DNA of 64,000 nt from Caecitellus pseudoparvulus (lineage: Eukaryota; Protista; Bigyra: Bicosoecida). The stretch spans positions 5,438 through 69,437 of the forward strand of contig CBFFRQ010000071.1 in assembly GCA_965644315.1 (NCBI GenBank). Direction: 5' to 3'. Below are positions 1 through 64,000 of this stretch, one piece after another; the first letter of the stretch is position 1; each line of letters begins with the position of its first letter. Under the pieces are notes generated by a model that was not told where the DNA came from, ran no database searches, and worked only from the letters and a program-made list of their open reading frames with translations. Position numbers and translations under genes: made by a program.

Positions 1-2142
1 GAACGAGGTCGCCCCTCGTACCAATGCAAGACAACCCCGTTTCTTCACATCGTTGGCGAAGCTGGTCGATGGTCATCCGCGCTATCGAGTCCGGGTCCAG
101 ACAAGGGTCACCCTCAAGGAGAAGTCCAGACGCAAACTCCACGAGCGGGCTGTCCTCCAAACCAGATCCCGGACACTGCAACAGGCTAAGCTCCACTGGA
201 GTGCAGTTCTTGTCCAATGCCAACCTCTCTGCGATCAGAGGGAGTGTGTTGTACAAGTGCGTCGCTGCTCCCGAGGAGTGCAGCTCTTGTTCCTCGGTTC
301 CATCCTCGTGGTAGTAGTACACCTCCCACATTGCGGTGTAGGGGTGGACCAACACTGCGTAGCCTCGCTCGGGTTGTGACCCCCCGAGTACATGAGAGGT
401 TCGTTTTGCCGAAGGACCATCCCGTGAAACCACTTTCGCAGTCGTGGCATGACTTCCTGTTGTGCACTGCCTCGACTCCGTGTATGACGGGGTTGACCCG
501 GCACAGCAGATGCTGTGCCGGGCTTCTTGCTCCTCTTCTTCAAGGATGACAAGCCCCCTTGGTCCAGGTCCTGCAGCACCTCGCGATCAAGTCCATGGAG
601 CAGCGTCGTCATGGTTTGGATCTGCTCCCAAAGCTCTGACGAGGCCCCGCGAGGGGGCTGGGCTTCAACCTCAGGCGCAGATTCCCCTTGTGCATCACGC
701 ACAGCTTTGGCAACGGCCTGATAAGCCACCTTCATGGGTCGCTTGTTGCGCCGGACTTGCATCAGTCGGGGCAGGTCTTCAAATGTGCGATCTGCTGCCT
801 CCCCTAATGCACGGTCGGCCTTTACAGTGAGATGGAGCAAGCTCAACGAGTGATTCTTTCGAAGCAGCCATGACTCGCTTCGGAGGCTGCGACGAGTGTA
901 AAGCATCCGAAATGCAACAAGACCTGTGACCGCCTTGACCGTCAAGAGCAGAAGTGCCTTTTGGTCTGCGAGGAACGGCATCTGTGAGTGTCTTTCGCTC
1001 AACCTACCATTGAACGACTTGATGACGTTGTTGCAGTTCTCCACTACAAGCCTTGCGCTGCTTATCATCTCCGTTCGCAGATCCAAGCTAAGCAGCATCC
1101 CAGACGCCATGCGCAGCCTCTCGAGCTCTTCGGCATCCTCCCACCCAGCCTCAATGTGCTGGGTGATCTTGTCGGCCCACTGTTTGAGGTGGGATGGCTT
1201 GTCTCCCGCTACAATGTGCTTGTTGGAGTGCCAGTACAATGCATCTCCTAGCAGCAGATCGCCTGGCTCCATGACTCCATGGCGGCGCAGGGTTCGCACC
1301 GCGTCTGACGCCGCCGCAACTTCAGACTGTGATCCAGGCCCCATCTCAAAAATAGCCAAGGGAACTCCAGTGAGGTCTGTCACAAGCAGGAAGTCGTAAC
1401 CTGGAATCTTGTGGTGGACGTTGTAGTGGGATTGGGGTCGGCCCGGCATCGCTTGCATCGGGATGGTTACCCCATCCACTGCCCCGACAACACGGCCAAG
1501 TGCGCCGCCAAAAATCCCGTGAGACACGTCCCGCTGATCTTCGGGTATCTTGAGCATCAAATTTCTGGTGGCAACAGAGAGGACGAAGGGAATCACCTCC
1601 CGGAAGATCCCATGCATAGATCCTTCCGGCATCTTCGTAATGATCGCCAGAGCGGCAGGAGGGTGCCCACGGAGCTGGGAAATGCAAATGAAAATCCGTA
1701 CAAAGGCTGAGTGCTGCTTGGTTTGCATGTTTTTGGCCTTTACGAGAGCTCTCTGGACTTCGTCAGAGAAGTGCCTGTACATCTCTGCGTTCATCCCCGT
1801 TAACCTCCAACAGTGCCTCGGGTTCTGCAGCGTCGCTTCAATAGACTGGCGAATGACAAGTGGCTTGATCCTACGAAGCCTACCTCTGCCTTTTGCTGCT
1901 CCGAACTTCGCTTCCCGCTGATCCCTGCGGGTGTAGCCTTCGGCTCGAAGCTGGCCTGCCAAGGCATGCACCGAGTGTACAAGCAACGACTGCCCTGTGA
2001 CAAGTGAGGCCGCACCAAGGTTCATCATGTGGGCACTTGCTTCAAGAATTCCTTGAGCTATTCCGCGTGACGACCTTTCCGGGACAGCTGTGGCCGTTCG
2101 CAACGGGGCGCCGGATCGGTCTCGTTTCGTCGCCATCACCAC
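1..2142 (-). CDS. PIF/Harbinger-superfamily (DDE_Tnp_4-like) transposase, probably extending past the window start with a C-terminal SAP-like motif
   Basis: ORF 235..2142 has Harbinger-type motifs VGAVDGVTIPM, YNVHHKIPGYDFLLVTD, LLLGDALY and ISSARLVVENCNNVIK (D..D..E). Adding one base to the C6 run at 380-385 continues the frame to base 1 as ...AMWEVYYYHEDGTEEQEL...SIARMTIDQLRQRCEETGLSCIGTRGDLV. Confidence 0.8.
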
Positions 2143-2480
2143 TGGGTGAGAATTCGGCTTGGAAGAGGAAACCGGGCGAACAAATGGCGGAAGTTATGAG
2201 AAAGCTTGAGGTTGGCCATGAATTGCGTGAAATTTTTGAGCCAGCGCTTATTCTGAAAGAGGTAGACGGCCTTGGGTGATTGGCCGTTTTCTTTCGGTGC
2301 CCGTAACGCCAACGGCCAACGGCACCATCAAACAAAAAACTCAAATTTGAAGTATTTGAATTTTGGCGAAGCCCCCCCGCCGGGTCTTGTTGCGCAAAAC
2401 CTCCAAGAACGCAAAATTGCTCTAAGAATGTTGAGCATAGTGCTAGACCTTATATCAGTTTGTCCTACATTTGCCCTTAT
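1..2480 (-). mobile_element. Partial PIF/Harbinger/ISL2EU-like DNA transposon; left end outside window, right boundary approximate
   Basis: Transposase ORF, visibly lower GC than flanking host genes, AT-rich stretch at about 2330-2490. TIR/TSD cannot be confirmed because only one end is present. Confidence 0.55.
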
Positions 2481-2619
2481 TGCAGGGTTTCACGAGACCT
2501 AGCAGAAGCGTTGGCGTGGTGCGCAAGGCTTTCACCATCCCAAGCTGCCAGCGCACACACCAGCCTGTCGTGCCGGCTTGCTCACAGGGATCTAACAGAC
2601 GAGGTGCGACTACGTTTCT

Positions 2620-5600
2620 TCATTGTTCTTTGCCCCAGCGTGCCAGCTAGCGCCTGAGCTGAGCCCCAGTGAGGCTAGAGTCGAGCGCAGGAGAAGAAGC
2701 AGCTTCGTGAAAGCTGACCCAACACGCCACGCTTCTCCGGGCCGTGGCGCAACGCGTCCCGCGCCGCTGGAGGCAGCAGCGGGGCATTTGTGGGTCAACA
2801 GCGTTGCCTTCCAGGCGGTCTGCGGGAGTGGGAGCGTGCGCTGAGCAGCCACAAGGCCTGTTCGCAAGGCGGCGCGGCGCAGTTGCAGAAGCCGGCCCCA
2901 CTCGCGGTGTGATGCCACGGAACGGCCCTGCCGGCAGCATGGGCACTGCACGGAATGCTCAAATCGTGTTCCTACTTCCGTGTACAGAGCCCGTTGTGGC
3001 ATTTCTGCCGCGCTTCTTGCGCTGTGGCTGGGGCCTGTGTCGGCAGCCACCTTCCACTCAGCCCTGGCTTTGGCTGCGCTGGTGGCGATTTCTGCGCCGC
3101 CGGTGCCGCGACTTGGACGCCCTTCTCGTCTCGGCCAGCAGGTGTGGCGATGCGGGCTTGTTCCACACGGCCATGGCCACCTCGGCACAGGCTGCGAGGT
3201 CTGCCAGACGTATGGGCGTGTCCACCCCCGGCCGCACCTGGCGCTCGCCACCAGGCAACGGCTGTGCACTGAGCACTGCCAGGCGCAGGTCAGTGGGCGT
3301 GCCAGTGAGGACGACAGTGGCTCGAGTGGGGTCAGGCGGGGCGGGCCCCTCCCCAGTCCATGGAACGCGGATGGGGGCGTGGCTAGCGAGGTGCGCGGTG
3401 GAGGGGTGGGAGGGGGTCGTAGGGCGCGCGGCAGGGGTGGTGGCGGGGGCTGATGCCCCAGGCAGCGTGCTGGGAGATGCACCTGTGCCCCCCCAACTCG
3501 TGTCTAGTTTGGCAAAGGGTAAGCGCAGAGGCGTTGCTGGGGAGAGCAGCGCAGAGGGAAACCCGTGAGACGGCATCGTTGAACCACTGCTCGCGCCCCC
3601 CACAGGCGCACGCTGGGCCCCTGGGCTGCCAGACAAGGAGAGGGGCAGTGTCTGCTGTGGGTGCATGAGCAGGGGCGATGGGCTGGCGATGCCACGGGTC
3701 GTGCTTTGCGCTGTGAAGCTTGCTCGTCGTGGGCGTGCTTGCGGACTTCGAGGCAGCCCGGGCGGCTGCCGCCCCGCTGCGCTGGCGCTGACGGTGACGG
3801 TGGGCAGCAAACCCGCAGCGTCAGCGTCATACACCTGGGGGGCGTGTGTTGGGGATGTGGGCATGCGCGGGGAGGCGGGGGCGCGAGATGCCAAGCCCTG
3901 GTAAGTGGCGGCTGCCAGCCCACTCCCACCTGCTGGGCTGGAGGCGCCCAGAGGCGGCTGCAGCGGGGATGCAGGCAGGTGGGGGGTGCCGGGAGCAGAC
4001 GTGATCCAGTCACTTGCATGCTGCTGCAGCCGTGGCGTGCCGCTGGCCTGGGGCGTGCCAGTGCTGTGGCTCCCGGGAGAGCGGGGCAGGGCTCGTGATG
4101 GGGGTGGCGCCGCGTGGCTGTGCAGGCTGACGACGGGGGAAGTGGGCAGGGCGGGGCCAGGGGGGCCGCTGCGAGGGCTGCGCTGAGTAAAATGAACCTC
4201 CTGTGGCGAGCACCGGGCGCGTGCGTGTCGTGGGGCGTGCGCATGAGGACAGAATGAAGGCTGCGCCAGCGACGGCAGAAACGTACGAAGCGAGAGGAAG
4301 CAGGGGCGTTCAGTTCGCCTGCATGGGAGCCTCGGCGGCCGCCAGGCAGCTGCAAAGCCATGCTGCGTGCAGAAGACGCCACCGTGCCCGTGTCTGCCGC
4401 CCTGCTGATGCCGGTGCTGGGGTCGCCGGGGAGGAAAGCCACGCTGGAGCGGCCGCTCATGCCGCTGCTCCCGCTGCTGCCAGCGGCAGGAACGTCTGTG
4501 CGTGGGAAAGCCGCTCAGGAGCGCTTGCACGGCGAGCAGCGAGCAGCGGGAGGCAACTGCCGCTTCAGAAGCCCGGTGTGTGTGTTGGGGAAATGTATCG
4601 TGGGGCACCGCTGCTGTCGGTGGCTTTTGCAGAGCAGCAAGCGGCAGCTGGAGAGGCAGTGCGCTTGGCTGGAGGAAACGCGCCGTGGTGAGGGGTGTGA
4701 GGGGGGGGTCAGGGGGTGCGGAGGAGGGTGCACGGCGGAGGGAGCGCGCACGTGGAGTGCCTCCCAAAGGTTTGGACTTGAGCAGAGGGAGGAAAGAGCA
4801 TCTGTTTCTCGCAGTGCATTTTGCACACGACTGACGCGTACAGCGGGAGCACACATGGTGAGGCAGGGCAGGCAGACACAAACACATGACACAGACACGG
4901 AGGACGGAGCAGGGAAACGCGTGAAGACAGAGCCTTCTCAGGGGTGCCCGTCTCGCCCCCTACCCCGCTGCCGCTTGGCGCCCCTGCCCAAGAGGAAGTC
5001 TGCAGCTGCTCCCAGCACGCTGCGCCGGCGTGGTGCGTGCGCCGGGCTTGTAACTCCCGACACCACTTCCTCACGAGGGCCGGTGCTGTCGCCGCTGCTG
5101 CCAGCGGCAGCGTCAGCAATTGCCGGCAGGCCGCCTTGACTAGCTTCTCCCGAGGGCCTCCGTGGGTGCAGGCCCGGCAACTTGGGCGGCGCGAGTAGCA
5201 CAGGCGCTGCAGCGGCGGAAGGTGGTGGGAAGGCGTCGCCTTGCACGGCGGCAGGCGCCGGCCGTCGCAGCTCTGGCAGCTGTACAGGGACGAACTGCCC
5301 CCGAGCCAGTGGCATGGTTTGCACGGAACTGTCCAGCACGTCGAAGACGACGTTCGGCGTGGCGATTTCAGCCGACCCGGCGCTGTCCTGCGTCGACTCG
5401 CGCACTGTAGGCATGCAGGATTGGCGGTTTGGGCGCAGGGCAGCCAGCACATCCCGCTCCTGGTCCTCTGGCGGCGGCGAAAAGGCGCCCTGCATCATGA
5501 TGGCAGGTCCAGACGCTGCCCTGTCGCAATTTCCACCTCTAGGTGGTGTTTGGGTGGGGAAGGCTGCTGCCAAGGCGCTGGCAGGGCTGCGCGCTTCTGG

Positions 5601-6679
5601 GGAAGGCGCTGAAACGCGGCGTGCCCCTGCCATGCGAGGTGAGCGGGAGTTACCCTGGGCCCAGGGGGACAGGCTTGCCGAGCCAGGCGCGAGGGAGTGC
5701 AGCGGGTCTGCACTAGAGACGTCTGAGGACCTGTCGGTCCACTGCGCAGCGCAACGTGGGGTGCCAGGTGATGTCGACGTGCGTCGAAATCCACAGCGTC
5801 CACGCCGACGGTGCACTCGCTCACCTCGGAGAAGCTGCTGCTGGCGTGGTCTGCCAGCGTGATGGGGGCGTAGCCTGGGGCCCGGTCCCCTGTCCCTGAA
5901 GGTGTGTGTGGGAACCGCCCCTTCGGAGACAGGGTGATGGTCAGCCCGTTCACACGAGCCATGGTGCTGCTGTGCTTGGGGCGGACGAAGGAAACGCTGC
6001 GCTGCACGGCAGCCGCGCACGGCAATGAGTGTGAGTGCCGGGTGATTAGTGGGAAGCCTGCTTCATGTAGTGAGTGGTACCGCTCGACTGGTGGTGTGTG
6101 ATTTGACCTGCGATGTGGCTTTGGCGCGAGGCACGTGACAGACTGGGCCAGAGCACGCATCAGAGGGTGTCAAGAGAGCAGCCCAACTACGGCGGCGAGT
6201 TCCCGCCCTTGCCGTGGACAAGCGGTGAAAAGCGGCACATGGTACACGCGAGAGAGTCAAGCTTCACCCATGTGTCGTCCACTTCCCGCCGGGGGCTGCG
6301 TTTCCATCCCTAGGCGGCTGTGAAGCTGATGCTTGCGCTGACGCCTGCACCTCACCGAGGCATCCCGTGTGGGCCCTGCTTTCGGGGAATTGTCGGTTAC
6401 GCGGCAAGCTCGCCGCCGCCGCGCAGGTCGCGCGCACGACCGACGGAGAAAAATCAGTTCGTCTATTGCCACTGCGACAGAGTGCCCCCTGCACTTGACG
6501 CAACTGCGCAGGGAAAACATGGTTTCTTCGGGTGTCGGCTCGCACCGATACGAAGTGAAGTTCACTTGAGCACGAAGGTGACGCACGGTGCCCTCGATGT
6601 CCACAGCCCCGGACGGCAAGGGCCTGAGGTGCAGACTCCACACTGCTTTTCGCCCCGGGCTTTCTTCTGTTTGCACCAT
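2620..6679 (-). CDS. Hypothetical low-complexity (Ser/Pro/Ala-rich) protein, multi-exon; model uncertain and possibly two genes
   Basis: Successive minus-strand ORFs 6257..6679, 5495..6160, 4938..6020 and 3058..4887 with protein-like segments, and a GTGAGG donor near 6355. No recognisable domain. Confidence 0.35.
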
Positions 6680-6947
6680 CCTGCCTGGATGCAGTGCTGG
6701 CGTGTGGCACTTCCTGTGGCAAGGCCTGCCGAGTACCCGCTCAAGATCTTACAAGCAGCGCCCTCTGACAAAAAACAGAACAGGCCTCATTTCAGGGACA
6801 CGAGTGCCCGCCTGGATTGCCTGTGGTTTGCAAGCACGCCACCCTTTCTGGCGCTGCCGCTTGCACGCACCAATCGTTTGTTTTGCTGCCCGTAGCTGCG
6901 CTGAGCACACCAGCTTGACAGGTTCGGAAACGGGCGCAGGGCGTATC

Positions 6948-9900
6948 ATGGAGTGTTGTAGTGTTTTGCGTGTTGCCCAGCGCGCCGATGCTGGGTTTGC
7001 GCCCCAAGCCGTGGCGCTGCACCCGGTGCGTGGCGTTTCATGTGTGGGAGTTTCACCTGCGCAACTTGCATGCAGTCACGCCTAGCGCTGGCATGTGTGC
7101 CAGGCGCGCCTTGACATCCACCACACTTTGAATTTGCACTTTTTCTCCTCGCTCAGGGCGACGGCAGTCTGTTCCTGGCCCACGGGAACACGGTAGACCA
7201 CGTGGACACCGGCACTGGCGCTCGGCGCAGGCGGTTCGTCAGCCGCGTCGTCAGCGGCATCTGGCGCCTGGCCCTGGCCGCCAGCGACGGCGGCCAGCTC
7301 TTCCTCTGCATCATTGCGTCCAACGGCCAGTGTGAGCTGTGGGATGGCGTCCGAGGGGCATTCCTCGCCGTGACCCAGCTGGGCGCCAGCCGTAGCTCCG
7401 CCGACACGCCAGCTCCCCTCAGCCTGGTGATGGGCAGCGCCGGCCACGCCCACCCCGTCCTGCTGGTGGCGAAGGGCGGGTCCACTACCCTGGATGTCAT
7501 CGGCCCCCACCGTGTCGCGGCGAATCCCGCGAGCTCAGGTCGCATGGCCCGCCTGCGCGCCCACACGACGTCCGCGTCTGCCGGCCATATCACCGCCGCA
7601 TCAGTGCACCCGACGCTGCCCCTCGTGGCAGCTGGCACGTCAGACGGCATGGTGACGGTGTGGTTCGCCGCCTTTCTGCGGCAGGAGGTGGCGGGCGGCG
7701 AGCGTGACCCCCGCAACGTGCGGGCTGGACTCACCGCAGTGGAGTCACCCGCTGGGCCCACTGGCCGCTTTGAACCCCTGTTCGTGACCACACCCCTTGA
7801 GCAGTACCTGGCGCACCCCAAGGCCCTGAAGGTGCATTGGGCCAAGCCAGGCGTGCCGGGGACGGGGAGGGGGGTGGCCTGCGGGGGCCAGGGGGGGTGC
7901 CCAGTTCGGATGTACCCCCCCCCGCTGCCACCGCAGCCGTCACAGCGGTGCAGTGGCACCCCTCTCAGCCTGTGCTGGCAGGGGCGTGTGCGGGGGGTGC
8001 TCTGGGCGTGTGGGGCGTGGGGCTGCACGATGACGCGCACTTCACCCTGGCCGCCGCCCACATGGGCCCATGGCTGAGTCACCTGCCACCATGGGCCCAC
8101 CGCACGGCGGCCCTGGAAGCCACCCTGGACTCCTCACGCGCGTCGCCCGCCAAGGGGGGGGGCAGGGACCTCCCCCCCTGGGCGGGTGCTGGTGTCCCGG
8201 GTGACACCACCCAGCACTGCCCCGTCGCTCTCGCCTTCGGCACTGGCGGCGCAACAGGCGGCACTCTCACCATCGTCTCCGCCCCACCCATTTCAGCTCA
8301 CGGCTTCGACTGCCTCATCGCCGCCTGTGGCACTGCGCTGCTGCGGGGGGGGGTCAGCGTGGGAGGCGCCACGGCGCTGCCTCGGCACCTGCTGCATCTG
8401 CTCGCGACCGGGCACCTGTCGGCATCTGCGACCAGCTGCTCCGACCCTGCTGCAGCCGCAGCGTGGGCGTCGGCGAGGGGTGATGGGGTGGAGCGGCCAT
8501 GCGTGCCGAGCCTGCCGCGGCTGCCGGAAGTGCGGGCGTTTCTGCGAAACGCAGCAGCCGCGCTGAGCCACCTGCAGCCCCGCGCTGCCGTGCTGAGCAC
8601 GATGCACCCCTCCCTACCCCCCCTGCGAGCGGGCTTGCCACCCCCCCTGCCAGACATGCTGGCCACAGCGCTGGAAGAGGCTGTGGCGGTGGCGCTGCGG
8701 GCTGTGTCACTGGTGCAGCGGGACGGAACACTTGTGCCGGGGGCAGACGTGTCCCTGCCCGGCATGGGCTCGGCACGCGACCTGCCGACCGACCCGCGAC
8801 CCGGTGACGACCCAGTGGGGGGGGGTCGTTGGGGGGGTCGAGGGGGGGCCTATGGCCGGGCAGCTCTGCTCCGAGCCGCTGCCGCCTTGGCCCACCTCGC
8901 GGGGGACGGCGGCACAGACAGTTCGGCACGTGCGACCAGCTTTGGCGACCCGCCTGGCGCCGGCTCCGCCTCCCCCCTCGCCTCCGCCGCCACTGGCGCC
9001 GCCATCCACAGCAAAGCTGCCTGGTTGGCTGCCAGCCGCAAACCGGCCCACCACGCGCTGACGCTGCCTGCAGCCGCACGTCTGGCCCTGGCGGCTGGGG
9101 GCGCTGACTCCGGCCGAGTCAAGGGTGGGCCCACCGTGACTCCGCCCCCCGACCGTTGCTGGCGTGGGTGGAGCTGCGAGGAGCCCCCTGCCGTGGCGCG
9201 CGCCCAGTGGCTGCAGTGCAATGTGGGGGGGCACACCGCAGTGCTGGCATTTGCCGGGCAATTGCTCGTCCTGCGCCCCGCACCGTCCCTGCCCCTGCCC
9301 CTCCTCCGCCACCTATGCCCCGCACCCCCCCACTCGCATGCCCTGCTGCCGCCCCTCCCCCCCACGCCCCGCCCTGCTCCAGTGGAGCTGTGTGACACGA
9401 CCACTCCGCTGGCCGGCGCTGGTGGGCTGTTCTGCCATGCCCCCGTCGTCTCCCGCCCAGGCCCAGTGGCTACGTCTGCCGTGTCAGGGGGCTGGTGGGC
9501 TGCTCTGCCCAGCCTGTGGCCGGCACCCCCCCCGCACACCCCCCCTGCCAGCACTCCCTGGGTGGAAGCTGCGGCGCAGTGCCTGCTGCGGTGTGCAGGG
9601 GGGGGAAGCGGCGGCACCCCCCCTGTACACCCCTGGTCCGGCATCCCCGCCGCCGTGGCCGCAGTTGTATCTGCCAAGGCAGGTGCACCGGGGCATTGGC
9701 AGGCAGTCCTCGACTCACAGGCCTTTACCGACGCGGTGGGTGCGTTGGTCGCTGGCGACCCCTCCCCCGTCATGCCTGCTGGCACACCCTGGACTCCGGA
9801 GCTGGTCAAGGGGGTGCTTGAAGGGGGGGCTGCTGACGTCCTGGGCGACAGCGAGTCGCCTTCCACGCTGTACATCCAAGCGCGGTCTGTCCTGGCAGCA

Positions 9901-12900
9901 GACACCACCGGGCGCCCGGTGTTCGGGCCTGTGTTCTCAGTGCACGCGCGCCCCGTGGGAGGGCGTGAGGGTCCCGCCCCCGGACACCCCCCCCCCTCCC
10001 CCCCTCCCCGCCCTCAGGGCCCCCCTGCACCCGGTGGAGGCAGTGTGGATGGCGATGAGGCGCTGGCCGGGACAGTGTGCAAGTCGCGCCACCTGGTGTG
10101 GCTGCCTCGCGTGGGTCCGCACGGACCAATTGTTCCGGTGGCGCTGCTACCAGCGCCAGGACGCGGGCACCGCACACACCTGGTGCAATTCCGGTATGCT
10201 GGAATGGCGCCTGTAACCAGTTTGGGGGGGAGCGGGGGCGTGTTTCCATGTGCCGAGAAAGTGCTTGCGCGCGGGGCGCAGGTCGAGGGGGGGTCCATCC
10301 CTCCTCCACCCCCCCTCCCCGACGGCTCAGGCGTGCTGTCACACCACCCCTTGCAGGTGTGGTGTGTTCTGTTGCCACCCCCCCCTGACGCCCCTGATGG
10401 CCCCTGGCGGGTGGGCCCCCTCCTGCATGCCACCAGCGTCGCCTGGGCTGGGCCCGATCGCATCGCAGTCTTGAACGGCGAGTCAACTGCTTGCGTGGAG
10501 GTGGCGTGCTGGGCGCTGCAACGCCAGGCAGAGGCGCTGGCAGCACAAGTGCCGGCTGGCGTGGACCTGGCCGCACTGGGGGGAGTGACCCTCGTGCACC
10601 CGGGACGCGATGTGCTGCCGCCGCCGCCCGCATCTGCAGGGGGGCGACTCGAGATCGTGCCCCTGACTCTGCAGGCAGCAGGTGCGTGCGTGAACACGCA
10701 GTCGGTTGCATTGCGCCCTGAGTCACCAACACAGCACAGTGCAGACCTCGGCGCGGCGGTGGGGGTGGTGGAGGAGGGGGATGACCCATTCGCACTGCCT
10801 GGCGCTGGGGGCGGCGCACATGCCACATCAGCCCCCACCAGTACCTTCGGAGACGACCCCTTCGCCTCTCCAGCTCCCCCCTCCACAGGGGAGGCGCCCA
10901 GCAGCACATTTGGGGATGACCCCTTTGCGTCCCCTGCGCCAGTGGCCTCGCCAGGTGCGAACGTGACAGAGGCCGCTTCTGCTGCGAGCTCGAGCCCGGC
11001 TGGCCAACCCGAAAAGCAAAGTGAACAGGAAAGCACTGAGACTGTGCAGGTCCAGACTGCATCCGGCATGGCGTGTCTCGGGGCAGGTGTGACCCTGGCC
11101 ACAAGTGCCGTGTCGCTGCACGCCACGCCGCTGACGCAAACAAACGGAGATGGCGCCGTGCTGCTGCTGGAAACCGCCCTTGTGCGGGCAGGACAGCTGC
11201 GATCTCGCCTGCAGTTCTCAGACGGCGTCTCGCGCGCAGTGCACCCTGTCACGCCAGCGACAGCAGCACAGTTGAATGCGCGTGTGCGCTGCAGTGTCTG
11301 TAGCGTTGCGGACTTGGCAGCTGTGGGCAGCCAGAAACGAGGCGCCGCATCCGTGCTGCACACGCCCGAAACCACCACTGCAGCAGCCTCACAACCCGCC
11401 ACTCTCGCCTGGTTGGGTGCTTGTGCGGCAGCGGCGGGTGTTGCTCACGCTGGCCACTTGGTGCTGCCTGGGCCGCAGCCGAAGCAAGGCAGCGATGCAG
11501 CATCCGCGTCTGCACCTGCAGCTGCCCCTGCACAGCCGCCCCGTGCTGCGGACGGCTTTGACGATTTCTTTGGCTTGTCACCAGCGGAGACTGCGCCCTC
11601 CACACCAGCGGAAGCACCTTCCGAGGCAGCTCTGGATGCGGATGAGGATCTGCTGGGCGGCTTGGGCTTCGTGTCCCCCCCTCCACAGCCGGATGAGGGG
11701 GGAGGCGTGGACGACATCTTTGCCCAATCCCCGCGCCCGGCCGCATCAGAGCCCACACGGCACGACCTTGAATCGCACGCCAGCAGCCCCCCCCCTCCCA
11801 CACTGGACCTGCTGCCGGGCGAACGCCTCGTCAGCACTTCCTGGAGCGACTGCTCAGCTGCCCCCTGCACATTGCAGGCCGCGCGCGACGCTCTCTCGCC
11901 ACTGCTCTGCCTCGTCACGACACAACGCCTGCTGCTGTGTGCGCCAGACCTGACTGTCCTGGCATCCTGGCGGCAGCCCTGCCACGCGCCCACCTTTGTA
12001 GCGCACGGGGGAGGAGACTACGCTCAGAGGCGTGATGCGTTTCGAAACGCAGCACTGGATGCCGCGCTGCCGACGACCGTGCGGCACCTCACTGCCGCAC
12101 CGCCCCCAGGGGCAAGCATGTCCTCCTTGACACAGAGCTTGGGGCGGGGGGTGAGGCGTGTTCCGGATGCCACGTGGCAGGAACACGCCCCCCCTATCGT
12201 CGCTGCAGCTGGGCGCACAGTGGGCAGCGCAGTGCACACCGCCGGCGGCAGCCCCCTTCCCAGCCACGTCTCAAGCTTGGACGTCTCCAGCACAGCCTGG
12301 GCTGGCTCCTGTCTCCTCTTCACCACTGGCTCCGGCTTTCTGCATGCGCTACTGGTGGACGGCTCCCTGCACAGCATCGGCAGCTTGCCTGCAATGGGCG
12401 GTCCCGCAACTATTTCCCACGTGGGCCCCGACCGCATCGTCGTGTTCCAGAACACCCCTGCAGCAGGTGCACGGGAGGACTCCTCCGCCCTCGCGCAGCA
12501 AGTGACTCGTGCGTTTCACGCAGGCCCCACCCTGGCAGCTGGCGCAGCCGCTCACAGCGCCCTGCTGAAACGACCCCCGGCCCCTCTGGGCCCATCGACA
12601 CCCCTTCGGGCAGTGGGAGCGCTGCTCTACGAAGGCCATGCGTTGGCATGTGTGGTGCGTTACACCCACCCCCACGCCGCAGGGGGGGGCTCACTAGGCT
12701 CCCCCCCCTCCGGGCGCCATGCTGGGTTCAGGCCCGCGGTGGTGTCGGTTGCCGTGCTGCGCACTCTGGTGCGTTCAGGCAGCGCCGACCTTGCTGCGTT
12801 GGCGCTGGGCGGGGCACTGGGCGAGCCGCCGTCCCCGCCCAGGTCGCCGTTCTTCAGGGGCAATGTGTACAAGCCGCCGCCTGTGCCCGCCACAGGGCCT

Positions 12901-15816
12901 GACGATGACGGCTTGGGGGGCGGGCTGGAGGGTGGCGCTGAGTGGGACGCCGCCCTGACGGTGTTCTTGACTCCAGACGGAACACCCGTGGCCGGCGCCA
13001 CGGCGCACCTCGCCCTGGCGGCGTGTGCCCTGCGGGCCTCCCAAGCCCCCACCAAACCACAGCGCGACGCGTTCCTGGTCGCTGCACTGCACCTCGCGCT
13101 GCGACGTGCCCCCCACCTCGCAGCGTTTCTGGTACAGGGCGTGCAGGCGCTGTCACAAGCGCTGCCAAGCTCGCACGCAGTGTCTGCGGCGGACGTTGCC
13201 GCTGCCTTGGAAACGCACCTCGTCATTCCTGTGGACGGCTTAAACCCCCTGCCGCTGCCAGGCTCGCCACTTGCGACCAGCTTGTCGCACATCGCTCGAC
13301 TAGCCACGTCCCTGGGCTCGCCCCACGTCGGTCGGCTGGCTGCAGACCTGGCGGGGGACGCCGAGGCTGCAGTGGCTGCGACCTGGTCGAGTCTGCTGGT
13401 CGCACGTGACGACCAGCCGGCCCTGCCCCTGGCCCCCCTGCTCGCCCTGCACAAAGCAGGCCACCCAGCCCTGCTGGCCAGCATCGTTGCCCAGGCTGTG
13501 GCCATCTCGCAGGAGGGGGATGTGGAGGCAGCAGGGGCGGCATTCACGACATCCCCCCTGCAATGTGGCCCCGTCAGCGCCGCATCCCGGACGGCTGCCC
13601 TGCTCGCGCTGCGGGGACTGGACCCTGTGGCCGAGGCCGCATCCCGTGTTCTGACCACGGCACAGGCGGAACACGGCGCGACATACGGCTCCCTGGCGCC
13701 ACGCACGTACTCACTGGCGCCAGTCGACATCAGAGGCGCATCAGATGGGCCCACTGCCCCCCCCTCCCTCCTGCCGCCCATCACATCCCCGCTGGACCCC
13801 CCCCTGCGAGCAAAGGCCCCCGGGCCGCTGCCTGGCGCTGACCTGCCCCAAGTAGCCTTTGGCACAGTGCAGGCAATTCTCGGCACAGCCAGCCCTCAAG
13901 ACCCCACCATTGCTGCAGCGGCACTGGGAGGGGAGGGCGAGGGCGGCAGCGGAGACACGGCAGGCGGGACGGGCGATGCAGGGGCTGACATCCTCGCCAA
14001 GTACGGGCTGGGCACTGCGACCAAGCAGGTCGCAGAACCCGACGCCGACGCACCTGCCGACCCCCTCGTCGCCGCAGGCATCACCCTGCCGCCCCTGCCC
14101 GACCCACTCTCCTTCCGGGAGGAGGAGGCGGTTGCTGCGTACTGGCGCTTTGAGAACCGGGTTCTGGCCGATGCTGCTGCAGCCGCTGCTGCATCTGGCG
14201 GGGGCATGGGTCGCAGGCGTCGCCGACGCCGCCGCAAGCGAGGGGGCGGTGACAGCGACGAGGAGGATGGTGGTGACGGCCTGCCCGCCAACCCCGCCAA
14301 ACTGCCCCCCCCCGCCATGGAGAAAGCCGTGACGCTGGTGGCTGACCTGGCCTCGGGGGGGCACCACGGCGTGGTCCTGAGCAGGCCGACCGAGGGCAGT
14401 GACTCCACTGGGGCGTCCCCTGCTGGGGCCACTGCCTCACCCGAGGCACTTGTCAAGGCGAGCGGTGCTCGTGCCCTGCTGGCGTGGTGCTCGCAGTGCG
14501 ACGCGCCGTTCGACTACGGGGACCCGGGCCGTGTCGCTGAGCCGCGCTGCCTGACTGTGTCAGGGCGAGGTGGCAGCCCAGGCGCCAACCGCTTGCCGTG
14601 GGGTGGAGTCGTGCTGCCCAAGGACGAGGGCCAACTGCGAGGTGCGCACACTGCGCTGGTCGCACGTGCCGACGGTGCATTCACACCTCATGGCGCGTGG
14701 GCTGCTGGGCTCGCGGCATGGCTTGGGCGGCAGCCCAGCGGCATTGGCGGAGCAGTTTCCGGCGCAATCATGCCCGTGCGGCGGTTCTCACGACTTGACA
14801 TCGGGCTGCGGCCCTGGCACGCCTGCACCGGCAGCTGGTGTGTGGAGGCGTGGGCGTGGGTGGCACCTGGCGGCGGGACAGACTCCGCCTCAGAGTCAGC
14901 TGACGCCTCCCCCACCCACTCTGACTCAGAGGACGACGGCCCAGTCTTTGTCCCCCCCTCGCCCATGGACAGGCCCAGTGTGCTCCTGGCCCGCCTGGAG
15001 CCTGAGGGGGGTACTGTGCCCCCCTCCGCCACCTCCCTGGCCTGGGCGCTGAGCGTGACTGCGGATGGGCGCCTGGCGTTCCATGCGGGGGGTGGGCCCA
15101 GCACCCCGCCTGTCGCGTCGGAGGCGGGCAAGGTGCAGTGCCGAGTGTGGCACCACATCGCAGTGGCTGTGGATGCGACGCCCCAGGCGGTGCAGGCAGG
15201 TCGCACGGCACTGGAGCAGTGCGTGGCTGACGGTGCGCCCACCACGCCCACACTGCGCAGCGCCTCCCCTGCCCTGACAGTCACGCTGGTGCTGGATGGG
15301 GAGTCTGTCGCCACCGGCACTGTGCCTGCCCACGCCCCCCTCACGCCCCTGACTGACGACACCCTGGCCCAAGCGGAGGCCGCTCGCCCCCCCCCGCCCA
15401 CCGCTGACGCAGAAACCGCCACCCTGCCACCCACACAGCCTGCTTGCGAAGTGGACGGGGGTGCGCTGCTGCTGCTGCCTAACGCAGTGGGCGTGCGTGC
15501 CACTGAAGTGCGTGTGTGGAACGGGGCCCGTTCCCCCGATGACGTCGCCAGCGGCAAGGATTTCGCGCTGGACTGTGCCGAGCAAAGGGCCAAACTGACA
15601 GTGAACATCGCTACACCAGCAGCGCCCCAGGCAGCGCTGGGAGGACCCAGTGCCTCCCTGAGCACTGCCAACACCGCACCGGCGCTAAAACCGCCGAGTG
15701 GCAGCAGTGACGCGCCCCCCAAGCGCAGTGGAGGTCTGCGTGGACCTGGAGGGGGGCTGCGTGGACCGGGCTCGCGCCGTGGCCGTCGCGGCCGTGGAGG
15801 TGCAGCCGCAGACTGA
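6948..15816 (+). CDS. Large WD40 protein, TWD40-1/TTRAY-like (TSET/TPLATE complex), with C-terminal LamG/concanavalin-A-like domain
   Basis: Exon 1 6948-7025 (MECCSV...APQAVALHP), phase-0 intron 7026-7156 (GTGCGT...CTCAG), WD motifs (SVHPTLPLVAAGTSDGMVTVW; VQWHPSQPVLAG), 1-nt frameshift near 7860. Segment LVTTQRLLLCAPDLTVLAS...AWAGSCLLFTT...DRIVV resembles plant TWD40-1 as I recall it. DPF/FDDFF motifs. C-terminal WCVEAW..WHHIAVAVD..LDGE..EVRVWNGARS. Confidence 0.7.
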
Positions 15817-15928
15817 CGCTCCCTGCAGCCCCCTCAACGTGAATGCACACACAGCCCTGTTCCGATACGATTGCATGCATATGCTTGCATTGCGCTGGGA
15901 ATCTGAACCCACTCCCCACACTCCGACC

Positions 15929-18721
15929 TCAGCCCAGCACTCCCAGTGCCGCCTGCGTCACGCCCGCACCTGCCGTGACGAGAAATGCTGCCCCCACGTG
16001 GCGGGACTTCCAGTAGCTGTTGTGGGCGCGCGTCGCAGCGTACAGCTCACTGGAGCGGGCCAGGATGCCGCTGGGCTGCACCTCCACATCCACTGCGCCG
16101 CCGACGGCGCCTTGCAGTTGGCCGGCTGCCACGTGCAACCCTTCCAGTGCGGCTGCCGAGTGGGGCTGCTGCGCAGAGGTGCGACGGGGGGGCAGGGGCG
16201 GTGCTACGGCTGCACTGGGCTCACTGGAAGGCACGTTCGGTGTGCCAGGAGGCTTCGTCCCGCTGGCGGCTGCGGCGATGGGGTGACTCCGGCCACAGCC
16301 ACACCTCGCAGCGGTGTGCATGGCCATGGCTGCTTCGCGCACACGCCCATCCAGTTCGCCCACAGGCAGGGCAGGCGGCCCAGTACTGGCACTGCCGTGC
16401 GGCATGGCTCTGCCTTCCTCCAGCGCCTTCACACTCGCATCTGCCTGGTCCATGAGGCGGCGGGCAAGGGTAGCAGCCTGCGCCTCACCCTCAGCCACAA
16501 GCGCCTGCCGCACGGCAGCACCAACGTGCAGCAGGGGGTTCAGGCGCTGTGCGACGGGGTCGCAGCTGTTGTACACATTCAACAGCCATGGCCGAGTGTC
16601 CTGTGCAGGCCCCACGCCCGGGTCCAGCGCTGGCGGGAGCCGGAACACGCGGGAAAGTGCTTCCGACACCGCCGCCGCGGAGAGTCCCCGCGCAGTAAGG
16701 AACAGCGAGACAGGCGAGCCCATCAGCATCGTACCGGCGAGAGGGATGATGCTGGGGATGCACGGCACGCCTTCGGAGGACCAGGCTACCCCAGGGATGG
16801 ACTGTGCAGCTGGCTGTGGTGCAGAGATGGGGGCGGCCGCTGCCACCGCCGTCCCCTGCAGCAGGCTGTCGCCACACGACATGTCCACAGCCAGAACACC
16901 GCCCAGGGAGTGCCCCACTAGCGTCACTTGGCCTGGGCATGGCACATGCAGTGCCTCCCGACTCCCCAACAACAGTGCTGGCCGCCCCAGCATGAACAGA
17001 CACCAGCTCCGCAGAAGCTGCGTCGCGGCGTGGCGGCGCAGCGCACCCCCCACATGTGGGCTGGTGTACGTGGCAGCCGTGAAGCCTTGCCGGAACAGCA
17101 TGGACCGCAGGCCGATCAAGGACTTGCTGGAGGTGATGAGGCCCAGTGCGCTCTGCTGCTCGGCGTTTGCGACCTGCTCCGTCACCTCGGCGTCCTCGCC
17201 ATCGCTCGGAGTCAGGGGGGGCAGGTGCAGGTCCTTGCGACCGCTGTACCACGCCACGCCCACCCCCTCAAACCCAGAGCTGTGCACAGTGCACCTGCTC
17301 ACAGCATCAGCCCCACTCGCCATACCTTGTGCGACAGAGGGGTTCAATCCCGCGGCGTGGGCCAGAGCGCTTGCGGCAGCTGTGGCCTGCTGGCTAGGAC
17401 CAGCCCACAACGGCAGCTCCGCAGCGCACCCAGCTCGCTCCACGGCAATGGTGAAGCGCGCACACTTGCGCCGCATGCCAGAGGATGAGTGGGCGCCCGT
17501 CCCGTGCAGTACCAGGGCCACTGTGCGGGGTGCGCCCAAGTGCAGGCGCACTAGACCGTCACCCGCTGCGTCCGCCCATTTCGCCAGTCGAAGGCGTGTC
17601 TCACCCGCCTCGGCACTGTCCACACCCCCGCTGGGCACGGTGCCACGCGAGAGATGGTGTGCAGCACGGGCGAGTGACTGCAGCAACGGCTCCCGCCTCT
17701 CCTGTGTCGCCCCGCTGTCCAGTTTGCACACGCCGAGCGCCAGCAGCGCACTGCGACCTGCCTGCGTCAGGCACGCCGGTCGCACCCATGCCCGCCGTCG
17801 CACAGTCGCCTGCACCTCTCCCGTCACATTTGCCGCTGCCCGAGACACCGCCTTGCCTACAGCACGCGTCACAGACGAAAACAGCCCTCCCCCGCCGCCA
17901 GAGGCCCGCCGTGGGCGTGCGGAATCTGCTCCCGCCCCCCCTGCCCCCCCTGGCGTGTCGGCGGCGTACTCTCGGTCGGCACGTTTGCCGATGGCTGCCA
18001 GCTGTGGAGGCGTGGTCAGTGTGGCGGAACGACTCCACCCAGTCTTCACATCTGGAGGTGCGGCAGAGCTGTGCGCATGGCGGTCCGAGGGAGGGATGTA
18101 CCAAGCTGGAGGAGGGGGGTCTGACCCCCCCTCCCGCGGGGCGCTGTGCAGCACCCCCCCTGTGCTCTCATCCAGCCACTCTGACAGCGCTGGTGCTGGG
18201 CAGGGGGCGTTCCCGGGGGCCTCTGCACTCCAATCTGCGGCATACTCCCACCCCCCCCCCAGCCGGGTATGGGGGGCCCTCGCCACGCGCCAGGCGCTGC
18301 CCGGGCACCACTCCCACCACATGCAGCTACGCAGCGCATGCTGGACCGTTTCATGTGAGGCGGCCTCTTTGACATCTGCGGTTGCAGCGGCGAGGGTGGC
18401 GGTGCGATGTGGGTTGGAGGTCGCAAGCCGCTTGAGCAACAAGATACTCCGCCAGCGTGAGGGGGGGAAGCTTTACGTACAAGCACCATGAGCTGCCACC
18501 ATGCTCGTCAGAAGCAACGCGTGCAGCGGTTGCTCCGGGCTGGGCCCGCAGCCGTCAGGCGTGTCAGGGTTTGCCGTGCCGCAGCGAGCCAGGTGAGGCA
18601 GCGGCAGCTGCCGCAGCTCGTCACTGGCAAAAGGGGCCTCAACAAAGACGGGGCACCATTTCTTCAAGCTGGAGTTCCATTCCTCGTGCTCCCACACTGT
18701 CACAGCCCCCACAATGTCCAT
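15929..18721 (-). CDS. DDHD-domain intracellular phospholipase A1 with N-terminal DysF/peroxin-like Trp-rich motifs; 5' structure uncertain
   Basis: ALVLHGTG, lipase GHSLG (VTLVGHSLGG), MLMGSPVSLF, LNVYNSCDPVAQRLNPLL and AHNSYWKS. N-terminal VWEHEEWNS..W, WEYAADW and VRRRAWVR. Confidence 0.8.
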
Positions 18722-19962
18722 GTGGTGCCTGTCGCCCTGGAGTGGCAAATTCAGCGAAACGCCCGCGAAACGTCGATCGATTGGTCGGGACCTAGGTGCG
18801 CGCAGTGAGCGCGGACAGCCATTGGTGTGATACATCCACACGGGCGTGAGAACGTGTGTGTTCAGTTTCTTGAAATTGTGCAATGCATGTCGTTTTTCTC
18901 TCGCTTTTCAACAAAAGGCGGCAGGAGCATGGCTTGAACTTGGAGTTTTTTGGTCCCAACAACATGTGTGGCAGAAAAGGCGAGCGTTCCTCAAACCCAG
19001 CTGCCCCGAAGGCGTTGGGGTTGAGTTTTGTCAAGTCGATACGGAGACTGGGCCCACTGGCGGAGTTCCATGCGCGGTGGCGTGAGGGAAGTGAAACCTC
19101 CTGCACCTCCACAGAAGTCCAAGCGACTGCTCCGTCCACCACTTGGCCGTCAGGCGCAGCCACAGGCAAGGCACCCGCTTCATGAGGTAAAGAATGCCTA
19201 GATGTATGAGTTATCTCTGAATGTGCCCTGTAAACCCACCAACGGAGGAGTATGTGTCGAGCCAGGCTGTCGCAACAGATTGCAGCTCAACGCCGTTTGG
19301 CGATTGAACCCACGGGAACAACGTGCCCTACATGCAGCGTCTTGAAGTATGTCGCCATGAATACAAGGAATGTGGTATTCACTGCTGCCCTTTCGCCGTT
19401 CCTCGACGAGAGTGTGGGACTCTTTGTATGAGTCGCGACTCGCGACCCACGCTATGTGCGGCGCCCCCTGGGTCCAGCATGGAGACATTCGAGGCCAGAA
19501 CTGGCAACATCTGCTGTTACTTTACGACACCAGTCAGTGACGTGTGAAGGTGGGTGGTAGTGTGCGCAGCCTGGCCTGAGCCGAGCTTGACCGGCGCTGA
19601 TGCGCAGCACGTCGTTCACCCACGTCGCAGTTTGCCCCCCTGCGCTCACCTGGGGGACACACAATCGTCCACGTTGCCTGGCATCATGCGCTGTCACTTT
19701 TCAAGTTGCCTTGACATCATCTCGCATCCAGTCTACCCTGCCATGACGCTTGGCGAGCCAGGAAGCAGCTGACCGCGAGAAACGCCTTGCTGGGTTTTCC
19801 CGGCGGCAGCCTCGACGCGCCTGCACCTGACGCCTTCGCGCACACTCCTGCAGAAAACAGGTCAAGGCAAAAGACGCCCGCGTAGCAACCCCTCCAAAAC
19901 CAACCCACATCTCCTACAAGCACCTCTACCTGGCTTGTCACGGCCTCGTGCAGCCCACAGCC

Positions 19963-22900
19963 ATGCGCAAGGGTCGGTTCGGCAGCTCTGCCTTCCTGGC
20001 CTGCGTCCTCGTTGCCCTGCTGGAAACAGGCGCTCCATGCTCCACCAGCCCCGGCGGCTGCTCAGATAGCACCTCAGATGACAGCACAGGCCTGCAGGGC
20101 TTGCCGTACATTCACCAGGTGTACCGTGAAGACGACCCGTGCCCCGCTGGCTGGGTGCCGGCGCAGACGCACTGCCTTCGTGCAGTGCCCCCCACACCCG
20201 GGTTCACAGCTGCCGCCGCTGCCGCCGCGTGCGCCGCCCTGCACGCCGATGCATACCCTTTCCCCATTGCTACACCGCAAGATCAGTCGGTGGTCACTGC
20301 CTTTGTCGACCTGCAGCCCGGACAACGCGCGTGGATCGGGTGCGAGTTCGCAGGCGACATTTCCCTTCCCAACTACGGCAAGTTCTTCCTCGCCGACGGC
20401 AGCCCTGGCAAGGCCACCTTCTGGGATGCCGCCATCGGGCCGATTGACTTTGCCCCTGGTGCCCAGTGCTACCTGCAGGCGCCTGCAGAGGGGGGCAAGT
20501 GGGGCTTGGCGCCAGGCGGAGTGCCTGCGCCGGGCTTTGCGTACGGCGTCACCTGCGCATTGGCAGCGAGGCCGAAGCACGTGGCGTCAGGCGCAGATGC
20601 CTGCGAGGCTGGCATGGGCAGGGGGTGGAGGTACCTCAAAGACGCCTCTGACTCCACTGGGCAGTGCTTTGCGGCGCTGCCTGACGAGATGGACGCCAGC
20701 CAAGCTGGTGACGCGTGCGCCGCCGTGGGAGGCACTCTCGCAGGAGTCGGTGACAACACACAGAACAACAAACTTCGCCGCCTGGCCTGGCACCCACTAG
20801 AAGATGACGCTTCCTTCACGTGGTTGGGCATCAGCCGGTCCACCACGGCTCTCCCGGGGCAGCCTGGTGTGTGTGGTTGGTGGGAAGAGCACAGTGACAG
20901 TGCAGCTGCATTCGGGAACTGGGATCCAGCTGATCCACACGGCACCACCTGCCTTGCGTCCCCCCTTCGGGCACGCATGATGCCAGACGGGACGTGGTCT
21001 TCAGCTTCTGATCTCACGTTGAATGGTTGGGCAGCTTGCCAGCTGAACGTCCTGGGTGACTTCCAGACGATGCTGAACTCCAACCCGCTGGGCCAGGCGG
21101 CGTTTGTGCCCCCCCGCCAAGCTGGCCCCCATGTCCTGGCCTCTGTTCCTGGCTCGTTGCTTGGTGGCTTGTTTGGCTCCACCATGTGCTCCCTGCAGGC
21201 ACTTGGCGGCGCCAAGATGCTGTTCTTTGTGCTCACTGCGCGCGACGGACAGGGCTGGGCGCCAGGCTGGGAGGCGGAGGTCATCGACGGCTCAGGTGGG
21301 CGCACGACCCTGCAGCACCCGGAACATGGGTACTCGACGCAACAGTTCAAGTGCTTCCGTCTGAGCATATTCAACTGCCCTCGCCTCGAAGTGAGGGGTG
21401 GAGTGTCTGGGACCGGAGCGAACATTGCGGTGACAGTGTACTTCGCCGACAGCGGCACAAACAACGGGCGGCTCATCGCCCATGCCGAGGGAGATGATGC
21501 AACAGCGTTCTTTGCCCTCCCTGGTGCAACTGGCTGTGGGGCTTCCCCTGCCCCTTCAGCCATGGTGACTCCTAGCACCTCGCCATCTGTCACGCCGAGC
21601 AATTCTGGCACGCCATCAGCCTCCACGTCAGCAGCTGTCACAGGCACGCCATCGGCCTCCACCTCTGCAGCTGTCACAGGCACGCCATCGGCCTCCACCT
21701 CTGCAGCTGTCACAGGCACGCCATCGGCCTCCACCTCTGCAGGTGTGACGGGCACGCCATCGGCATCAGCCTCCACCTCTGCAACTGTGACGGGCACGCC
21801 ATCGGCATCAGCCTCCACCTCTGCAGCTGTGACGGGCACGCCATCGGCATCAGCCTCCACCTCTGCAGCTGTGACGGGCACGCCATCGGCCTCCACCTCT
21901 GCAGCTGTCACGGGCACGCCATCGGCATCAGCCTCCACCTCTGCAGCTGTGACGGGCACGCCATCGGCATCATCCTCTGCAGGTGTGACGGGCACGCCAT
22001 CGGCCTCCACCTCTGCAGCTGTCACAGGCACGCCATCGGCCTCCACCTCTGCAGCTGTCACAGGCACGCCATCGGCCTCCACCTCTGCAGGTGTGACGGG
22101 CACGCCATCGGCATCATCCTCTGCAGGTGTGACGGGCACGCCATCGGCATCAGCCTCGACGTCAGCAGCTGTGACGGGCACGCCGTCAGCCTCCACGTCA
22201 GCCGCTGTGACTGGCACGCCGTCAGCCTTCACATCAGCTGCTGTCACGGGCACGCCGTCAGCCTCCACGTCAGCAGCTGTCACGGGCACGCCGTCAGCCT
22301 CCACGTCAGCTGCAGCTACCAACACACCCTTTCCATTGTGGCCAGGCGGCCCGACAGCAAGCCCAGGCAGCAGCTCTGCTCCTCCAGGGACGCGTATTGG
22401 GCCACTTCCAGGAAGATTCACTCCGGCTCCATCTCAAGCACCATCACCAGCCCTGGAGAGTGCGGGGAGCGATGACGGGCGAGACGAGGGCGTGGCAGGG
22501 GACGACGAGGTGGTGGAGGAGGAGGGGCCGGGGCGGACCCGGACCGGTGGCGGGGATACGGACACATCGTGGGAGATTGGCGTCATCTCCAGCGTCTCCA
22601 TCACGGCATTCCTCATGCTGGCTGTCATGGCCGTGTGCTGTTGCAAGTGCTTCACAAGGCAGCCCAAGGTGCGGCCGGCCCCCCTGCGCCGACGGGCCAG
22701 CTCGGCAAGCGACAAGATCGAAGTGTGCACTGACAGCGACTCAGACAAGCCGCCCAAACCCGCACCCGAGCTGCTGCCTCCTTCGGCCATTCACGCGGCA
22801 GGCGCCGGCACAAAGTTGACCGAAGCCACGGTGGTGACGCTGGAAGACGCAGGCACCTGGGCTCATCGCTCCGACATCACGACCCAGTCTCGCGGCGAAA

Positions 22901-23031
22901 CCCTGTCTGACGTGGACGATGGCTGGCTGGAGCAGGCGTACGGGTTCGATTCTGACGATGACCCGTCGCTGCAGTTTACCGACATTATCATCGTGTCGCC
23001 AGCGAGCGCCCGATCAGCCAAGTCGCAGTAG
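19963..23031 (+). CDS. Type I membrane protein: signal peptide, two C-type lectin-like domains, Ser/Thr mucin-like stalk, TM helix, acidic cytoplasmic tail
   Basis: Hydrophobic leader (AFLACVLVALL); CPAGW..C..A...C...AWIGC and GWRY..QCF..A.DACAAVGGTLA..WLGIS..NW..C..W; repeat stalk; TM IGVISSVSITAFLMLAVMAVCCC. Confidence 0.8.
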   Translation: MRKGRFGSSAFLACVLVALLETGAPCSTSPGGCSDSTSDDSTGLQGLPYIHQVYREDDPCPAGWVPAQTHCLRAVPPTPGFTAAAAAAACAALHADAYPFPIATPQDQSVVTAFVDLQPGQRAWIGCEFAGDISLPNYGKFFLADGSPGKATFWDAAIGPIDFAPGAQCYLQAPAEGGKWGLAPGGVPAPGFAYGVTCALAARPKHVASGADACEAGMGRGWRYLKDASDSTGQCFAALPDEMDASQAGDACAAVGGTLAGVGDNTQNNKLRRLAWHPLEDDASFTWLGISRSTTALPGQPGVCGWWEEHSDSAAAFGNWDPADPHGTTCLASPLRARMMPDGTWSSASDLTLNGWAACQLNVLGDFQTMLNSNPLGQAAFVPPRQAGPHVLASVPGSLLGGLFGSTMCSLQALGGAKMLFFVLTARDGQGWAPGWEAEVIDGSGGRTTLQHPEHGYSTQQFKCFRLSIFNCPRLEVRGGVSGTGANIAVTVYFADSGTNNGRLIAHAEGDDATAFFALPGATGCGASPAPSAMVTPSTSPSVTPSNSGTPSASTSAAVTGTPSASTSAAVTGTPSASTSAAVTGTPSASTSAGVTGTPSASASTSATVTGTPSASASTSAAVTGTPSASASTSAAVTGTPSASTSAAVTGTPSASASTSAAVTGTPSASSSAGVTGTPSASTSAAVTGTPSASTSAAVTGTPSASTSAGVTGTPSASSSAGVTGTPSASASTSAAVTGTPSASTSAAVTGTPSAFTSAAVTGTPSASTSAAVTGTPSASTSAAATNTPFPLWPGGPTASPGSSSAPPGTRIGPLPGRFTPAPSQAPSPALESAGSDDGRDEGVAGDDEVVEEEGPGRTRTGGGDTDTSWEIGVISSVSITAFLMLAVMAVCCCKCFTRQPKVRPAPLRRRASSASDKIEVCTDSDSDKPPKPAPELLPPSAIHAAGAGTKLTEATVVTLEDAGTWAHRSDITTQSRGETLSDVDDGWLEQAYGFDSDDDPSLQFTDIIIVSPASARSAKSQ
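21607..22320 (+). repeat. Coding minisatellite, 19 units of 36/42 bp (GTPSA[SA]STSAAVT)
   Basis: 14 x 36 bp plus 5 x 42 bp units, read from the translation and DNA. Confidence 0.9.
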
Positions 23032-23088
23032 ACGGCGCGCCGCGCTTAATTCACTGTCCATGCATTGCGGAACACTGCACACCCGACC

Positions 23089-25528
23089 TCACTGCATGGT
23101 GGCCATGAACTCCCGCACCTCCGCCAGCTCCCGCTGCCGCCTCGCGTCGTCCCACCCAATCGCGTCGCCCATGACACTCACCACTCGCTCAGCACACGCC
23201 TCCACAGCCTTGGTGTCTGTAAACGCCAGGCGTGTGCGGCGCGCCACAAAGTCTACAGCCTTGCACGCCATCTCCTGCTCCACAGCGAACACGATCTCAG
23301 CTTGCAAGTACGGGTGGCGCGCCACGAGCCGGTGCGTCAACTTGTGGGGGCCCTTGTCCGTGACGGCCATCTGAGCCACTTGCAGGGCCCGCGTGCCGTA
23401 GTTGTGCACGAGGTGGGTGGCCACGTCCTTGTCCATGCCAAACGTCTCGCGAAGGGTCACCTGTGTGGGGGGATGGGGGGTGGCGGTAGGGACATGCGGA
23501 CGGGCGACAGAGAGGCACGGCGCGGGAACGTACCACGATGCGGTCGAACTTCTGGCTGGCGACGATGCCCTGGCGATCGGCACCCAGCAGCTGCTTGTTC
23601 AGGGTGTCGCTGGGCTGCACCTTGCTGGCGACGAGGGGGAACTGGCGAGGTCGCGCCGCGACCTCGTCGATGGTGTCCTGGGCCATGGCGCGGTAGGTGG
23701 TCCACTTGCCGCCCAGAATGCTGACCAGGCCCGAGTCAGACACCTCCACGCAGTGACTCCGCACGAAGTTGCTGGTGTTGCTGCCCTCCCCTGCGCCCTG
23801 GCGAGCCGCCGTCGCAGCTGCCGATGCATCCTCCCCCGCCTCCGTCGCTGCCGCCACGGCTGCACGGATGGACTCAGTTTCCGCCTTCAGCGTGTCGGAC
23901 GACTTGACCAGGGGGCGCAGACCTGACCAGGTGGCCTTGACATCCCCCCGACTGACGTTGGTGGTCAGGTATCGATTGGCTTCCTTCAGGATGAACGAGA
24001 CATCCTCCTCACTGGCTTCCGGTGTCATGCTCAGCTCGGCAGGGCTGTCAGTGGTGCCGCACAGCGCGTGGCCCTCCCACGGCAGGAAGAACAGCACACG
24101 CCCGTCCTGGGTCTTGGGCACGATGAGTCCCATCTTGTCGGGGCAGAAGTGGTCGGCCATCACCACGTGCACGCCAGCTGCCGGCACAATTGCCTCAGCC
24201 TGCGTCACGTCATCCATGAGCCGCACAGCATCGGCGAAGGGCCCTGTGGCATTGACCACCACACGTGCCTTGACGTTCCACGTGGCGCCAGTGAGTGTGT
24301 CTTCCACCACGGCGCCCGTGATGCGCCCAGCGGAGTCCTTCACCAAATCCCGCAACCCAACGTAGTTCGCAGCCGTGGCGCCAGACTGCGCAGACGTCAA
24401 GGCGATCATCAAATTCATGCGCGTGTCATTGTGCATGCCATCGTAGTACACCACAGCCCCTGCCAACCCCTCAGACTTCAAGTTCGGGAACGCGTACAAA
24501 GCCTCTTCCTGCGCAAGGCACACAGGTACTGCGTGAACCACTCTGCAACGCCGCACACCCACATCGCTCCGGGCAGGCAACGCACCTTGGAGAGGTACCG
24601 ACTGGCCGGCAGCACGCGCTTGGAGCCTGCGATGAGGTCGTACATCTTAGCGCCCAGCCACATGTACGGCAGCTCCAGCCAGGAGTACGTTGGGATCATG
24701 ATTGGCATGGCGTGGGCCATGTACGGCGCAGCGTGCAGCAGGTGAGCCCGCTCAGCCAGCGCCTCCCGCACAAGCTCGAATTGGGAGTAGTCTGAGGCGT
24801 GGCGGTGGATGGCGAACGTGGCAAGCGTGCTGAACAAAAGTGCCGCCGGCACTTGAACCACCCACCTAGCTCCGTGAAGGCCTTCTCCAAATACCGCACG
24901 CCACCGTGGATGAGCTTCGTGCTGCGGCCAGACGTGCCGCTGCCCCAATCAGCCTGTTCGATTATGGCCACCGACAGTCCTCGGCTGGCAGCTGTGCAGG
25001 GGGGGCAGGCGTGCGAGGCTGCCGGCTCAAACCAGTCAAACGAGGACCAGGCCATCAAGCCAAGCACGCACCTTCCAGAGCAACCCCAGCTCCAACACAA
25101 CCACCTGTAACGAACATTGCACGCGTGACGTGGGGCCCGACCGTGCGCAGTCATGGCACCCGCAGGCGCAGGCCCAAGGTGTGCCTACTTGCTCCGTGCG
25201 GAAATTGATCAACACGCACCACCCACGACCAGCACGTCATACTGCTCGCCAGACTTCAGCTTCTGGATCTGAGAGCGCCGCGAGGGGCATGACCAAGGAA
25301 TGACCGACGTCCCGTCCTTGCACCTGCCAATGGGGCAAAGTGGAGGTGTGCGCGGGGCACATTCTGAGGCCGGGCAGCGGGGTGTGCTGCAGCTCTGCGT
25401 ACTTGATGGCTGAGGTGGAGTACTCCTGCCCACCCTCGTCAGTGGCCCGGAGAGGGGCGGTCCAGGTCAGTGTGGCTGCAGCCCCTGCTGTGGCGGCAGC
25501 GAGAATGCGAGCTGAAGACCCCAACATG
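23089..25528 (-). CDS. GPD2: Mitochondrial FAD-dependent glycerol-3-phosphate dehydrogenase, multi-exon
   Basis: Exonic segments YDVLVVGG / GCVGAGVALE / GTSGRSTKLIHGGVRYLEKA / VVYYDGMHNDTRMN / VVNATGPFAD / DGRVLFFLPW / WSGLRPL / GGKWTTYRAMA / DFVARRTRLAF, separated by GT-AG introns. Confidence 0.95.
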
Positions 25529-25860
25529 ACGGCAGCCTTGGTTGTTAGGCCTGGAGTGCAGCGGAAAAAAGACAGGTCCGGGGGCAAAACGCTCCAAGGT
25601 GAAGCAGGCGAGGGAACTCAAAGAGGCCATGCGTGCAAATTTGTACGGTTCACCTTGTGAGTATTGGTCACAGGACTTCTTTGCTGCGTAGGCCGTTTGC
25701 ATGCTGGTGAAGCGGCAGCCGCGTTTCAGCAGAGTTTCGTGCCAAGCTTGCTTAAGAACTAATCGCGGTCTGCTCGAACCCGAATTGCACAGGGAATTAG
25801 GAATTCCAAGCCATCATTTGAGTAGCACGTTGCGCACCACTTGGACCACTTCATCACAGC

Positions 25861-27498
25861 ATGTCGACCCGGGCCCATCTGGAATCGCTGGCCGATGCCG
25901 TGCTGGGCGGAGGGGAGGAACATGAACATGGCGAGGCAGATGGCACCTCCGCCACGCTACGGGATGTGTCGGGCATGGAGGAGCTGGATGCACATGATAT
26001 GCGCAGAGTGGGCAGCATGCGTGGTATGGATCCAGCGCTGCTGCAGGGCAAGTACCGGGGCAAGACCAGCAGTCGTGCGGAAATTGAAGAGGCACAGGGT
26101 CGGCGCCGACGCAGCACCTCTAAGACTGGCGCCAGGGCTGCTGCCAAGCTGGAACAGATGCAAGCAGCAGCTCTAGATCTGGATGCCGCTGGTGCGAGTG
26201 ACAGTTCGGATGACGAGGAGCCAGGCAAGGCAGCAGCATCGGCTGCAGGTGGCGCTGGTCTGGCTGGCGCTGCGTCAGAAGTCACTGACGAGTTGGTGTT
26301 CCTGCAGGGTCAGCAGAAGGCAGCCATGCAGGCCATGAGCCGTTCATCCACCGCCTCTGCAGCGCAGGGCAAGGCTGCCAAGTCACAGGTGGCACTGTCT
26401 GATGCGTTGCTGGAGGGGCGCATTCACCTGCAGAGCGCGCTGGCGGCAGCGGCACGCCTGCCCGTCGCGGGGGCCCTCGGCGGAGCAAGTGCTGCGCAAA
26501 AGCTCATGGAAGCGCACCCAGGCTTGCCAAGTGCTGTGGCCACGGCGCGGGGCGCAGTGGCGGGGCTGCTGGGAGATCTGCTGGAGCTGCAGTCACTGCT
26601 GCTGCCTCGTGTTGGGGTGGTGGCGCAAGCGGTGGCAACGCAGCAGAGCGTGTCACCTGCTGCATTGGCGGGCGCGTCCACAGCGGCAGTGCAGGCGGGT
26701 GAACCAGACGAGCAGGATGAGGCTGAGAGGCGCCTGTTCCCTGCTGCGTTGCAGGAGTCACTGGCGGAGTCACAAGCCAAGCGCCCCCGACGCGATGCGT
26801 GCACACCCCCACCTTCGCACCTTGACGGTGCGTGGCGTGTTCTGGATGCATCCTGGAACGCCGCGTCGCCCTTCATGGGGGCTGTGCACAACGCAGCACA
26901 GGAGTCAGCCATGCTGGGTGGCGGCGCGAAGCGGGGCTCAAAACGCAGCAGATCGGTGCTGCTCGCCTCCCTAACGCAGCAGGTGGAGGGAGTCATGTCT
27001 GACCCAGCCCGCGTGGCCAGACAAGCCCACCCCTCGGAATATGCTCAGGGCCTGCGGGCTCCGCTGTGCATGGCGCAGGCGGCGTCAGGCCTCAACGCAC
27101 CAGAATCAGAGCGGGCCGAAGCCACACAAGCTTGGCGTGAGGGGATCTACGATGATGGTACATTCTACCAGGCCCTGCTGAAGGACTTTGTGGCTGCGGC
27201 AGCCACGCCATCTGCGGGAGCCAAGGCTGGCGGCGAAACGCAGCAGGGCGGCATGGCCCTCACGGCAGGCCGCGGCGACACCGACGTGACTCAGCTGAAG
27301 GCCGGGTACAAGCGCGTAGTACGGGATGTGGACCGACGCGCCTCCAAGGGCCGCAAGGTGCGGTACAAAGTGCACCCGAAACTGACAGGGTTCATGGCAC
27401 CTGAGCCGTTGGCGCCGAGTCTTGTTCCGGGCGGCGATGGAGAGCGTTTTTCGGTGAACACGGATGTTCTTGTTCGGTCCCTCTTCCAGCGCCAGTGA
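25861..27498 (+). CDS. BFR2: AATF/Bfr2 (Che-1/Traube) nucleolar protein
   Basis: GKYRGKTSSR, LLEGRIHLQ, IYDDGTFYQALLKDFV and VDRRASKGRKVRYKVHPKLTGFMAP (TRAUB domain). Confidence 0.9.
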   Translation: MSTRAHLESLADAVLGGGEEHEHGEADGTSATLRDVSGMEELDAHDMRRVGSMRGMDPALLQGKYRGKTSSRAEIEEAQGRRRRSTSKTGARAAAKLEQMQAAALDLDAAGASDSSDDEEPGKAAASAAGGAGLAGAASEVTDELVFLQGQQKAAMQAMSRSSTASAAQGKAAKSQVALSDALLEGRIHLQSALAAAARLPVAGALGGASAAQKLMEAHPGLPSAVATARGAVAGLLGDLLELQSLLLPRVGVVAQAVATQQSVSPAALAGASTAAVQAGEPDEQDEAERRLFPAALQESLAESQAKRPRRDACTPPPSHLDGAWRVLDASWNAASPFMGAVHNAAQESAMLGGGAKRGSKRSRSVLLASLTQQVEGVMSDPARVARQAHPSEYAQGLRAPLCMAQAASGLNAPESERAEATQAWREGIYDDGTFYQALLKDFVAAAATPSAGAKAGGETQQGGMALTAGRGDTDVTQLKAGYKRVVRDVDRRASKGRKVRYKVHPKLTGFMAPEPLAPSLVPGGDGERFSVNTDVLVRSLFQRQ

Positions 27499-27531
27499 GG
27501 CGCGCACGCCCCAATGCAGAATCCCTCTTCA

Positions 27532-30500
27532 CTACCCATGCAAACCAATTGTGCTGTCCAGCGGCAGCGGAATCCCCTCCGCTTCCATTTGATCCAGTCG
27601 CCCCAACATGCGTGTGCGCCGTGCAGTGGCTTGCTTGTTCAGCGCCAACCCTGCAACTTTGTCCACACCGCCCAGGCGGTCCCAGAAACGCCCCCGCAAG
27701 TCACTCTCCTGTGGCGGTGCGTCCACATCAGGCACGTCGCCCAGCGCAGCCGTTAACGAAGCTCGTGCCGAGTCAGGGCGCACACCCAGCCGGGACAAGC
27801 AGGGCACTCGAAACGCATCACTGCTGCTCGGCGGCACCCGCGCAGACGTCGACCCATGCCTGGTACCGTGCGTTTCAGCATGGTCACCTTCTCGCCCCCC
27901 CTTCCGGCGCAGCTGTGCGTGCTCATCCCCTGCCCGCAGCGCCCGGGCTTCTTGCATGGCTTGCTTTGTCTCGGCTGACAGGCCAGCCATAGTCGCCGCC
28001 TGCACGGCGCGGAACTGCCGCGGACGGGTGGTCGCGGAAATTGACCCGGCCCCCCCGCCATGCACCCCGCTCAACGCACCACTGGCCTCGTACTGCGACG
28101 CCGCCTGGCCCAGCTGCCGCCGAGCAGAGTGCACTGTCGTGGCTGCTCCCAGCACCCGCCCCCACCGGTCCTGCAGTGACTCCACCTGCGACCGCAATGG
28201 GCCCATGGCGCGCTGAGCCGCATCTCCCGCCGCATGCGTGAAGTCCACTGCGAGCTGCTGCCTGTGGTGTGCGGCTTGCGTCAGTGCTTTGAACGCCTGC
28301 ACGCGCTGCATGGCAGAAGACAGGGCCTGGGCCGCGTCGCTTTCTGCTGCGTTTCCGGCGGGGGAGCTGTGCAACGCATCCGGAAGGAAACGTCCCTTGC
28401 TGGGCGGTTGTGATGACTTTGGCGAGGGTTGCGCGAAGTGGCCACGTCGCCTGCGCCGAGTCAGCCCCACTGGGGTAGCGGTATCTGACTGCAGCTGCTG
28501 CGTTGGCGGTGTTGGCGCCATTGTGGCCGAGGGTGACACCGCATCCTGCGCAGCACTGTACAGTGACCCCAGCTCCCCGGACCCGGGCCGCCCGGAGCGC
28601 ACTGGCGCCTTGCTCCGCCGTCCCAGCTGACGACGCCTGCCTGAGCGTGGCTTTTGATTTTGAACCCCCTCCTGCCGCGCTGAGGTGACTCCGCTCCCAC
28701 ACGCTGACGCCACGCCTCTCGCCGCCGCAACGGACGGCGGGTCAGCGGCCTCTGCTGCTGACAGGAGGGACTGCCTGTGACTCGCCTCACGCCTGGCGTG
28801 AGCGGCGGCGGCCGCAGCCACGACATCCACTCGTACCTCACCCCCCATGAAGGGGGTTTCAGGCCCGCCCCGCCCGTCATTAAGCGGAGGGGGGTCACCG
28901 TGGTGCCGCCTCGCTCCATCGTCGCTGGCACCCCCCAAAGCGTGCTGCGTGCTCTGTGCAGTGGATCGCGACGCAAGGGTGAGTGTTCTGCGTGTGGCCG
29001 GAACACTGTCTGTACCCACCCCCTTGCCCGTCGTGGCCGCCTGACTCCCCGCCAACGCCACAAACCCCGCATTCACCAACGCACCACCAGCCCCCCTGCG
29101 TCCCACCGCAGCCGTACCCACCAGGCGCCCTGAGCGGGGACTGCGTTGTGCCAGCACCTCCTCTACCTGCTGCACACTGCCCAGTGGCACGACGTGCACA
29201 GTTTGCAGGGGGGAGTCTGCCGAAGCTGCTTCGTGCGAGCGTTGAAACTCCAGCCGCGCAGCACCCTCCAGCGCAGAAAACGAGCCAGGGGCAGTCTTGG
29301 TCCACTTCTTTACAATGGAAGACGCCTGCCGGGGTCGTCTGCGACCTGCACCTCGGCGTTTCTTCGATGTCGGCTGCCCAATACTCCGCTGCAGCTTGGC
29401 CAGGCAGCTAGATGGGTCGCTTTGTTGGGTGGCCAGTGGCGCAGCAGAGTGCACTGACTCGCCCGAACTGGAGGAGGTGCGTCCAGATGCTCGGCTGTCC
29501 GGGGCGGCGCCAGGCGGGGTGGCGGCGTGTCGGCCAGGCGCAAAAGAAGCCCCAGAGCGGAATTTGCCCCGCAGAGCTACCAAGTCATCGGCTGTCGTGG
29601 AGCCTGCCACGCCCTTGGGCGACTTGACGTGCGTGGAGATGTACTGCCCGGCAGCACTGTCGCCGAGTGCTTCCGCGTCCAAATCGCCGTTGCGCCGGAG
29701 CCGCGGCACAAGCGGCAGTGACTCCAACTCGCTCAGAGCGGCCGCGAGCCTAGCCGGGTTCACCTGCTCCCTGTGCCCATCCGACTCCTGAGCGCCGGGG
29801 CCCTCCCCGGCCAAGAGACCTGCAACGTCGCTGTCAGTCACCGCGGCAATGTGCCGCGCCAGCTGCTCCGCTGTCGGCGTCGCATCCGCTCCCCGCACCG
29901 CTGATGCGTAGGTGGCCAGAGCGCTGGCTGACGGCGACGCCCCAGCCCGCAGCATGTTCCGCATGGCAGACCTCAAGATGTGCTTTGGAACACGCCGAGC
30001 CGCTGCAGAGCTCATCGCCGCCGCCCGCCCCACACGGGCCTGTCGTAGCTTGCGCGAGAGAGCGCTGCGCCGAGTGGTCGCAGCGACGGCGTCCTTTGGT
30101 TTGGTCAGCCGATCCAACACCAGTTCCCGGAGTTCACGGGGCTTCAACACCCCAGAGGCTTCTTTACCTGAGGCTTTCAGAGCCTTCAGAACTGCCTCCG
30201 GCAGCGCGGCCTTGCCTTGCTTCGCAGCGACCGCCGAGTCCGCAACGGGCAGCGGTCCAATTTCCGCATGGTTCCCATCGTCTCCTGCTCCCCCGCTCCG
30301 CGCCATAGCCACCTGGTCTGCCAGCCACTCCTCCCCATTCAGCCGCAGCAGTGCCTCTGCCCTAGAGGCCAGTCCTGGCGACAGCTGCAGGGCCGAGGTT
30401 GAGTGCCGTGCCGTGTCGAAGGAGACGACGCTGGTGGCTCCTGCCGCAGCAGCCTCGGCCAGCAGGCCCTCCAGCTGTGCTCTGCGGGCAGACAACATGC

Positions 30501-30567
30501 TGAGGGGGGCAGGGGCAGAATCTTGGGCGTCATGTTCGCCCTCCTGAGCTGAGGGCTCCCCCGCCAT
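27532..30567 (-). CDS. Hypothetical protein 'gene X' (about 1010 aa, Ala/Arg/Ser-rich)
   Basis: Long uninterrupted ORF from gccATGG at 30567. Its 5' ~390 codons recur in four duplicated copies. Confidence 0.7.
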   Translation of the reverse strand: MAGEPSAQEGEHDAQDSAPAPLSMLSARRAQLEGLLAEAAAAGATSVVSFDTARHSTSALQLSPGLASRAEALLRLNGEEWLADQVAMARSGGAGDDGNHAEIGPLPVADSAVAAKQGKAALPEAVLKALKASGKEASGVLKPRELRELVLDRLTKPKDAVAATTRRSALSRKLRQARVGRAAAMSSAAARRVPKHILRSAMRNMLRAGASPSASALATYASAVRGADATPTAEQLARHIAAVTDSDVAGLLAGEGPGAQESDGHREQVNPARLAAALSELESLPLVPRLRRNGDLDAEALGDSAAGQYISTHVKSPKGVAGSTTADDLVALRGKFRSGASFAPGRHAATPPGAAPDSRASGRTSSSSGESVHSAAPLATQQSDPSSCLAKLQRSIGQPTSKKRRGAGRRRPRQASSIVKKWTKTAPGSFSALEGAARLEFQRSHEAASADSPLQTVHVVPLGSVQQVEEVLAQRSPRSGRLVGTAAVGRRGAGGALVNAGFVALAGSQAATTGKGVGTDSVPATRRTLTLASRSTAQSTQHALGGASDDGARRHHGDPPPLNDGRGGPETPFMGGEVRVDVVAAAAAAHARREASHRQSLLSAAEAADPPSVAAARGVASACGSGVTSARQEGVQNQKPRSGRRRQLGRRSKAPVRSGRPGSGELGSLYSAAQDAVSPSATMAPTPPTQQLQSDTATPVGLTRRRRRGHFAQPSPKSSQPPSKGRFLPDALHSSPAGNAAESDAAQALSSAMQRVQAFKALTQAAHHRQQLAVDFTHAAGDAAQRAMGPLRSQVESLQDRWGRVLGAATTVHSARRQLGQAASQYEASGALSGVHGGGAGSISATTRPRQFRAVQAATMAGLSAETKQAMQEARALRAGDEHAQLRRKGGREGDHAETHGTRHGSTSARVPPSSSDAFRVPCLSRLGVRPDSARASLTAALGDVPDVDAPPQESDLRGRFWDRLGGVDKVAGLALNKQATARRTRMLGRLDQMEAEGIPLPLDSTIGLHG

Positions 30568-30828
30568 GGCCCCTCCTGTGTGGTGAACTGTGGCGGTGTG
30601 CGATGCGTTTCGCTTCGTTTCAGAGCGCAGCCAGATCAAGCGACGTGAGAAGGGGCTTGGCCAACAGCACACCAGCAAGGGGCAAAATACGTCAAAATAA
30701 CCTTACGCCAAGCAGTTATGGTGCAGGCATCTCAATTGTGTCCGGCTCCGCTCGACCTGGCCGTCCAAGCACACGGTATGTGTGTAAGTTTCTCACATGC
30801 TGCATTGGGCTGTGCGGGAAGCCTGGAA

Positions 30829-33800
30829 TCAAATCAAGTCCTCCAAGCCCTCGAACTTGGCTGCTCGCTGCCTCACCCTATCTGGGATCCTGCGATGCCC
30901 TGTGAGGCCCAGCAGCTCACGCACGATGTCTTTGTGGCCCTCGGCGCATGCCGCTCGGAAGGCGGCCTCAGGCTCCCACACATCCGCCGCGTGCACATCC
31001 ACTGCCCGCGCCCCAGTCAGGCCCAGCAGCTCACGCACGATGTCTGTGTGGCCCTTCTGGCATGCGTATCGGAAAGCGGCCTCGGGTCTACCCCATGCCT
31101 CCGCGTGCACATCCACCTCCCGCGCCCCAGTGAGGCCCAGCAGCTGACGCACGATGTCTGTGTGGCCCCTGGAGCATGCCTCGCGGAAGGCGGCCTCAGG
31201 TCCATCATCATCTTCTGCGTGCACATCCACTTCTTGTGCACCAGTGAGGCCCAGCAGCTCACGCACGATGTCTGTGTGGCCATTGCGGCATGCCCATCGG
31301 AAGGCGGCCTCAGGACCATCCCTATCCGCCGCGTGCACATCCACTGCCCGCGCCCCAGTCAGGCCAAGCAGCTCGCGCACAATGTCTGTGTGGCCTTTCA
31401 AGCAAGCCAATCGGAAGGCAGCCTCAGGTCCACCCCCAGTCGCCGCGTGTACATCCACTGCCCGCGCCCCAGTCAGGCCCAGCAGCTCACGCACGATGTC
31501 TGTGTGGCCATACTCGCATGCCTCTCGGAAGGCGGCCTCAGGTCCACCCCTATCCCTTGCGTGCACATCCACTGCCCGCGCCCCAGTCAGGCCCAGCAGC
31601 TCACGCACGATGTCTGTGAAGCCATACACGCATGCCCATCGGAAGGCGGCCTCAGGCCCATCCTCATCCGCCGCATGCACATCCACTGCCCGCGCCCCAG
31701 TCAGGGCCAGCAGCTCACGCACGATGTCTGTGTGGCCCTCGGCGCATGCCCATCGAAAGGCGGCCTCAGGCCCATCCACATCCGCCGCGTGCACATCCAC
31801 TGCCCGCGCCCCAGTCAGGGCCAGCAGCTCACGCACGATGTCTGTGTGGCCATTAAAGCATGCCCATCGGAAGGCGGCCTCAGGGCCCTGTGTGTGATGC
31901 CCCGGAATGACCTCAACCTCTCCCGCCGCGTGCACATCCACTGCCTCATCCCCCCTCAACGCAAGCAGCTCACGCACCCTCGCAAGCGTACCTTCCTCGC
32001 ACGCATCCACAAATGCAGCCGTGTTCTCATCACTGTAGCAACCCACACCATCGCCCGCCTCTGACTGCACAGCCGATGCTCCCCCCCCATCGACACCCCG
32101 CACTTCACCTGCACCAGCAGCCGCCTGCTCTCCACCAACCACACTCCGCACAGCACTCTCCACACCTCCCAGACACCCAACACCACCCCCACACACCCCA
32201 CACGCCACCGCATATGCACCCATGCACCTACCACTCCCGCCTCGCCCCAACACCTCCATCGCCCCCCACAGTCCATGCTCACCACCTTCACCGCTCCCCA
32301 CGAAGCTTGACACATCACCCGATACACCACCCTCCCCAACACCTCCCACACCAAGCACCTCACGCACCACACCCAACACTCCACCGCCACCACTGCTGCC
32401 ACCACCATAGGCACCTGCACCCCACGCACCCCCACATGCACTCAACACCACCTCACACCCACACCCATCCACCGCCCCCACCAGATTACCCACACTCCCA
32501 CTCCCCACACCCACCACCACAAAGCTTCCCACACCCACGCCGCTCACATCCACCCCGCACGCCTCCGCCACAGCACATGCCCCCAGCACCCGCACAGCCA
32601 CGCGCTGCTTCACACCCACCCCAACATCGCCCCACGCTTCGTCCTCCACGAACGCCCTCAGCGGCCACCCCGCCTCACACTGCACCTGCACTGCGACACT
32701 GCTGCGAACACCCACCGGCTCATCAGCTCGACCAGCTGTACAACTGTGCGCCACCGCTGCCCTGCGTGGAGTCTGCGCCATGCGCGGCAGGCCATGGGCG
32801 ATGCGAGCCGCTTCCCCACGCACCACAGCGCCAACACTCGCGGCAAGCGCTGTCGCACCCACCTCAACGCTTGCTGCCCACTGATCCACATAGTCAGCTC
32901 CTCCAACATCTTCTGCGTCGACATGGCTCCTTGACTGGAACACACTCACACCCACGCCGTTCAGGCACGACAAGCCGCCCGCCAAGTCCAGCCCACACAC
33001 ACCCCTCACCTTCCGACCACTCATCACCGGCGCACCCCCCAACAGCCCACGCAGCTCCTCCACCGCACTCGCAGCACACTCCAGATGCTCCGCAGCACTC
33101 TCACTCCTCAGCTCGCCCGCCGCCTCGCCTCGCAGCCAACCAGCCTGCTGCCGTAGCCCAGCCAGAGCCGCATCCATCGCTGCCTCGCCACCAGCATCAT
33201 GTGTGACAGGACCACTTTCACCAGCCACATCCACATCCGCCACCTCAAAGCCTTGCCACCATCGCGTCAGGTCAGCCAGCGCACCCTCCAACTTCACACC
33301 GCCCCGCACACTGCCCCAAGCACCCACAATGGCGCCCCACAGCGCGCCCCCCTCCGGCACTGCATCCACACTCACACCGCTCGCCGCCTGGCACAGCACA
33401 TCCACCGCGGCGAAGCACCGGAACGACAGGTACTGCAGCGCAGCACACACGTCATCCCGCTCACGCTGCCCCGCCAACGCCCCAGCCTGCTCCAACAGCG
33501 CACCCCCCGCATCACGCAGTGCGCCCTCCAGCTCCACCAGGCTCATGGCACATGGGGCGACGTCCTCTGCAGCAGGCGTCTCGCCTCGCCCAATGGCTGC
33601 CAGTCCTCGCAGTGCTGGGCCGTGCTCCATGACGCTGCCCGGCAGGCACTGCATCTTGCGCAAGCATGCCGCCACCACCTCAGCCTGCGTGCCATGGACG
33701 CCTGCAGTGGCTGCTGCACTGCCTTCCCTGCCTTGCCCTGACGCGGCTGCCTGTGGCGGTGGGGCGAGGGGCGGGGCGCTGTGTGGCATGGTGTGTGGGC

Positions 33801-33866
33801 CATGTGCGCTGTCGCAAGTGCTGGCGATAGTCAGGCGCCATGTCCACACCGCCACCCACGCACCAT
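30829..33866 (-). CDS. Hypervariable ankyrin-repeat protein, copy 1 (N-cap + 9 repeats)
   Basis: ORF 30829..33855; predicted ATG 33866-33864, intron 33863-33751; repeats GPEAAFRxACxxGHTDIVRELLGLTGARAVDVHAADxx. Confidence 0.9.
30898..31887 (-). repeat. 114-bp ankyrin repeat array, 9 units (last partial)
   Basis: gcccagcagctcacgcacgatgtc recurs at 30907, 31021 and onward (period 114). Confidence 0.95.
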
Positions 33867-34530
33867 GGCGATGAATGGCAGGGGGGTCTGCTCAAGCGCC
33901 TAGCCCTGTGCAGCGCGATCCTGCGGTGGGCAGGCAGTGGGCAGGTGTGCTGGCGTGGCGCGGGAGGTGTTGTCGCGGTCTGCGTGGGGGGGCGCAACTT
34001 CCGCACTTGCACCGCCCCGTGCACGCTCACCTGTCGCGGCGGTGCTGCAGGTCAGGCCCCAGGAGCACGCATGTGGCGCAGGTCAAGCATCATGCAGGCG
34101 TGTGCGTGGTGGGTGGTGGGGGAGTAATGTGAGGCACCTGGGCTGTGTGTGTGTGTGGGTGGTCGGGACACCCCCCCCCCACACCCCCCTCCAGCTTGCA
34201 CCCCCCTGACGCAAGTGTCCACAGTCGCCGCCACCGCCATGCTCACCACGGCCATGCCCAGTGTGCTGCACACGAGCACGCAGTGCAACGGGTGTCATGG
34301 CGTGCGGGGTGGCAGGCGGCAGCTTCGGCCACCCTGCGGTGCGGTGGTGTGGGGCTGGTCTGGGCAGTCAGCGGCGGGGCGACAAGTTGCCTGACGACGC
34401 AGGTGTGGTGTGTGGGTCCGGCCGGCGGCGTGGTCGCCCCAGTCGGCCTGTGAGCCGGATGGCGTAGGCAGCAGCAGCACAGGCGGCAGTGGGCGAGTGG
34501 GGGGGGGGGGCCGGCACACAGGACGGTGCA

Positions 34531-34750
34531 GGCGGCGGGGGTGGCGCCAGTGATGTGCATGGTGACGGTGCGGGCGGCGGGGGTGGCGCCAGTGATGTGC
34601 ATGGTGACGGTGCGGGCGGCGGGGGTGGCGCCAGTGATGTGCATGGTGACGGTGCGGGCGGCGGGGGTGGCGCCACTGATGTGCATGGTGACGGGGCGGG
34701 CGGCGGGGGTGGCGCCAGTGATGTGCATGGTGACGGTGCGGGCGGCGGGG
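34531..34750. repeat. 42-bp minisatellite, 5 units (spacer 1)
   Basis: ggcggcgggggtggcgccagtgatgtgcatggtgacggtgcg in tandem. Confidence 0.9.
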
Positions 34751-35032
34751 GCGCTGGCATGGTGCTGGGCGGCGGCAGGGCGGTGTGGCAGGACGCACTC
34801 ACGCCCACGCCCCGCACACGCCCCGCTGCACCACTGTGCCTGCGCCTTGGTGTGGCTGGCCGCCGAGGCCGCAGCACGTGGCTATGCGGCAGCGGCCCCC
34901 GCCACTCTGCGCCATGTGGGCAGTGCTGGGGCACCCTGTGACGTGTAGCAAGGGCGGTCGCCCGAGGGTGGGTGTGTGGTGGGGGGGTGTGCAGGGGGGT
35001 GCATTGGGAGGTGTCCCGACACGCGTGGGGAG

Positions 35033-36358
35033 TCATGGCCGGCGTCGTGGCGGGTGGCGCTGCCGTGCGGGTGCAGGGTGGACAGGGGGGTGAGTTGGAG
35101 GGCGGCAGGTGTGGCAGGGGTGTGTGTGCGGGTGGGGGTGGGGTGGCGGGGTGGCACTGGCGCCCGCTTGTGCGCCCCCCCCCACATGGGCCAAGCGCCT
35201 GGCACGGTCGCGCTGCCGGGCGCCCAGCGGCGCACCACACTGCCACGACTCGCCCCACCTGCATGACACGTGTCCGCATGCTGGGCAGTCCGGGGCGGCG
35301 CCAGGCGGGGCGGCGGCGTGTCGGCCAGGCGCCAAGCAAGCCCCACTGCGGAGCTTGCACCGCACAGCCACCAAGGCATCCGCCGCTGTACAGCCTGCTG
35401 CGCTTTTGGTCGACTTCACGTGCACGACGATGTATTGCCCGGCAGCACGCTCGCCGAGTGCCTCCGCGCCCAAGTCGCCGGTGCGCCGGAGTCGCGGCAC
35501 AAGCGGCACTGACTCCAGCTCGCTCAGTGCGTCGACCAGCCTAGCCGGGTTCACCTGCTCCCTGTGCCCATCCGACTCATCCCCGCCGGAGCCCTCCCCA
35601 CCCACCACACCTGCAACGTCGCTGTCAGTCACCGCCGCAATGCGCCGCGCCAGCTGCTCCGCTGTCGGCGTCCCATCCGCTCCCCGCACCGCTGATGCGT
35701 AGGTGGCCAGAGCGCTGGCCGACAGCGACGCCCTAGCCCGCAGCATGCCCCGCATGGCGGACCTCAAGATGTGCTTGGGTACGCGTCGAGCCGCTGCAGA
35801 GCTCATCGCAGCCGCCCGCCCCACACGGGCCTGTCGTAGCTTGCGCGAGAGAGCGCTGCGCCGAGTGGTCGCAGCGGCGGCGTCCTTGGGCTTGGTCAGC
35901 CGATCCAGCACACGTTCCCGGAGTGCACGGGGCTTCAGCGCCCCAGAGGCTTCTTTGTTTGACGTTTTCAGGGCCTTCAACACTGCCTCCGGCAGCGCGG
36001 CCCTGCCTTGCTTCGCACCGACCGCCGAGTCGGCAACGGGCAACGATCCAGTTTCCGCAGGGTTCCCATCGCCTCCTCCCTCCCCGCTCCGCGCCATGGC
36101 CACCTGGTCTGCCAGCCACTCCTCCCCGTTTAGCCGCAGTAATATCTCTGCTCTAGAGGCCAATCCTGGCGACAGCTGCAGGGCTGACGCTGAGTGCCGA
36201 GCTGTATCGAAGAAGACGACGTTGGTGGCTCCTGCCGCAGCAGCTTCGGCCAACAGACCCTCCAGCTGTGCTCTGCGGGCAGACAGCATGCTGAGGGGGG
36301 CAGGCGCACAGACCAGGGTGTCGGGCCTGACCTCCTGGCCTGACCGCTCCCCCGCCAT
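35033..36358 (-). pseudogene. 3'-truncated paralogue of gene X (ORF still open)
   Basis: MAGERS...APLSMLSARRAQLEGLL...PPGAAPD matches the N-terminus of gene X; similarity fades near 35190. Confidence 0.65.
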
Positions 36359-36620
36359 GGCCCCTCCTGTGTCGGCAGCGGCGGCGGTGTGCGATGCGTT
36401 TCGCTTGATTTCGGAGCGCAGCCAGATCAAGCGACGTGAGGGGGGGGACCTGGCCAACCGCACACCAGCACAAGGCAAGGCACATCGACATGGCATATCC
36501 TTGGTCAGTGCCATGCCAGGGATGTCAATTGTGTCGGGCTCCGCTGGAAGTGGGTGTCCTGAGCTACGGCGTGAGCCAGGTTCGTCACAAGCTGCATTGG
36601 TCTGTGCTTGGTGCCGGGCA

Positions 36621-39205
36621 TCAGATCAAGTGCTTCAAGGTTTCGAACTTAGCGGCTTCCTGCCGCATACTGTCGGGGATCCTGCGATCACCCGTCAGGC
36701 CCAGCAGCTCACGCACGATGTCTGTGTGGCCATACACGCATGCCCATCGGAAGGCGGCCTCAGGTCCACCCCATGCTGCCGCATGCACATCCACTGCCCG
36801 CGCCCCAGTCAGACCCAGCAGCTCACGCACGATGTCTGTGTGGCCCATTCGGCATGCCCATCGGAAGCCCGCCTCAGGTCCATCCTCATCCGCCGCGTGT
36901 ACATCCACTGCCCGCGCCCCAGTCAGGCCCAGCAGCTCACGCACGATGTCTGTTTTGCCCATTGTGCATGCCACTCGAAAGGCGGACTCAGGTCCACCCC
37001 TGTCCGCCGCGTGCACATCCACTGCCCGCGCCCCAGTCAGGCCCAACAGCTCACGCACGATGTCTGTGTGGCCATTGGCGCATGCCACTCGGAAGGCGGC
37101 CTCAGGTCCATACACATCCGCCGCGTGCACATCCACTGCCCGCGCCCCAGTCAGGCCCAGTAGCTCACGCACGATGTCTGTGTGGCCCTTGGCACATGCC
37201 CATCGGAAGGCGGCCTCAGGTCCCTGGCTGTGAAGCCATGTGCTGATCTTAACCTCTCCCGCCGCGTGCACATCCACTGCCTCATCCCCCATCAACGCAA
37301 GCAGCTCACGCACCCTCGCAAGCGTCCCTTCCTTGCACGCCTCCACAAATGCAACCGTGTTCTCATCACTGTAGCTTTCCACAGCAACGCCCGTCTCTGA
37401 CTGTACAACCGATGCTCCCCCCCCATCGACATCCTGCACTTCACCAGCACCAGCAACCGCCTGCTCTCCATCAACCACACTCCGCACAGCACTCTCCACA
37501 CCTTCCAGACACCCAACACCACCCCCACACGCCCCACACGCCACCGCATACGCACCCATGCACCTACCACTCCCGCCTCGCCCCAACACCTCCATCGCCC
37601 CCCACAGTCCATGCTCACCACCTTCACCGCTCCCCACGAAGCTTGACACATCGCCCGACCCACCACCCTCACCAACACCTCCCACGCCAAGCACCTCACG
37701 CACCACACCCAACACTCCACCGCCACCACTGCTACTGCCACCACCACAGGCACCTGCACCCCACACACCCCCACATGCACTCAACACCACCTCACACCCA
37801 CACCCATCCACCGCCCCCACCAGATCACCCACACTCCCACTCCCCACACCCACCACCACAAAGCTCCCCACACCCACACCGCTCACATCCACACCACACG
37901 CCTCCGCCACAGCACATGCCCCCAGCACCCGCACAGCCACGCGCTGCCTCACACCCACCCCAACATCGCCCCACGCTTCATCCTCCACGAACACCCTCAG
38001 CGGCCACCCCGCCTCACACTGCACCTGCACCGTGACACTGCTGCGAACACCAACCGGCTCGTCATCTCGACCAGCTGTACAACTGTGCGCCACCGCTGCC
38101 CTGCGTGGAGTCTGCGCCATGCGCGGCAGGCCACGGGCGATGCGAGCCGCTTCGCCACGCACCACGGCGCCAACACTTGCAGCAAGCGCCCTCGCACCCG
38201 CACCCACACTCCCTGCCCACTGCTCCACATCCTCAGCCCTATCGATATCTTCATCCACGATCTCAACCCGACCACTGTACACACTCACACCCACGCCGTT
38301 CAGGCACGACAAGCCACTCGACAAGTCCAGCCCACCCACACCCCTCACCTTCCGACCACTCATCACCGGCGCACACCCCAACACACCACGCAGCTCCTCC
38401 ACCGCACTCGCAGCACACTCCAGATGCTCCGCAGCACTCTCACTCCTCAGCTCGCCCGCCGCCTCGCCTCGCAGCCAACCAGCCTGCTGCCGTAGCCCAG
38501 CCAGAGCCGCATCCACCGCTGCCTCGCCACCAGCATCATGTGTGAGTGGGCTACTCTCACAAGCCACATCCACATCCGCCACCTCAAAGCCTTGCCACCA
38601 TCGCGTCAGGTCAGCCAGCGCACCCTCCAACTTCACACCGCTCCGCACACTGCCCCAAGCACCCACAATGGCACCCCACACTGCGCCCCCCTCCGGCACT
38701 GCATCCACACTCACACCGCTCCCCGCCTGGCACAGCACATCCACCGCGGCGAAGCACCGGAACGACAGGTACTGCAGCGCAGCACACACGTCATCCCGCT
38801 CACGCTGCCCCGCCAACGCCCCAGCCTGCTCCAACAGCGCACCCCCCGCATCACGCAGTGCGCCCTCCAGCTCCACCAGGCCCATGGCACATGGGGCGAC
38901 GTCCTCTGCAGCAGGCGTCTCGCCACGCCCAATGGCTGCCAGTCCTCGCACTGCTGGGCCGTGGTCCATGACGCTGCCCGGCAAGCACTTCATCTTGCGC
39001 AAGCATGCCGCCGTCACCTCAGCCTGGGTGCCATGGACGCCTGCAGTGGCTGCTGCACTGCCTTCCCTGCCTTGCCCTGACGCGGCTGCCTGTGGCGGTG
39101 GGGCGAGGGGCGGGGCGCTGTGTGGCATGGTGTGTGGGCCATGTGCGCTGTCGCAAGTGCTGGCGATAGTCAGGCGCCATGTCCACACCGCCACCCACGC
39201 ACCAT
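36621..39205 (-). CDS. Hypervariable ankyrin-repeat protein, copy 2 (N-cap + 5 repeats at 36690-37223)
   Basis: ORF 36621..39194; ATG 39205-39203, intron 39202-39090. Confidence 0.9.
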
Positions 39206-40195
39206 GGCGATGAATGGCAGGGGGGTCTGCTCAAGCGCCTAGCCCTGTGCAGCGCGATCCTGCGGTGGGCAGGCAGTGGGCAGGTGTGCTGGCGTGGCGC
39301 GGGAGGTGTTGTCGCGGTCTGCGTGGGGGGGCGCAACTTCCGCACTTGCACCGCCCCGTGCACGCTCACCTGTCGCGGCGGTGCTGCAGGTCAGGCCCCA
39401 GGAGCACGCATGTGGCGCAGGTCAAGCATCATGCAGGCGTGTGCGTGGTGGGTGGTGGGGGAGTAATGTGAGGCACCTGGGCTGTGTGTGTGGGTGGTCG
39501 GGACACCCCCCCCACACCCCCCTCCAACTTGCACCCCCCTGACGCAAGTGTCCACAGTCGCCGCCACCGCCATGCTCACCACGGCCATGCCCAGTGTGCT
39601 GCACACGAGCACGCAGTGCAACGGGCGTCATGGCGTGCGGGGTGGCAGGCGGCAGCTTCGGCCACCCTGCGACGCGGTGGTGTGGGGCTGGTCTGGGCAG
39701 TCAGCGGCGGGGCGACAAGTTGCCTGACGACGAAGGTGTGGTGTGTGGGTCCGGCCGGCGGCGTGGTCGCCCCAGTCGGCCCGTGAGCCGGATGGCGTGG
39801 GCAGCAGCAGCACAGGCGGCAGTGGGCGAGTGGGGGGGGGGGGCGGCACACAGGACGGTGCAGGCGGCGGGGGTGGCGCCAGTGATGTGCATGGTGACGG
39901 TGCAGGCGGCGGGGGCGCTGGCATGGTGCTGGGCGGCGGCAGGGCGGTGTGGCAGGACGCACTCACGCCCACGCCCCGCACACGCCCCGCTGCACCACTG
40001 TGCCTGCGCCTTGGTGTGGCTGGCCGCCGTGGCCGCAGCACGTGGCTATGCGGCAGTGGGCCTCACCACAGTGCGCCATGGCGGCAGTGCTGGGGCACCC
40101 TGTGACGTGTAGCAAGGGCGGTCGCCCGAGGGTGGGTGTGTGGTGGGGGGGTGTGTGGCGTGTGCATTGGGAGGTGTCCAGACACGCGTGGGGAG

Positions 40196-41521
40196 TCATG
40201 GCCGGCGTCGTGGCGGGTGGACCTGCCGTGCGGGTGCAGGATGGACAGGGGGGTGAGTTGGAGGGCGGCAGGTGTGGCAGGGGTGTGTGTGCGGGTGGGG
40301 GTGGGGTGGCGTGGTGGCACTGGCGCCCGCTTGTGCGCCCCCCCCCACATGGGCCAAGCGCCTGGCACGGTCGCGCTGCCGGGCGCCCAGCGGCGCACCA
40401 CACTGCCACGACTCGCCCCACCTGCATGACACGTGTCCGCATGCTGGGCAGTCCGGGGCGGCGCCAGGCGGGGTGGCGGCGTGTCGGCCCGGCGCCAAGC
40501 AAGCCCCACTGCGCAGCTTGCACCGCACAGCCACCAAGGCATCCGCCGTTGTGCAGCCTGCTGCGCTTTTGGCCGACTTCACGTGCACGACGATGTATTG
40601 CCCTGCAGCACGCTCGCAGAGTGCCTCGGCGCCCAAGTCGCCGGTGCGCCGGAGTCGCGGCACAAGCGGCACTGACTCCAACTCGCTCAGTGCGGCGGCC
40701 AGCCTAGCCGGGTTCACCTGCTCTCTGTGCCCATCACACTCATCCCCGCCGGAGCCCTCCCCACCCACCACACCTGCACCGTCGCTGTCAGCCACCCCCG
40801 CAATGTGCCGCGCCAGCTGCTCCGCTGTCGGCGTCCCATCCGCTCCCCGCACCGCTGATGCGTAGGTGGCCAGAGCGCTGGCTGACGGCGACGCGCCAGC
40901 CCGCAGCATGCCCCGCATGGCGGACCTCAAGATGTGCTTGGGTACGCGTCGAGCCGCTGCAGAGCTCATCGCAGCCGCCCGCCCCACACGGGCCTGTCGC
41001 AGCTTGCGCGAGAGAGCGCTGCGCCGAGTGGTCCCAGCGACGGCGTCCTTGGGCTTGGTCAGCCGATCCAGCACACGTTCCCGGAGTGCACGGGGCTTCA
41101 GCGCACCAGAGGCTTCTTTACCTGACGCGTGCAGGGCCTTCAACACTGCCTCCGGCAGCGCGGCCTTGCCTTGCTTCGCACCGACCGCCGAGTCGGCAAC
41201 GGGCAGCGGTCCAGTTTCCGCACCGCCCCCCTCGCCGCCCCTCTCCCCGCTCCGCGCCATGGCCACCTGGTCTGCCAGCCACTCCTCCCCGTTCAGCCGC
41301 AGTAATATCTCTGCTCTAGAGGCCAATCCTGGCGACAGCTCCAGGGCTGACGCTGAGTGCCGAGCTGTATCGAAGGATACAACGTTGGTGGCTCCTGCCG
41401 CAGCAGCCTCGGCCAGCAGGCCCTCCAGCTGTGCTCTGCGGGCAGACAGCATGCTGAGGGGGGCAGGCGCACAGACCAGGGTGTCGCGCCTGCCCTCCTG
41501 GCCTGACCGCTCCACCGCCAT
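40196..41521 (-). pseudogene. 3'-truncated paralogue of gene X (ORF still open)
   Basis: ORF 40196..41521 is homologous to the gene X N-terminus. Confidence 0.65.
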
Positions 41522-41784
41522 CGCCCCTCCTGTGTCGGCAGCGGCGGCGGTGTGCGATGCGTTTCGCTTGGTTTCGGAGCGCAGCTACATCAGGCGACGT
41601 GACGGGGGGGGACTTGGCCAACCGCACACCAGCACAAGGCAAGGCACATCGACATGGCATACTCTTGGTCAGTGCCATGCCAGGGATGTCAATTGTGTCC
41701 GGCTCCGCTCGACCTGGGTGTCCTGAACCACGGCGTGAGCCAGGTTCGTCACATGGTGCATTGGCCTGTGCTTGGTGCCTGGCA

Positions 41785-44255
41785 TCAGATCAAGTGTTTC
41801 AGTGTTTCGAACTTTGCAGCTTCCTGCCGCACACTGTCGGGGATCCGGCGATCACCAGTCAGGCCCAGCAGCTCACGCACGATGTCTGTGTGGCCATACT
41901 CGCATGCCTCTCGGAAGGCGGCCTCACGTCCACCCCCATCCGCCGCGTGCACATCCACTGCCCGCGCCCCAGTCAGACCCAGCAGCTCACGCACGATGTC
42001 TGTGCGGCCATACACGCATGCCGCTCGGAAGGCGGCCTCAGGTCCACCCCTATCCCTTGCGTGCACATCCACTGCCCGCGCCCCAGTCAGGCCCAGCAGC
42101 TCACGCACGATGTCTGTGTGGCCATTGGCGCATGCCCATCGGAATGCGGCCTCAGGTCCACGCCCATTCGCCGCGTGAACATCCACTGCCCGCGCCCCAG
42201 TCAGGCCCAGCAGCTCACGCACGATGTCTGTGTGGCCATTGGCGCATGCCGATCGGAAGGCGGCCTCAGGGCCCTGTGCGTAAGGCGATGTGCTGATCTT
42301 AACCTCTTCCGCCGCGTGCACATCCACTGCCTCATCCCCCCTCAACGCAAGCAGCTCACGCACCCTCGCAAGCTTGCCTTCCTTGCACGCATCCACAAAG
42401 GCAGCCGTGTTCTCATCACTGTAGCTCCCCACACCAACGCCCGCCTCTGACTGCACAGCCGATGCTCCCCCCCCATCGACACCCTGCACTTCACCTGCAT
42501 CAGCACCCGCCTGCTCCCCATCGACCACACTCCGCACAGCACTCTCCACACCTCCCAGACACCCCTCACCACCCCCACACGCCCCACACGCCACCGCATA
42601 TGCACCCATGCACCTACCACTCCCGCCTCGCCCCAACACCTCCATCGCCCCCCACAATCCAAGCTCACCAACTTCACCGCTCCCCACGAAGCTTGACACA
42701 TCACCCGATCCACCACCCTCCCCAACACCTCCCACACCAAGCACCTCACGCACCACACCCAACACTCCACCCTCACCACTGCTACTGCCACCACCACAGG
42801 CACCTGCACCCCACACACCCCCACATGCACTCAACACCACCTCACACCCACACCCATCCACCGCCCCCACCAGATCACCCACACTCCCACTCCCCACACC
42901 CACCACCACAAAGCTCCCCACACCCACACCCCCCACATCCACACCACACGCCTCCGCCACAGCACATGCCCCCAGCACCCGCACAGCCACGCGCTGCTTC
43001 ACACCCACACCAACATCGCCCCACGCTTCATCCTCCACGAACGTCCTCAACGGCCACCCCGCCTCACACTGCACCTGCACCGTCACCATGCTCCTCTGGC
43101 CGAGTGGCTCATCAGCTCGACCAGCTCCACAGATGTGCGCCACCGCTGCCCTGCGTGGAGTCTGCGCCATGCGCGGCAGGCCATGGGCGATGCGAGCCGC
43201 TTCGCCACGCACCACGGCGCCAACACTTGCAGTAAGCACCCTCGCACCCGCACCCACACTCCCTGCCCACTGATCCACATCCCCACCTCCACCCACATCC
43301 TCATCCACGATCTCAACCCGCCCACTGTACACACTCACACCCACGCCGTTCAGGCAGGACAAGCCACCCGACAAGTCCAGCCCACCCACACCCCTCACCT
43401 TCCGACCACTCATCACCGGCGCACTCCCCAACAGCCCACGCAGCTCCTCCACCGCACTCGCAGCACACTCCAGATGCTCCGCAGCACTCTCACTCCTCAG
43501 CTCGCCCGCCGCCTCGCCTCGCAGCCAACCAGCCTGCTGCCGTAGCCCAGCCAGAGCCGCATCCATCGCTGCCTCGCCACCAGCATCATGTGTGAGTGGG
43601 CTACTCTCACAAGCCACATCCACATCCGCCACCTCAAAGCCTTGCCACCATCGCGTCAGGTCAGCCAGCGCACCCTCCAACTTCACGCCGCCCCGCACAC
43701 TGCCCCAAGCACCCACAATGGCGCCCCACACTGCGCCCCCCTCCGGCACTGCATCCACACTCACACCGCTCGCCGCCTGGCACAGCACATCCACCGCGGC
43801 GAAGCACCGGAACGACAGGTACTGCAGCGCAGCACACACGTCATCCCGCTCACGCTGCCCCGCCAACGCCCCAGCCTGCTCCAACAGCGCACCCCCCGCA
43901 TCACGCAGTGCGCCCTCCAGCTCCACCAGGCCCATGGCACATGGGGCGACGTCCTCTGCAGCAGGACTCTCGCCACGCCCAATGGCTGCCAGTCCTCGCA
44001 CTGCTGGGCCGTGCTCCATGACGCTGCCCGGCAGGCACTGCATCTTGCGAAAGCATGCCGCCACCACCTCAGCCTGCGTGCCATGGACGCCTGCAGTGGC
44101 TGCTGCACTGCCCTCCCTGCCTTGCCCTGACGCGGCTGCCTGTGGCGGTGGGGCGAGGGGCGGGGCGCTGTGTGCTGTGGTGTGTGGGCCATGTGCGCTG
44201 TCGCAAGCGCTGGCGATAGTCAGGCGCCATGTCCACACCGCCGCCCACACACCAT
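41785..44255 (-). CDS. Hypervariable ankyrin-repeat protein, copy 3 (N-cap + 4 repeats at 41854-42273)
   Basis: ORF 41785..44250; ATG 44255-44253, intron 44252-44140 (GTGTGT donor). Confidence 0.9.
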
Positions 44256-44677
44256 GGCGATGGATGGCAGGGGGGTCTGCTCAAGCGCCTAGCCCTGTGC
44301 AGCGCGATCCTGCGGTGGGCAGGCAGTAGGCAGGTGTGCTGGCGTGGCGCGGGAGACGTTGTCGCGGTCGGCGTGGGGGGGCGCAACTTCCGCACTTGCA
44401 CCGCCCCGTGCACGCTCACCTGTCGCGGCGGTGCTGCAGGTCAGGCCCCAGGAGCACGCATGTGGCGCAGGTCAAGCATCATGCAGGCGTGTGCGTGGTG
44501 GGTGGTGGGGGAGTGATGTGGGGCACCTGGGCTGTGTGTGTGTGTGGTCGGGACACCCCCCCCACACCCCCCTCCAGCTTGCACCCCCCTGACGCAAGTG
44601 TCCACAGTCGCCGCCACCGCCATGCTCACCACGGCCATGCCCAGTGTGCTGCACACGAGCACGCAGTGCAACGGGCG

Positions 44678-46732
44678 TCATGGCGTGCGGGGTGGCAGGC
44701 GGCAGCTTCGGCCACCCTGCGGCGCGGTGGTGTGGGGCTGGTCTGGGCAGTCAGCGGCGGGGCGACAAGTTGCGCGACGACGCAGGTGTGGTGTGTGTCC
44801 GGCCGGCGGCGTGGTCGCCCCAGTCGGCCCGTGAGCCGGCTGGCGTGGGCAGCAGCAGCACAGGCGGCAGTGGGCGAGTGGGGGGGGCGGCACAGAGGAC
44901 GGTGCAGGCGGCGGGGGTGGCGCCAGTGATGTGCATGGTGACGGGGCGGGCGGCGGGGGTGGCGCCAGTGATGTGCATGGTGACAGTGCAGGCGGCGGGG
45001 GTGGCGCCAGTGATGTGCATGGTGACGGGGCGGGCGGCGGGGGTGGCGCCAGTGATGTGCATGGTGACAGTGCAGGCGGCGGGGGTGGCGCCAGTGATGT
45101 GCATGGTGACGGGGCGGGCGGCCAGGGCAGTGGCATGGTGCTGGGCGGCGGCAGGGCGGTGTGGCAGGACGCACTCACGCCCACGCCCCGCACACGCCCC
45201 GCTGCACCACTGTGCCTGCGCCTTGGTGTGGCTGGCCGCCGTGGCCGCAGCACGTGGCTGTGCGGCAGCGGCCCCCGCCACTCTGCGGCATGGCGGCAGT
45301 GCTGGGGCACCCTGTGACGTGTAGCAAGGGCGGTCGCCCGAGGGTGGGTGTGTGGTGGGGGGTGTGCAGGTGGGTGCATTGGGAGGTGTCCAGACACGCG
45401 TGGGGAGTCATGGCCGGCGTCGTGGCGGGTGGCGCTGCCGTGCGGGTGCAGGGTGGACAGGGGGGTGAGTTGGAGGGCGGCAGGTGTGGCAGGGGTGTGT
45501 GTGCGGGTGGGGGTGGGGTGGCGGGGTGGCACTGGCGCCCGCTTGTGCGCCCCCCCCACATGGGCCAAGCGCCTGGCACGGTCGCGCTGCCGGGCGCCCA
45601 GCGGCGCACCACACTGCCACGACTCGCCCCACCTGCATGACACGTGTCCGCATGCTGGGCTGTCCGGGGCGGCGCCAGGCGGGGTGGCGGCGTGTCGGCC
45701 AGGCGCCAAGCAAGCCCCACTGCGGAGCTTGCACCGCACAGCCACCAAGGCATCCGCCGTTGTGCAGCCTGCTGCGCTCTTGGCCGACTTCACGTGCGCG
45801 ATGATGTATTGCCCAGCAGCACGCTCGCCGAGTGCCTCCGCGTCCAAGTCGCCGGTGCGCCGGAGTCGCGGCACAAGCGGCAGTGACTCCAGCTCGCTCA
45901 GTGCGGCCGCGAGCCTAGCCGGGTTCACCTGCTCTCTGTGCCCATCACACTCATCCCCGCCGGAGCCCTCCCCAGCCACCACACCTGCAACGTCGCTGTC
46001 AGTCACCCCCGCAATGCGCCGCGCCAGCTGCTCCGCTGTCGGCGTCCCATCCGCTCCCCGCACCGCCGATGCGTAGGTGGCCAGAGCGCTGGCTGACGGC
46101 GACGCCCTAGCCCGCAGCATGCCCCGCATGGCGGACCGCAGGATGTGCTTGGGTACGCGTCGAGCCGCTGCAGAGCTCATCGCCGCCGCCCGCCCCACAC
46201 GGGCCTGTCGTAGCTTGCGCGAGAGAGCGCTGCGCCGAGTGGTCCCAGCGACGGCGTCCTTGGGCTTGGTCAGACGATCCAGCACAAGCTCCCGGAGTGC
46301 ACGGGGCTTCAGCGCCACAGAGGCCTCTGTGCCTGACGCGTGCAGAGCCTTCAACTCTGCCTCTGGCAGCGCGGCCTTGCCTTGCTTAGCACCGACCGCC
46401 GAGTCGGCAACGGGCAGCGGTCCAGTTTCCGCACCGCCCCCCTCGCCGCCCCCCTCCCCGCCCCGCGCCATGGCCACCTGGTCTGCCAGCCACTCCTCCC
46501 CATCCAGCCGCAGTAATATCTCTGCTCTAGAGGCCAATCCTGGCGACAGCTCCAGGGCTGACGCTGAGTGCCGAGCTGTATCGAAGGAGACGACGTTGGT
46601 GGCTCCTGCCGCAGCAGCCTCGGCCAGCAGGCCCTCCAGCTGTGCTCTGCGGGCAGACAGCATGCTGAGGGGGGCAGGCGCACAGGCCAGGGTGTCGGGC
46701 CTGCCCTCCTGGCCTGACCGCTCCACCGCCAT
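44678..46732 (-). pseudogene. 3'-truncated paralogue of gene X; ORF reads on into the spacer because of a different C-run length near 45550
   Basis: ORF 44678..46888 with the X-homologous ATG at 46732. Confidence 0.6.
44906..45120. repeat. 42-bp minisatellite, 5 units with two alternating variants (spacer 3)
   Basis: Units alternate ...gacggggcgg and ...gacagtgcag, giving an 84-bp higher-order pattern. Confidence 0.9.
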
Positions 46733-46994
46733 GGCCCCTCCTGTGTCGGCAGCGGCGGCGGTGTGCGATGCGTTTCGCTTCGTTTCGGAGCGCAGCCACA
46801 TCAGGCGACGTGAGGGGGGGGACCTGGCCAACCGCACACCAGCACAAGGCAAGGCACATCGACATGGCATACTCTTGGTCAGTGCCATGCCAGGGATGTC
46901 AATTGTGTCCGGCTCCGCTTGAACTGTGTGTCCTGAGCCACGGCGTGAGCAAGGTTCGTCAAATGGTGCATTGGCCTGTACTTGGTGCCGGGCA

Positions 46995-49360
46995 TCAGAT
47001 CAAGTGTTTCAAGGTTTCGAACCTAGCGGCTCGCTGTCGCATACTGTCGGGGATCCTGCGATCACCCGTCAGGCCCAGCAGCTCACGCACGATGTCTATG
47101 TGGCCATTCTCGCATGCCCATCGGAAGGCGGCCTCAGATCCAATCATATCAGCTGCGTGCACATCCACTTCCCGCGCCCCGCTCAGGCTCAGCAGCTCAC
47201 GCACGATGTCTGTGTGGCCCCAGTGGCATGCCAATCGGAAGGCGGCCTCAGGTCCAAGCCTATCCGCCGCATGCACATCCACTGCCCGCGCCCCAGTCAG
47301 GCCCAGCAGCTCACGCACGATGTCTGTGTGGCCATACACGCATGCCCATCGAAAGGCGGCCTCAGGGCCCTGGCTGTAAAGCCCCGGAATGACCTTAACC
47401 GCTCCCGCCGCGTGCACATTCACTGCCTCATCCCCCCTCAACGCAAGCAACTCGCGCACCCTCGCAAGCTTCCCTTCCTTGCACGCCTCCACAAAGGCAG
47501 CCGTGTTCTCATCACTGCACCTACCCACACCAACGCCCGTCTCTGACTGCACAGCCGATGCTCCCCCCCCATCGACACCCTGCACTTCACCACCACCAGC
47601 AGCCGCCTGCTCCCCATCAACCACACTCCGCACAGCACTCTCCACACCTTCCAGACACCCAACACCACCCCCACATGCACCACACGCCATCGCATATGCA
47701 CCCATGCACCTACCACTCCCGCCTCGCCCCAACTCCTCCATCGCCCTCCACAGTCCATGCTCACCACCTTCACCGCTCCCCACGAAGCTTGACACATCAC
47801 CCGATACACCACCCTCACCAACACCTCCCGCACCAAGCACCTCACACAGCACACCCGACACACCGCCACCCTCCCCACCACCACTGCTACTGCCACCACC
47901 ACAGGCACCTGCACCCCACACACCCCCACATGCACTCAACACCACCTCACACCCACACCCATCCACCGCCCCCACCAGATCACCCACACTCCCACTCCCC
48001 ACACCCACCACCACAAAGCTCCCCACACCCACACCGCTCACATCCACCCCACACGCCTCCGCCACAGCACATGCCCCCAGCACCCGCACAGCCACGCGCT
48101 GCCTCACACCCACCCCAACATCGCCCCACGCTTCATCCTCCAGGAACGCCCTCAGCGGCCACCCCGCCTCACACTGCACCTGCACTGTGACACTGCTCCT
48201 CTCGCCCATCGGCTCATCAGCTCGACCAGCTCCACAAATGTGCGCCACCGCTGCCCTGCGTGGAGTCTGCGCCATGCGCGGCAGGCCATGGGCGATGCGA
48301 GCCGCTTCCCCACGCACCACGGCGCCAACACTCGCGGCAAGCGCCCTCGCACCCGCACCCACACTCCCTGCCCACTGATCCACATCCCCACCTCCACCCA
48401 CATCCTCATCCACGATCTCAACCCGCCCACTGTACACACTCACACCCACGCCGTTCAGGCACGACAAGCCACCCGACAAGTCCAACCCACACACACCCCT
48501 CACCTTCCGACCACTCATCACCGGCGCACTCCCCAACACACCACGCAGCTCCTCCACCGCACTCGCAGCACACTCCAGATGCTCCGCAGCACTCTCACTC
48601 CTCAGATCGCCTGCGGCCTCGCCTCGCAGCCAACCAGCCTGCTGCCGTAGCCCAGCCAGAGCCGCATCCACCGCTGCCTCGCCACCAGCATCATGTGTGA
48701 GTGGGCTACTCTCACAAGCCACATCCACATCCGCCACCTCAAAGCCTTGCCACCATCGCGTCAGGTCAGCCAGCGCACCCTCCAACTTCACGCCGCTCCG
48801 CACACTGCCCCAAGCACCCACAATGGCGCCCCACAGCGCGCCCCCCTCCGGCACTGCATCCACACTCACACCGCTCGCCGCCTGGCACAGCACATCCACC
48901 GCGGCGAAGCACCGGAACGACAGGTACTGCAGCGCAGCACACACGTCATCCCGCTCACGCTGCCCCGCCAACGCCCCAGCCTGCTCCAACAGCGCACCCC
49001 CCGCATCACGCAGTGCGCCCTCCAGCTCCACCAGGCCCATGGCACATGGGGCGACGTCCTCTGCAGCAGGCGTCTCGCCACGCCCAATGGCTGCCAGTCC
49101 TCGCACTGCTGGGCCGTGCTCCATGACGCTGCCCGGCAGGCACTGCATCTTGCGCAAGCATGCCGCCGTCACCTCAGCCTGCGTGCCATGGACACCTGCA
49201 GTGGCTGCTGCACTGCCTTCCCTGCCTTGCCCTGACGCGGCTGCCTGTGGCGGTGGGGCGAGGGGCGGGGCGCTGTGTCCTGTGGTGTGTGCGCCATGTG
49301 CGCTGTCGCAAGTGCTGGCGATAGTCAGGTGCCATGTCCACACCGCCACCCACACACCAT
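46995..49360 (-). CDS. Hypervariable ankyrin-repeat protein, copy 4 (N-cap + 3 repeats at 47064-47369)
   Basis: ORF 46995..49355; ATG 49360-49358, intron 49357-49245. Confidence 0.9.
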
Positions 49361-50171
49361 GGCGATGGATGGCAGGGGGGTCTGCTCAAGCGCCTAGCCC
49401 TGTGCAGCGCGATCCTGCGGTGGGCAGGCAGTAGGCAGGTGTGCTGGCGTGGCGCGGGAGGTGTTGTCGCGGTCGGCGTGGGGGGGCGCAACTTCCGCAC
49501 TTGCACCGCCCCGTGCACGCTCACCTGTCGCGGCGGTAGTGCAGGTCAGGCCCCAGGAGCACGCATGTGGCGCAGGTCAAGCATCATGCAGGCGTGTGCG
49601 TGGTGGGTGGTGGGGGAGAAATGTGAGGCACCTGGGCTGTGTGGGGGGGTGGTCGGGACACCCCCCCCCCACACCCCCCTCCAGCTTGCACCCCCCTGAC
49701 GCAAGTGTCCACAGTCACCGCCACCGCCATGCTCACCACGGCCATGCCCAGTGTGCTGCACACGAGCACGCAGTGCAACGGGCGTCATGGCGTGCGGGGT
49801 GGCAGGCGGCAGCTTCGGCCACCCTGCGACGCGGTGGTGTGGGGCTGGTCTGGGCAGTCAGCGGCGGGGCGACAAGTTGCCTGACGACAAAGGTGTGGTG
49901 TGGGTCCGGCCGGCGGCGTGGTCGCCCCAGTCGGCCCGTGAGCCGGATGGCGTGGGCAGCAGCAGCACAGGCGGCAGTGGGCGAGTGAGTGGGAGGGGCG
50001 GCACAGAGGACGGTGCGGGCGGCGGGGGTGGCGCCAGTGATGTGCATGGTGACGGGGCGGGCGGCAGGGGTGGCGCCAGTGATGTGCATGGTGACGGTGC
50101 AGGCGGCGACGGCAGTGGCATGGTGCTGGGCGGCGGCAGGGCGGTGTGGCAGGACGCACTCATGCCCACGC

Positions 50172-50347
50172 CCGAGGTTGCCGGCACCCCAGCCGGCAAC
50201 CATGTTTCCCGGCAGGAGGGGCGGCGGGCAGTCCCACGCTAGTGGCACAATTGTCCCCCGCCGCCCCAACGCAGAGTAGACGACGGCAGGACCGGGCATG
50301 ACAAAACCAGTCATTAGCCGGCCTCGTCACTCTCTTTCCTTTTTTTT
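50172..50347 (+). repeat. Split direct repeat A1
   Basis: ccgaggttgccggcacccc...cactctctttcct(T)n, matching A2. Confidence 0.95.
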
Positions 50348-50351
50348 CGAG

Positions 50352-52433
50352 ATGGCATCGGATGATCCAGCTTCCAGCGACACGGAGGGCGGAAGCTGGG
50401 AGGACATCCACGACAAAATGATGTCTGTCAACTCCGCCAAGCAAGCCAAGGCGCTCATAACGGAGCAGGAGTTCGAGTACTGGCTGAAGTGGGCGGATTC
50501 TGAGGATTTTGGTAAGATGGAGGCCGCTTGGCGCCTCCGGGAGGTGCCCGAGGGATTCCGGGCAGATCGCATGCGATCCCTCATTGCGGGCAGAGCTTTC
50601 CGCCTCCCCGCTGACGGTGCCCCTCATCGCGCAGGCGGCTCACCACGGGGGCACGGCACGAAGCGAACCCGTCCGCGCGGTGCGAGCAGTGGCACGCCCT
50701 ACGGCCCGCACCTACCCCCGCGCCCGACCCAGCCGGACGCAGTCGCAGGCGACCTCCCGCAAGATCCCGCCACAGTGCTTACGTGGTTCCTGCAGAGGGG
50801 AGCGACGGTGCCGAGCGAGGACGTCGCCGTGCAGCTGCAGTTCTACGTGGGCTTGGCAACGGAGGAGACATCGCCGTACGCCCTCTCCGCTTGGCCTCCA
50901 CGGCGCTTCGCCGCATGGTGCAGACTCAACGGTATTCCCCCCGACCTCACCCCCGACGACATCGTGATGCATTTGCAGCGGGTCCTGGAGGCCGCGCTGG
51001 CGGGCGACGACGACTTTGGCGACGACGATGCCGGCGCCCCGTTCTTTCCCGTTTTCCCGGGCACCACACCGGATGCCGCCCGGTTACAGCCCCGTGCGGC
51101 GGCCCCGGGTCACCCCCGGCCTCCAAGAGGCACAGGGCGGCCTATAGCCCGCAGCCCCCCTCCCCCGTGGGGCGGCGGAGCCTCGCCGGCAGTCCACCCC
51201 GAAGGCGGGTCGGCTGTTTTCGGTCACATGGGGGAGAACAGCGGTCGGTCGTCGCCAGCCGACGAGGTACTGGTCACTGTAGGCGCGCTGCGGGTCATTG
51301 GGCCGACCGCACACCCCTCGTCGGCGGTGGCCCGGGACCGCCTGTCAGCCTTGGGGGCAGTTTTCGCTGCGGGGACCACAGACGCCTTGACCACGGTGGC
51401 TGTCGAGATGGCTGAGGCTGCTGCACGAGAGGTGCCCGCAGCAACGGGCCCAGTGCCGTCAGGTACGTTCCTGTCCCGCCAGCTCCCCCCCCACTCGCCC
51501 CGCGTGCCCGCTCCCGGCGACCCGTCCTGGCTCACAGCCCCCGGCGATGAGGTAGCCCCGCCGTCCGCGTCGGTCATGATGGACGACGCTATGGACGTAG
51601 TGACTGCTGTACGCCTGGTGCAAGGGAGGGTGGAAGTTACAGTTGACCCAACCCATCTAGTGGCAGTAACTGGGGCGGGTGCCCTGTCGGCATGCCACAT
51701 GCTGGGCAACCGTGGGGGCGCTTGGTGGCTTGCTGCGATGACCAGGGACTTGCTGACGGCGCCTTCCGACGACCTCCACCGCTCCCTCCGAGCGTTCTGG
51801 TGGAAGTGGGCGTCCGAGGTGCCCGCCCTGGCAGACCAGCGGGGCCTGTGCCGAGCCATGGCGTGCGCACTCCTGATCACAATCGCAGTGCGGGCCGTGG
51901 CGCAGACCGCCGCTGCGTTGCCCGAAGGCCAGCGCAGGCGATGGGCCCAGCTGACGTGGGCCTCCTGGGTGGCCACGTTCCGCACTAACGCCACCATTGT
52001 CATGATGGCGTCGGCGACGGGGCAAGCACTGGTGGCCAGCTCGCTGGCGCGCGAGGCATGGGCGGCCGGGGCCGCCGCCACACCGATGCCAGGTGCGGGG
52101 GGCGGCCCGGCGCAAACCCCCGCTCGTGGCCCTCCCGCGGGGCTGTACCGGCAGGACGACCCGAGCACATTCGTGTGGTGCCCCGGGTGCGTCGGATCCG
52201 ACCGGCGGCGCCGGTCGCTGGCATCCTGCCCACGCCTGGCCCAGCATGTGGCCCACCTGCGCCGGACCCACACAGTCGGAGGTAAGCCCGCAGAACTTAC
52301 CCAGGCGCAGGCAGTGGCCATGCTGGTGCGCCAGTGGGAGCGGAAGGTGGCATCCAAGGGACGTGACTTCCAGCGGCGCATGCAGCCCCGCGCTGTCACC
52401 ACGGCCATGGTGGAGGCAGCTCTCAGCCTCTAG
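50352..52433 (+). CDS. Retrotransposon ORF1 (gag-like by position) with Cys/His cluster near the C-terminus
   Basis: ORF 50298..52433, first ATG after A1 at 50352; WCPGC...SCPRLAQHVAHLRRTH. Confidence 0.75.
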   Translation: MASDDPASSDTEGGSWEDIHDKMMSVNSAKQAKALITEQEFEYWLKWADSEDFGKMEAAWRLREVPEGFRADRMRSLIAGRAFRLPADGAPHRAGGSPRGHGTKRTRPRGASSGTPYGPHLPPRPTQPDAVAGDLPQDPATVLTWFLQRGATVPSEDVAVQLQFYVGLATEETSPYALSAWPPRRFAAWCRLNGIPPDLTPDDIVMHLQRVLEAALAGDDDFGDDDAGAPFFPVFPGTTPDAARLQPRAAAPGHPRPPRGTGRPIARSPPPPWGGGASPAVHPEGGSAVFGHMGENSGRSSPADEVLVTVGALRVIGPTAHPSSAVARDRLSALGAVFAAGTTDALTTVAVEMAEAAAREVPAATGPVPSGTFLSRQLPPHSPRVPAPGDPSWLTAPGDEVAPPSASVMMDDAMDVVTAVRLVQGRVEVTVDPTHLVAVTGAGALSACHMLGNRGGAWWLAAMTRDLLTAPSDDLHRSLRAFWWKWASEVPALADQRGLCRAMACALLITIAVRAVAQTAAALPEGQRRRWAQLTWASWVATFRTNATIVMMASATGQALVASSLAREAWAAGAAATPMPGAGGGPAQTPARGPPAGLYRQDDPSTFVWCPGCVGSDRRRRSLASCPRLAQHVAHLRRTHTVGGKPAELTQAQAVAMLVRQWERKVASKGRDFQRRMQPRAVTTAMVEAALSL

Positions 52434-54652
52434 GAGGTGGGCCGGAGCGCGGTGGTGAGAGCGACCACGGGGTACCGGGCCGTGCCCGTGGAGTGGAGGG
52501 CTGCCGCCCCGCTCTCGACAGACCACCGCGCCATGGCCGTGCTCATCGAATCAACGGTCCAGCAGCTGCATGGGGACCGTTGTTGGACTCCACCGGGGCT
52601 CTTCGAGGACATCTTGCGTGGGGGCTTGGACTGGGGCCCCCACCCCGTGGTCTCATACTGGGGTTGCCAGGAGGCCCACGCTGACGTGTGTCCCGCATGC
52701 GGCGAGACCACTTCCAGATTACGGCAGCTTGAGCGGTGCGCAGCCATGCGACTGCTCACCGTGGTCACGCTGCGCGGGTGGGACCCCGCTTGGCTGCTGT
52801 TCCGCCGCCCCCCGGCAGCGGCATCCCCGTCCTCGGCATACGTGCTGCAGCCGCACGACGAGCGGGCGGTGGCAGCGGCCTATGACGCCTTCGCGGCTGC
52901 GCGCGTGCTGCAGCCGGTCACCCCCCAGCAGCTGCAGCAGCACCGAAAGATGGGGGGGCCAGCCGCTTCTGCCTTCGTTGTCACGACATGGGCCCCCCAG
53001 CCGGGCGTCAGCGACGAAGCTCTGCGACAGTGGGCTGCTGCGAACCCAGGCGAGGCGGTGCAGGCCGCCAGCTCTTCCCGCGCGCCCGCCCGCCCGAGCC
53101 GCCTGTTCCGGGCCAAGCAGCGGGTGGTGTACGATCTGGCAGCCGTCAACCAGGCCTCAGTGAGCCCCCCATTCCACTACCCCACGCTGGAGAGCTGGGC
53201 GCTGCGCCTCCCGCCGAACTCGGACTGTGTTGTCCTGGACGTGGAAGCAGGGTACACGGCCATCCCCATCGCTCCGTCGGGCGCCGGACTGTTCACCATG
53301 CTCGCCCAGGGCAGGCCAGCCTTCCGCATGCTTCGGATGGCCTTCGGGTACAGCCCGGCCGGGGCCATTTTCTGCTTTTTTTCTGGACTTCTGGGCGCCA
53401 AGATCGAAGCGGCGTTCCCAGCAGGGCATGTGGTTGTGTACGTAGACGACGTCGGGCTTGGGGGAGCTACGTTGGGGCCACGGCCATCGATCGTGCCCAA
53501 GATAACTCAACTGTTCGAGGACGTGGGCTTCCGGGTGTCGCGCAAGAAGACGCAAGGGCCACAGCGCGTCGTTCAGTACTTGGGGATGGTGGTCAGGTGT
53601 GCCCCGTGTGGGGTGTACCTTGAGTGTCCTCAAGCCAAACGAACTCAGCTGCGGTGGCAGCTGGCCGCGGTCCTTAATCGCCTCGGCGCTTGCTCCACCA
53701 TCCCCAAGCGCGTTTTCGCCGCGGTCACAGGGCGCTTGCACGGCCTGTCGGCCGTGGTGCCCCACGCAAAACAAACGCTGTCGCTCTTGTACGACACCAT
53801 GCGCACACACAAGTACCGCGTCGGCCCCCCGGCGCTCTCGTGCCTGTCCCCCCGGCGTCGCACGGGGCCCTGCGGACCCTCCTTGAGGCCCTCGGTGGGC
53901 CGTTATCGACGGGCCCGATGCGCCCGCTCTCCCCACTGTCAAGCAGGTGGCGCGCCGCCCTCTTTGGCTCGTGCGACGCGTCGGGGGAAGGCGGGCTGGG
54001 GGCAACAGTGTCGAGGTGGGCAGGGCCAGGAGAACGCACAGACTCCGCTTGGTACGCGTCCATGCGCATCCCCGGCACAGCCCCGGGCGAGGAGCTCGTG
54101 GGAGCCTCCACGATGCTGGAGCTGTACGCAATCGCCTTGGCTATGGCAATGGCGCGGCATGTTTTTCCCGAGCCGGGGCCGCTGCTGCTATGCCTAGCTG
54201 CGGACAGCCAGGCAGCGGTGGCGCTGGCGCGACGAGGGTACAGCAAGCACAGCCGTGAACTCACGCGCGTCTGCGGGGTCCTCGAGCGGGTTTCCCGCGT
54301 TTTGGACGTCCACTTGGCGCCTCGGTGGATCCCGAGGAGCCTGAATTGGCGGGCGGACGCCCTCAGCCACCCCGAAAGGGTGGATAGCAGCACACCGGCA
54401 GCGCTCGGCCTCCCGCCAGGGCAACCAGCCGAGCTGGAGGTATCAGCAGGGGGAAGCAGCGCCGCTGAGCGGTGGCATGATGTGTCCCTAGACGTAGGGC
54501 CGTCGGGAAAGGCCGGGGCGGGCACCGCGTGGATTCACTCAGCTCAACTCTCCGTCGCCCTGCACAGACACACTCTGGATAAGGAAGCAGACCTTCTGGC
54601 AGATGATCAGGGCCATCCCCGCGTCCCCGATCAGCAGGATTCACCAACATAG
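52434..54652 (+). CDS. Retrotransposon pol: reverse transcriptase + DIRS-type RNase H (1-nt frameshift near 53825-53830)
   Basis: RT motifs RVVYDL, VLDVEAGY, RMAFGYSPA, YVDD, KKTQGP..QYLG. RNase H motifs CDASG, MLELYAI, ADSQAA, WIPRSLNWRADALS lie in the -1 frame. Confidence 0.9.
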
Positions 54653-55472
54653 GCTGGCAAAGGGGACGGTGGTCAAGTACGTTCGCGCGGTTGCTGGCCT
54701 GATCAGGGCCGCTCCAGCACCCCGGGACAGGGCGCGGACCATGGTGGGCATCTTAACGGGCGGCGTGGCCGCAGGCAGATGGGCCCCCCATCGGGCGAAG
54801 CAGATCCTGGCGCAATGGGTCGGTGGTTTTAGGTATCTGGGCCTGCCAATCCCGTCGCTAGCCCCGCTGGGGCTCACAGTCGGCAGCATCTGCCGGGCAA
54901 TCCGCCGGCTCCACCGAGGGAGAGGGGAGCAACACCGCCGCCCTATCAGCAAAGAACAAGTCATGGAGGCCATGAAGCGGGCATGGGACGGGCCACACCT
55001 CGGGAGGCATGCCCCAACTGCCGCCGCAGCTATCTACATCGGCTTTCATGGCATGTGCAGGCCGGGAGAGCTCCGGGGCCTGCGATGGGAGGAGTTGCAC
55101 TTCGGGCGGGCGGGCCCCCTGCAGTGGGTGGAGGCCAGGGTCACGGATAAAACGCACCTGAGTGCAAACCGCCACATCCAGGTGGTGCGCCAGGCCGAGT
55201 GGGCGGGGGCCTTCGACCGCCTCCGGGAGCAGGCCCGGGACAAGCGGGGAAGCCTGCTCCCAAGGTGGGCGTGGCTCAGCCTGCAAGGCATCCTGAAGGC
55301 TGTAGCGGGCGTGTCCTTGGCCCACCTGAGACCCGGGGGCAATATGTTCTGGACAGGCCGGGCCCCCGACGTCTTGGTGGAGCACGCGGCGGGCTGGGCG
55401 GCTGGCTCCCCCACCCGGGCACGATACTACACCCAGGGGGGGAGGGGGCGAGGCTGTGGCACGAGGCCATGA
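54603..55472 (+). CDS. Tyrosine recombinase of the retrotransposon
   Basis: GFHGMCRPGEL (R), TDKT (K), AHLRPGG (HxR), AAGW (W), RARYY (Y); overlaps the pol 3' end. Confidence 0.9.
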   Translation: MIRAIPASPISRIHQHRLAKGTVVKYVRAVAGLIRAAPAPRDRARTMVGILTGGVAAGRWAPHRAKQILAQWVGGFRYLGLPIPSLAPLGLTVGSICRAIRRLHRGRGEQHRRPISKEQVMEAMKRAWDGPHLGRHAPTAAAAIYIGFHGMCRPGELRGLRWEELHFGRAGPLQWVEARVTDKTHLSANRHIQVVRQAEWAGAFDRLREQARDKRGSLLPRWAWLSLQGILKAVAGVSLAHLRPGGNMFWTGRAPDVLVEHAAGWAAGSPTRARYYTQGGRGRGCGTRP

Positions 55473-55503
55473 CACCCAGGGGAGGAAGCAAGCATTGAAA
55501 AGT

Positions 55504-55992
55504 ATTGGCGGGTGCCGCAAGGAGGCGTCCCCTCCCCCAAGAGATGCAGCGAGCCCTGGTGGCCGCTGGCATAGAGGGGGGAGGGGACGGCCTCGAGGCG
55601 GGCCCAGTTCAATGCATTTCGATTGCCACGCACAACGCACCAACACGAGGGAACCGAGGTTGCCGGCACCCCAGCCGGCAACCATGTTTCCCGGCAGGAG
55701 GGGCGGCGGGCAGTCCCACGCTAGTGGCACAATTGTCCCCCGCCGCCCCAACGCAGAGTAGACGACGGCAGGACCGGGCATGACAAAACCAGTCATTAGC
55801 CGGCCTCGTCACTCTCTTTCCTTTTTTTTTCTTTTTCTCGATTGGCGGGTGCCGCAAGGAGGCGTCCCCTCCCCCAAGAGATGCAGCGAGCCCTGGTGGC
55901 CGCTGGCATAGAGGGGGGAGGGGACGGCCTCGAGGCGGGCCCAGTTCAATGCATTTCGATTGCCACGCACAACGCACCAACACGAGGGAACC
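55504..55992 (+). repeat. Terminal B1-A2-B2 repeats
   Basis: 152-bp B (attggcgggtgccgcaagg...cacgagggaacc) occurs twice, flanking A2. Confidence 0.95.
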
Positions 55993-56210
55993 CGCACACG
56001 CCCCGCTGCACCACTGTGCCTGCGCCTTGGTGTGGCTGGCCGCCGTGGCCGCAGCACGTGGCTGTGCGGCAGCGGCCCCCGCCACAGTGCGCCATGGCGG
56101 CAGTGCTGGGGCACCCTGTGACGTGTAGCAAGGGCGGTCGCCCGAGGGTGGGTGTGTGGTGGGGGGTGTGTGGCGTGTGCATTGGGAGGTGTCAAGACAC
56201 GCGTGGGGAG

Positions 56211-57536
56211 TCATGGCCGGCGTCGTGGCGGGTGGCGCTGCCGTGCGGGTGCAGGGTGGACAGGGGGGTGAGCTGGAGGGCGGCAGGTGTGGCAGGGGTG
56301 TGTGTGCGGGTGGGGGTGGGGTGGCGGGGTGGCACTGGCGCCCGCTTGTGCGCCCCCCCCCACATGGGCCAAGCGCCTGGCACGGTCGCGCTGCCGGGCG
56401 CCCAGCGGCGCACCACACTGCCACGACTCGCCCCACCTGCATGACACGTGTCCGCATGCTGGGCAGTCCGGGGCGGCGCCAGGCGGGGTGGCGGCGTGTC
56501 GGCCAGGCGCCAAGCAAGCCCCACTGCGGAGCTTGCACCGCACAGCCACCATGGCATCCGCCGTTGTGCAGCCTGCTGCGCTCTTGGCCGACTTCACATG
56601 CGCCACGATGTATTGCCCGGCAGCACGCTCGCAGAGTGCTTCCGCGTCCAAGTCGCCATTGCGCCGGAGTCGCGGCACAAGCGGCACTGACTCCAGCTCG
56701 CTCAGTGCGGCGGCCAGCCTAGCCGGGTTCACCTGCTCTCTGTGCCCATCACACTCATCCCCGCCGGAGCCCTCCCCAGCCACCACACCTGCAACGTCGC
56801 TGTCAGCCACCCCCGCAATGCGCCGCGCCAGCTGCTCCGCTGTCGGCGTCGCATCCGCTCCCCGCACCGCTGATGCGTATGTGGCCAGAGCGCTGGCAGA
56901 CGGCGACGCCCTAGCCCGCAGCATGCCCCGCATGGCAGACCGCAGGATGTGCTTGGGTACGCGTCGAGCCGCTGCAGAGCTCATCGCAGCCGCCCGCCCC
57001 ACACGGGCCTGCCGCAGCTTGCGCGAGAGAGCGCTGCGCCGAGTGGTCCCAGCGACGGCATCCTTCGGCTTGGTCAGCCGATCCAGCACACGTTCCCGGA
57101 GTGCACGGGGCTTCAGCGCCCCAGAGGCCTCTTTGTTTGACGCGTGCAGAGCCTTCAACTCTGCCTCTGGCAGCGCGGCCTTGCCTTGCTTAGCACCGAC
57201 CGCCGAGTCGGCAACGGGCAACGATCCAGTTTCCGCACCGCCCCCCTCGCCGCCCCCTTCCCCGCTCCGCGCCATGGCCACCTGGTCTGCCAGCCACTCC
57301 TCCCCATCCAGTCGCAGTAATGCCTCTGCCCTGGATGCCAGCCCTGCCCACAGCTCCAGGGCTGACGCTGAGTGCCGAGCTGTATCGAAGGAGACGACGT
57401 TGGTGGCTCCTGCCGCAGCAGCCTCGGCCAGCAGGCCCTCCAGCTGTGCTCTGCGGGCAGACAGCATGCTGAGGGGGGCAGGCGCACAGACCAGGGTGTC
57501 GCGCCTGCCCTCCTGGCCTGACCGCTCCCCCGCCAT
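56211..57536 (-). pseudogene. 3'-truncated paralogue of gene X (ORF still open)
   Basis: ORF 56211..57692 with the X-homologous ATG at 57536. Confidence 0.65.
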
Positions 57537-57798
57537 GGCCCCTCCTGTGTCGGCAGCGGCGGCGGTGTGCGATGCGTTTCGCTTGATTTCGGAGCGCAGC
57601 CACATCAGGCGACGTGAGGGGGGGGACCTGGCCAACCGCACACCAGCACAAGGCAAGGCACATCGACATGGCATACTCTTGGTCAGTGCCATGCCAGGGA
57701 TGTCAGTTGTGTCCGGCTCCGCTCGAAGTGGGTGTCCTGAACCACGGCGTGAGCCAGGTTCGTCAAATGGTGCATTGGCCTGTACTTGGTGCCGGGCA

Positions 57799-60700
57799 TC
57801 AGATCAAGTGTTTCAAGGTTTCGAACTCAGCGGCTTCCTGCCGCACACTGTCGGGGATCCTGCGATCACCCGTCAGGCCCAGCAGCTCACGTACGATGTC
57901 TGTGTGGCCCTTGCGGCATGCCCATCGGAAGGCGGCCTCAGGTCCACCCCTATCCGCCGCGTGTACATCCACTGCCCGCGCCCCAGTCAAGCCCAGCAGC
58001 TCACGCACGATGTCTGTGCGGCCCGTGGCGCATGCCTCTCGGAAGGCGACCTCAGGCCCACCCCATGCCGCCGAGTGCACATCTACTGCCCGCGCCCCAG
58101 TCAGGCCCAGCAGCTCACGCACGATGTCTGTGTGGCCGCAGTAGCATGCCCATCGGAAGGCGGACTCAGGTCCAAACCCATCCGCCGCGTGCACATCCAC
58201 TGCCCGCGCCCCAGTCAGGCCCAGCAGCTCACGTACGATGTCTGTGTGGCCATTCTCGCATGCCCCTCGGAAGGCGGCCTCAGGTCCATCCCATGCCGCC
58301 GCATGCACATCCACCTCTCGCGCCCCAGTCAGGCCCAGCAGCTCACGCACGATGTCGCTGCGACCCCAGCGGCATGCGGCTCGAAAGGCGGCCTCAGGTC
58401 CTTCATCATCCGCCGCGTGCACATCCACCTCTCGCGCCCCAGTCAGGCCCAGCAGCTCACGCACGATGTCTGTGCGGCCATTCTCGCATGCCCATCGGAA
58501 GGCGGACTCAGGTCCATCATCATCCGCCGCGTGCACATCCACTGCCCGCGCCCCAGTCAGGCCCAGCAGCTCACGCACGATGTCTGTGTGGCCCAAGCGA
58601 CATGCCCATCGGAAGGCGGCCTCAGGTCCAAGCGCATCCGCTGCGTGCACATCCACTGCCCGCGCTCCAGTCAGGCCCAGCAGCTCACGCACGATGTCTG
58701 TGTGGCCTTCGCGGCATGCCCATCGGAAGGCGGCCTCAGGTCCATCCTCATCCGCCGCGTGCACATCCACTGCCCGCGCCCCACTCAGGCCCAGCAGCTC
58801 ACGCACGATGTCTGCGTGGCCATTGAAGCATGCCCATCGGAAGGCGGCCTCAGGTCCCTGGCTGTGAAGCCATGTGCTGATCTTAACCTTTCCCGCCGCG
58901 TGCACATCCACTGCCTCACCCCCCCTCAACGCAAGCAGCTCACGCACCCTCGCAAGCTCTCCTTCCTTGCACGCATCCACAAAGGCAACCGTGTTCTCAT
59001 CACTGTAGCTTCCCACACCAACGCCCGTCTCTGACTGCCCAGCCGATGCTCCCCCCTCATCGACACCCTGCACTTCACCTGCACCACCAGCACCCGCCTG
59101 CTCTCCATCGACCACACTCCGCACAGCACTCTCCACACCTCCCAGACACCCAACACCACCCCCACATGCACCACACGCCACCGCATACGCACCCATGCAC
59201 CTACCACTCCCGCCTCGCCCCAACACCTCCATCGCCCCCCACAACCCATGCTCACCACCTCCACCGCTCCCCACGAAGCTTGACACATCACCCGATCCAC
59301 CACCCTCCCCAACACCTCCCACACCAAGCACCTCACGCACCACACCCAACGCTCCACCCTCACCACCACCAACGCCACCACCACAGGCACCTCCACCCCA
59401 CACACCCCCACATGCACTCAACACCACCTCACACCCACACCCATCCACCGCCCCCACCAGATCACCCACACTCCCACTCCCCACACCCACCACCACAAAG
59501 CTCCCCACACCCACACCCCCCACATCCACACCACACGCCTCCGCCACAGCACATGCCCCCAGCACCCGCACAGCCACGCGCTGCCTCACACCCACCCCAA
59601 CATCGCCCCACGCTTCATCCTCCACGAACACCCTCAGCGGCCACCCCGCCTCACACTGCACCTGCACCGTGACACTGCTCCTCTCGCCAACTGGCTCATC
59701 TGCTCGGCCACCAAAGACTCCATGTGCCAGTGCTGCTTTGTGTGGAGTCTGCGCCGCTCGCGGCAGTCCATAGGCGATGCGAGCCGCTTCAACACGCTTC
59801 ACAGCCCCAACACTCGTGACAAGCGCCCTCGCACCTGCCGCCACATATGTTGCCCACTGCTCCACATCCCCACCTCCACCCACATCCTCATCCACGATCT
59901 CAACCCGCCCACTGTACACACTCACACCCACGCCGTTCAGGCACGACAAGCCACTCGACAAGTCCAGCCCACACACAGCCCTCACCTTTCGACCACTCAT
60001 GACCGGCGCGCACCCCAACAGACCACGCAGCTCCTCCACCGCACTCGCAGCACACTCCAGATGCTCCGCAGCACTCTCACTCCTCAGCTCACCTGCCGCC
60101 TCGCCTCGCAGCCACTCAGCTTGCTGACGCATGCCAGCCAGAGCCGCATCCGTCGCTGCCTCGCCACCAGCATCATGTGTGAGTGGGCTACTCTCACAAG
60201 CTACATCCACATCCGCAACCTCGAAGCCTTGCCACCATCGCGTCAGGTCAGCCAGCGCACCCTCCAAGTTCACTCCGGCCCGCACATTGCTCCAAGCACC
60301 CACGATGGCGCCCCACAGTGCGTCACCCTCCGGCACGGCACTCACACCGCTCGCCGCCTGATGCAGCACATCCACCGCGCAGAAGCACCGGAACGACAGG
60401 TACTGCAGCGCAGCACACACACCACCTCGCTCATGCTGCCCCGCCAACAGCCCAGCTTGCTCCAACAGCGCTCTCCCTGCCTCACGCAGTGCAGCCTCCA
60501 GCTCCGCCAGGCTCATGCCCGATGGGGCGTCGCCCGTTGCAGGCAAATCGCCACGCCCAATGGCTGCCAGTCCCCGCACTGCTGGGCCGTGCTCCATGAC
60601 GCTGCCCGGCAGACACTTCATTTTGGCCAAGCATGCCGCCACCACCTCAGCCTGTGTGTCAACAATGCCTGCAATGGCTGCTGCACTGCCCTCCATAGCT

Positions 60701-60831
60701 TGTCCTGTTGCTGCTGCCTGTGGCGTTGGGGAGGGGCAGGGCGCTGTGTGCAGTGGTGTGTGTGCGACACGCTCTGGCGCAAGTGCTGGCGACAGTGAGG
60801 TGCCGTGCCCACACCAACGCCCACGCACCAT
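57799..60831 (-). CDS. Hypervariable ankyrin-repeat protein, copy 5 (N-cap + 9 repeats at 57868-58857; most divergent N-terminus)
   Basis: ORF 57799..60846; ATG 60831-60829, intron 60828-60718. Confidence 0.9.
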   Translation of the reverse strand: MVRGRWCGHGTSLSPALAPERVAHTPLHTAPCPSPTPQAAATGQAMEGSAAAIAGIVDTQAEVVAACLAKMKCLPGSVMEHGPAVRGLAAIGRGDLPATGDAPSGMSLAELEAALREAGRALLEQAGLLAGQHERGGVCAALQYLSFRCFCAVDVLHQAASGVSAVPEGDALWGAIVGAWSNVRAGVNLEGALADLTRWWQGFEVADVDVACESSPLTHDAGGEAATDAALAGMRQQAEWLRGEAAGELRSESAAEHLECAASAVEELRGLLGCAPVMSGRKVRAVCGLDLSSGLSCLNGVGVSVYSGRVEIVDEDVGGGGDVEQWATYVAAGARALVTSVGAVKRVEAARIAYGLPRAAQTPHKAALAHGVFGGRADEPVGERSSVTVQVQCEAGWPLRVFVEDEAWGDVGVGVRQRVAVRVLGACAVAEACGVDVGGVGVGSFVVVGVGSGSVGDLVGAVDGCGCEVVLSACGGVWGGGACGGGVGGGEGGALGVVREVLGVGGVGEGGGSGDVSSFVGSGGGGEHGLWGAMEVLGRGGSGRCMGAYAVACGACGGGVGCLGGVESAVRSVVDGEQAGAGGAGEVQGVDEGGASAGQSETGVGVGSYSDENTVAFVDACKEGELARVRELLALRGGEAVDVHAAGKVKISTWLHSQGPEAAFRWACFNGHADIVRELLGLSGARAVDVHAADEDGPEAAFRWACREGHTDIVRELLGLTGARAVDVHAADALGPEAAFRWACRLGHTDIVRELLGLTGARAVDVHAADDDGPESAFRWACENGRTDIVRELLGLTGAREVDVHAADDEGPEAAFRAACRWGRSDIVRELLGLTGAREVDVHAAAWDGPEAAFRGACENGHTDIVRELLGLTGARAVDVHAADGFGPESAFRWACYCGHTDIVRELLGLTGARAVDVHSAAWGGPEVAFREACATGRTDIVRELLGLTGARAVDVHAADRGGPEAAFRWACRKGHTDIVRELLGLTGDRRIPDSVRQEAAEFETLKHLI

Positions 60832-61470
60832 GGCGATGGATGGCACAGGGTCTGATTAGGTGTGCAATGTTGTGTAGCTGGCTCCTGCGTAGTGGCGGCA
60901 GTGGGCAGGTGTGCTGGTGCGGCAGGGGGGAGGCGTTGTCGTGGTGGGCGTGCGACAGAGCAACTTCCGCACTTGCACAAGTGCACGCTCACCTGTGGCG
61001 GCCAGGAGTGGAGACAAGGCACCAGGCACACTAATGGGCGTACATGCAGTGACACCACAGGTGTGCATGGAAAATACTTGAGGTGTAAATTGGTGGCAGG
61101 CATCTGAAAGGTGTCCGGCTCTGCTCGACCGTGTGTCCGGCATCTCAGCAAAAACGGCGCGGATATAGTTTCTCAGACACCCTCGAAATCCCAAATTGCG
61201 AGCACCAAGACCCCCTGTCACGGTGCTCGTCCTTTGCACAGGCGAGACAGCACGCTGGCCAGAATCAGCGCCCAACACCAGGCGACCCGTCACCAGTGCC
61301 TGGACGAGCGTTTTCGTCGACTTGGCCAGAATAAGGGCGCCCGAACGGTCTTTCCGTTCAATTCTACACATATTTTACTTGCTTGGTACTTGTTTGCTCG
61401 CCGGCGGGCAGCTTGAGGACTGCGTTTGCGCTGGCTGTGTCTCGGCAAGTTCCGCACCACGCCGGGAAGC

Positions 61471-63282
61471 ATGCTGCTGTCTCGCAACAGGCCAACCGTG
61501 CTGCGGCTTGGTTCGCTGATCTTCCCGCTCGCCGTGCTAGGCATAACGTCGTACCTGTACTTCCACTATGCCCTCATGCACATTTGTGTGCCGCTGTTCT
61601 CTGGAACCGAGCCAGATGGCGCTGTGCTTCGGTACATCGTCGAGTTTCTGGCGCTGTCAGCCGTCGTGGGGGCGTTCCTGTGGGCCTTCGCCAAGACAGT
61701 CCTGACGCACGCGGGCGTACCGCCCACCTGGTACGCCCAGCTGTACACCCTGCCGCAGTGGCACGACATCTTCGTGGACAATGGCGCCCACATCAGCGCT
61801 GGTCAGGTGCAGCAGAGCGCTGGCGGTCGGGAACGCCTGCTGGCTCTGGCAGGCATTCCAGTGGATGTCATGGATTCACCGGATCTTGCTGCGGCGTATG
61901 CGCGTCGGCCCAATCAGCGCGCCCCTGCGGCGTCCGAGGCAGCTGTGTACGAAGGCGTGCGCTGGTGCGCTCACTGTAACGCACCAAAACCGCTGCGCGC
62001 ACACCACTGCACGGCGATGGGTGAGTGCATCCTGCGGTATGACCACTACTGTCCGTGGGTCGCGAATGCTGTGGGGTACTACAATTACAAGTACTTCGTG
62101 TTGTTCGTGACGTATGGCTGCATTGCGTCGGCGTGGGTATCCTTGGGCTTCACACCGCTTATGATGACGCGGCACAACCTGGGCGGGGGAGAAGTGCGTA
62201 TTACGTGGGGCGCCTCCCTCGCCTGGGTCCTGGCTCTCTCCTTCGCCGTGTCTCTGCTCATTTTCTCCGTCATGCACTGGTGGTTCGTGCTGGTTGCCAA
62301 CACGAGCGTGGAGGCGACCTTTCGCCGCGCCGGCAACCCATACGACCACGGAGCCCGGAACAACTTCAACCTCGTGTTCGGCGCTGTGCCTCGTCTGTGG
62401 CCGCTGTGTGAGACCACTCTGGACACCATTTTCGCGACGGCGGGGGGCACGTACTTGTACCAGCGATCCGTGCGCGATGTTTGGTCGGCAGCTGCAACGG
62501 CCCGTGCTGCTGCCAGACTGCCTCCCCTGGAGGGTCATGGTGCAGCTGAACGGTGGGGGTTGGAGGAGCCAGCTGCCGATGCAGTGGATGGGTCGGTGTG
62601 GAGGTGGGGTGCAGGTGTGTTCACAGCCGACCCCACAGCTGCTGGGACCGGCGGTGACACTGCACAGGATGGGCCGGCGTCTGAGCAGGAGCGGGCAGGG
62701 CTGCTTGGGGGGGGATCGGATGTGGAGGAGGGGGGGGGCGCTCAGCCACACGCCAGCGAACTCGTGTGGCACGATGCCATGCAATTTGACCACCTCTGGT
62801 GGTGGTGGCGTGCGTGTGGGTACAACCCTGCCAACACCCTTGTCAAGACCACTCGGTATGGCCCCCTCGGACGCGGCACGAAGCTGCCGCCTGCAGTGCC
62901 GGAGTTTCTGCACCCGCGCATTTGGCAACGCCTTGCTGCAGGCGCACAGCGAGACGGAGAGGGCCACTTGCCCCGCCTTCCAAGTGAACAAGCTCCGCCT
63001 GGGCAAAGGGCTGTGCAGGTCGTGCAGTCTGCGGAGGCTGCAGCGGCTGCGAGGCGAGAGGCACGCGCTGCGGCAGCTGCCAACGCAGCAAAATCCGCTG
63101 CAGACTCAAACACCACGCCACCACAAGGCATGCGTCCAAGAGAATGGCGGGCGCTGCAAGCCCGCAGGAAAGCTCGTGCGGCAGCAGCAGCATCCACACG
63201 CTCCGTGCTGAGTCGGCAGCAAAGGCAGCGTGCTGGTGTGGATGAGCTTGGCCTGGCAACAGACGAGGCAGCGTTGGTGTAG
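61471..63282 (+). CDS. DHHC-family palmitoyltransferase (DHYC variant)
   Basis: WCAHCNAPKPLRAHHC..MGECILRYDHYCPWVANAVGYYNYKYF, four hydrophobic TM segments, NTSVE, NPYDHGARNNFNLVFG. Confidence 0.92.
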   Translation: MLLSRNRPTVLRLGSLIFPLAVLGITSYLYFHYALMHICVPLFSGTEPDGAVLRYIVEFLALSAVVGAFLWAFAKTVLTHAGVPPTWYAQLYTLPQWHDIFVDNGAHISAGQVQQSAGGRERLLALAGIPVDVMDSPDLAAAYARRPNQRAPAASEAAVYEGVRWCAHCNAPKPLRAHHCTAMGECILRYDHYCPWVANAVGYYNYKYFVLFVTYGCIASAWVSLGFTPLMMTRHNLGGGEVRITWGASLAWVLALSFAVSLLIFSVMHWWFVLVANTSVEATFRRAGNPYDHGARNNFNLVFGAVPRLWPLCETTLDTIFATAGGTYLYQRSVRDVWSAAATARAAARLPPLEGHGAAERWGLEEPAADAVDGSVWRWGAGVFTADPTAAGTGGDTAQDGPASEQERAGLLGGGSDVEEGGGAQPHASELVWHDAMQFDHLWWWWRACGYNPANTLVKTTRYGPLGRGTKLPPAVPEFLHPRIWQRLAAGAQRDGEGHLPRLPSEQAPPGQRAVQVVQSAEAAAAARREARAAAAANAAKSAADSNTTPPQGMRPREWRALQARRKARAAAAASTRSVLSRQQRQRAGVDELGLATDEAALV

Positions 63283-63404
63283 GCAAATGCAACGATTGGC
63301 CAAAGCACAAACCATCTTCACAACCCAGCACCTGCCCTCATTCGCCATTGAACTACACGCAGCAAGAAGCAAGCACCTGCGCAGCTACCCCACGACGAGT
63401 CATC

Positions 63405-63858
63405 ATGGCTGGGCAGACTCCGCATGCTGTTCGTGTGGTCCACGTCGACTGCAGCGACTGGCGCAGCAAGTCCAAAGCCATCTCCAGCTTCTACCGGCAG
63501 ACTGGCGTGAAGTCCGCGGGCAATAACCTGGATGCACTGAGTGATGTGCTGCACGGTGGATTCTCTGACACTTTGGTGCGTGCAGCCTGGCCAGGTCGCG
63601 CGCAAAGCGTTTGGCGTGTTGGGCCTTCACTCATTCCGCAAGCCCACGCGCACTCTAACGCAACATCTCGCTCCACCCTACTATGCACCTCAGGATGCCC
63701 CATATAATATGCTGCTGACACACACAATGGGTTTGCCCCATGATGCAGCCGCTGTCGTGAAGCACCTGAGGGAGACGATTGAGGAAGAGCATGCGGAAGA
63801 CGGTTGCTCCATCACCGTCTTGCCGAACGAACGGCCCATGCGCAAAAGCAAGGCGTAA
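63405..63858 (+). CDS. Barstar-family (ribonuclease inhibitor-like) protein, 2 exons (63405-63575, 63694-63858), about 111 aa
   Basis: VVHVDCSDWRSKSKAISSFY...GNNLDALSDVLHGGF|DAPYNMLLTH...LRETIEEEHAEDGCSITVLP; phase-0 intron GTGCGT...CTAAC...CTCAG. Confidence 0.7.
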
Positions 63859-64000
63859 AGACACCACCTTCTGCAGGGCACGCATTCACAGCGAGGACCA
63901 TTTCCTTGTGGAGGCGCAGTGCAGTGTGGATCGCGCTCTGCCGCGCTTGGCTTTGTCTCTGACTGTGGTGCCGCTTGCTGTCCACTACAAGGCTTGCGTC

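Follow-up and report, generated by a model that had tools for sequence, protein, structure and literature searches.

Within the 64,000-nucleotide stretch of Caecitellus pseudoparvulus DNA analysed here (the window), five minus-strand, single-exon open reading frames (ORFs) form a tandem cluster carrying 9, 5, 4, 3, and 9 ankyrin repeats (n = 30). The genes belong to a family restricted to one lineage and probably provide a germline-encoded recognition repertoire with a hypervariable ankyrin face. The anatomy of the genes, their fold, the position of the variable sites, an omega above 1, concerted evolution, and the distribution of the family are the parts of this reading that we observe directly. 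A first-pass annotation of the DNA had listed five intact ORFs with 9/5/4/3/9 copies of a 114-bp/38-aa repeat, and the counts were borne out by the ORF calls, by Tandem Repeats Finder (114-bp arrays, scores 467–1429), and by the spacing of a DIVR anchor, which was exactly 38 residues (9/5/4/3/9 occurrences, 30 in total). The word "intact" held insofar as the ORFs are free of stop codons, but genes C and D have no ATG 5′ of the conserved domain; the first ATG in each is codon 70, within the first conserved helix, and some copies may therefore be decaying.

The genes were duplicated as part of a ~5-kb unit, which comprises the ankyrin gene with ~550 bp of upstream sequence and, from the neighbouring gene X downstream, the 5′ 1.26 kb (Table 1). 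This 5′ part of gene X was copied with every unit, giving rise to truncated or chimeric ORFs. The window is 65–70% GC with long single-exon genes, and the neighbours of the array are ordinary eukaryotic genes (AATF, DDHD, and DHHC). The glycerol-3-phosphate dehydrogenase gene in the window is spliced. Transposable elements were present within and near the array, and neither Rfam families nor tRNAs were detected when the window was scanned for them.

Table 1. Features of the ankyrin gene array and its surroundings (positions in the window)
Feature	Position	Strand	Description	Basis
Gene A	30829–33855	–	1008 aa; N-domain, N-cap, and 9 ankyrin repeats of 38 aa	ORF call, repeats, Pfam Ank_2 (E 3.9e-60), AlphaFold pLDDT 89
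Gene A repeats	30865–31890
Gene A ankyrin domain	30832–32004
Gene A N-domain	32020–33714
Gene B	36621–39194	–	857 aa; gene A architecture, 5 repeats
Gene B repeats	36657–37226
Gene B ankyrin domain	36624–37340
Gene C	41785–44250	–	821 aa; gene A architecture, 4 repeats
Gene C repeats	41821–42276
Gene C ankyrin domain	41788–42390
Gene C N-domain	42406–44103			AlphaFold model, pLDDT 81, pTM 0.82
Gene D	46995–49355	–	786 aa; gene A architecture, 3 repeats
Gene D repeats	47031–47372
Gene D ankyrin domain	46998–47486
Gene E	57799–60846	–	1015 aa; gene A architecture, 9 repeats; first 200 residues the most diverged of the five copies
Gene E repeats	57835–58860
Gene E ankyrin domain	57802–58974
Gene E N-domain	58987–60699
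Duplication unit, reference copy	29415–34400	–	~5 kb	Self-BLAST, 83–94% identity
Duplication unit, other copies	35206–39732, 40369–44783, 45580–49888, 56384–61002			Self-BLAST
Gene X	27532–30678	–	Full-length ORF, 1048 aa; no Pfam match
Truncated/chimeric gene X ORFs	35033–36514, 40196–41521, 44678–46888, 56211–57692
Retroelement	50172–55992	+	Between units D and E; 711-aa ORF
Retroelement reverse transcriptase ORF	52437–54197			Pfam RVT_1
Retroelement split direct repeats	A1 50172–50347, B1 55504–55655, A2 55654–55829, B2 55841–55992		100% identical

Pfam, AlphaFold, and Foldseek agreed with the earlier identification of the repeats as ankyrin. Pfam Ank_2 matched all five ORFs (E 1e-10 to 4e-60; 42.5–200.9 bits against a cut-off of 27.3), and the AlphaFold model of the gene A ankyrin domain (pTM 0.86; pLDDT in Table 1) predicts a pair of helices plus a hairpin bridge for each unit. 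In our 38-column repeat frame (x-G-P-E-A-A-F-R-x-A-C-x-x-G-H...), helix 1 is predicted at columns 5–13, helix 2 at columns 16–23, and the beta-bridge from column 37 to column 2. Foldseek returned 203 PDB matches at E ≤0.001, the best being DARPins, NOMPC, and ankyrin-1 (E ~1e-9). Alignment to consensus designs traced the difference between this 38-aa unit and the canonical ~33 aa to a hairpin longer by one residue and to four residues added behind helix 2. Units of 34 aa are also present in relatives; the 38-aa unit is a length variant, and its membership in the ankyrin superfamily stands. Every gene adds a diverged N-terminal capping repeat, and the array ends in half a repeat, which continues into a conserved C-terminal tail. 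The solenoid, of 4 to 10 ankyrin units per protein, is C-terminal.

Variation among the units is concentrated in a few columns. Entropy reached 2.2–3.0 bits at column 9 (after AFR), columns 12–13 (after AC), and columns 36–38 plus 1 (the loop before GPE), compared to ~0 in the framework, and these peaks are the three variable windows that the first-pass annotation had picked out. Five hypervariable columns (1, 9, 12, 13, and 38) hold 61% of the amino-acid differences, and together with four moderately variable columns they hold 80%; amino-acid identity was 16% at the five hypervariable columns and 95% in the framework, here the 29 columns outside those nine. Each of the 25 complete repeats has a unique signature, and all 30 units differ. 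In the AlphaFold secondary structure, columns 38 and 1 fall at the predicted beta-hairpin tip and columns 9, 12, and 13 in helix 1, where they are spaced i, i+3, i+4 along one face, in line with the earlier claim that the variable windows map to these two elements. These columns were assigned to one surface from their secondary structure, from the periodicity of the helix, and from how the unit aligns with consensus ankyrin repeats, not from coordinates. With five hypervariable residues per unit, a nine-repeat protein would show ~45 variable residues, and every paralogue presents a different surface.

A HMMER alignment equated columns 38, 1, 12, and 13 with consensus positions 2, 3, 13, and 14, the moderately variable column 36 with position 33, and the fifth hypervariable column (9) with position 10, which precedes 13/14 by one turn of the helix. 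Consensus positions 2, 3, 13, and 14 we take to be among those randomised in the DARPins of Binz et al. 2003, and the suggestion that variation lies largely at DARPin-randomised positions was correct for every hypervariable column except column 9. The array shares with DARPins a near-identical consensus framework in which only the hairpin and the last part of helix 1 vary, and extended DARPin designs were the best structural matches of its ankyrin domain. It differs from them in being a natural family, in having DARPin position 5 fixed (as Pro) and an extra variable site at consensus position 10, and in the longer hairpin and the longer segment after helix 2.

The same pattern was found beyond the window. 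Among 70 repeats from nine distant homologues, columns 9, 12, 13, and 36 were again the most variable, and the independent assemblies L004 and L005 contain the same repeat type with different variable codons. These observations bear on whether the array might be an artefact of assembly or annotation, made of collapsed or mis-joined repeats and of chance ORFs in GC-rich DNA. A GC content of 65–70% does give long chance ORFs on both strands (e.g., a 915-aa antisense ORF at 56287–59034), and short-read relatives break within the repeats (L004). However, Pfam matches, homologues, and purifying selection on the framework (pN 0.02 vs. pS 0.16) were found in the minus frame only, no two of the 30 units are alike, and two independent assemblies hold arrays of the same kind; we consider an artefact extremely unlikely. 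The long antisense ORFs were rejected as genes: none matched a protein family, and their substitution pattern was wrong.

Nearest-neighbour repeats differed at ~3.3% of framework bases and at 50% of hypervariable bases. The framework had been described as almost invariant in DNA; the actual divergence is this 3.3% between nearest neighbours, with a mean of 6.5%. Over all repeat pairs, dN was 1.10 and dS 0.40 at the five hypervariable codons, compared to 0.024 and 0.18 in the framework. In 12 disjoint nearest pairs, hypervariable pN (0.587) exceeded both framework pS (0.115; Fisher p 2e-25) and hypervariable pS (0.344; p 0.018). Site model M2a was favoured over M1a (LRT 88, p 7e-20), with an omega of 5.9 on 13.7% of sites and a posterior of 1.0 at columns 1, 9, 12, 13, and 38, although the model assumes a single tree, an assumption that recombination among repeats violates. 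The dN/dS comparison proposed with the first-pass annotation thus gave values well above 1 at the variable codons, both in the pairwise tests and under M2a.

Synonymous divergence was also higher at the hypervariable codons (0.31–0.34 vs. 0.12–0.16), so a local mutational process, or old variation shielded from conversion, may contribute. This ~2- to 3-fold excess, along with the reverse transcriptase gene inside the array, is what might be expected if targeted mutation (template-directed mutagenesis of the DGR kind or local hypermutation), rather than selection on ordinary mutations, had generated the diversity. We consider this very improbable, since the reverse transcriptase is part of a retrotransposon that has split direct repeats of its own, all four bases change (at codon positions 1 and 2) and not adenines only, and non-synonymous change exceeds synonymous change even within the hypervariable codons. 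No 114-bp copy lies outside the five genes, which leaves no separate DGR template copy. DGR-type mutagenesis was accordingly rejected on three counts: the missing template repeat, the lack of adenine-specific variation, and the retrotransposon origin of the reverse transcriptase.

Framework divergence was practically equal within genes (6.8%) and between genes (6.3%), and N-domain identity among the paralogues is a mosaic. The paralogues evolve in concert and exchange sequence. Tandem amplification, fast turnover, the lack of a good start codon in some copies, and the presence of transposable elements within the array and close to it could also characterise a selfish or drive-type family (killer-and-antidote or incompatibility) that expanded in tandem and diversified through intragenomic conflict, and the closest fungal analogues do include heterokaryon incompatibility genes (PMC4986451). 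We found no toxin-like domain, however, and distant paralogues at 37–60% identity persist in the lineage, arguing for long-term maintenance; a selfish origin seems to us quite improbable.

Upstream of the repeats, each protein has ~620 residues, of which ~520 make up a conserved, lineage-restricted domain. This N-domain is previously undescribed; its family amounts to 20 clusters among 1.84 billion proteins, and its homologues are 37–59% identical across 75–94% of the ORF. The AlphaFold model (gene C; Table 1) predicts a bundle of helices and, after it, an alpha/beta part. Indels within the ORFs of copies A–D were all multiples of 3, whereas upstream indels were not, and copy E carries a compensating 1+2-nt indel pair near the ORF start. 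We rejected the idea that the upstream GT-rich, low-complexity-looking stretch is an intron or a chance ORF, given its protein-level conservation, the confident AlphaFold model, and the in-frame indels.

By sequence, the N-domain matched nothing in Pfam (E to 5), PADLOC, or the PDB. In Foldseek searches of two fold libraries, the large majority of the top 50 matches in both were protein kinases or pseudokinases, at weak scores (E 0.014–0.9, TM 0.2–0.42); the top matches include MLKL, PINK1, GCN2, and the JAK1 pseudokinase, with viral kinases in the second library. No Pfam kinase match appeared at E up to 5, equivalents of the catalytic Lys, HRD-type loop, and DFG (VAIK/HRD/DFG) were absent from the invariant columns of a 15-sequence N-domain alignment, and neither an HxDxxxxN motif nor a conserved DFG was found in the N-domain family. 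A Walker A motif occurred in none of the 16 family members. We therefore rejected both a P-loop and an active kinase. The absence of NACHT/NB-ARC, noted in the first reading, agrees with the empty Pfam and Walker A searches: Pfam gave no match outside the ankyrin models, and the fold matches were kinases, not STAND ATPases. Family and profile searches likewise found no known signalling, death, or toxin-like domain in the proteins. We saw no signal peptide, hydrophobic N-terminus, or membrane segment (the maximum Kyte-Doolittle 19-residue mean was 1.77, in a short beta-strand), and the encoded proteins are probably soluble. In the relative P0011 the N-domain is fused to Sel1 repeats, and likewise in P0046, on a much weaker N-domain match; in P0012 it is fused to a repeat-poor tail, apparently coiled-coil by eye. 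Searches of JGI metagenome contigs and IMG/VR viral contigs found no relatives of the family.

RIPK4/ANKK1, ILK, RNase L, and MLKL combine a kinase-like fold with a solenoid that binds proteins or with a helical bundle, all within one chain, as the array proteins may do. The kinase-like similarity of the N-domain is weak (Foldseek E 0.014–0.3, TM 0.2–0.35), with no sequence match to any kinase family and no catalytic motifs. Alternatively, the genes could encode housekeeping adaptors, in which the ankyrin face would recruit endogenous diversified proteins to the N-module (e.g., as substrate adaptors) and the paralogues would have subfunctionalised. Ankyrin domains serve widely as adaptors between proteins (tankyrase, FEM1B, and MIB1 are among the PDB matches), and kinases or pseudokinases with ankyrin repeats occur in ordinary signalling, the ILK ankyrin domain being among the matches. 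Yet stable subfunctionalised paralogues would not be expected to show an omega of ~6, near-random residues at five positions in a framework of 95% identity, and homogenisation that is still going on, and the family is confined to one lineage; we find a housekeeping role unlikely.

We hold a similarly low opinion of a role in attack, in which the proteins would be ankyrin effectors or adaptors of a predatory or parasitic flagellate, aimed at variable prey, host, or competitor proteins. An arms race gives the same diversifying signature from either side, since selection on a binding face is silent on the side of the conflict; intracellular bacteria and poxviruses use ankyrin proteins similarly, rapidly evolving Wolbachia ankyrin families have been cited (PMC4986451), and the organism is found alongside other cells (a Symbiodinium culture assembly and seawater). 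Against this, the proteins have neither a signal peptide nor a hydrophobic N-terminus, we saw no sign of secretion machinery or of a context for delivery, and the repeats share a chain with a large conserved module that looks intracellular. Ankyrin effectors of the Wolbachia type and of large DNA viruses share with the array the expansion and diversification of ankyrin families in host-parasite conflict, but they are parasite-encoded and delivered into a host, whereas the array lies in a eukaryotic genome beside AATF, DDHD, and DHHC.

The culture assembly mentioned above is labelled Symbiodinium sp. KB8. The nearest named AATF record carries this label (94%), and a syntenic KB8 contig is 93–96.5% identical to the window. 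A search with the largest exon of the glycerol-3-phosphate dehydrogenase gene listed no dinoflagellate among 120 matches, and the best-scoring named ones were stramenopiles; together with the ordinary eukaryotic neighbour genes, this upholds the protist host named in the first-pass annotation. No other Symbiodinium AATF clusters with that of KB8. A Symbiodinium origin was rejected on this evidence, together with the 65–70% GC and long single-exon genes, and we take the KB8 contigs to be, most probably, DNA of a co-cultured organism. For users of public data, this means that an assembly labelled Symbiodinium sp. KB8 contains DNA of this GC-rich marine stramenopile-like organism.

Highly internally conserved ANK, TPR, or WD40 sensor repeats are known from fungal NLRs, including Podospora HET-E/D/R, NWD genes, and the Pa_3_8560 ANK locus, and Dyrka et al. 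2014 set high internal conservation at ≥85% repeat identity over ≥100 aa (PMC4986451). At a 38-aa offset, the best 100-aa window reached 0.87 in gene A, 0.86 in B, 0.85 in C, and 0.88 in E, gene D being too short. The analogy to fungal NLR repeats that had been drawn for the array is thus sound for the internal conservation of four of the five genes, but its choice of HET-E/HET-D was not, as these have WD40 and not ankyrin repeats. Common ground with the fungal repeats extends to inter-repeat identity of at least 85%, variable repeat number (here among paralogues), and concerted evolution within and between paralogues; in fungal ankyrin repeats, too, there are ~5 positively selected positions per repeat, located on the concave face in its hairpin loop and inner helices. 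The N-side module swaps repeat types in both (ANK and Sel1 here; ANK, TPR, or WD40 in fungal NLRs), and the C-terminal superstructure-forming repeats of NLR/STAND proteins have counterparts here in the ankyrin repeats and in the Sel1 repeats of P0011 and P0046, for which a sensor role may be envisaged. This family differs in having no NACHT/NB-ARC or P-loop NTPase, its N-side being a single new 520-aa domain, in a unit of 38 rather than 33 aa, and in its stramenopile-like protist host.

Among stramenopiles, the Ectocarpus LRR-ROCO and NB-ARC-TPR genes have been described as candidate pathogen receptors that may form a recognition repertoire (Zambounis et al. 2012, PMC3341825). They resemble the array in being a stramenopile gene family with shuffled, fast-evolving repeat units. 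Each Ectocarpus repeat is reportedly its own exon, with diversity arising through exon shuffling, and the proteins are said to have GTPase or NB-ARC switches, whereas the array genes are intronless, with ankyrin repeats and no switch domain.

Near-identical repeats with five fast-evolving positions on a predicted surface would be a hallmark of a recognition-protein repertoire. We envisage that duplication of the 5-kb unit would add gene copies and diversity, that unequal recombination would gain, lose, and shuffle 114-bp units, and that gene conversion would keep the framework uniform within and between genes while strong diversifying selection acts on five codons per repeat. The ankyrin face would then bind variable ligands, and the N-module would convert this binding into a signal or effect; we infer these two steps, and the immune context, from the features of the genes. 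The repertoire would most likely serve biotic conflict, with a virus, parasite, prey, or conspecific non-self, in a scheme analogous to the sensor repeats of fungal NLRs minus the NTPase switch. Non-self recognition by the array proteins is plausible. More tentatively, the family could represent intracellular immune receptors of a new, germline-encoded class in marine stramenopiles of heterotrophic habit, in which a pseudokinase-like module would replace the NLR NTPase switch and hypervariable, concertedly evolving ankyrin or Sel1 repeats would sense viruses or parasites.

The 38-residue ankyrin unit offers a natural scaffold with a ready map of tolerant positions, and the 520-aa N-domain is now open to characterisation. 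Very little is known of how heterotrophic marine flagellates defend themselves against giant viruses and parasites, and the family is a candidate for innate recognition in these organisms. Fungal NLRs have been the main known case of near-identical repeats that differ at a few hypervariable surface codons; such a design in an unrelated protist, on proteins lacking an NTPase switch, would be convergent and would mean that a NOD module is not required.

Five long minus-strand ORFs, which we refer to as A to E, span 30.8–60.8 kb of the window, a region with a GC content of 63–72% (57–73% over the window). Tandem Repeats Finder detected 114-bp arrays in each of them (scores 467–1429, matches 84–91%), a four-residue anchor recurred at exact 38-residue intervals 9, 5, 4, 3, and 9 times in A to E, respectively, and Pfam ankyrin models matched all five ORFs well over their cut-offs. 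These three lines of evidence agree, far beyond chance, on the array described in the first-pass annotation, including its repeat counts. Every gene also encodes a diverged N-terminal capping repeat, and in each the last repeat unit covers 27 columns (positions within the 38-residue repeat) before a conserved C-terminal tail. This tail, the last 22 residues of the ORFs (e.g., window 30832–30897), follows the pattern R-R-I-P-D ... K-F-E-x-L-K-x-L-I, is kept in the homologues P0001–P0003 down to 39% identity, and may serve in docking or sorting. Eukaryotic ATG starts lie at codon 23 in A and B and at codon 6 or 51 in E; in C and D, the first ATG occurs only at codon 70, within the first conserved helix.

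Features of the ankyrin gene array and its surroundings in the window
Feature	Position	Strand	Description
DDE transposase-like ORF	235–2142	-	DDE_Tnp_4
Single ORF	7837–15816	+	2659 aa
Lectin-like ORF	19948–23031	+	1027 aa
36-bp tandem repeat	21607–22304		18.6 copies
Gene X, sole full copy	27532–30678		1048 aa
Duplicated unit, reference copy	29415–34400		~5 kb
Ankyrin ORF A	30829–33855	-	ORF call
42-bp tandem repeat	34522–34751		
Gene X, partial copy	35033–36514		truncated/chimeric ORF
Ankyrin ORF B	36621–39194	-	ORF call
Gene X, partial copy	40196–41521		truncated/chimeric ORF
Ankyrin ORF C	41785–44250	-	ORF call
Gene X, partial copy	44678–46888		truncated/chimeric ORF
42-bp tandem repeat	44898–45161		
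Ankyrin ORF D	46995–49355	-	ORF call
42-bp tandem repeat	50009–50107		
Retroelement	50172–55992		5.8 kb
Gene X, partial copy	56211–57692		truncated/chimeric ORF
Ankyrin ORF E	57799–60846	-	ORF call

Each duplicated unit contains an ankyrin gene, ~550 bp of upstream sequence, and the first 1.26 kb of a downstream neighbor, gene X, for which no Pfam match was found. The four partial copies of gene X are still open, encoding 441–736 aa with new C-termini, and one of them reads into a proline-rich 42-bp tandem repeat. A 42-bp tandem repeat (2.4–5.5 copies, 92–97% matches) occurs repeatedly between units, upstream of the ankyrin genes. Units A to D are contiguous, and the retroelement separates D from E. 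It carries a reverse-transcriptase ORF and split direct repeats arranged as A1 ... B1-A2-B2, as is typical of DIRS/Ngaro-type elements; Pfam recognizes no recombinase domain in the retroelement. The split repeats are 100% identical, implying a recent insertion. Upstream of the array, we also noted the transposase-like ORF and the 2659-aa ORF, for which a laminin-G-like match, itself weak, was the only one. The 1027-aa ORF has a weak C-type lectin match, a hydrophobic segment near its C-terminus, and a Ser/Thr/Ala-rich, mucin-like stretch encoded by the 36-bp repeat, and by these sequence features looks like a surface glycoprotein.

With the repeat set in the frame x-G-P-E-A-A-F-R-x-A-C-x-x-G-H, amino-acid entropy reached 2.2–3.0 bits at columns 1, 9, 12, 13, and 38 and 0.8–1.1 bits at columns 15, 16, 36, and 37, and was near 0 at the remaining columns. 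The five hypervariable columns make up 13% of the length but 61% of pairwise amino-acid differences, and all nine variable columns account for 80%; identity between repeats was 95% in the framework (the columns outside these nine) and 16% in the hypervariable five. The five-residue signature was unique in all 25 complete repeats. An artefact is one rival account of such an array; no two repeat units have identical DNA. Among 70 repeats from nine distant homologues, variability was again highest at columns 9, 12, 13, and 36. The same repeat subtype (A-F-R-x-A-C ... V-D-V-H-A) was seen in many ankyrin-only NCBI and JGI proteins (P0013, P0014, P0016, P0020, and P0022), in units of 34 aa without the four-residue hairpin extension, and on this sequence comparison the 38-aa unit appears to be derived within a wider ankyrin subfamily.

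Nei-Gojobori estimates over all pairs gave a dN of 1.10 and a dS of 0.40 for the five hypervariable columns, compared to 0.024 and 0.18 for the framework. Between a repeat and its nearest neighbor, 3.3% of framework bases differed vs. 50% of those in the five hypervariable codons. In a tree-free test on 12 disjoint nearest-neighbor pairs, the pN of the five codons (0.587) exceeded both the framework pS (0.115; Fisher p 2e-25) and the pS of the same codons (0.344; p 0.018). A site model, run with a purpose-written Goldman-Yang implementation on an IQ-TREE topology, favored M2a over M1a (LRT 88.2, p 7e-20), with an omega of 5.9 for 13.7% of sites and a posterior of 1.0 at exactly columns 1, 9, 12, 13, and 38. 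The pair test is the safer of the two, since recombination between repeats breaks the single-tree assumption. The site model places omega above 1 at these columns and the pair test agrees, in line with the diversification that had been proposed. Targeted mutagenesis is a rival source of the variation, in which all four bases occur at the first and second codon positions.

Framework divergence was equal for repeats of one gene (6.8%) and of different genes (6.3%), and identity along the genes was mosaic: copy E matched the others at 72–84% over the first 200 residues and at 95–100% in later parts, and copy A carries a diverged patch of its own at residues 280–360. Together with the range of three to nine repeats, this is the pattern that unequal recombination plus gene conversion would leave, with novelty selected at a few codons. 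Separately, residues 280–400 of ORFs A to E (e.g., window 32650–33010), a segment of the N-domain described below that is predicted to form N-lobe-like strands and a long helix, showed 62–85% identity between paralogues vs. 95–100% in the flanks, with both dN and dS raised, which points either to gene conversion in patches or to a second region of variability.

In the AlphaFold model of the gene A ankyrin domain (pLDDT 89, pTM 0.86), each unit forms helix 1 at columns 5–13 and helix 2 at columns 16–23. A beta-bridge pairs column 37 with column 2 in the following unit, which leaves columns 38 and 1 as the predicted two-residue tip of the hairpin. Columns 9, 12, and 13 lie at i, i+3, and i+4 on a single face of helix 1. 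Foldseek against the PDB returned extended DARPins, NOMPC, ankyrin-1, and espin (best E 1.5e-9). By HMMER alignment to consensus-designed ankyrin proteins, columns 37, 38, 1, 2, and 3 correspond to consensus positions 1, 2, 3, 4 (Gly), and 5, column 9 to position 10, columns 12 and 13 to positions 13 and 14, and column 36 to position 33; relative to these designs, the 38-aa unit has one additional residue in the hairpin and four following helix 2. DARPin libraries randomize positions 2, 3, 5, 13, 14, and 33. The model thus bears out the earlier placement of the variable sites on the hairpin and helix 1, while their equation with DARPin positions holds for four of the five hypervariable columns and fails for column 9.

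Parts of the ~620-residue stretch that precedes the repeats look low in complexity, and we considered whether this stretch held unspliced introns, a possibility rejected by protein conservation and the indel pattern. With ORF C as the query, a database search returned P0001 at 74% identity and 92% coverage, plus ten further proteins at 37–59% identity covering 75–94% of the ORF, and the homologue alignment has invariant motifs spread over ~520 residues (the N-domain). All indels within the ORFs of copies A to D are multiples of three, whereas upstream indels are not; copy E has an additional compensating pair of 1- and 2-nt indels close to the start. Among 1.84 billion cluster representatives, a profile search yielded only 20 proteins of the N-domain family, 19 of them below 1e-30, and no relative turned up when JGI metagenome contigs and IMG/VR were scanned. 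By these sequence criteria, the N-domain is real and limited to a single lineage.

AlphaFold predicted a helical part (residues 8–225) and an alpha/beta part (237–536) for the N-domain (pLDDT 81, pTM 0.82). Fold searches of two libraries gave predominantly protein kinases and pseudokinases as top matches, among them PINK1, GCN2, MLKL, the JAK1 pseudokinase, and giant-virus kinases, with weak scores (E 0.014–0.9, TM 0.2–0.42). The family alignment has no conserved catalytic lysine, HRD-type loop, DFG, or Walker A motif, and searches of Pfam, PADLOC, and PDB sequences returned zero matches. We describe the predicted fold as weakly kinase-like, in which case the domain would be catalytically dead. 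The lack of a Walker A motif and the empty Pfam search agree with the first-pass view that no NACHT or NB-ARC domain is present; missing the NTPase that defines NLRs, the family is not an NLR.

The family is modular. Among metagenome relatives, P0011 has the N-domain fused to 36-aa Sel1 repeats, P0012 combines it with a repeat-poor tail that by eye resembles a coiled-coil, and P0040 has a 1100-residue N-terminal extension ahead of it; P0046 has Sel1 repeats with a much weaker N-domain match (E 1.4e-4). In P0046, the Sel1 repeats are themselves rather uniform, but a few columns vary. On the metagenome contig L001, a family relative is followed by a second family member. A selfish gene family is a further rival reading.

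The neighboring AATF, DDHD lipase-type, and DHHC palmitoyltransferase genes are one ORF each, and at least three introns interrupt a glycerol-3-phosphate dehydrogenase gene; the window is eukaryotic with few introns. The closest named AATF record is from 'Symbiodinium sp. KB8' (94%), and contig CAJNDU010012524.1 of that assembly (GCA_905221625.1) is syntenic with window 22259–28306 at 93–96.5% identity. We rejected a Symbiodinium origin because composition and gene structure misfit the genus and the window AATF clusters with no other Symbiodinium protein. As the dehydrogenase gene is spliced, its largest exon ORF alone was searched: the best-scoring named matches were stramenopiles at 50–53% (Cafeteria, oomycetes, brown algae, and Nannochloropsis), and none of the 120 matches listed came from a dinoflagellate. 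We infer that the DNA belongs to a GC-rich protist, marine and stramenopile-like, whose sequences are a contaminant in the KB8 assembly. For the KB8 contigs L003 and L004, composition, gene structure, and the best protein matches (stramenopiles) point to a co-cultured protist other than Symbiodinium, and some NCBI 'Symbiodinium' proteins are therefore probably misassigned. DNA of 96% identity is also present in the ENA metagenome ERZ23499096 and in SRR8404393, a Mariana Trench seawater metagenome (PMC7265257). At a contig end, L004 13908–14719 seems to hold the start region of a family member with an ankyrin cap within 90 bp and most of the N-domain absent, and the NCBI gene model there is fused with an ABC transporter named YCF1; assembly collapse or annotation fusion is the probable explanation.

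Most likely, the ankyrin concave face would bear a germline-encoded set of binding specificities, and the N-domain would act as output module. The closest analogues are the repeats of fungal NLRs (PMC4986451) and candidate receptors of Ectocarpus (PMC3341825), and our best guess from this analogy is that the family may act in non-self recognition; an offensive effector role and an endogenous adaptor function are rival assignments. Among the papers searched, we found none on such repeats outside fungi. That the hypervariable ankyrin repertoire is real is well supported, and its function is inferred. The evolutionary design is already known, and the protein family that bears it is new.
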